30,555 bases of DNA, taken from contig CAYIDT010000001.1 in the NCBI GenBank assembly GCA_964362265.1, forward strand, positions 1 through 30,555. Reading direction: 5' to 3'. Of the stretch, positions 1 through 30,555 are shown in pieces. Position 1 is the first letter of the stretch, and each line of letters opens with the position of its first letter. The position numbers were made by a program, and so were the translations under genes. Source of the stretch: an uncultured Gammaproteobacteria bacterium (GTDB lineage Bacteria > Patescibacteriota > Microgenomatia > Daviesbacterales > UBA10151). Under the pieces are notes generated by a model that did not search any database, was not told the origin of the DNA, and saw only the letters and a program-made list of their open reading frames with translations.

Positions 1-7
1 GGGAATT

Positions 8-1705
8 TTATTCTGTCGGGGCTATTTTATAGTAGGTAAAAAGCTGTTTGGCTATTTCAAAAAAAGTTGGAGCCGCGGTTTCCGAACCAAAAATAGAGGA
101 TGTTGGTTGGTTATACAAAACTAGCATAACAAATTTTGGGTTATCAGCCGGTGCAAACCCCACAAAGCTTGCAATAGTTTTATTGGAATCATAATGTCCG
201 GCAATTGGAATTTGAGCGGTTCCGGTTTTTCCGGCAATCTTAAACCCTTTTGGCTTAGCCCACTTTGCCTCACCGCTGTCAACAGCCTTAACCAGCATTT
301 CTGTTATATCTTTAGCCGCCTCTTTTGATACGACTTCCCGAATAAACTTTGGTTTTACCTCAAATTTTTTGCCGTCTGATATTATTTCTTTTACTAAGTG
401 TGGCTCCATTAGATTTCCTTCATTTGCTAAACTAGAAACTGCTACAACCATTTGAATAGGGGTTAGGGCTATACCCTGGCCAAAAGATGCCGTAGCCAAA
501 TCTATTTCTCTCCATTGACTCTTAGGCCTTAAATCAGGCGCAGATTCATCTTGTAAATCTACATTGGTTAATTTACCGATCCCAAAATTCTCAAGGTAAC
601 TATAAAGTTTATCCAAACCTAGTTTTTTACCAACAAAAACCATACCCGTATTATCTGAATGGATTACCACATCAGTCATAGAGCTCTCTGAATAATACTT
701 ATTGTTCCAGGTTCTAATAGTAAACCCCCCAAGGGAAATTGGTCCAGAACATACCTCGCATTTTGTATCAGGCTTTACAGCATTCTCATTTAAAGCCGCA
801 GCCATAACCAAAACTTTAAAAGTTGATCCTGGTTCATATGAATTTGCAACTATAGGATTTTTATAAAAATCTTTTGGAAACTCACTAAAATTCTCCGGAT
901 CATAATTTGGGAAAGACGCCATTGCTAAAACTGACCCGGTCTTTGGTTCCATTACAATAGCTTCTGCTCCAGCAGCCCCATATTTTTCAATACCACGCCT
1001 TAGTGCTTGTTCAACTATAAATTGAATTGATTCGTCAATATTTAAAACAATATCTTTACCATTTCTAGGCGTTGTTCCCAAAAGTCTACCAATAACAATT
1101 GGAAGTCCTAGTGCATCGATTTCCTGTCTTATCCTTCCGACAATTCCCTTTAGCTCACCATTATAAAATCCCTCAATCCCAAAATAACCAATATCCTCAC
1201 CCTTTGCATCCTGCCCAACAAAACCGAGTAGATGAGCAGAAGAGGAACCCTCGGGATAAAAACGATTGCTTAAGCTGTCAAAACCCAATCCTTTAATATT
1301 TAACCTATCAATTTTTCGTCTTTTTTCAATATCGATTCCTCGCTGAAGTGGAACCCAATATAAATCGGCCTTCAGACTTTCCAGTAATTTTTTTTTAATT
1401 TCCAGCTCTTCTACAGAGTTAGTAGAAAGTATCCTTGCTAATATGGTTGCAATATTACTGTGATCTTGCGTCTTTATAACTTTGGGAAGAGCATATAATA
1501 AGAAAGCCGGTTTCGAACTTGCTAGAATCGAACCATCTCTAAATAAAATTTTTCCTCTTTCTCCTTGAAGAGTTAAGCTCTGAAAATGTTGGTTTTCAGC
1601 TTTAGCTTGCAGTTTTTCTGATGCAATAACTTGCCAATAAAAAAGGCGAAAAGAAATAATTACAAGAAATAAAATTAAAATATTTCTTAAAAAAGAGATG
1701 CGCAT
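8..1705 (-). CDS. ftsI: Class B penicillin-binding protein (FtsI/PBP3-like transpeptidase), 565 aa
   Basis: N-terminal TM anchor and PBP dimerisation domain. Transpeptidase motifs SxxK (EPGSTFK), SxN (SDN) and KTG (GKTGTAQ) are all present. Canonical position after mraZ-rsmH-ftsL. No PASTA domains. Confidence 0.9.
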   Translation of the reverse strand: MRISFLRNILILFLVIISFRLFYWQVIASEKLQAKAENQHFQSLTLQGERGKILFRDGSILASSKPAFLLYALPKVIKTQDHSNIATILARILSTNSVEELEIKKKLLESLKADLYWVPLQRGIDIEKRRKIDRLNIKGLGFDSLSNRFYPEGSSSAHLLGFVGQDAKGEDIGYFGIEGFYNGELKGIVGRIRQEIDALGLPIVIGRLLGTTPRNGKDIVLNIDESIQFIVEQALRRGIEKYGAAGAEAIVMEPKTGSVLAMASFPNYDPENFSEFPKDFYKNPIVANSYEPGSTFKVLVMAAALNENAVKPDTKCEVCSGPISLGGFTIRTWNNKYYSESSMTDVVIHSDNTGMVFVGKKLGLDKLYSYLENFGIGKLTNVDLQDESAPDLRPKSQWREIDLATASFGQGIALTPIQMVVAVSSLANEGNLMEPHLVKEIISDGKKFEVKPKFIREVVSKEAAKDITEMLVKAVDSGEAKWAKPKGFKIAGKTGTAQIPIAGHYDSNKTIASFVGFAPADNPKFVMLVLYNQPTSSIFGSETAAPTFFEIAKQLFTYYKIAPTE

Positions 1706-1971
1706 TATTTAATATATTGTATATTTTTAGGTACATCTAATCCAAGTGATGCTGCTTCTGTAGCTATATGATTAATAGAGCTAAATTTGGAGATTTCATT
1801 TTCAAGCAATTGATTTTCTGATTTTAATATTTTTTGCAAATTATCAATTTCTTTTAACTTTTCCCCCGAGGTTGTAGTAATGTGAGCTACCCAAATTTGA
1901 ATAAGTAGTAGAGAAACTGCAACAACAATACATATTACGGCGGTTCTCCTTGAATATAGAGAGCTCAACAT
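1705..1971 (-). CDS. ftsL: FtsL-like bitopic cell division protein, 88 aa
   Basis: Short cytoplasmic N-terminus, one TM (AVICIVVAVSLLLIQIWVAHI), then a coiled coil (LKEIDNLQKILKSENQLLENEISK). Sits between rsmH and ftsI with a TAATG overlap into ftsI. The name rests on synteny and architecture. Confidence 0.7.
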   Translation of the reverse strand: MLSSLYSRRTAVICIVVAVSLLLIQIWVAHITTTSGEKLKEIDNLQKILKSENQLLENEISKFSSINHIATEAASLGLDVPKNIQYIK

Positions 1972-2831
1972 ACAAATACCCTCATTTTTGCTGACCTTGA
2001 TCTGGGATTATTTTTAATTTCATCATTTGATGGTGTTATTGGTTTTTTAGTGTAAACTACCCCAAAATTCAGAGCTTCCCACTCTTTAAACCTGACTTTA
2101 ACAATTCTATCTTCAAGGGAGTGAAAACTGATTACAATTATTTTACCATTTTCTTCCAAAACCTCCAGGGCTTCCGGTAAGGCGCCGTGCAAGGCATTCT
2201 GCTCATCATTCACAGCAATTCGAAGGGCCTGGAAGATTTTTGTTGCCGGATGAATTTTTCCTCTCCTTCTCGCGCTCCTTTCTATGATACCGGCAAGTTG
2301 TGTTGTTGTTTGAATCGGATTTACCTCACGGGAGCTGACCAAAGCATCCACAATCCTGAAAGCATTTTTTTCTTCACCCAATTTAGTAAATAGTTCATAA
2401 AGTTCTCCTTTATTAAGACCATTAATCAAGTCCAAAGCCTTAACCTCCAAGGTAGGATCCATTCGCATATCTAATGGTCCATCTTTTAAAAACGAAAAAC
2501 CTCTTTTTGGATCCTCTAGCTGCAAACTGGAAACCCCTAAATCAAATAAAACTCCTGCAAATTTTTTATCTCCAACCAGATCTTTAAGATTTCTAAAGTT
2601 ACCACTTAATAACTTAAATCTATCTAACTGCGCTATTTTTCCTAATCTTACTCCAGCCCTTTTTATAGCTTCTGGGTCTACGTCAATACCAACTATATTC
2701 CCACCTTTTTCCAAAATGCCCAAGCTATGACCCCCATCACCTAAAGTGGCATCCAAATACCAAGCATTTACCCGAATATCTAAACGATCCAAAACTTCCC
2801 TCAGAAGAACGGGTTTATGGAAATCTTCCAT
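1965..2831 (-). CDS. rsmH: 16S rRNA m4C1402 methyltransferase RsmH (MraW), 288 aa
   Basis: Motifs HKPVLLREV, DATLGDGGHS, FDLGVSS, PLDMRMD, HPATKIFQALRIAVN, ISFHSLEDRIVK, NPRSRSAKMR. The ORF-track start at 2843 is TTG; the ATG at 2831 (MEDFHKPV) has an upstream GGGAGGT. Confidence 0.97.
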   Translation of the reverse strand: MEDFHKPVLLREVLDRLDIRVNAWYLDATLGDGGHSLGILEKGGNIVGIDVDPEAIKRAGVRLGKIAQLDRFKLLSGNFRNLKDLVGDKKFAGVLFDLGVSSLQLEDPKRGFSFLKDGPLDMRMDPTLEVKALDLINGLNKGELYELFTKLGEEKNAFRIVDALVSSREVNPIQTTTQLAGIIERSARRRGKIHPATKIFQALRIAVNDEQNALHGALPEALEVLEENGKIIVISFHSLEDRIVKVRFKEWEALNFGVVYTKKPITPSNDEIKNNPRSRSAKMRVFVC

Positions 2832-3225
2832 ATAATTTCTCAACCTCCCTCAAATGCTTTTGCCAATTTTCCTTATCCCAAATCTCAAAACGATCTCCCG
2901 CGCCAATAATGACCACTTCCCGTTTTAGTTTAGCATATGTCAGCAGGGCGGACGGTATTACAAACCGACCTTGATTATCCAACTCCGCTGGCATCGCACT
3001 GGCAAAAACGAATCTTCTTAAAAATCTAGCCCGTTCTTCTGTCGCTGATACCTCTAAAGTCTTTTTTGCCTCTTTTTCAAAGTCCTTTTTATCAAAACCC
3101 CAAATGCAATTTTCAAACCCTCTGCTTAAAATCACAGAATTTCCGAAAATCTCTTTTCTTAAATTATTGGGTAGGATTACCCGACCAATTCCAGTAAATT
3201 TCGTTTGATAAGTGCCCAAAAACAT
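2815..3225 (-). CDS. mraZ: Transcriptional regulator MraZ, 136 aa
   Basis: MFLGTY N-terminus, two SpoVT/AbrB repeats (second: LDNQGRFVIP), C-terminal IGAGDRFEIWD. The ORF-track start at 3273 is TTG; the ATG at 3225 matches the family N-terminus. Confidence 0.95.
   Translation of the reverse strand: MFLGTYQTKFTGIGRVILPNNLRKEIFGNSVILSRGFENCIWGFDKKDFEKEAKKTLEVSATEERARFLRRFVFASAMPAELDNQGRFVIPSALLTYAKLKREVVIIGAGDRFEIWDKENWQKHLREVEKLYGRFP
2843..2849 (-). promoter_or_regulatory. Shine-Dalgarno-like site for rsmH, inside the mraZ 3' end
   Basis: GGGAGGT, 11 nt before the ATG at 2831. Confidence 0.5.
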
Positions 3226-3269
3226 ATGTTTCCTGGGCAGTATATTAGGATGTACCGTATGGTACGTCC

Positions 3270-3302
3270 CCAAAATTCACCATCTATAACCATTTTGAAC
3301 CA
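3270..3302 (-). promoter_or_regulatory. MraZ-box-like operator: four TGG motifs at exact 10-bp period
   Basis: Minus strand reads AATAA-TGG-TTCAAAA-TGG-TTATAGA-TGG-TGAATTT-TGG-GG (CCA on + at 3270, 3280, 3290, 3300), directly upstream of mraZ. MraZ is known to bind 10-bp-periodic TGG(G)-type repeats in its own promoter. Confidence 0.75.
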
Positions 3303-3321
3303 TTATTTTCTATCCTGTCAA
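3292..3321 (-). promoter_or_regulatory. Putative sigma70 promoter of the dcw cluster
   Basis: Perfect -35 TTGACA (3321..3316). The best -10 is only CAAAAT at an 18-nt spacer, overlapping the TGG repeats. Confidence 0.5.
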
Positions 3322-3357
3322 GTACCAAAATGGGAACATAAACTATTTGTAAATAAA

Positions 3358-4281
3358 TCAAGGAGAAGAGACTAATACTGCAAAGATTCCACCACTGTTT
3401 GCTTTCCCAGATAAATTTGATCCTTCTATTTTTGTTTCCAACTCTTCCCAGCTATTTTTATTTTCCACATATCTTGCAATTTTTGCTCCATTGCTTGGAT
3501 TTTCAGCAAGTTCCAAGGTTATATCCCCTGTGGGCAGATCACGAAGAAGCGGGGTATTTAAAGTATAAACCTTCCCTGAAACTACCTTTCCTTCCGGTAG
3601 CTTTGGTACTCCTGTTAAATCATTTATAATAGAAAATCCAATTTGGGCTAAATCCTCTCTTTTGGCACTCATTCGATAAGAAAAATGATTATCACCAGAG
3701 CTTAATTCACCTAGAACCACATCCGGTCTTTGCAGATGCCACTGGGTTACCATTTTATATAGCTTATCCCCTTTTCTAATTTTTAAAGTTAACGTTCCAT
3801 TTTCAACCCCTTTATCATATTTACAAACATTTTTAGAGCAAGTTCCAAATAAAATTTCCTGTTCGTATTCACCTTTTTTCTGCTTTGTATCAATGATTCC
3901 AACAACACCTCTATCGATTGATCCAGTGGATACAGAACCTCCCTCATCGCTAATTTTTTTGGATAGAGTAGGTTTAACCCCACCTTCAGTAACCTCATCA
4001 ACTCTACTTGTATAGGCAAGTTCGTAGGTTATCTCATCAAAGATAGATGTCCTTTTTAAATTTAATAAAAGTGCATTTCCGTCTCTTCTGGGGGAAAGTA
4101 TTGCGTAAGGGCCATTTGTATCAAAAGTTAAATCAATTTCTTCCAAAGTCTCGTTTTTCGATGCAAAAAATTTATAGTATCCTAAAAAAATACCCACAAT
4201 TATAATAACTATAAATAAAATAAGTCCAATTGTTAGTTTATTTTGTAAAAGAGTATTAGAATTTAAAAAATTTTTTATCAT
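3358..4281 (-). CDS. Membrane-anchored hypothetical protein, 307 aa
   Basis: Long ORF abutting the purF stop (TAA-ATG, 0 nt gap). One N-terminal TM (IGLILFIVIIIVGIFLGYY) followed by a beta-rich soluble region with a CxxxxC pair. No recognisable catalytic motif. Confidence 0.85.
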   Translation of the reverse strand: MIKNFLNSNTLLQNKLTIGLILFIVIIIVGIFLGYYKFFASKNETLEEIDLTFDTNGPYAILSPRRDGNALLLNLKRTSIFDEITYELAYTSRVDEVTEGGVKPTLSKKISDEGGSVSTGSIDRGVVGIIDTKQKKGEYEQEILFGTCSKNVCKYDKGVENGTLTLKIRKGDKLYKMVTQWHLQRPDVVLGELSSGDNHFSYRMSAKREDLAQIGFSIINDLTGVPKLPEGKVVSGKVYTLNTPLLRDLPTGDITLELAENPSNGAKIARYVENKNSWEELETKIEGSNLSGKANSGGIFAVLVSSP

Positions 4282-5688
4282 TTAAACAGGCAATAAAAGT
4301 TTTATTTCGCTTGCCCTTTCTTTAATATCAATCGGATAAACTCCTGTAAAACAGGAGGTGTCAAAATTTTCTTCGGGAATTTCTGTTGCCGAAATTAGTG
4401 ATTTGTATGAAAGAAATCTTAAGGTATCTGCACCGACAAATTGTCTGATTTCGTCCACACTTAATCTTGAAGCAATTAATTCTTTTTGTCTTGGTGTATC
4501 AATACCGTAAAAATTAGGATATCTATCAGGAGGTGAACCAATTCTTATATGTACCTCACTGGCGCCCGCTTTTCTTAAACTGGCTGTAAGTCTCTCCTGA
4601 GTTGTACCTCTCACGATTGAATCGTCAACTACGACAACTCTTTTTCCGTTCAAAACTTCCGGTATAGTATTATATTTTAAATCTGCATCCTGATTTCTCA
4701 TTCCCTCAGGCTGAATAAAAGTCCTATGAATATATCTATTTTTTATTAAACCTTCTGTAAACTCAATTCCTGAAGCTTTGGCATACCCCAAAGCCATTGG
4801 TATCCCTGAATCGGGTACCCCAATAACTATATCGGCATCAGCCGGCACTTCCATTGCCAATAACATACCAAGCTTTTGTCTAACTTCAAAAACTCTTCTG
4901 TTCATTATTTTACTATCAGGTCTTGCAAAATAAACAAATTCAAAAATATCAAGCTTTGGGTTGGGTAACTGTAACTGTTGAGACACTAAACCATTCTCAG
5001 TTACAACCACCATCTCACCCGGGGTAACATCTCTTAAAAAAGACGCGCCAATTGTATCAAAAGCACATGTTTCAGAGGCAAATACAAAACCTCCGTTTAA
5101 CTTACCAATTGAAAGGGGGCGAATTCCACATTGATCACGCAAGGCGACTAATTTATCTTTAGTCATCATTAGTAGCGAATAGGCTCCGGTAAATAAGGGT
5201 TGAGCCTCAATCACCGCTTCTTCTATAGCCGCACCTTTTTTTAGATAATACCTTACTGCCTCAGTCATCATACCGGAATCATTAAGATGAGAAAAGGGTG
5301 CATTTATTTTTGATAAAAACTCTTCCAACCGAGTAGTCGAGGGTAAATTACCATTATGAGCTAAGGCTACTAAATTATCTTCATGTAAAACTGGTTGACA
5401 GTATTCTGGTCTGGATTCTCTTGAGGTGGAATAGCGTACATGTCCTATGGAAATAAACCCACCACGTTGATCTAAATAATCTATATCCTTTTCATTAAAC
5501 GCCTGCGTAACCAAACCCATCCCCTTATGCTGAAAGAATTCTTCTCCATTGGATGTTACAATACCAGCGCTTTCCTGGCCACGATGTTGAAGTGCAAATA
5601 GACCAAAAAAAGTGTTCCGTGCAACCTCCTCTCCAGGACAATAAACACCAAAAACTCCACATTTTTCTTTTATATTTTCGGTAGCCAT
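4282..5688 (-). CDS. purF: Amidophosphoribosyltransferase (glutamine PRPP amidotransferase), 468 aa
   Basis: Ntn-hydrolase start KEK-CGVFG (Cys10), LQHRGQESAGI, GHVRYST, LAHNGNL, FEFVYFARPDS, KNRYIHRTFI, PRPP-binding VVVVDDSIVRGTT. Confidence 0.96.
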   Translation of the reverse strand: MATENIKEKCGVFGVYCPGEEVARNTFFGLFALQHRGQESAGIVTSNGEEFFQHKGMGLVTQAFNEKDIDYLDQRGGFISIGHVRYSTSRESRPEYCQPVLHEDNLVALAHNGNLPSTTRLEEFLSKINAPFSHLNDSGMMTEAVRYYLKKGAAIEEAVIEAQPLFTGAYSLLMMTKDKLVALRDQCGIRPLSIGKLNGGFVFASETCAFDTIGASFLRDVTPGEMVVVTENGLVSQQLQLPNPKLDIFEFVYFARPDSKIMNRRVFEVRQKLGMLLAMEVPADADIVIGVPDSGIPMALGYAKASGIEFTEGLIKNRYIHRTFIQPEGMRNQDADLKYNTIPEVLNGKRVVVVDDSIVRGTTQERLTASLRKAGASEVHIRIGSPPDRYPNFYGIDTPRQKELIASRLSVDEIRQFVGADTLRFLSYKSLISATEIPEENFDTSCFTGVYPIDIKERASEIKLLLPV

Positions 5689-6999
5689 TTAAATATTAAT
5701 TTTGGAACTAATATAGGAAGATAGGTCTACTATTTTTATTCTTTCCTGTTTACCTGTATCCCTAAAACGCACAGTGACGGTTGAATCTTCCAAACTTTGA
5801 AAGTCTACCGTCACGCAAAAGGGGGTACCTATCTCATCTTGGGCTGCATACCGACCTCCAATATTACCCCTCTCATCCCAAGCTATCATGAAATCCTTTT
5901 GTAAGTCAAGATAGATTTTTTTGGCTAATTTCACCAAATCCGGCTTATTACCGAGAAGTGGGAAAATAGCTACTTTTATTGGAGCAATTTTAGGATGAAG
6001 ACTTAAAATTACCTTTCCGTCTTTTTCAGAATATGCATCAACCATGAAAAATAAGGCGGCACGATCCACACCACCTGAGGTTTCAATAACCCATGGCAAG
6101 AACTCCTGCCCCGTTTCCGGATCACGGTATTTCATGCTTTGTCCGCTATACTCCCCATGGCGCGACAAGTCCCAGTCACCGCGATGGTGAATACCTTCAA
6201 ATTCACTCCAACCGAAGGGTGAGTGATATTCAATATCTGTAGCAGCCCTTGCATAATGGGCCCTTTCATCATTTCTGTGATCTCTAAATCTCAGGTTTTT
6301 CCGAGATATACCAAGGCTAATGTACCAGTCCATCCTAGCAGCCTTCCAGTATTCAAACCATTTTTTACCCTCAGCCTCCATTGGTTTAATAAAATACTGA
6401 ACCTCCATTTGTTCAAATTCCCTAGATCTAAAAATAAAATTTCCAGGGGTAATCTCATTTCTAAAAGCTTTACCTATTTGGGCTATACCAAAAGGGATTT
6501 TGACTCTGGTTGAATCCAAAACATTTTTAAAATTAACATGAACTCCCTGTGTAATTTCTCCACGTAAATATATTTCGTTTTGCTTACCCTCCAAAACTCC
6601 AAGATAAGCTTTAACTAAAAGATTAAACTTTTCAGGAGTTGTCCAATCGAACTTACCATTGTGGGTCCTCTCATGAGCTTTAATTTCCTCCTCTTTGTCA
6701 GCTCGCAACCTTTCGTGACAAATCTTACATTCAACTAAAGGATCAGTAAAAGCTTGCAAATGGCCTGATGCTTCCCATACTTTTGGGTTCATCATTATAG
6801 CGCCGTCTATACCCACTATATCCTCACGAAGTTGCACCATATCTTTCCACCACTCCTGCTTTATATTCCTTTTTAGTTCAACTCCCAAAGGGCCGTAGTC
6901 CCAGGTTCCAGCCAATCCTCCATAGATTTCGCTCCCAGGGTAGATAAATCCCCGGCGTTTACAAAGTGCCACCATTTTTTGCATTAGATCATCTCTCAT
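5689..6999 (-). CDS. glyQS: Glycine--tRNA ligase, homodimeric (alpha2) class IIa type, 436 aa
   Basis: LCKRRGFIYPGSEIYGG, WDYGPLGVELKRNIK, motif 2 FRNEITPGNFIFRSREFEQME, motif 3 VIETSGGVDR, anticodon domain YAAQDEIGTPFCVTVD. Confidence 0.96.
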   Translation of the reverse strand: MRDDLMQKMVALCKRRGFIYPGSEIYGGLAGTWDYGPLGVELKRNIKQEWWKDMVQLREDIVGIDGAIMMNPKVWEASGHLQAFTDPLVECKICHERLRADKEEEIKAHERTHNGKFDWTTPEKFNLLVKAYLGVLEGKQNEIYLRGEITQGVHVNFKNVLDSTRVKIPFGIAQIGKAFRNEITPGNFIFRSREFEQMEVQYFIKPMEAEGKKWFEYWKAARMDWYISLGISRKNLRFRDHRNDERAHYARAATDIEYHSPFGWSEFEGIHHRGDWDLSRHGEYSGQSMKYRDPETGQEFLPWVIETSGGVDRAALFFMVDAYSEKDGKVILSLHPKIAPIKVAIFPLLGNKPDLVKLAKKIYLDLQKDFMIAWDERGNIGGRYAAQDEIGTPFCVTVDFQSLEDSTVTVRFRDTGKQERIKIVDLSSYISSKINI

Positions 7000-7610
7000 A
7001 TCTTTTTTAGAAACCTTCTTGATTTTAAAGGCTTTTCTATAACCTTTTCTACATAATAACGCAATACACGCTCTGTTTCCAGAGCCTCTTTTTCGTTTAT
7101 TTTAATTTTCTCAATTTCATCCCAAGAATAACTTTGAAGTTTTCTTAATAAATCTTCTGTATCCAGAAAACTGATAAATCCCAAATTAGATAAAAGTTTT
7201 GCCTCAAATGCACGGATTAGAATTTGGCGAGGATTTTTTGATAATCTTTTTAACACTTCTACCAAATATTCATATACAATCGTGTTTTCCTGCTCCTCGG
7301 CTGTTAATCTTTCTACAAGTTCTAAAATATGAAAAGCATAAGTGGAAAGTGTAAGCTCTGCTTTTAATTTTGGATAAGTATCTAGAGCCTCTGCCTCATT
7401 TAAATAATAAAACTGTTTTCCCTGATAAAGATAAAGAATAACCCTATTGAGAAGCTCAACATTGCCTGCGCGACGGGAAGTAATTCTGCGCACTCCTTTG
7501 GCCAATACTGAAATTTTACCCCGCTGGAGACTAAATACAGTTAGAATTCTATCCGCTTCTCCAAAATCCCTTCTTTTTAAAATAATCCCCTCAACTTTAA
7601 ACGATGGCAT
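6996..7610 (-). CDS. recO: DNA repair protein RecO, shortened (204 aa)
   Basis: N-terminal OB fold GIILKRRDFGEADRILTVFS..GKISVLAKGVRR and C-terminal LKSRRFL. The ORF-track start at 7631 is TTG; the ATG at 7610 is preferred. Confidence 0.93.
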   Translation of the reverse strand: MPSFKVEGIILKRRDFGEADRILTVFSLQRGKISVLAKGVRRITSRRAGNVELLNRVILYLYQGKQFYYLNEAEALDTYPKLKAELTLSTYAFHILELVERLTAEEQENTIVYEYLVEVLKRLSKNPRQILIRAFEAKLLSNLGFISFLDTEDLLRKLQSYSWDEIEKIKINEKEALETERVLRYYVEKVIEKPLKSRRFLKKI

Positions 7611-7620
7611 GAGGAAGTTA

Positions 7621-9489
7621 TTATATATCAAACTTAAATTCTCTATCTCTATCCAGCTTAAAATCTTTTCTTTGGGAGCCGTTAAGTTTAACTTTATATT
7701 GAAAATCTTTTGCTCCGGGTTGTTTCTGAATCTTTAATTTATACTCATCTTTTGGACTATATAGAATTTCATATTCTATTTCCAGCTTTCTAGAATTTTG
7801 CGGCCTAACCGTTATAAAAGCCTCAAAAACGCTCTTTCCCAGCTCATCCCCAATTTGTCTTACCCCATCCTCTGATCCTCTACCTGAGATCAACTTACTT
7901 CCAATTGGCACATAAAATCTAACATAATCTCTGTTTATCCCGTTTAACCAAACTCCAAACCCTTGAGGATTTTTATATTCTATATTGATCTTTTTAGTAA
8001 CTTTTCCTTTATCAAATTTGATTTCCTGGGTGACTGTTTGTTCTACATAAAGATTTGATTTTCCTCCAGCAAAGTTAGAATCATTAATATGCAAAAAGTC
8101 TCCATCAAAGTCTTGAATTTCCCCTATCCAGTTTAGTTTTGCAAGTGCGCTTTGAGTTTTTTGATCATGCATATAAAACATAATATGTTTATGATTTGCA
8201 AGCCTTACAATCGTTTCTATTGCTTGCGGAATTTTTTCTGTTTCCGTACCAACAAGTTTTGCCAAAATCTGAGACATTAAAACTCCAAGTATTGCTTTTC
8301 TATCCTGAGTACCTTTAGCTGCAATTTCAGCATAATTTTCCAGTTCATATATAACGTTTGGACAATTGCAACGATGATCTACTTTGGAAGAATAAGGAGT
8401 ACCAAAAACATCAATTTCCCCAGTGACATCAATTAGTTCCTCAACAACTTGGGAATCTATATAAATAATCCCATCAAAGGGGAGTCCCTGTCCTAAATAC
8501 TCATACATCCTTTCAAATTCCTTTGCAGATGAAGGTAGATCAGGTGAAAGATTGGAATCCCTCATACTCCAGGCTTGCCTTGGTTGCCCTGAAACCTCAG
8601 GTAAATATCTAACGATAGGAGAAGGGGGCTTGAGAGGACAAACTTTGGATTCACAGGTACCTAGCAACCGCTCATCAAGCCTGTATATATCATCAGATAC
8701 AGTTGTTGTTATTTGACCTTTATCAACCTTTAAAAAGGCGTAGGCTGTAATAAAACCCCCTGTTGGGCGGATTTCCTTGTCATTTTGAAAAAGCAAAAGG
8801 TAGGTTTTAGGCTGAGCCTGCCCTAAAGTAGAGGGTGCAAGCGCCAGCACATCAATGTTGTCTGTAGCTGCCAAATAAACCCCTGTTATAAAATTCCTGA
8901 GGACTGAGATAGTTGACCTTGCAGGAAAACCTAGTAAATTTTCTGGCCATTTTTCGCCGTTAACATCTTTTACATCTTCTTTGGCCTTTTTAAGGTTGTC
9001 TTCTACTTTATCAAGCAGGGGAATTGTTTGATCCAAAACATTAATTAATTGTGAAACTCTATCCTGAGAAGGTATGGGTTTTCCCAGAAATCCAAGCTTT
9101 TCTTCTTTTGGCTTTAAATCCGCCAAAATCACCTCAACTGCTTTTAGCTCCTCCAATCCTCCTGAAGTAATACCTTTAACATCACTGTAATAACCACCAA
9201 TAATTGGAATAAACCTGAGCCAAAAAAGAAAATTAATAGAGGAATCTATTTTTAGGGCAGCATTTTTGATTGAGGAGGTCTCAACCTGAATTTGACCAAA
9301 ATTCTGATTCTGATAAGCAGAAGCTAGGGCTTTGCCATGGAGTTGGGCCTCTTTCACTCCTGAATAGGCCATATTTATGGGTACTCCCAAAACTAAACCT
9401 AAAAATATCAAAAACACTAAAAGCCGTACGAGAATTTTCCTTCCATTCCTTTTTGGTCTGGAGTATTTTCTATTCAAATTAATAATCAT
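7621..9489 (-). CDS. DUF4012 domain-containing membrane-anchored protein, 622 aa
   Basis: N-terminal TM, helical stalk, then family motifs YLLLFQNDKEIRPTGGFI, RDSNLSPDLPSSA, DGIIYID, NFAGGKSN, RDYVRFYVP, IQKQPG. Recognised from motifs; no search was run. Confidence 0.85.
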   Translation of the reverse strand: MIINLNRKYSRPKRNGRKILVRLLVFLIFLGLVLGVPINMAYSGVKEAQLHGKALASAYQNQNFGQIQVETSSIKNAALKIDSSINFLFWLRFIPIIGGYYSDVKGITSGGLEELKAVEVILADLKPKEEKLGFLGKPIPSQDRVSQLINVLDQTIPLLDKVEDNLKKAKEDVKDVNGEKWPENLLGFPARSTISVLRNFITGVYLAATDNIDVLALAPSTLGQAQPKTYLLLFQNDKEIRPTGGFITAYAFLKVDKGQITTTVSDDIYRLDERLLGTCESKVCPLKPPSPIVRYLPEVSGQPRQAWSMRDSNLSPDLPSSAKEFERMYEYLGQGLPFDGIIYIDSQVVEELIDVTGEIDVFGTPYSSKVDHRCNCPNVIYELENYAEIAAKGTQDRKAILGVLMSQILAKLVGTETEKIPQAIETIVRLANHKHIMFYMHDQKTQSALAKLNWIGEIQDFDGDFLHINDSNFAGGKSNLYVEQTVTQEIKFDKGKVTKKINIEYKNPQGFGVWLNGINRDYVRFYVPIGSKLISGRGSEDGVRQIGDELGKSVFEAFITVRPQNSRKLEIEYEILYSPKDEYKLKIQKQPGAKDFQYKVKLNGSQRKDFKLDRDREFKFDI

Positions 9490-10124
9490 TAAACCGCTCC
9501 TTTACCAGATAAAACAGCTGGTATAGTTTTTAAAAGAAGCCATAAATCGTAAGATATTGACTTCTTTTCCACATACTTGGCATCCATCTGAACTCTTTTA
9601 TCAAAATTAATCTCTGATCTTCCTGAAACTTGCCATACTCCTGTAATCCCGGGTTTACCGGATAAAATAATTTTAACAAATTTCCTGGAACTTGGGTACT
9701 TTACCTGTTGTTCCTCCAATTCAAATGGGTAATATGCCCTTGGCCCGACTAGACTCATTTCTCCTCTTAAAACATTAATGAGTTGCGGAAGTTCATCAAG
9801 GGAACTCTTTCTAATCCACCTCCCCACATGAGTAATCCTGGGGTCTTCATCAATCGGAAGTTTATAGCTATTTTTTTTATATTTTTCCAAAAGCTGCGGA
9901 TTATTATTTAACAACTCTTGTGCCCCAAGTATCATGGATCTAAACTTATACATTCTAAAAAGTTTACCATCTTTACTAACTCTCATCGGAATATCTGCAA
10001 AAATCGGACCCTTTGAATCAAGTTTTATGAAGAGCGAAATAAATAAAAAAAACGGTGAGAGTAAGCTAAGACCTATTATAGATCCAAAAATATCAATAAT
10101 CCTTTTGGCAAAATCATACATCAT
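9489..10124 (-). CDS. Small monotopic priming phosphoglycosyl transferase (Bac_transf; PglC/WcaJ C-terminal-like), 211 aa
   Basis: KRIIDIFGS, IKLDSKGP, FRMYKFRSM, DPRITHVGRWIRKSSLDELPQLINVLRGEMSLVGPR, KPGITGVWQVSGRS. Asp-Glu catalytic dyad present. Confidence 0.93.
   Translation of the reverse strand: MMYDFAKRIIDIFGSIIGLSLLSPFFLFISLFIKLDSKGPIFADIPMRVSKDGKLFRMYKFRSMILGAQELLNNNPQLLEKYKKNSYKLPIDEDPRITHVGRWIRKSSLDELPQLINVLRGEMSLVGPRAYYPFELEEQQVKYPSSRKFVKIILSGKPGITGVWQVSGRSEINFDKRVQMDAKYVEKKSISYDLWLLLKTIPAVLSGKGAV
9497..9502 (-). promoter_or_regulatory. Shine-Dalgarno site for the DUF4012 gene, inside the upstream CDS
   Basis: AAGGAG, 7 nt before the ATG at 9489. Confidence 0.6.
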
Positions 10125-10146
10125 TTTTAGCTTTGTTACATATAGT

Positions 10147-11160
10147 TTACCCTAAGTTAGCAAGTACCTGCTTAAAATTTTTTAAAAAGCTAGCTTTACT
10201 AAAGCTGGCAGCGTTTTTACAACAATCAATCGCTTTAATTTGATTCTTCAGACTATTAAAACGTATTATGGCCAAACTTAAACTCTCTATTGTTTGCTCG
10301 TCAAAAAAAATACCAGTTTTACCTTCAATGACTGTTTCCATTGCACCGCCTTTTCTATATGCAATAACCGGTTTACCTAAAGCTTGAGCCTCCAGTGCAG
10401 TTATTCCAAAGTCTTCTTCCCCAGGAATAATTAATGCTTTACAATCTGCAAGTACTTTAATAACTTCAGCATCTTCCAACCCCCCTGATATGATTTTTAG
10501 TGGAAGATTCAATCTCTTGCAGGTTTTTATAGCCAAATCAAACCGTTTATACTTGGTAGGCCTACCCACTATAACAAAATAATCTCCACTTGAACTTTTT
10601 ACTTCCATAAACCTCCCAAGATCAATAAAGGGATAAACTACTTTAGAATCCATTCTATATATTTTTTTTATTCTTCTTTTTGCGTTCCCAGATCCGGCTA
10701 AAAAGTAATCAACTCGCCGAGCACTCACAACATCATAAATCCGCAGTTTACTCATTAGCAGCTCCAACCATCCATAGGAAGTCTCTCCTGAAAAATGCCA
10801 TAAAAATCTGGGTGGGGTATGACAATAACAAACATGAGTTGTCCCGGGTTTTGTGATAATTGATTTTGCAAATCTGGTTGTATTAGAAATAACTAAATTA
10901 AATCCGGAAAAATCAAACTGTTCAAAAGCTATTGGATAAAATGGAAGTAGCCCCTTATATAAAGTTTTCCATCCAGGAATTATCTGTAAAAAAGAAGTTT
11001 GGATTTTTTTATTTCCAAATCGTTTTGCTAACTCTTTGTTATTTTGATCAAAAACTGATGTATAAATCGGAGCATCAGGATATATTTCACAAATTGCCTC
11101 AAGTACCCTCTCTGCCCCTCCCCATTGCACTAAATCATCATGAACTATGGCTACACGCAT
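10147..11160 (-). CDS. Glycosyltransferase family 4 (WbaZ-like), 337 aa
   Basis: MRVAIVHDDLVQWGGAERVL, CYCHTPPRFLW, EX7E motif EDFGITALE. Confidence 0.92.
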   Translation of the reverse strand: MRVAIVHDDLVQWGGAERVLEAICEIYPDAPIYTSVFDQNNKELAKRFGNKKIQTSFLQIIPGWKTLYKGLLPFYPIAFEQFDFSGFNLVISNTTRFAKSIITKPGTTHVCYCHTPPRFLWHFSGETSYGWLELLMSKLRIYDVVSARRVDYFLAGSGNAKRRIKKIYRMDSKVVYPFIDLGRFMEVKSSSGDYFVIVGRPTKYKRFDLAIKTCKRLNLPLKIISGGLEDAEVIKVLADCKALIIPGEEDFGITALEAQALGKPVIAYRKGGAMETVIEGKTGIFFDEQTIESLSLAIIRFNSLKNQIKAIDCCKNAASFSKASFLKNFKQVLANLG

Positions 11161-12239
11161 TTTTGATATACCTCCAATGTTTGTTTGGCCATTTTTTGAA
11201 AGTTAAAAAGTTTAACTCTTTTTCTACCTTTTTCTATCAATTCATTCCTCAAGCTAAAGTTACTTAGCATATGCGAAATATTGTTAGCCATATCATTAAT
11301 GTCCCGGGAATTAAAGTACAAAGCAGCATTACCACCCACTTCTCTTAATGAACCAATATCCGAACAAACAACCGGACAACCTAGGGCCATTGCCTCTAAA
11401 ACCGGAAGCCCAAATCCTTCTTCAAATGATGCCGTTACGAAACATTTAGCATTTTTATATAAAGCAACCAGTTCTTTGTCTGCTATATATCCGGTATAGA
11501 TAATATCAGGATTTTTAAATTCTTTTTTTATTCTTTGCCAAAAATAATTATCTTTTCCAGATAAAACAAGTTTCAAATTACTTTCTTTTAATTTCAAAAA
11601 CGCTTTTATTAACCCTTCCACATTTTTATGCGGATGAGCATTACCTACATACAATATATATGGGGATCTAACCCCACTTAGTAACTCATCATTTTTTTTC
11701 GATCGAAAAAAAATGTCATCAACTGCTTCTGGGGTTACTAATATTTTGGACCTACTTATTCTCCATTCGTTAATTAATTGTTTTTTTACAAATTCCGACG
11801 GGGTAAAAATTTTTTCTGAATTCCTAAGAGCGAATTCAAAAACTTTTGTGTATCCTAACTTCTTTATTCTAAAAGTTAAAGGGTCGTGGAAACTTGTATT
11901 TCTAGTTGAATGATGCTGGTGAATTAAATCATGAATTGTTACAACAAATTTTCCACCATAGAAAATGGGCACATTAAAATGAGGAAAATGAACTAGGTCC
12001 GGCTTAATTTTGTTTAAAATTTGGGGCAAAAATATTTGTTCTTTAACTGTATACCATTTAAAATCAGCCAAAACTTTATAGAAATTCTGATTAAAATTCA
12101 GACTATAATAATCGTCTTTCAATAACAAAATATAATATTCATTTTTTTTATCCAGTTTTTGTAACTCATTAATTAAATTCCGTAAATACCTACCAATTCC
12201 CGAAGCATTTATCATCCTGGCATCTATTGCAATTCTCAT
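11151..12239 (-). CDS. Glycosyltransferase family 4 (MtfB-like), 362 aa
   Basis: MRIAIDAR..SGIGRY, VTIHDL, YVGNAHPHKN, EGFGLPVLEAMALGCPVV. Confidence 0.93.
   Translation of the reverse strand: MRIAIDARMINASGIGRYLRNLINELQKLDKKNEYYILLLKDDYYSLNFNQNFYKVLADFKWYTVKEQIFLPQILNKIKPDLVHFPHFNVPIFYGGKFVVTIHDLIHQHHSTRNTSFHDPLTFRIKKLGYTKVFEFALRNSEKIFTPSEFVKKQLINEWRISRSKILVTPEAVDDIFFRSKKNDELLSGVRSPYILYVGNAHPHKNVEGLIKAFLKLKESNLKLVLSGKDNYFWQRIKKEFKNPDIIYTGYIADKELVALYKNAKCFVTASFEEGFGLPVLEAMALGCPVVCSDIGSLREVGGNAALYFNSRDINDMANNISHMLSNFSLRNELIEKGRKRVKLFNFQKMAKQTLEVYQKCV
11170..11175 (-). promoter_or_regulatory. Shine-Dalgarno site for the WbaZ-like GT4, inside the upstream CDS
   Basis: GGAGGT, 9 nt before the ATG at 11160. 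Confidence 0.6.
11690..11715. repeat. Perfect 26-bp palindrome inside a GT4 gene
   Basis: CATTTTTTTTCGATCGAAAAAAAATG is its own reverse complement. Confidence 0.95.
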
Positions 12240-12240
12240 C

Positions 12241-13107
12241 TCAAACCACCATTTCCCTTTTTGCCAAAAACCATTTTATATTAATTGCCAAATATACTAT
12301 CCAATTTATGAAAAAAGGATAACTACCTTCCAGATGTTTTTTATAAAAGATTTTCATGGTTAAATAAAAAGCATCTAATGACCGCTTCCGCGTTTCGATA
12401 TCAGCAGTAGTTATCTTTTGGGAGTGTTTTTTTAAGCCCGATGATACCCCTTTATAATGGATAATATGTACCTCTGGAACATACATTATTTTAAATCCTG
12501 CTTGTTTTATACGCATACTTAAATCTAGATCCTCAGCATACATAAAATAATCTTCATCAAATAAACCAACTTTTTCTAAAACTGATTTTCTTGTTAGGAA
12601 AAAGGATCCGGAAATCCCATCTACTTCGTGAGGTTTATCCATTGGTTTTCCTGATAGATGATACAAACTATCATGACCTAAAAAATAAAGTAAAGAAGCC
12701 AAGGGTGTTGGTAATCCTCGATGGGCTGCCCAGTCCAAACTTCCATCTGAAAGAACTACCTTACAACTAGCTGCTCCAACATTGGGATTTTTATCCATGA
12801 AATTAATCATATAAGATAAAACGTCTCTTGTTATTTCTGTATCAGGATTAAGAATTAACACATATTCTGAATAAATTTTTTTCAGAACTAAATTATGCGC
12901 TTTTGCAAAACCTAAATTAATCTTGCTTTCAATAAAGTTCACCCATTGAAATTTCTCTTTTGCCAAAACCAGGCTATTATCTGTTGAAGCATTATCAACT
13001 ACATAAACTTCAAAACTCCCCTCATCTTTAATATCCTCCAAAGATTTTAGTAAGTGGCTCAAATACCTATCGGTATTAAAATTGACTATACTAATTGTGA
13101 GTTTCAT
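12241..13107 (-). CDS. Glycosyltransferase family 2 (WbbL/rhamnosyltransferase-like), about 288 aa
   Basis: ISIVNFNT, VVDNASTD, NLGFAKAHN, LNPDT, FDEDYFMYAEDLD. An alternative ATG at 13119 adds 4 aa. Confidence 0.9.
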   Translation of the reverse strand: MKLTISIVNFNTDRYLSHLLKSLEDIKDEGSFEVYVVDNASTDNSLVLAKEKFQWVNFIESKINLGFAKAHNLVLKKIYSEYVLILNPDTEITRDVLSYMINFMDKNPNVGAASCKVVLSDGSLDWAAHRGLPTPLASLLYFLGHDSLYHLSGKPMDKPHEVDGISGSFFLTRKSVLEKVGLFDEDYFMYAEDLDLSMRIKQAGFKIMYVPEVHIIHYKGVSSGLKKHSQKITTADIETRKRSLDAFYLTMKIFYKKHLEGSYPFFINWIVYLAINIKWFLAKREMVV

Positions 13108-14287
13108 AAAGTTCTTCATAAATTCCGCTTAATTTTTCAGCTATAGCTTTATAGGAATATTTTTCCTTAATGAGTTTTCTTGCATTTTCGGCAATTTTTT
13201 TGTAAAGATTTTTATCTTGAAGCAATTTAACTGCCATCTTCGCAAGTTGTTCCTCTGAGTTTCCTACCAAGACAGATTGGTTGTTTTCTGCATCAATTCC
13301 TTCAATTCCTATCGGTGTTGTTACAACAGGCAAATTGGATGCCATAGCACCAAGAATTTTAAGTCTGGTGCCTCCGGGTCCATATAAAGGAGCAAGTAAA
13401 ATGCCTGAGGTCTGATACGCCTCTTTCACACCATCTATATCATCAATTTTTAGGTTTTTCAAACTTATTCCTTCACTTTGCAGATTTTCGACTTTTTCTG
13501 TATTTTGACCTGCTATCAAAATTTTCGCATCGGATAAAACTTTAACAATATTTGGAAAAACAACCCTTGCTAAAATTCTAGCAGCTTCTATATTTTGAAG
13601 CCATGCATAATTTCCCATAAAAAGAATTGTTTTATTAAAATGGAGAGGGACATTTTCCATTAAATCCTCTCCTACACCATTAGACACAACCTCGACCTTA
13701 AGCCCCTTCACAAGTTTTTTCATAACTTCTGCATCTCTCTCTGATACAGCCACAACTTTTGATGCTTTTTTCCAATAATATGTCTCCCAGAATTTTATTT
13801 TTAATACGTCTAAAAAAAGTAAAGGTCTTAAAGCAGGCCACTTAAAATTTTTTACGAAGTGTAAATAGACTTCATATTCGATTGTCTGATCTACCAAAAC
13901 AATCGGAATCCTTGTTTTTGGAATATGTGGGCTAACATAAAAAGTTTCAGCATGTATAATATCAAAATCTTCTGTATTTAAAAGATCTTTTACCTCCTCT
14001 TTTTCTTCTACTGAATAATTTCTAATTACCAAAAAGGGGAAAGTGCTGAAACCTGTCTTTAAAATATTTGACAGCGTCCAGGGTTTTTCTGCCCTTTTAA
14101 AAACTAAAACTTTCTCACAGTACTTTTCTAGCTGGTTAACATATTTTTTTTCATCTTCATACTTAATTAGTGAACACAGGGTAATTTTATGTTTTTTTGA
14201 TAACTCCCTAATTAAATTATATGAGCGGATCTGACCTCCAGATGAAGGCGGATAGGGTAAATATGGGGTGAGCATAAGTATCTTCAT
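13091..14287 (-). CDS. Glycosyltransferase family 4, 398 aa
   Basis: MKILMLTPYLPYPPSSGGQIRSYNL N-terminus and C-terminal APLYGPGGTRLKIL-AMASNLPVVTT, typical of a GT4 subfamily. The nucleotide-binding Glu is replaced (see findings). Confidence 0.88.
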   Translation of the reverse strand: MKILMLTPYLPYPPSSGGQIRSYNLIRELSKKHKITLCSLIKYEDEKKYVNQLEKYCEKVLVFKRAEKPWTLSNILKTGFSTFPFLVIRNYSVEEKEEVKDLLNTEDFDIIHAETFYVSPHIPKTRIPIVLVDQTIEYEVYLHFVKNFKWPALRPLLFLDVLKIKFWETYYWKKASKVVAVSERDAEVMKKLVKGLKVEVVSNGVGEDLMENVPLHFNKTILFMGNYAWLQNIEAARILARVVFPNIVKVLSDAKILIAGQNTEKVENLQSEGISLKNLKIDDIDGVKEAYQTSGILLAPLYGPGGTRLKILGAMASNLPVVTTPIGIEGIDAENNQSVLVGNSEEQLAKMAVKLLQDKNLYKKIAENARKLIKEKYSYKAIAEKLSGIYEELYETHN

Positions 14288-15765
14288 GGCTCTTTATCAT
14301 CCGCAGTTAATGGTTTCTCAATCCTTGTTAAATCCGCTATTACAAACCTTGGATTATCTTCTAGGATTTTAAAATGGCGCAAAACCCAATTAGTTTTATC
14401 ATCCCTGTTTACAGAAACATAATGGGTAACTCCATATCTTGAAACAAGCTCCAGTACTGGGAATGCTCCAACTGGAAAACCTGGTCTGTTTATATGATAT
14501 AAAAAAGCGTTGTCACCATTATATGGGGCTAAAACTAAAGCTTCTTTTGGTAAAATTTTATCAGCAAAAATACCAGCTTCTATAATGGGCGGATTATTTA
14601 TTTTATACAGTTCCTTTACTTGTGTCCAGGTAAAGTAAATAGATAAAGGCAAAAAAATTAATGCTAAAATAATTGTAAAAATTCTTGGAACAAAACCACT
14701 AATACCTTTTATTAAGTTTATAAATCCTACTGCCACAAAAATAGATGCCACAGGAACAAAAATAAATTGATAATAATCATGTCTTACATTTCCTGTTGCA
14801 AAAATTATAAAGTAAAGAAAAAAAGAAAGAGCAAATATATGGAAAAAAAAGTTACCATTTCTAGGACGAAGCAGAAATCCTAGGAAAAATAAAAATGATC
14901 CAGTTACACCTAAAATTTCCCTTCCTATTCGCTCAGAAATAATCCACCACCAAAAGCTAGGCCTAAATCTTATTTCATCTCCATTAAGAAGCCAATTAGA
15001 TGCAGGGATACCTTCTGGAGTTTGTAATATCCAGGCTCTCCAAAAAATAAACGGTAAAATTCCTAACAGTACAAAGTTTAAGTATTTTAGAGGTATCGGC
15101 CAGATTTTTCCTTGCTTTTTTAAGGCAGAGTAAATAAGTGGTAAGACAAAAAAGATAGCCCAAGGTTTTATTAAAAAGGCAGCCCATGTAAATACAAGTG
15201 CCCACCAAGTTCTCCCTCTTTTATCCCCTTCCTCCCAAATCCATCTATCAACGAAGTACATCATACCAAGGGAAAAAAATACAAAAGTTGGCTCAGGGAG
15301 CGTGGTTCTTGAGAAAAATACGTTAAATGGAAGAGTTGCAAAAACAAGTGAGGAAACTAGGGCAACTACAATACCTAGATATTTTTTAGCTAATAGATAT
15401 AGAAAAACTAAACTACCTAAAGAAAAAATGACGGAAATCAGACGATGCAATCTTTCATCCACCCCAAATAACAGATAAAATGGATAAACTGCAATGTTAT
15501 ATATTGGAAATTCTACAAACCGTAACCGACCGGGATTCGGTATAGGCCGCTCTGCTACACCGCTCATATCATCATATTTAGGCCAAAACGGATTGAATCC
15601 TTCTTTAATAAAGTTTCTTGTGACAGAAGCTGTATCTGCTTGTCTCCATGAATGCCAATCAGCTATTGGCGACTCTATTTTGTAAAGACGAAGCATCAAT
15701 CCTAGAATTAAAATCATCCCTAAATATAAATATTGATTTTTAAATATTTTTAATATTTTTTTCAT
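14284..15765 (-). CDS. GT-C fold membrane glycosyltransferase (ArnT/PMT_2-like), 493 aa
   Basis: About 11-13 hydrophobic segments. First external loop ADWHSWRQADT with acidic residues, EFPIYN, SRTTLPEP, HDYYQ, C-terminal soluble domain. Confidence 0.8.
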   Translation of the reverse strand: MKKILKIFKNQYLYLGMILILGLMLRLYKIESPIADWHSWRQADTASVTRNFIKEGFNPFWPKYDDMSGVAERPIPNPGRLRFVEFPIYNIAVYPFYLLFGVDERLHRLISVIFSLGSLVFLYLLAKKYLGIVVALVSSLVFATLPFNVFFSRTTLPEPTFVFFSLGMMYFVDRWIWEEGDKRGRTWWALVFTWAAFLIKPWAIFFVLPLIYSALKKQGKIWPIPLKYLNFVLLGILPFIFWRAWILQTPEGIPASNWLLNGDEIRFRPSFWWWIISERIGREILGVTGSFLFFLGFLLRPRNGNFFFHIFALSFFLYFIIFATGNVRHDYYQFIFVPVASIFVAVGFINLIKGISGFVPRIFTIILALIFLPLSIYFTWTQVKELYKINNPPIIEAGIFADKILPKEALVLAPYNGDNAFLYHINRPGFPVGAFPVLELVSRYGVTHYVSVNRDDKTNWVLRHFKILEDNPRFVIADLTRIEKPLTADDKEP

Positions 15766-17161
15766 TACTATCCTCCATCTTTATGATGGCAAATGTTGCC
15801 CCAAGTGTCAGCCAAAAAAGCTCTGCTACTTTTGATGATTCCAGTACATCTATGAATATCATGGTAATAAAAATCGTGATTAATCCTGAAACTACTCCCA
15901 AAACTATATGATAATCCAAATTCTTTTCTGAGCGCTTTAAAAACTTTATTGATTTTTTTATAAAAATAATAAAAATAAGTGTTAATGAAGCAGTCCCTAA
16001 AAACCCTGTTTCCCCAAGTGATCTTAAATAATCATTATCTGTGGCAATAGTTATTGACGAATAACCTGTTCCCAAAAACGGATTTTTTTCAAAAGCTCGT
16101 ATAGCCCTTGGCCACTCAACGTTTAGTCTGATTGCATAGGATCGAAATACTCCCAATTCCGTTGTGTTTAAAGGTTCTCCCGGTACTATATCAATTGGAA
16201 CACCAGAAGGTGTTACTGCTCCGGATGCCGCATTTTCAATTGAGAATTTTGTAGTTGTACCGGGCTTTTGTGGTGGGGGCACATACTTAGGTCCACCACC
16301 CCCATAAAAATTTACTGTAAATGTAGCAACTGTCCTATGACGAAGTTCAGGTGATAAGGTAAGAGCAAGAATTCCCGCTGCAAGAATAAGCAAAATTAGT
16401 TTTTTTCGACCCAAGAACCAAAAGACACATCCTATTCCCAAAAGAACAGCTATGAATGAAACTCTGGCAGCAGTCATAATCAAAAGGATAAAACCCATGA
16501 TTGAAACGGTAATTAAACAAAGCTTGGAGATGATTTTTTTTGTATAAAAAAACATGGATGCCGCAGCAGTCAGAAAAAAAGCAAGAAAGATTGCTAGATC
16601 ATAATGTCCTGCGAAAGTTGAATTCACTCTTGCCTCAGGAGTAAGAAATAAAATCAAGCCTTTTGAGAATTCTTTGTTAGTAGTTGATATAACAGGAAAG
16701 TTTAACCATTGCTGGCCAAAGCCATATAAAATTAAGACAAGCGTTACAAATAACATTGTGAAAAGCCATATTTTTACTTGCTTTTTAGTTGTGAATGCGC
16801 TTAATGCGAGAAAAAATAGTAGCATTACTTCAACTCTTCTTAGGTAATGCAAAAGACCAAGATGTGGAGTAACCGTATTAGTCAATGAAAGCCCGGAATA
16901 TAGCGATAAAAGACCGATTAGCCAGAATAAGACAATTGCCTGAGTAATTGGTTCTTGTAACAAATTCTTTATGTACTTAAGACCAAAAATAAAAAGCCAA
17001 CCCGAAAAGACCAGTCCAATTAGAAAATCCTCAAGGCGGACTGCCACGTAGGTCCCTGGAACATTAAATAAGGGGAATTTTGGGTAAAGTGGTATAAATA
17101 TAAAAAGACCCAGAACTGCCCAAAAAAAATATTTTTTAAAAGTTAGCAATAATTTTTCCAT
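15740..17161 (-). CDS. O-antigen ligase/polymerase family (Wzy_C-like) membrane protein, 473 aa
   Basis: Multi-TM protein with ARVNSTF, TAARVSFIA, IR..VEWPRAI....NPFLGTG and DNDYLRSLGETGFLG, the order of motifs expected for Wzy_C. Confidence 0.82.
   Translation of the reverse strand: MEKLLLTFKKYFFWAVLGLFIFIPLYPKFPLFNVPGTYVAVRLEDFLIGLVFSGWLFIFGLKYIKNLLQEPITQAIVLFWLIGLLSLYSGLSLTNTVTPHLGLLHYLRRVEVMLLFFLALSAFTTKKQVKIWLFTMLFVTLVLILYGFGQQWLNFPVISTTNKEFSKGLILFLTPEARVNSTFAGHYDLAIFLAFFLTAAASMFFYTKKIISKLCLITVSIMGFILLIMTAARVSFIAVLLGIGCVFWFLGRKKLILLILAAGILALTLSPELRHRTVATFTVNFYGGGGPKYVPPPQKPGTTTKFSIENAASGAVTPSGVPIDIVPGEPLNTTELGVFRSYAIRLNVEWPRAIRAFEKNPFLGTGYSSITIATDNDYLRSLGETGFLGTASLTLIFIIFIKKSIKFLKRSEKNLDYHIVLGVVSGLITIFITMIFIDVLESSKVAELFWLTLGATFAIIKMEDSNEKNIKNI
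15772..15776 (-). promoter_or_regulatory. Shine-Dalgarno site for the ArnT-like gene, inside the upstream CDS
   Basis: GGAGG, 6 nt before the ATG at 15765. Confidence 0.6.
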
Positions 17162-18011
17162 AAGTTAGAGAATATTTTATTTTGCCAGCTAATAGAAAAG
17201 CAATTATTCTCAGCATAATAGCAAAATAGCAAACTATCTTAACTAAAATTGCCCAACCTATCCCAAAGTGTTGATTGTAAAAAATGATTAATCCTTTATA
17301 TTCCCCAATCCATTGTCTAAACTTTGGATCATCAAGACTACCTCCTGATAAATGCTTCATTGAAACTTTAGGATTAATCATAACATTCAAACCTGCTCTC
17401 TTTACTCTAAAACAATACTCAACATCTTCAAAATACATAAAATAGTTCTCATTAAATTTACCTACCTGTTCTATAACCTTTCTTCTAATAAACATAAAGT
17501 TTCCCGATACCCAACCAACCGGATGAATTTTCTTATAATATTCTTCCTCATTTCTGTGAAATGAGGAAGGACTAAATACCTCAAGATTAAAAAGCCAATT
17601 AAATAAGGCTCTTCCTAAAGGCAAATCGCCGCCATTCGGTTGCAGCTTGCCGTCAAAACCTAAAACCCTACAGCTACTTATTCCGCAACTTTTATATTCT
17701 TCCATAAACTTTACCATATTATCAATTAACCCCTCCTCTATCTCCGTATCGGAATTTAGCACCATATAGTAATCCCCTTTTCCCTTACTTAAAATTTGGT
17801 TATGTGCTTTTCCGAATCCTAAATTATTTTTATTGACAATCAATTTAACCTGCGGGAATTGATTGCCAAGCATCTCGACCGATCCGTCTGTTGATCCGTT
17901 ATCGACCACAAATATTTTTATGTCTTCTTCCCACCTTTTTCCCAAGATACTTTTCAGACAATTTCTGGTTAATTCCCGAGTATTAAAATTAACAATACTG
18001 ATAATGGTCAT
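17136..18011 (-). CDS. Glycosyltransferase family 2 (WbbL/rhamnosyltransferase-like), 291 aa
   Basis: ISIVNFNT, VVDNGSTD, NLGFGKAHN, LNSDT, FNENYFMYFEDVE, C-terminal hydrophobic helix. Confidence 0.9.
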   Translation of the reverse strand: MTIISIVNFNTRELTRNCLKSILGKRWEEDIKIFVVDNGSTDGSVEMLGNQFPQVKLIVNKNNLGFGKAHNQILSKGKGDYYMVLNSDTEIEEGLIDNMVKFMEEYKSCGISSCRVLGFDGKLQPNGGDLPLGRALFNWLFNLEVFSPSSFHRNEEEYYKKIHPVGWVSGNFMFIRRKVIEQVGKFNENYFMYFEDVEYCFRVKRAGLNVMINPKVSMKHLSGGSLDDPKFRQWIGEYKGLIIFYNQHFGIGWAILVKIVCYFAIMLRIIAFLLAGKIKYSLTYGKIIANF

Positions 18012-18577
18012 CTATTTGGAAAAACCTTTTTTGATATTTCAACTAACCCAAATAAGCTCAACCAAATTCCAATGTAAACAAGTAACCGATCAAATAAATC
18101 TGTCGGATAAAATCTTAAGGTTACCTTTGAATTAAAATACTGACCTTTGATATGAAGATGATCTCCAATAAAGTTATGTTCTCTTTTTAAAATATTATTA
18201 TCAACAAACGGTTCATAACCTGCCACATACAAAGATCCTCTTAGAGGATATACATATTCTTCTAAAAAGGTGACATAAACTTCACTGCGAACAACATTTT
18301 TAGAATATTCCGGAGGATGGTTTAAGGCAACCGTCGGTATTATTTTTATAAAAAATAAGTCTCTCAGGCTTTGATAATAAAATTTGGTTATTCCTGCCCG
18401 GTCAAAATCTGAAAAATAGGCAGATATATTAGGGTTTTGAGTAGTATCCCCTGGTTCATCTGATTTTAAAGAGTTTGGGATAGGGGAAAAATCCTCTATC
18501 TTGGTTGGACCAGGAACTAAAATATAGATTAAACCCAATACAAAAATTATAATAATTATAATATTTATATTCCTCAT
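18008..18577 (-). CDS. Hypothetical membrane protein, 189 aa (N- and C-terminal TM)
   Basis: ATGA overlaps at both ends. Two terminal hydrophobic segments flank a ~130 aa soluble region. No recognisable motif. Confidence 0.8.
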   Translation of the reverse strand: MRNINIIIIIIFVLGLIYILVPGPTKIEDFSPIPNSLKSDEPGDTTQNPNISAYFSDFDRAGITKFYYQSLRDLFFIKIIPTVALNHPPEYSKNVVRSEVYVTFLEEYVYPLRGSLYVAGYEPFVDNNILKREHNFIGDHLHIKGQYFNSKVTLRFYPTDLFDRLLVYIGIWLSLFGLVEISKKVFPNR

Positions 18578-19176
18578 TGAAAAAGTCTTGCTCTTCCCAG
18601 TTTATATTTTGGATCCCTTAGCTTTCTTTCTCCAATTATCTTAGCTGGTACCCCTCCAACAACTGCAAAATCAGGAACGTCTTTTGTAACAACTGCTCCT
18701 GCTGCCACAACTGCTCCTTTGCCTACTTTTACACCGGGAAGTATTACTGCACGGGGTCCAATAAATGCATAATTCTCGATTTTTACAGGAGCTAATATCG
18801 CATGAAAATCTTCCGAATTTATATCATGCTCACTGTTATAAATCATAACTTCTGAAGCAATATCTACATGACTACCAATCTTAAGCTCTGCCCTCCCATC
18901 TAAAAAAGCATGATCTCCAATAATTGTATCCTCCCCAATTGAAATTCCGAAAGGATTATAAAACCTTGCCCACATATGAATATGTGCTTTTGGAGAAATT
19001 TTCATGCCGGAAATAAAATAAAAAAACCACCTAATACTATGAAAAGGAACCCATCCAACTGTTGTTAAAATCAAAAGCCAGAAATCCAAAAAAATATTTC
19101 CTATCCTATTTATAATTTTTTGCAGCACCTCTCCTAAAGTAAGATCTTTGTCCATTCGATCCTTGAATATACTCAT
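18574..19176 (-). CDS. Left-handed beta-helix (hexapeptide-repeat) acyltransferase, probably sugar O-acetyltransferase, 200 aa
   Basis: IGEDTIIGDH, IGSHVDIAS, SEH, IGPRAVILPGVKVGKGAVVAAGAVVTKDVP, VGGVPAK. Hydrophobic N-terminal segment. Confidence 0.9.
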   Translation of the reverse strand: MSIFKDRMDKDLTLGEVLQKIINRIGNIFLDFWLLILTTVGWVPFHSIRWFFYFISGMKISPKAHIHMWARFYNPFGISIGEDTIIGDHAFLDGRAELKIGSHVDIASEVMIYNSEHDINSEDFHAILAPVKIENYAFIGPRAVILPGVKVGKGAVVAAGAVVTKDVPDFAVVGGVPAKIIGERKLRDPKYKLGRARLFQ

Positions 19177-20291
19177 GACATCTCCAGTATTTCTAAAGTT
19201 TCCCGGGCAGTTTTTTCCCAGGAAAACTCTTTCACCTTCTCTAAACCTAATTGTACCTTTTTTTGACGTAAGTTTTCATCTTTTAATAAATTTTGGATTC
19301 CATTTATTATGCTTCCTACAGAATACGGATCTACAAAAGTCCCTGCATCACTTGCAACCTCAGGGAGCGAAGAAACGTTGGACACAATAACCGGGGTTCC
19401 ACAAGCCATTGCTTCTAAAACTGGAATCCCAAAACCTTCCCAAAGAGAAGGTAATACGAAAACTTTAGAACCAGATAAAAGAGCAGGCAGTTCTTCTGTA
19501 GGTACAAATCCGGTGAAGATAACCTTATTTTCAACTCCTAATTTTTCAGGGGTATCTAAAATCTCCTGATATTTCCAAGCCTTTCTCCCTGGCTCCGTGG
19601 TTTTACCTACAATAACTAAAATTACATCTTCTTCGATTTTAGAAAATGCTTCAATTAATCTGATTAAATTCTTCCTAGGCTGTATTGTCCCTACATATAT
19701 AATGTAGCTGCCCTCTATTCCATACTTTTTCAAAACAGGAGCTATTTTCCTTTTATCTTTTATCTGTTTAAAAGTTTCCTTATCATACCCAAGCGGTATG
19801 GCAGCTATTTTGTATGGATCAATTTTATAGTTTTCTACAATATCCTTTTTTGTAAATTCAGAAATAGCCAAAAGATGGTCTGCATTTTGGATAGAAAACT
19901 TAGTCCAGTTTGTAAGCTGATACAAATCCTTTGCATTAAACATTTCCGGAAAATGTAAATATGAAAGATCAAAAATTGTGCATACTCTCTTAACTGGGGA
20001 AAAACGAGGAATATAATGAGTTGGGGTAAAAAATACATCAGGTCTTCTTTTTGTAAAATATAAAACAGCAGGTAAAGTTAACCTTGTCCAAAGTTTATTC
20101 GGCTTTAAAATTTTATATTTCCAATTTACTCGCTCTTTTGGCAAATCATCCAAAGGAACTTTGGGTAACAAAATCAGATACTCATTCTTACGGTCAATTT
20201 TTTCTAGATTTTTAATAATCTCATATGCATATTGACCTGATCCAACTCTATTTGAAGTATTAGCCTCATATCCATCAATCCAAATCCTCAT
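19173..20291 (-). CDS. Glycosyltransferase family 4 (MtfB-like), 372 aa
   Basis: MRIWIDG, CTIFDL, YVGTIQPRKNL, EGFGIPVLEAMACGTPV. Confidence 0.93.
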   Translation of the reverse strand: MRIWIDGYEANTSNRVGSGQYAYEIIKNLEKIDRKNEYLILLPKVPLDDLPKERVNWKYKILKPNKLWTRLTLPAVLYFTKRRPDVFFTPTHYIPRFSPVKRVCTIFDLSYLHFPEMFNAKDLYQLTNWTKFSIQNADHLLAISEFTKKDIVENYKIDPYKIAAIPLGYDKETFKQIKDKRKIAPVLKKYGIEGSYIIYVGTIQPRKNLIRLIEAFSKIEEDVILVIVGKTTEPGRKAWKYQEILDTPEKLGVENKVIFTGFVPTEELPALLSGSKVFVLPSLWEGFGIPVLEAMACGTPVIVSNVSSLPEVASDAGTFVDPYSVGSIINGIQNLLKDENLRQKKVQLGLEKVKEFSWEKTARETLEILEMS

Positions 20292-20297
20292 ATATAA

Positions 20298-21314
20298 TCA
20301 TTCTACCAAACTCCAATATACTTCCACAGTTTTTTCTGTACTTTTTTCCCAGGTGAATTTTTTGGCTTGTAGAAAACCTTCTTTAATCATCGATTCCCTT
20401 TTTTTTTGATCATTCCAAACTAGCTTTAATTTATTTTCAATATCTATTACCGACTCGGGGTTTACATATTCCGGCGCATCTCCTCCTACTTCTGGCATGC
20501 TTGAAACACTTGATGTAATAACAGGTACTCCACAAGCCATAGCTTCTACAATCGGTAGCCCAAAGCCTTCATAAAAGCTGGGGTAAAGTAAAACTTTGGC
20601 TGAAGAGTACAATAATGGAAGTTGTTCATACGAGATCCATGAAATATCAACTCCTGCAATAATTAAATTATATTCTTTAGATGCCTCTTTAACTCTTTTT
20701 AAATTTCTTCGCCGCCCAACTCCCCCAATTGCCAATACAAATTCATCCGGAAGATTCATTTCTTTTCGAAATGTTTCCAAATCTTCTGAATTTTGTGGCT
20801 TAAATTGTTTTTCTACACCCTCATAAATAACCACAGTTCTTTTTTCTGGAATATTTGAAATTTTTAAAAGATCATTTCTTGTTGACTCCGATACACAAAT
20901 AACCATATCCACCTCTTGCTCTACAAGTTTTAATCTTCTTTTATTAACTTCAACAATTTTTGGATGAGACCACTCCGGATGAATCAGAGGAACCAAATCA
21001 TGATAAGTTGTTACCTTTTTAGCTTTTGTTGGGGCTTGAGTCCAATCAGATGAGTGAAATATATCTACTGTCCCAATAAATTTTTCAATACCAACTTTTC
21101 TCCATCTATTAAAAAGCTTTTCAAGAATAGATGGCGGAATTCTAAAAGATTTAACGTTTTTCAAATTTCCATTGTAGGTTTTTCTTAAAGAAGAATAAAA
21201 ATAAACCATTTCCAAATTTTGGACTTTAGATAATCCTTCAGCCAAATTTGCAGTATAAACAGAAACTCCCCCAACGTGTGCAATTTGTGAAATATCCATC
21301 CCGACTCTGACCAT
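20298..21314 (-). CDS. Glycosyltransferase family 4 (MtfB-like) with shortened C-terminal domain, 338 aa
   Basis: MVRVGMDIS, TTYHDL, YPSFYEGFGLPIVEAMACGVPV. The ORF-track start at 21350 is TTG inside the upstream gene; the ATG at 21314 leaves a 4-nt gap. Confidence 0.9.
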   Translation of the reverse strand: MVRVGMDISQIAHVGGVSVYTANLAEGLSKVQNLEMVYFYSSLRKTYNGNLKNVKSFRIPPSILEKLFNRWRKVGIEKFIGTVDIFHSSDWTQAPTKAKKVTTYHDLVPLIHPEWSHPKIVEVNKRRLKLVEQEVDMVICVSESTRNDLLKISNIPEKRTVVIYEGVEKQFKPQNSEDLETFRKEMNLPDEFVLAIGGVGRRRNLKRVKEASKEYNLIIAGVDISWISYEQLPLLYSSAKVLLYPSFYEGFGLPIVEAMACGVPVITSSVSSMPEVGGDAPEYVNPESVIDIENKLKLVWNDQKKRESMIKEGFLQAKKFTWEKSTEKTVEVYWSLVE

Positions 21315-21318
21315 GAAA

Positions 21319-22704
21319 TCATTGTAGCTGAAAGTGATGCACAAATCCAACGCCTTGGAAATTAAAAGTATTTTTAATAGTATAACTATTATCTAAAAAA
21401 AAGCCTTGGATAAATTTATTGGGATCAGACAAAGCTTGCAAGTATTCAAAAAAATACAAATCACTTTTTCCCGACAACCTATCCATATTTGTTTTAATCT
21501 CATCTTTTTTTGCTGGAAAATTTTTCACAACTCCAATTCCCTCTTTGCCTTTATACCATTCATAAGGAGGGAAAGGCTGCGGCCAAGCAAAAACTACGCC
21601 GCTTCTATTACCATTTTCCTGGTTTATAAAATTCACAGCCCCTCTCCAATCTTCCCGTTGAAATTTGGGGTTAATAAAATATATCCCTACTGACAAAAAA
21701 TTTACCAACAACACCCCTCCAACCGCCAGCCTCCATGATCTCTCCCTAGAACGTAAAGTATCTATTCCGATTGCCAATAGAATATAGAAAGCCGGGAGTG
21801 CAAAGAGAAGCCTAAACGGTTGGTTCAAAGGTATAAGCAGTGAGATAAACCAGGTTAAAATAATTGGTAAAAAAAGCCACCACGCCACTAGCTTAATATC
21901 CAATTTTGACCTAAAAGAATTTATTATTAAGTAAGAAAAAAAGCCTAATACAATAAAAGCAATTAATCCGTAGTTATAAATATTTTCAAAATCTATTCTG
22001 CCAATACTAAATTTTAAAAACGTTAATGGAACTGCTTTATAAAAAGGTATACCTAAAAGATCTGACCACCCAGGAAGATATATATTAGCGTTTATTCCTC
22101 CCATCAACTGATCCCAAAAAAGAGGAAGCCATGGAATATATAATAATAAGGAAAGAATCAAAAGCTTTGAATATCTGAGGATCTCATTTCTTTTATACAC
22201 AAATAAATATCCAATTTGAGCAATAATTAAAAATCCACCCATATAATGAGTATAAATCAAAGCTACTGTCGAAAACACATACCCCAAACTCTTTGCCGAA
22301 ATAAAGTAAAACATAGAAACGACTGCAAAAAATGTGGCCATAGAATACATCCTGATTTCTTGAGAATAGTAAATATGATAAGGTGCAGTAGCCAAAAGAA
22401 GTGCCGAAAACAGAGCATGTTCTTTATTAAATAATTTTTCAACTAATTTATATACAGTAAATACAGTGGCCACTCCAAAAATTACCGGTAAAAGTCGAAG
22501 CCATATCTCAGATGTTCCAAACTGAATCCAAAAGTGATAAAGAATATAAGATAATGGGGGGTGAAAATCTCCTATCCTTTCAAACCAAATAGAATATAGT
22601 GATTTCTTTGATAAAAAGCCTTGAGTTGCTTCATCAAGCCAAAGGCTCTGATTTAAGTTTATTAGTCGCAAGATTAATCCCAAAAGTAATATTATCCAGA
22701 TCAT
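21319..22704 (-). CDS. GT-C fold membrane glycosyltransferase (PMT_2/GT39-like), 461 aa
   Basis: LRLINLNQSLWLDE, DFHPPLSY, SEIWLRL, YYSQEIRMYS, multiple TMs, C-terminal soluble domain starting at REDWR. Confidence 0.85.
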   Translation of the reverse strand: MIWIILLLGLILRLINLNQSLWLDEATQGFLSKKSLYSIWFERIGDFHPPLSYILYHFWIQFGTSEIWLRLLPVIFGVATVFTVYKLVEKLFNKEHALFSALLLATAPYHIYYSQEIRMYSMATFFAVVSMFYFISAKSLGYVFSTVALIYTHYMGGFLIIAQIGYLFVYKRNEILRYSKLLILSLLLYIPWLPLFWDQLMGGINANIYLPGWSDLLGIPFYKAVPLTFLKFSIGRIDFENIYNYGLIAFIVLGFFSYLIINSFRSKLDIKLVAWWLFLPIILTWFISLLIPLNQPFRLLFALPAFYILLAIGIDTLRSRERSWRLAVGGVLLVNFLSVGIYFINPKFQREDWRGAVNFINQENGNRSGVVFAWPQPFPPYEWYKGKEGIGVVKNFPAKKDEIKTNMDRLSGKSDLYFFEYLQALSDPNKFIQGFFLDNSYTIKNTFNFQGVGFVHHFQLQ

Positions 22705-23555
22705 TTGTATTTTTGTTCACCAAAAAAAGATCCAATTAAGGAAACTTCTGTTGCAAAATCATAAATTATTTTAAAAATCAAATAATGTGGTAAATTGTGT
22801 TTCAAAGCTCCTAATAATCCATGAATTATGGAAAATAGGAAAGAGTATCTAACTAAAGCAACAAATCTCATTAAATTTTCATTTTTAATTTTTCTTCTTT
22901 TATACTCAGACTTTCCAACCCATCTTGCCTGATTGAAAATTTCAAATAAATTATCCGGATTTTTGTGATAAAAAATAGCGCCTGGAGCAGCAACTGCATG
23001 AACCCCCAATTTTTCAGATAAAGTATAATCATCTATATAACCAATAGGCTTAAAACCGCCAGCCTTATCAAATTCTTTTTTAAGAATAGCTCTAAAAACT
23101 GGTTGAGTATCAGGGTAATTTTTTGGATGCATTCTATCCAAGGGCAAACCTTTATTTATATTCCAACATTTACTCCAAATATTATCTTTATTTAAGACAA
23201 ACTCGTCTTTTGAAAATGTCCCAACTGCAGTTTTCTGAATAATTGGGTTAATTAAATTCTTTATAAAATTTTTATCAAAGGTCATGTCTGCATCAACAAA
23301 CACTAATACTTCCCCTGTGGCATATTTACTACCCAAGTTCCTTGCAATCCCCGGACCTAGATGTTTTTGCTGAAAGGATTTAAGATTTATGAATAAAGAT
23401 TTAAGAGAATTAACTATATTCCATGTTCTATCTGTAGAACCATCATCGACGATAATTACCTCAAAATTTTTAAATGTTTGTTCCTCTAGGGATTTGATAC
23501 AATCTTTAATTACTTTTTCTTCATTATACGTAGGTATAATCACTGAGGCTTTCAT
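22701..23555 (-). CDS. Glycosyltransferase family 2 with C-terminal membrane segments, 284 aa
   Basis: SVIIPTYNEE, IIVDDGSTD, GIARNLG, FVDAD (DxD), hydrophobic C-terminus. Confidence 0.9.
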   Translation of the reverse strand: MKASVIIPTYNEEKVIKDCIKSLEEQTFKNFEVIIVDDGSTDRTWNIVNSLKSLFINLKSFQQKHLGPGIARNLGSKYATGEVLVFVDADMTFDKNFIKNLINPIIQKTAVGTFSKDEFVLNKDNIWSKCWNINKGLPLDRMHPKNYPDTQPVFRAILKKEFDKAGGFKPIGYIDDYTLSEKLGVHAVAAPGAIFYHKNPDNLFEIFNQARWVGKSEYKRRKIKNENLMRFVALVRYSFLFSIIHGLLGALKHNLPHYLIFKIIYDFATEVSLIGSFFGEQKYK

Positions 23556-24631
23556 GATACTAGCTCCTCAAATAAATTTTCATATTGTTTTGCTACTTTA
23601 TCCCAGGAAAATTTTTCAGTCTGTTTTCTTGGCTTATCGCCCCAATTAATCTGTAGTGTCTCCTCCAGCGCTTTTGCATATAGATTAGGCCTAGTAGTAT
23701 CTACAAATACTCCCGCATCTCCTATAATTTCCCTTCGAATGGGGTCATCAGTTGCTACAACCGGTAGACCTGATGCCATTGCCTCAAGTAAAACCAGGCC
23801 AAATGATTCCCATGGGGACGTAGGAAACGTAAAAAGAGCAACACTTCTATAAATTTTTGGTATTTCCTCGTGAGGAAGAAGTAAAATTTTAAACCGGCCG
23901 GGAAGCAGTTTATCTCCTAAATCTTGCAGATCATTTTTAAGCTCTCCTTTTCCCGCCAAAATCAGAGAACCTTTTCTTAGGTCTGCCACAGCTTTTATAA
24001 TAAGATCAAGTCTTTTCATTGGAACGAGCGCTGCAACCGTTAAAATAATGGGTTTTGGAAGATTAAATTCCATCTTTTCTCCTTGGGAGCTAAATTTTTT
24101 CATATCAACTCCATTCGGAATCTTTACAATCTTAACAAAAGGATTAACTTTTTTAGCCCAATTACATTGATAATCTGTAAATCCTACAAAGCAATCCGGA
24201 AATGTTAAAAGATTAATTCTATCGTCCCAACCAGGACCCGCTTGACCAACAACAATAATTTTACCAACCCCTGATAGTTTGGGTAGTAGTATTTCCCAAC
24301 CATTATTCCAAGGAACGACAATATCATATTTTTGCTTTTTTAAAATTGGCAAAGCCTTTTTAGTAAATTCTTTTACTGCAATTGACATTTCATCAAGATA
24401 AAGCCTTCGTCCAAGGTTCAACTTTGGTTCCAAAACTTTGGGTTGCCAATTATTTTCAATCTGTATAACTTTATACTTTGTTTTATTAGAAGACTTCCCT
24501 GCTTGAAAAACCGTTACATCACAGCTTTGATTAATTCTTGAAGCAAGCTCTTTAACCAATACTTCAACTCCCCGTTCATAAATCCCGTTAAAAAAACTTA
24601 AAAAAGCAATCTTTAATCTTTTCTTTGCCAT
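23552..24631 (-). CDS. Glycosyltransferase family 4, 359 aa
   Basis: IPNGVD, ILTVAALVPMKRLD, ESFGLVLLEAMASGLPVV. Confidence 0.9.
   Translation of the reverse strand: MAKKRLKIAFLSFFNGIYERGVEVLVKELASRINQSCDVTVFQAGKSSNKTKYKVIQIENNWQPKVLEPKLNLGRRLYLDEMSIAVKEFTKKALPILKKQKYDIVVPWNNGWEILLPKLSGVGKIIVVGQAGPGWDDRINLLTFPDCFVGFTDYQCNWAKKVNPFVKIVKIPNGVDMKKFSSQGEKMEFNLPKPIILTVAALVPMKRLDLIIKAVADLRKGSLILAGKGELKNDLQDLGDKLLPGRFKILLLPHEEIPKIYRSVALFTFPTSPWESFGLVLLEAMASGLPVVATDDPIRREIIGDAGVFVDTTRPNLYAKALEETLQINWGDKPRKQTEKFSWDKVAKQYENLFEELVS
23564..23569 (-). promoter_or_regulatory. Shine-Dalgarno site for the GT2 at 23555, inside the upstream CDS
   Basis: GAGGAG, 8 nt before the ATG. Confidence 0.6.
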
Positions 24632-25965
24632 ACTTGAACTCCTTTCTCAAACTGTGCAGTTTTTTCGTAGTGTTGCCTTATATACTCAACTATCCTTTTT
24701 GGCTGATACGTTCCCAAACTATACCAATTTCCAATTTGTGGAATCTGCCAAACAATTATTTTGGGCTTTTCTCTTTCAAAGCCTGCCAAAACTTTATCCT
24801 GCATACCGTCAATTTCCATGTACCAGACATAGTTATCTACCCAAGGTTTAGGAGGTAAACGGTTCGATAAAACGTATTCTATTGAGGGCACACCCAGCAA
24901 ATAAATCCTGTTGCTGGGTAAGGTTAACTCATCAATTTGTTTTGCTAAAGCTATTTCCTGAGGACCATAAAATCTGGCTGGCAAATTTATATTACCCAAA
25001 TTACTTTTAACTAAAACGACACTTACCAGTAAAATTGGCAAACTTACAATTAAAGCATTTTTCTTGTTTAAAATTAAAGATAGTAATACTATATAAACTG
25101 CCACTGCTGGTTGAAATCTGAAAAAATCAAACCTTGGAAAAGCTACCAAAAAAGTACCAGCAAAGATAAGTAATATTATTTTGAAAATTTCGCCTCTTTT
25201 GTTCCATTGATTTAAACCATTAAAACAAGCTAATAGTCCAGGTATAAAGAGAATAAAAATCTCTATAAATTCTTTAGTAGATGGCCAATTGGAATAACCT
25301 GGGAATTTGGGGTACCAAAAAAGTGGAACAATTGTTGTCCAAAATAAATAGTCGCCCATTAAACCACTCGAGATGATAAACAACAAAACTAATATCACTG
25401 GTACCACAAGTCCAAAGAAAAATTTAGGTAACTGCCTAAATTGTCTATATACCAAGAAATAAACTATCAGAAGAATAATCGCAACTCCTGTTTGCTGTTT
25501 GATAAAAAAAGCAAACGACAGAAAAAATCCCATCCAAAAGGTTTTTCTGTAAAGGCTTGATAGAATTCCAAGGAGAATAAATGGTACTGTCGCCAAATCA
25601 AACCAAAGCATGTTCCCAGAAGTTAAAGGTTGAACAAAAATATAAAGACTAAGTGGCACTAAACTCAACGCTTTTTTACCAATTATTTTTCTTGAGATAA
25701 AAAATATTAAAAAATCTGAGATTAAAATTGTAGTCCATGTAAAAAGTTGGAGAGTCAAAAGATTAAAGCCAAATATTTTGTAAACAACAGAAAGTATCAG
25801 TACTAAAAGCGGTTGGTAAGGCAAAGCAATATCTTGATACAGTTTAAAACTATTATTTAGTAAATATGGATAAGAAAACATTTCCGGCCAAGCAGTAAAC
25901 TGCAAATTAAAAAGAATAAATAAGTGAATTACTAAAAGAAATATTACACCTATAATAATTTTCAT
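24613..25965 (-). CDS. Probable GT-C fold membrane glycosyltransferase, 450 aa
   Basis: About 10-12 TMs. First loop TAWPE...LYQDIALPYQPL, LWFD, FIKQ, C-terminal soluble domain. This is the same architecture as the other GT-C ORFs. Confidence 0.7.
   Translation of the reverse strand: MKIIIGVIFLLVIHLFILFNLQFTAWPEMFSYPYLLNNSFKLYQDIALPYQPLLVLILSVVYKIFGFNLLTLQLFTWTTILISDFLIFFISRKIIGKKALSLVPLSLYIFVQPLTSGNMLWFDLATVPFILLGILSSLYRKTFWMGFFLSFAFFIKQQTGVAIILLIVYFLVYRQFRQLPKFFFGLVVPVILVLLFIISSGLMGDYLFWTTIVPLFWYPKFPGYSNWPSTKEFIEIFILFIPGLLACFNGLNQWNKRGEIFKIILLIFAGTFLVAFPRFDFFRFQPAVAVYIVLLSLILNKKNALIVSLPILLVSVVLVKSNLGNINLPARFYGPQEIALAKQIDELTLPSNRIYLLGVPSIEYVLSNRLPPKPWVDNYVWYMEIDGMQDKVLAGFEREKPKIIVWQIPQIGNWYSLGTYQPKRIVEYIRQHYEKTAQFEKGVQVWQRKD
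24639..24644 (-). promoter_or_regulatory. Shine-Dalgarno site for the GT4 at 24631, inside the upstream CDS
   Basis: AAGGAG, 7 nt before the ATG. Confidence 0.6.
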
Positions 25966-25976
25966 GTTAAGTTATG

Positions 25977-26786
25977 TTATGTTTTCCTTGCTATAACCAT
26001 TAAGTCAGATCCTAGTCCTAATTTAGAAACTACCCATGCAGGAACAGCTGTTAAAGCTTCCTTAAAAAATCTTTTTTTGAAACTAAATAAAGACAATAAA
26101 ACTCCACCGATTGGACTTCCATAGTCCCAAATTCCGGAGGCTTTTTCTATAAAGATAACCTTAAATCCTATTTTTTTTAAAAGCAGCAATAAAGACTTCT
26201 CCGAAAAATGCCAAAGGTGCTCATCCGGTAAAAGTAATGGCCAATTTGTTCCCAGAAGTTTTGCGGATAAACCACCGAAATTAGGAAGGTCAATATAAAG
26301 CAATCCACTAGGGGAGAGTAAGCTTTTAATTTTTTCTAAAATCCTAACAGGATGATCCATATGCTCTAATGTATGATTTAAAATCACTAGGTCATATTTT
26401 TCATCTAAATTTGTTTGCATAAAATCCCACACCGTTACAGGAATTCCACGTTTCGCTGCTACCCCGGCTGCCTTTTTTGAAATCTCAACCCCCACTACCT
26501 CCCACCCCAAATTTTTTAAAAGAGAAAGCATTATTCCAGTTGAACAACCAATTTCCAGCACCTTACCTTCCTTCTTAAATTTTAAGATTTTATCTACTCT
26601 TTTCTGAAAAATATTTTTAAATAATTTTTCCTCCTCTATATAAACTTCATCCCTATGATACTTCCCTTTTTGAACATCCAACTTATCAGTTTGCCCAAAA
26701 ACACAATACGAACATTTAAGTATCAAGTAATTTTCAATTTCCGCAAACTTTTTTAAATTATGTCCACAAATTAAACAAGTATTCAT
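25977..26786 (-). CDS. Class I SAM-dependent methyltransferase with N-terminal CxxC..CxxC zinc ribbon, 269 aa
   Basis: CLIC and CSYC, motif I VLEIGCSTG, VGVEIS, YDLVILNHTLEH, LYIDLPN, EHLWHFS. Confidence 0.9.
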   Translation of the reverse strand: MNTCLICGHNLKKFAEIENYLILKCSYCVFGQTDKLDVQKGKYHRDEVYIEEEKLFKNIFQKRVDKILKFKKEGKVLEIGCSTGIMLSLLKNLGWEVVGVEISKKAAGVAAKRGIPVTVWDFMQTNLDEKYDLVILNHTLEHMDHPVRILEKIKSLLSPSGLLYIDLPNFGGLSAKLLGTNWPLLLPDEHLWHFSEKSLLLLLKKIGFKVIFIEKASGIWDYGSPIGGVLLSLFSFKKRFFKEALTAVPAWVVSKLGLGSDLMVIARKT

Positions 26787-27577
26787 AGAATTCGCCTTTT
26801 TAATTTTTTTAGTGGTGTTTCTATGGATGCTCTTATTTTATAAACACTGGACATCCTTACCCAAGGAGAAGGAACCTCCAATGGTCTCTCAAGATAGAAC
26901 ACTTCTGGATACTTAAAATTTTTAGGGAAAGGAATTCCAAGCTCATATTTAAATTTTCTATGTGAAGTAGATCTTGGGAGATGGGTAAAATGTAGGTAAG
27001 GAGTGTCTATAAACTTAAGTTTATCGTCAATCATTTGAAGCGCTCGATCGTTTTTATCATAAAAAGCTTCCAGTGGATAATCTCCCTTCAAATGAAGTCC
27101 TGGAATTTTTCTGTTAATAGCTCTTATATTAAGATGTCCCTTTTTACCTAAAATCTCATACTTACCTGCCATTTCCTCCTGATAATGATAAATATCTCCA
27201 ACTAAATTAATAACTGGAGTAACAATCGCATATAAATTATCCCCCTGCTTTTCAATAACAGAAATTATTTTTCTTATTGAATTCTCCCACCAGACTTCAT
27301 CACCATCTAAAATGAAAATCCAATCACAAATTGAAGCTTCTAACATTTGCTGACGAAGAGAAGTTATTCCCTTTGGCTTTTGGGAACCAAATGCCTTAAA
27401 CTCAATCTTTCCCGGGAACTCATTTATTAATCCTTTTACAATCTCTACCGTATTATCGCTACTTCCCGTATCCCAAATAAGCATTTTGTCTAAAAATTCG
27501 ATTACGCTCTTTACTGCAAAGTAAATATATCGGTCCTCATTTTTTACAATGCAGTTTCCCCAAATTTTTTTAGACAT
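26783..27577 (-). CDS. Glycosyltransferase family 2, 264 aa
   Basis: CIVKNEDRYI, IWDTGSSDNT, WIFILDGDEV (DxD), HFTH. Confidence 0.87.
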   Translation of the reverse strand: MSKKIWGNCIVKNEDRYIYFAVKSVIEFLDKMLIWDTGSSDNTVEIVKGLINEFPGKIEFKAFGSQKPKGITSLRQQMLEASICDWIFILDGDEVWWENSIRKIISVIEKQGDNLYAIVTPVINLVGDIYHYQEEMAGKYEILGKKGHLNIRAINRKIPGLHLKGDYPLEAFYDKNDRALQMIDDKLKFIDTPYLHFTHLPRSTSHRKFKYELGIPFPKNFKYPEVFYLERPLEVPSPWVRMSSVYKIRASIETPLKKLKRRIL

Positions 27578-27586
27578 AACTTGAGT

Positions 27587-30253
27587 TTAGCTTTTTTTAA
27601 AAAATATTGCCACAGAGGAAAGTATAAGAATTATTATTGAGGCAATCGATATTTTCACTCCCAAGTCTACCTTTTCCTGAGGTTTATATAAAAGTTTTAA
27701 ATCTTCCTGTATATTTGCAGGTATAAAAAATCCGTTAATCATAGAATAAAATGGAAGCGGTTTAATTTTTTGATCAGAAAGTAGTTCCCATCCTTTATCA
27801 TAGTGATCAGAAAAAACTAACCATTTTGGTTTTTCTGTTGATATATCAATTGAATAACTTGTTGGGTTATACTCTGTATAGAAAACTTCTTCAAACTTTA
27901 AATTTGAAAGGATCTCCCGTAATCTAAACTCATCTAAAACTTTATCCAAATCCATTACTTCAAACTTATTAAATAATTTTTCAGCGTTTTCGGAAGCGTT
28001 TACAAACTGTTCTTTTGAGAAAACTCCTACAATATTAACAGCATTAAATCCTCCTATATTCTCAATTTTTATAGCCTTTTCGCCTTTGGATAAATTAAAA
28101 GGCCCAAATATACTCCATTTAAATCGGGAGCTAGGTTTTATAATATTCTCATTACCATCTAAATTAATTTTTATCCCTGCGCTGTTTGTAGCCGAAATAC
28201 TTCTTACCCCTAAATAATAATCATCAATTTTATTAATATTTGTAAGAAATTCAATTTTCTCTCCCTTAATAGTTGAGAAATCTAATCCTTTTCCGAAAAG
28301 TAAATCCTGTGTTTTTATGTCATATTTTAGAAGTTCTGATTTTATATCTAAATATTGATCAGCTTTATATCTCCCCCAATCACTTTTACTAAACTCTTTT
28401 GAGAAGTTTTTTTGTAAAAATGTAATTTTTATATCATCTTTTGTTCTGTCTTTAAGAACTAGCAGCGCGGAATCCTCTGGTAAGGTCAAAAGATATTCCG
28501 GATCTAATAATCCATCCTCTAAAAATATGAATCCTTGATTCGACAGATTAAAATTATCAATTTCGTCCTGAAGTTTTTTATATATACTCATATCTCCTAA
28601 ACCCAAGATAACTTTAGCCTGAGTAAATATTTTTGGATTTGGATCCGAAACCTGGTAGATTGGAAATTCTAAATTCCAATCTAATTTTTTAAACCCTAAA
28701 GAATCTATAAATTTCAAAAATAATTTCCTGTTTTCTAAATCCTTATCATTCCAGATTTTTTTACGTTCATCCGGAGGAAATAAGGCATATTTAATACCTA
28801 AAAGCGCAAACCAGTCTTTCAATTGTGAATCATGTAGAAAATAAAACAAATCGTAGGAACCCTCTATCATCAAGGCAAAAGGTTTATCCTGAGATAAAGT
28901 ATTTGCAGATATAGCTTCTTTTTTAATCGTAGAATATGCAAGGGGAGGTTGTTCTGGAAACCAAATACTTCTAAAAAATAAGTTGTCCTTATTAAAATTC
29001 TGATGAATAATCTCATAATCCTGATTAAAAGCTTTACCCGCCAAAACACCAGTTAATCCTCCTTTAAAAACAGGATTAATAAGAAAAAGTATATAGAAAT
29101 AAACAAAATACAAAAATATGAGCCTTATCTTTCTACTACTTATATGTTTTATAAACTGTCTAATGGTGAAGGGGAGTACACATGCTGAAAAGAGTAAAGT
29201 AGGTATAAAAAATTTAGAGGAATCCCTAAATGAGTCGGCGAAGGGAATATTATCCAGCAACCATTGATATAAATTCCCAAATGGTTCTTCTATTCCCTTT
29301 GCAAAAAAAATAAAAATTAATAAAGATAGAATAAAAGATAGGACTTGTTTATTTTTTTCAAACAAAACCGTGGAGAAAACTAGAAGAGGCAGTAATCCAA
29401 AATAAAAAGGTATCGTTGAAAGTTTACCGAATTCATTCCTAGGAAAATGAGGATTATACAAAAATAATGCATCTAATATCGTGATTAGTTGATTTATCGA
29501 TGAAGACTTAATTATAGAAGGATCTTTTAATAAATCAATTAACGATAAAACCCAAAATGCGTTGATTAATGCGGTACATACAATTATTGGTAATAAAAAA
29601 AATAATATTTTTAACCTATTAGAGTTTCCATAAATAATAAATTCTGTAAATTGAAGTATTAAAAATGAGAATAACAATAATATCGTAATCCTTACATCAA
29701 TATTTGAAAGCAAAATAAAAGATACAGCGCTGAAAATAAAATTTCTAACACTCTGGTTGTCTGCAAATTTCTTAAAAAATAATAAACAAAAGGGGAACAA
29801 ACCATAGGCTAAACTAACTCCGACTTGACCTCCATCAAGAAGTACTAAAAAGTGTGTATTAAATTCATAAAATAGACTCCCCAAAAAAGCTAGCCAGCTA
29901 TTTTTAATGTAGCTTTTAATGAAAAAAAAACTTCCTAAAAAAGCAAGGATTGTTGAGGGAAAATAAAATACTAATCTTATTAAAGCTGAACTATCTAATC
30001 CAAAAAGTTGATTTAATAAGCCTAGTATAAAGGTAGGAAAATAAAGCCATAAAACTGAGGCTTGCGACTCCCCAAAATTATTATTCCTAAAATCCCAAAC
30101 TAAAGGTTTATCAAAAAGTGATTTTAAATTCTCAGGATAAAAAAATGGAGCATCGGCGAAAACTAGAGGTCCCGGGTAAAAAAATGCACTGAATACTACT
30201 AAATATGGCAGAATAAACAGAGCAAATAAATTAAATATCTCAAGCTTTTTCAT
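27587..30253 (-). CDS. Large YfhO-like GT-C membrane protein, 888 aa
   Basis: N-terminal multi-TM region with an acidic first loop (VFADAPF), FRDSSKF, a ~430 aa soluble region, a YfhO-like tail (NPTSY..WLVFSDHYDKGW..INGF..YKPQ..LG..IS) and a final TM. The ORF-track start at 30265 is TTG; the ATG at 30253 is preferred. Confidence 0.72.
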   Translation of the reverse strand: MKKLEIFNLFALFILPYLVVFSAFFYPGPLVFADAPFFYPENLKSLFDKPLVWDFRNNNFGESQASVLWLYFPTFILGLLNQLFGLDSSALIRLVFYFPSTILAFLGSFFFIKSYIKNSWLAFLGSLFYEFNTHFLVLLDGGQVGVSLAYGLFPFCLLFFKKFADNQSVRNFIFSAVSFILLSNIDVRITILLLFSFLILQFTEFIIYGNSNRLKILFFLLPIIVCTALINAFWVLSLIDLLKDPSIIKSSSINQLITILDALFLYNPHFPRNEFGKLSTIPFYFGLLPLLVFSTVLFEKNKQVLSFILSLLIFIFFAKGIEEPFGNLYQWLLDNIPFADSFRDSSKFFIPTLLFSACVLPFTIRQFIKHISSRKIRLIFLYFVYFYILFLINPVFKGGLTGVLAGKAFNQDYEIIHQNFNKDNLFFRSIWFPEQPPLAYSTIKKEAISANTLSQDKPFALMIEGSYDLFYFLHDSQLKDWFALLGIKYALFPPDERKKIWNDKDLENRKLFLKFIDSLGFKKLDWNLEFPIYQVSDPNPKIFTQAKVILGLGDMSIYKKLQDEIDNFNLSNQGFIFLEDGLLDPEYLLTLPEDSALLVLKDRTKDDIKITFLQKNFSKEFSKSDWGRYKADQYLDIKSELLKYDIKTQDLLFGKGLDFSTIKGEKIEFLTNINKIDDYYLGVRSISATNSAGIKINLDGNENIIKPSSRFKWSIFGPFNLSKGEKAIKIENIGGFNAVNIVGVFSKEQFVNASENAEKLFNKFEVMDLDKVLDEFRLREILSNLKFEEVFYTEYNPTSYSIDISTEKPKWLVFSDHYDKGWELLSDQKIKPLPFYSMINGFFIPANIQEDLKLLYKPQEKVDLGVKISIASIIILILSSVAIFFKKS

Positions 30254-30449
30254 GCCAAATATCAAAAAGCAGACTATATAAAAAAATTAAAAAAGTTAAT
30301 ATAATCAAATTATGAGCAAAATTTAAACGATTTAGTAAAAGCGCTACGGAAATGACAGCAATTGTTAAAATAGGTACAGCAAAATAAACTCCTCTTGATG
30401 GTCTAATAGTGAGTAAAAATACTATCCACAATAAGCTAATAGTGAACAT
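30240..30449 (-). CDS. Small hydrophobic membrane protein, 69 aa
   Basis: ATG start, 2-3 TM segments, 14-nt overlap with the next gene, and a consensus-like promoter just upstream. Confidence 0.55.
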   Translation of the reverse strand: MFTISLLWIVFLLTIRPSRGVYFAVPILTIAVISVALLLNRLNFAHNLIILTFLIFLYSLLFDIWHEKA

Positions 30450-30457
30450 GATCGTAG

Positions 30458-30486
30458 ATTCTACCTTAACCTTTGAGAAATAGCAA
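30458..30486 (-). promoter_or_regulatory. Putative sigma70 promoter TTGCTA-N17-TAGAAT
   Basis: -35 TTGCTA at 30486..30481, exact 17-nt spacer, -10 TAGAAT at 30463..30458, 8 nt before the ATG at 30449. Confidence 0.55.
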
Positions 30487-30489
30487 AAG

Positions 30490-30555
30490 TCAATTACCGA
30501 GTTTAGCAGAATAAAGTTTTATGGAATCGCTTACATGCTCGACAAATCTCCATTC
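30490..30555 (-). CDS. 3' end of an upstream CDS cut by the window edge
   Basis: Open frame from the edge reading EWRFVEHVSDSIKLYSAKLGN, then TGA at 30492..30490. Too short to identify. Confidence 0.35.
   Translation of the reverse strand, partial: EWRFVEHVSDSIKLYSAKLGN

Follow-up and report, generated by a model that had tools for sequence, protein, structure and literature searches.

What kind of surface glycan is made by a bacterium with a tiny genome, and to what is it attached? The question is raised by a ~23-kb line of lipid-carrier surface-glycan genes (positions 7621–30449, minus strand) within a window of 30,555 nucleotides, the whole stretch of DNA analysed here. The organism, originally predicted to be CPR-like, is a Candidatus Daviesbacteria (Microgenomates/CPR) known from a metagenome-assembled genome. 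We give an even chance to the reading that this run represents, in Daviesbacteria, a housekeeping locus of the class Microgenomatia at large, which makes a secondary cell-wall glycopolymer in a monoderm-like cell.

Gene content and packing of the run

ORF, Pfam and NCBIfam calls recovered every predicted gene in its place on the minus strand (Table 1). The run encodes one PglC-type phosphoglycosyltransferase (PGT), six GT4 and four GT2 glycosyltransferases, four GT-C enzymes, one Wzy_C-like protein (WzyC), one DUF4012 protein, a WcaF-like acetyltransferase, a methyltransferase and two orphan small membrane proteins. Neighbouring genes overlap by 1–32 nt at 15 of the 20 within-locus junctions, and the widest gap is 22 nt. 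Beyond 7621 the genes continue just as closely packed and in the same orientation through recO, glyS, a purF-like gene and a 307-aa gene, and the first real gap, of 84 nt, lies before mraZ. The single unit proposed earlier thus has no clear boundary at 7621; overlap alone cannot define it, and conserved synteny does.

Table 1 Genes of the run in transcriptional order, with the basis of each assignment.
Gene or product	Position	Strand	Basis
sm69, 69-aa small membrane protein, first gene of run	30240..30449	-	ORF; overlaps next gene by 14 nt
mem888, YfhO/AftD-like GT-C	27587..30253	-	Atlas structure; hhalign; conserved D38 after TM1
GT2d, soluble GT-A (GT2)	26783..27577	-	Pfam Glycos_transf_2 54.5 bits
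SAM-dependent methyltransferase (Methyltransf_23)	25977..26786	-	Pfam 103 bits
mem450, divergent PMT_2/ArnT-type GT-C	24613..25965	-	hhalign; Atlas; conserved E28 after TM1
GT4f, GT-B (GT4)	23552..24631	-	Pfam Glycos_transf_1 91.1 bits
GT2c, GT2 with one C-terminal hydrophobic helix	22701..23555	-	Pfam 125.9 bits; TM 231-249
GTC2, PMT_2-type GT-C	21319..22704	-	Pfam PMT_2 34.6 bits, PMT 27.5 bits; conserved D24-E25 after TM1
GT4e, GT4, start of class-wide core module	20298..21350	-	Pfam 80.4 bits; synteny
GT4d, GT4	19173..20291	-	Pfam 140.9 bits
Hexapeptide-repeat O-acetyltransferase, WcaF-like	18574..19176	-	Pfam Hexapep; NCBIfam WcaF family 96.1 bits (below its cut-off)
unk189, 189-aa orphan membrane protein	18008..18577	-	N- and C-terminal TM helices flank ~130-aa outside domain
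GT2b, GT2 with C-terminal hydrophobic helix, GT2a paralogue	17136..18011	-	Pfam 79.9 bits
WzyC, Wzy_C-superfamily membrane protein, Asp-variant subfamily	15740..17161	-	ATDNDYLRSLGETG; D375 replaces WaaL/PglL His
GTC1, PMT_2-type GT-C, WzyC partner	14284..15765	-	Pfam PMT_2 48.4 bits; conserved D36, D44
GT4c, GT4	13091..14287	-	Pfam Glyco_trans_1_4 65.4 bits
GT2a, GT2	12241..13119	-	Pfam 71.2 bits
GT4b, GT4	11151..12239	-	Pfam 119.9 bits
GT4a, GT4	10147..11160	-	Pfam 69.9 bits
PGT, small monotopic PglC-type polyprenyl-phosphate PGT, priming enzyme	9489..10124	-	Pfam Bac_transf 193.6 bits
DUF4012 protein, proposed terminal glycopolymer transferase	7621..9489	-	Pfam DUF4012 89.8 bits

The PGT (211 aa) is full-length, covering positions 1–178 of the 179 in the Bac_transf profile, and has a single, N-terminal hydrophobic helix (residues 15–33); it matches the WbaP and WcaJ NCBIfam models in their C-terminal catalytic domain only. 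None of the four GT2 resembles a polyprenyl-phosphate-sugar synthase. Against PDB sequences, GT2d matched generic GT-A enzymes only, GT2b likewise gave generic matches, and GT2c best matched GalT1, chondroitin synthase and TarS, with DPMS, GtrB and ArnC matched weakly. The donors of the GT-C enzymes are therefore assumed.

Nor does the locus itself hold a flippase or a clear polyprenyl-phosphate-sugar synthase. These functions are found on other contigs of the genome, which carry three Wzx paralogues and, on contig C2, a GT2–GtrA_DPMS_TM synthase and a GT2–PMT_2 fusion, so the locus does not suffice by itself. Wzx lies inside the locus in five related genomes.

Two of the GT-C enzymes, mem888 and mem450, have no Pfam match. 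A transmembrane scan of mem888 gives ~11 TM helices and, at the C-terminus, a large ectodomain and a last TM helix; its Atlas model resembles YfhO and AftD-like clusters (TM 0.68–0.69), and hhalign relates it to GTC2 at 77%. The mem450 profile aligns with GTC1 at 96.0% and with GTC2 at 96.8% (hhalign), and its language-model look-alikes in Atlas are PMT_2 clusters. All four GT-C enzymes keep an acidic residue right after TM1.

As to the orphans, sm69 has no paralogue in the genome and no Pfam family at E ≤ 5 except one chance-level match. unk189 matches nothing in Pfam or NCBIfam and is seen in Microgenomates only; it is syntenic in 12 relatives, and in Atlas it resembles unnamed clusters of Daviesbacteria and Woesebacteria.

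Class-wide recurrence beside the dcw genes

Among the new findings here are the recurrence of the whole gene order in other families of the class and its tie to dcw. The order mem888–GT2–MT–GT-C–GT4–GT2–GT-C–GT4–GT4–AT–unk189–GT2–WzyC, continued by GT-C–GT4–GT2–GT4–GT4–PGT–DUF4012–RecO–GlyRS–...–MraZ–RsmH–FtsL–FtsI, recurs in seven further genera of this family as well as in other Microgenomatia families, with the locus fixed upstream of recO, the GlyRS gene and the cell-division genes mraZ, rsmH, ftsL and ftsI. DUF4012 orthologues occur in 149 of 151 class genomes (133 of the 134 high-quality ones) and WzyC orthologues in 137 of 151; outside the class, WzyC gave weak matches only, in 15 of 237 other Patescibacteria. 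By their coordinates, the two genes share a contig in more than 60 genomes, with 7–17 kb between them. Across families of the class the locus proteins share 30–70% identity with gene order kept. Because this order recurs and DUF4012 and WzyC are near-universal in the class, the locus is core and not a strain-variable antigen.

In one family (f28), the upstream cassette is swapped for a Wzx flippase, a canonical His-type Wzy_C protein, a TagF-like glycerophosphotransferase and a cytidylyltransferase. This cassette has no GT-C and still ends in GT4a–PGT–DUF4012–RecO–GlyRS–dcw. GT4a stays beside the PGT even here, and PGT–DUF4012 is the invariant pair of the locus. The f28 cassette is a classic wall-polymer gene set, with a Wzy_C protein in the polymerase slot.

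The Asp variant of Wzy_C and the fold of DUF4012

WzyC scores 31.0 bits against Pfam Wzy_C in hmmscan (cut-off 31.7) and 34.2 bits in a six-frame genome search, and its orthologues score up to 50 bits. Like WaaL and PglL, it is a polytopic member of the Wzy_C superfamily with a large outside loop, and the conserved motif region xN-x-Y-L-R-x-L-G-E-T-G aligns among them. In WaaL and PglL a His is essential for catalysis. In WzyC this position is D375, which aligns in the family alignment with the His of a PglL-type oligosaccharyltransferase in the PDB and with the one in a canonical Wzy_C protein that another family has at this point of the locus. The Asp is kept in 144 of 145 relatives, so the variant nature claimed for this ligase-like protein holds family-wide. 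Further unlike WaaL and PglL, WzyC has no lipid A–core acceptor in this organism, and a sequence search with its family profile retrieves no WaaL structure; the sole PDB match is weak (E 0.067) and is to 9rmk, a PglL-type oligosaccharyltransferase. With Asp in place of the essential His, WzyC could, judged from its sequence, act as a ligase, as a polymerase or in some other way.

WzyC and a GT-C are fused in many lineages, which again sets the family apart from WaaL and PglL; with its partner GTC1 it forms a single ORF in two genomes of other families. Of the best 150 WzyC cluster representatives, 35 are at least 950 aa long, with C-terminal halves that are GT-C by BLAST or hhalign (95%). These fusions suggest that WzyC and GT-C act together.

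The DUF4012 protein comprises an N-terminal TM helix, a ~180-aa helical stalk, an LCP-fold domain (residues about 224–452) and a C-terminal β-sandwich (AlphaFold models, pLDDT 84 and 86). In a fold search with the ectodomain, the best 11 of 48,161 PDB chains were all LCP; Foldseek also ranked LCP chains first (best E 7.7e-4), and the full-length model returned the same ten LCP matches. Pfam LytR_cpsA_psr did not match DUF4012 even at E ≤ 10, and profile–profile comparison with LCP gave 3% probability from a local motif match only. The ectodomain is thus predicted to be LCP-like by fold only, as in polymer-to-wall ligases. All of 41 class genomes searched carry a canonical LCP gene, so DUF4012 is not needed to explain wall anchoring. 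DUF4012 has been listed as a CPR-enriched family common to Gram-positives (PMC6744442).

A proposed pathway and competing readings

In the assembly, which is 84.7% complete and in which absences are provisional, LpxC and Omp85 were not found, and MurJ and a canonical LCP are encoded. The cell context is therefore monoderm-like and, in this CPR organism, lipid A is not the acceptor. This part of the original prediction stands; its choice of peptidoglycan or a surface protein instead is still conjectural, and the modelled LCP-like fold of DUF4012 tilts it towards peptidoglycan.

The reading we favour is that of a core secondary cell-wall polymer, anchored to the wall, assembled by a Wzy-type route and decorated by GT-C enzymes. 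It may well be correct, at about even probability; we infer its order of steps, the polymerase role of WzyC and the acceptor. The PGT would load a sugar-1-phosphate onto polyprenyl phosphate, the established function of its family. In the cytoplasm, up to ten GT4 and GT2 enzymes would extend the oligosaccharide on polyprenyl diphosphate, with the acetyltransferase and methyltransferase decorating it, and a Wzx-type flippase, encoded on another contig in this family and within the locus in several sister families, would move it across the membrane. On the outer face, WzyC and GTC1 would most likely link the units into a polymer and attach a side-chain sugar, while the other three GT-C enzymes would add sugars from polyprenyl-phosphate-sugar donors, whose synthases are encoded elsewhere in the genome. 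The LCP-fold DUF4012 protein would finally transfer the finished chain from lipid diphosphate to peptidoglycan.

These results support the predicted hybrid inside/outside, lipid-linked glycan assembly line rich in GT-C. To call it an undescribed system was too strong: the PGT, GT-A/GT-B enzymes, Wzy_C, GT-C and LCP-like terminal enzyme are all of known kinds, and monoderm bacteria have close analogues. Mycobacterial arabinogalactan is primed by WecA, extended by cytoplasmic glycosyltransferases, completed by the GT-C enzymes AftA–D and Emb with decaprenyl-phosphate sugars, and ligated by Lcp1. It is likewise a wall polysaccharide (essential in mycobacteria) begun on polyprenyl diphosphate and finished outside by several GT-C, one of the Daviesbacteria enzymes being AftD/YfhO-like, and ligated to peptidoglycan by an LCP fold, a step proposed here from a predicted structure (see also PMC6034362). 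It differs in having no Wzy_C protein and a priming enzyme of another PGT superfamily, and the Daviesbacteria locus gives no evidence of arabinose or galactofuranose chemistry.

The lactococcal and streptococcal rhamnose polysaccharides, with their multi-component transmembrane glycosylation (WpsA–J, GacI/J/K/L, CsbB/GtcA/YfhO; PMC10821137, PMC8035078), share cytoplasmic assembly on a polyprenyl carrier, Wzx-type flipping, outside GT-C enzymes (YfhO-like ones included) that polymerise, transfer or decorate, and LCP anchoring to peptidoglycan. The Daviesbacteria locus, however, lacks the rhamnan ABC-transporter branch, has a PglC-type PGT (diphosphate link) instead of a GacI/WpsA-type monophosphate synthase, and adds a Wzy_C-type protein to GT-C; a search for a GacJ/DUF2304 partner found none.

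In other organisms, GT-C enzymes of the PMT type O-mannosylate proteins, and this bears on a competing reading that we consider unlikely, namely protein O-glycosylation. Here WzyC, as a PglL/PilO/WsaB-type O-oligosaccharyltransferase, would transfer the glycan en bloc to type IV pilins or a surface protein, GT-C would extend the protein-bound glycan, and DUF4012 would be an accessory. Membership of the Wzy_C superfamily and the 9rmk match are consistent with this, as is a cluster of six or more pilin-like genes bearing N_methyl motifs on contig C10, in a group of which pili are a hallmark (PMC6744442). However, the catalytic His is Asp family-wide, the locus is linked to dcw/peptidoglycan and not pilus genes, the LCP-like fold of DUF4012 fits a wall acceptor, f28 holds a teichoic-acid-like cassette in the same slot, and no SLH domain or SLH S-layer protein was found in the incomplete genome.

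Somewhat less probable still is a lipoglycan, alone or with a wall-bound form, in which WzyC as a TacL-type ligase would move the polyprenyl-diphosphate chain to a membrane glycolipid and DUF4012 or the canonical LCP would transfer that same chain to peptidoglycan. S. pneumoniae splits one Und-PP-linked precursor in this way between LCP and TacL, which has a Wzy_C domain (PMC5727136), and the Daviesbacteria locus holds both a Wzy_C-family and an LCP-fold protein; with a single Wzy_C-type gene, were it a ligase, the product would be one long GT-C-decorated unit. The pneumococcal teichoic acid pathway (TacF flippase, repeat-unit polymerase, LCP ligases, TacL) also resembles our preferred wall-polymer reading in building a complex repeat unit on polyprenyl diphosphate, in pairing the two protein types on the outer face, and in making a core envelope component instead of a variable antigen (PMC5727136). 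It has no GT-C, against four here, whereas the Daviesbacteria family has Asp for His in an often GT-C-fused Wzy_C, an LCP-like enzyme (DUF4012) unseen by the LCP Pfam model, and no choline or phosphate-polymer genes in its cassette. Against a lipoglycan, the locus showed no glycolipid-anchor synthase, the Asp speaks against a straightforward WaaL/TacL-type mechanism, and the WzyC–GT-C fusion has no counterpart in the TacL system.

EPS loci usually encode a PGT, many glycosyltransferases, an acetyltransferase and a Wzy_C protein, and capsule and O-antigen loci differ from strain to strain. An ordinary free or loosely bound Wzx/Wzy capsule or EPS for host or surface attachment, beside dcw by an accident of genome compaction, is improbable: order and protein identity are kept across families, no Wzz/PCP domain was found in the genome and no tyrosine-kinase-type co-polymerase among the locus genes (Pfam), and four GT-C with an LCP-fold terminal protein are foreign to standard EPS loci. 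The gene set, strongly conserved in relatives, cannot be matched in full to a plain Wzx/Wzy capsule locus. DUF4012 also adjoins the priming transferase in the CPS/EPS cluster of Bifidobacterium longum 105-A, where it lies between that gene and wzz (PMC5412050); the B. longum locus has Wzz, lacks GT-C and is strain-variable, whereas the Daviesbacteria locus, from a genome in which no Wzz domain was found, is conserved class-wide and tied to dcw.

Gene content and conservation of the locus

The window takes up bases 1 to 30,555 of a 32-kb scaffold from a Candidatus Daviesbacteria assembly of 633 kb (94 contigs, 37% GC, 84.7% complete, 0.23% contaminated). The closest homologues of its DUF4012 protein (60-74% identity) come from Candidatus Daviesbacteria and Microgenomates. 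The window has 29 ORFs, all of them on the minus strand. Assignment with Pfam, NCBIfam and a hydropathy scan agrees with the inventory of gene types in the original prediction, mem450 and mem888 being GT-C proteins as well. The gene order and the positions of all regions discussed below are collected in the table.

Positions of the locus, its genes in the direction of transcription (high to low coordinates) and other regions named in the text
Feature	Position	Strand	Content
Locus	window 7621-30449	minus	
Locus genes, part 1		minus	sm69 (69-aa membrane protein), mem888 (888-aa polytopic), GT2d
Locus genes, part 2		minus	Methyltransf_23 methyltransferase, mem450 (450-aa polytopic), GT4f, GT2c, GTC2 (PMT_2)
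Locus genes, part 3		minus	GT4e, GT4d, WcaF-like hexapeptide acetyltransferase (AT), unk189 (189-aa orphan, terminal TM helices), GT2b
Locus genes, part 4		minus	WzyC (Wzy_C-like), GTC1 (second PMT_2 protein), GT4c, GT2a, GT4b, GT4a
Locus genes, end		minus	Bac_transf phosphoglycosyl transferase (PGT, 211 aa), then DUF4012 protein (622 aa)
307-aa gene	window 3358-4281	minus	one N-terminal TM helix
purF-like gene	window 4282-5688	minus	between glyS and the 307-aa gene
504-aa frame	G000:C1:30656-32169 (L086)	opposite, if the scaffold join holds	polytopic; past a 100-N scaffold gap
Insertion in closest relative	L007:7264-8338		GrpB-domain gene and two small ORFs between GT4b and GT4a
f28 region, genome G081	G081:C1 418001-458000 (L098-L101)		swapped cassette
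f28 region, genome G028	G028:C1 355001-395000 (L098-L101)		swapped cassette
GT-C-rich region	G000 C2:3610-22500 (L081-L083)		
GT-C-rich region	G000 C9:334-12728 (L081-L083)		
Second DUF4012 protein	G000 C38:2151-4862 (L084)		903 aa

Genes overlap at 15 of the 20 junctions of the locus, and the maximum gap is 22 nt. This tight packing extends through recO, glyS, a purF-like gene and a 307-aa gene up to the first real gap, 84 nt, 5' of mraZ, so overlap alone does not delimit the unit. The PGT scores 193.6 bits against the Pfam Bac_transf model (cut-off 27) and covers profile positions 1-178 of 179. Its length and single hydrophobic segment (15-33) give it the small monotopic PglC-type architecture. 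Against the NCBIfam WbaP, WcaJ and EPS models it aligns to the last ~200 positions only, with scores under their cut-offs, and neither hydropathy nor the model matches reveal a WbaP-type N-terminal membrane domain. No family was found for unk189 in Pfam, NCBIfam or Atlas. For sm69, a role as a GacJ/DUF2304-type activator is unsupported by a Pfam search of the protein and by a domain search of the genome, which returned no DUF2304.

On three contigs with close DUF4012 homologues, including a complete Daviesbacteria genome of 820 kb, the genes from the acetyltransferase to DUF4012 come in the same order as here, and RecO, GlyRS, MraZ, RsmH, FtsL, FtsI and Mur ligases lie 3' of them. Synteny was assessed in 20 genomes of the class Microgenomatia by comparing all window proteins with the ORFs in 40 kb around the WzyC orthologue, and the anticipated recurrence of the PGT-DUF4012-WzyC-GT-C neighbourhood in relatives was borne out. 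The seven other genera of the organism's own family, like families f2 and f3, preserve the 23-kb order almost in full. The core GT4e-GT4d-AT-(unk189)-GT2b-WzyC-GTC1-GT4c-GT2a-GT4b-GT4a-PGT-DUF4012-RecO-GlyRS is kept in 8 of 10 genomes from more distant families, usually with the division and wall (dcw) genes next. Two genomes (G089, G139) carry the cassette away from PGT-DUF4012, and the distal part, from mem888 to GTC2, is more variable than the core.

Across the sampled class genomes, DUF4012 orthologues occur in 149 of 151 (E<=1e-40) and WzyC in 137 of 151. By coordinate comparison, more than 60 genomes have the two on a single contig at a distance of 7-17 kb, and WzyC lies far from DUF4012 in families f7 and f49; one unpublished genome, G068, accounts for a single count in each class tally and also enters the statement on f7. 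Among genomes sampled across the phylum, WzyC matched 13 of 13 Microgenomatia and its own genome, and weakly 15 of 237 other Patescibacteria; among 1.84 billion cluster representatives, 826 matched at E<=0.001. Since gene order is kept class-wide at 30-70% protein identity and in linkage with dcw, the locus behaves as a housekeeping wall-polymer locus, unlike a serotype-variable capsule or O-antigen locus.

Several neighbouring features were noted. The closest relative (74% DUF4012 identity) carries an insertion between GT4b and GT4a, so the core module tolerates small insertions. The 307-aa protein, which has no Pfam or NCBIfam family, is dcw-associated: most of the genomes examined have its gene conserved in the interval from glyS to mraZ. 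The purF-like gene is shared with the closest relative and was not found at the equivalent position in the other 20 class genomes, within the regions fetched around WzyC; it appears to have been inserted recently into the conserved run. The 504-aa frame beyond the scaffold gap has a YfhO-like N-terminal look and no Pfam match.

Family f28 departs from this arrangement, as all six of its genomes keep DUF4012 and are missing the Asp-type WzyC. In G081 and G028, GT4a-PGT-DUF4012-RecO-GlyRS-...-dcw is unchanged and the upstream cassette is different in each. Each of the two cassettes encodes a Wzx flippase and other GT4s together with a canonical Wzy_C protein (54.8 and 71.3 bits), with no GT-C in either, and G081 adds a TagF-like Glyphos_transf protein (glycerophosphotransferase), a cytidylyltransferase and a UDP-sugar dehydrogenase. 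The replacement of the cassette while PGT-DUF4012 stays identifies the latter as an invariant start-and-finish pair and the glycan-building cassette as swappable. In f28 the polymerase position of a classic set of wall-polymer genes is filled by a Wzy_C protein; the Asp-type Wzy_C and GT-C partners go together.

The Asp-type Wzy_C protein and the GT-C enzymes

WzyC gives a borderline score against Pfam PF04932, 31.0 bits by hmmscan and 34.2 bits in a six-frame genome search (cut-off 31.7), and two orthologues (P0244, P0257) reach 50 bits against the Wzy_C model. It is polytopic, with ~11 hydrophobic segments and a gap at 273-383 that forms a large extracytoplasmic loop before the motif at 369-389. 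This motif reads A-T-D-N-D-Y-L-R-x-L-G-E-T-G-x-L-G, and its D375 is invariant in a 52-sequence alignment. D375 stands opposite the His of 'SHNIVLQLLAEMGISG' in the PglL-type oligosaccharyltransferase PDB 9rmk_A (a weak match, E 0.067) and, at the equivalent locus slot in f28 (genome G028), opposite the His of a canonical Wzy_C protein ('TPHNTYLRILVESGVVG', 'TPHNTYLRIL'). The catalytic His of the WaaL/PglL-type H-N-x-Y/F-L motif is thus replaced, as had been claimed from the window alone, and Asp occupies the position in 144 of 145 aligned representatives. The His-to-Asp change is the defining mark of the WzyC subfamily. Within the same genome, a paralogue encoded on contig C60 retains 'SAHNLYLQ', and further Wzy_C paralogues lie on C25 and C26. 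The PDB matches of the WzyC profile comprised this one weak PglL-type match and did not include WaaL; a single orthologue used as query against the PDB returned no match.

WzyC and GTC1 form a single ORF in G110 and G104, and 35 of the best 150 WzyC representatives are at least 950 aa long. The C-terminal half matches GT-C by BLAST in 3 of these 35, and the others have polytopic C-terminal halves with 95% probability against GTC1, GTC2 and mem450 (hhalign). These repeated fusions argue that the Wzy_C and GT-C domains share a step or a complex. Structure-based prediction of a WzyC-GTC1 complex scored 0.00 in a run without controls and counts neither for nor against binding. In a few long relatives, a weak C-terminal Metallophos (calcineurin-like phosphoesterase) match replaces or accompanies the GT-C extension (20.1 bits in P0257 and 19.3 bits in P0270, under the Pfam cut-off of 21.5).

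All four membrane proteins can be placed among the GT-C enzymes. GTC1 and GTC2 match Pfam PMT_2. The mem450 orthologue profile gives 96.0% probability against GTC1 and 96.8% against GTC2 (hhalign), and its nearest clusters by language-model likeness are PMT_2. For mem888, the Atlas model gives a TM of 0.68-0.69 against YfhO and AftD-like clusters across about 720-750 residues, and the protein reaches 77% probability against GTC2 (hhalign). Each of the four has an acidic residue directly after TM1 (GTC1 D36 and D44, GTC2 D24-E25, mem450 E28, mem888 D38), conserved in at least 90% of its orthologues.

Three/four-component transmembrane glycosylation systems are recognised by a polyprenyl-P-sugar synthase of the GtrB/DPMS/GacI type and a small flippase or activator adjoining the GT-C, an arrangement that the locus does not show. 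No GtrA domain was found in the window. The locus GT2s are unsupported as lipid-P-sugar synthases, their best matches being generic GT-A enzymes rather than DPMS, GtrB or ArnC. Outside the locus, contig C2 encodes a GT2-GtrA_DPMS_TM protein and a GT2-PMT_2 fusion, which could supply polyprenyl-P-sugars.

Fold of the DUF4012 ectodomain

The full-length DUF4012 protein was modelled with a pLDDT of 84 and a pTM of 0.80. The model comprises a TM helix, a helical stalk to ~220, an alpha/beta domain (224-452) and a beta-sandwich (461-622). One hydrophobic segment (19-37) forms the membrane anchor, and the model helix 16-60 continues into the stalk that precedes the domain. Folded alone (pLDDT 85.6), the alpha/beta domain matched LCP proteins in all of the best 11 of 48,161 PDB chains, namely Cps2A, MsrR, LcpA, TagU, TagT, BrpA and structural-genomics LCPs. 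Foldseek independently ranked LCP chains first for the domain, and a PDB fold search with the full-length model again returned LCP. With the full-length protein, Foldseek against the PDB and Swiss-Prot models found matches to the C-terminal beta-sandwich only (OST1/ribophorin-, ITIH- and M1-aminopeptidase-like), and against AFDB clusters it found other DUF4012 proteins only.

Sequence methods are blind to this relationship. The DUF4012 profile matched no PDB sequence, the Pfam LytR_cpsA_psr model gave nothing at E<=10, and comparison with 31 Microgenomatia LCP proteins yielded 3% probability (hhalign), with a local match at the 'D-x-x-F-x-x-x-I-D-x-L-G-G-I' region only. We therefore describe the DUF4012 ectodomain as having a predicted LCP fold and do not claim it as a member of the LCP family. 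Its invariant residues are D237, E239, R241, D267, R310, D345, R397 and K398. Because all 41 of the class genomes sampled for it carry a canonical LCP gene, DUF4012 would be an additional transferase and not the sole candidate.

Wzz-type co-polymerases have two TM helices. The DUF4012 protein has one, a genome search returned no Wzz domain, and no named Wzz/PCP structure was prominent among the 50 fold-search matches listed; a Wzz-like role was accordingly rejected. We found no link between DUF4012 and LCP in the literature searched, in which DUF4012 is counted among the CPR-enriched families shared with Gram-positives (PMC6744442).

Proposed pathway, alternatives and significance

Searches of the 84.7% complete assembly returned neither LpxC nor Omp85/BamA, by which a lipid A-core acceptor pathway with WaaL would be recognised, and no SLH domain. 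The genome does encode MurJ, one canonical LCP protein (contig C5) and, in a cluster on contig C10, six or more pilin-type N_methyl motifs. These results, in line with the original prediction, fit a monoderm-like cell that lacks LPS, with the incompleteness of the assembly taken into account.

The most economical reading of the observed gene identities, conservation, fusions and modelled fold is that a Wzy-type pathway makes a wall-bound heteropolysaccharide, which we rate at about an even chance. The PGT would prime synthesis, and the GT4 and GT2 enzymes would assemble the unit, to which acetyl and methyl marks would be added. A flippase encoded in trans would move the unit outward, where the Asp-type Wzy_C and its GT-C partner would process it and three further GT-C enzymes would decorate it. 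DUF4012 would then transfer the product to peptidoglycan. We infer the order of these steps, the role of Wzy_C as polymerase or ligase, and the acceptor. As to the flippase, a Wzx/Wzy locus is recognised by Wzx and Wzz/PCP encoded within it; the Polysacc_synt and MurJ models found no Wzx/MurJ-type gene in the window, and three Wzx paralogues lie elsewhere in the genome (contigs C2, C9 and C26). A Wzx-like gene lies within the distal module in five relatives (G001, G002, G023, G104 and G109).

Alternatively, the locus may be an O-glycosylation line for a pilin or other surface protein. The pilin-type motifs and the PglL-type match of WzyC are to be set beside the missing SLH domain and the class-wide position next to dcw, and we consider this unlikely. 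A TacL-like lipoglycan branch (PMC5727136) seems doubtful. An ordinary EPS locus is improbable, for although a Bifidobacterium EPS cluster has DUF4012 beside a priming transferase (PMC5412050), the gene order here is that of a housekeeping locus.

The wall-bound heteropolysaccharide can be joined with the other findings into a wider proposal, which we put forward tentatively and think less probable than its failure: a class-defining, probably essential, dcw-inherited polymer, made with an Asp-Wzy_C/GT-C machine and attached by DUF4012 as a divergent second LCP-fold ligase family. The Asp-type Wzy_C and GT-C, separate here and fused in many lineages, would polymerise or transfer lipid-linked units, and this machine and the DUF4012 ligase would be two enzyme solutions not described before. 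If true, the proposal would also explain why DUF4012 genes adjoin those of priming transferases in Actinobacteria, Chloroflexi and Cyanobacteria.

To our knowledge, the envelope chemistry of CPR/Patescibacteria, the interface of their episymbiotic life, is almost unknown, and we found no description of the locus in CPR in a literature search that most subscription journals lay outside. The locus is a known kind of system, comparable with pneumococcal teichoic acid, lactococcal Rha-CWPS/PSP (PMC10821137), multi-component GT-C glycosylation (PMC8035078) and mycobacterial arabinogalactan. It differs from all four, and is new, in its class-wide fixation beside dcw, its Asp-type Wzy_C/GT-C pairing and its terminal gene, the LCP-fold DUF4012. 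As the most conserved glycan gene set of the class, beside the division genes and making up 3.6% of the 633-kb assembly, it offers a concrete, testable candidate for the main wall polymer of Microgenomatia. The LCP-like fold suggests a function for DUF4012, hitherto an orphan family, and the Asp-variant Wzy_C/GT-C fusions point to an unstudied extracytoplasmic step. The invariant PGT-DUF4012 pair with its swappable upstream cassette could mark envelope types in metagenomes.

Across the assembly, glycan genes take an unusually large share for so small a genome. GT-C genes number at least 14, of which the window has four, C9 five (tandem PMT_2 paralogues) and C2 five (among them a YfhO-like protein and the GT2-PMT_2 fusion of 724 aa), and to these come ~36 GT2/GT4 ORFs and the three Wzx flippases. 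A second DUF4012 protein, on C38, has an N-terminal NAD-dependent epimerase/dehydratase domain and joins a cytoplasmic sugar-nucleotide enzyme to the family with the predicted LCP-fold ectodomain.
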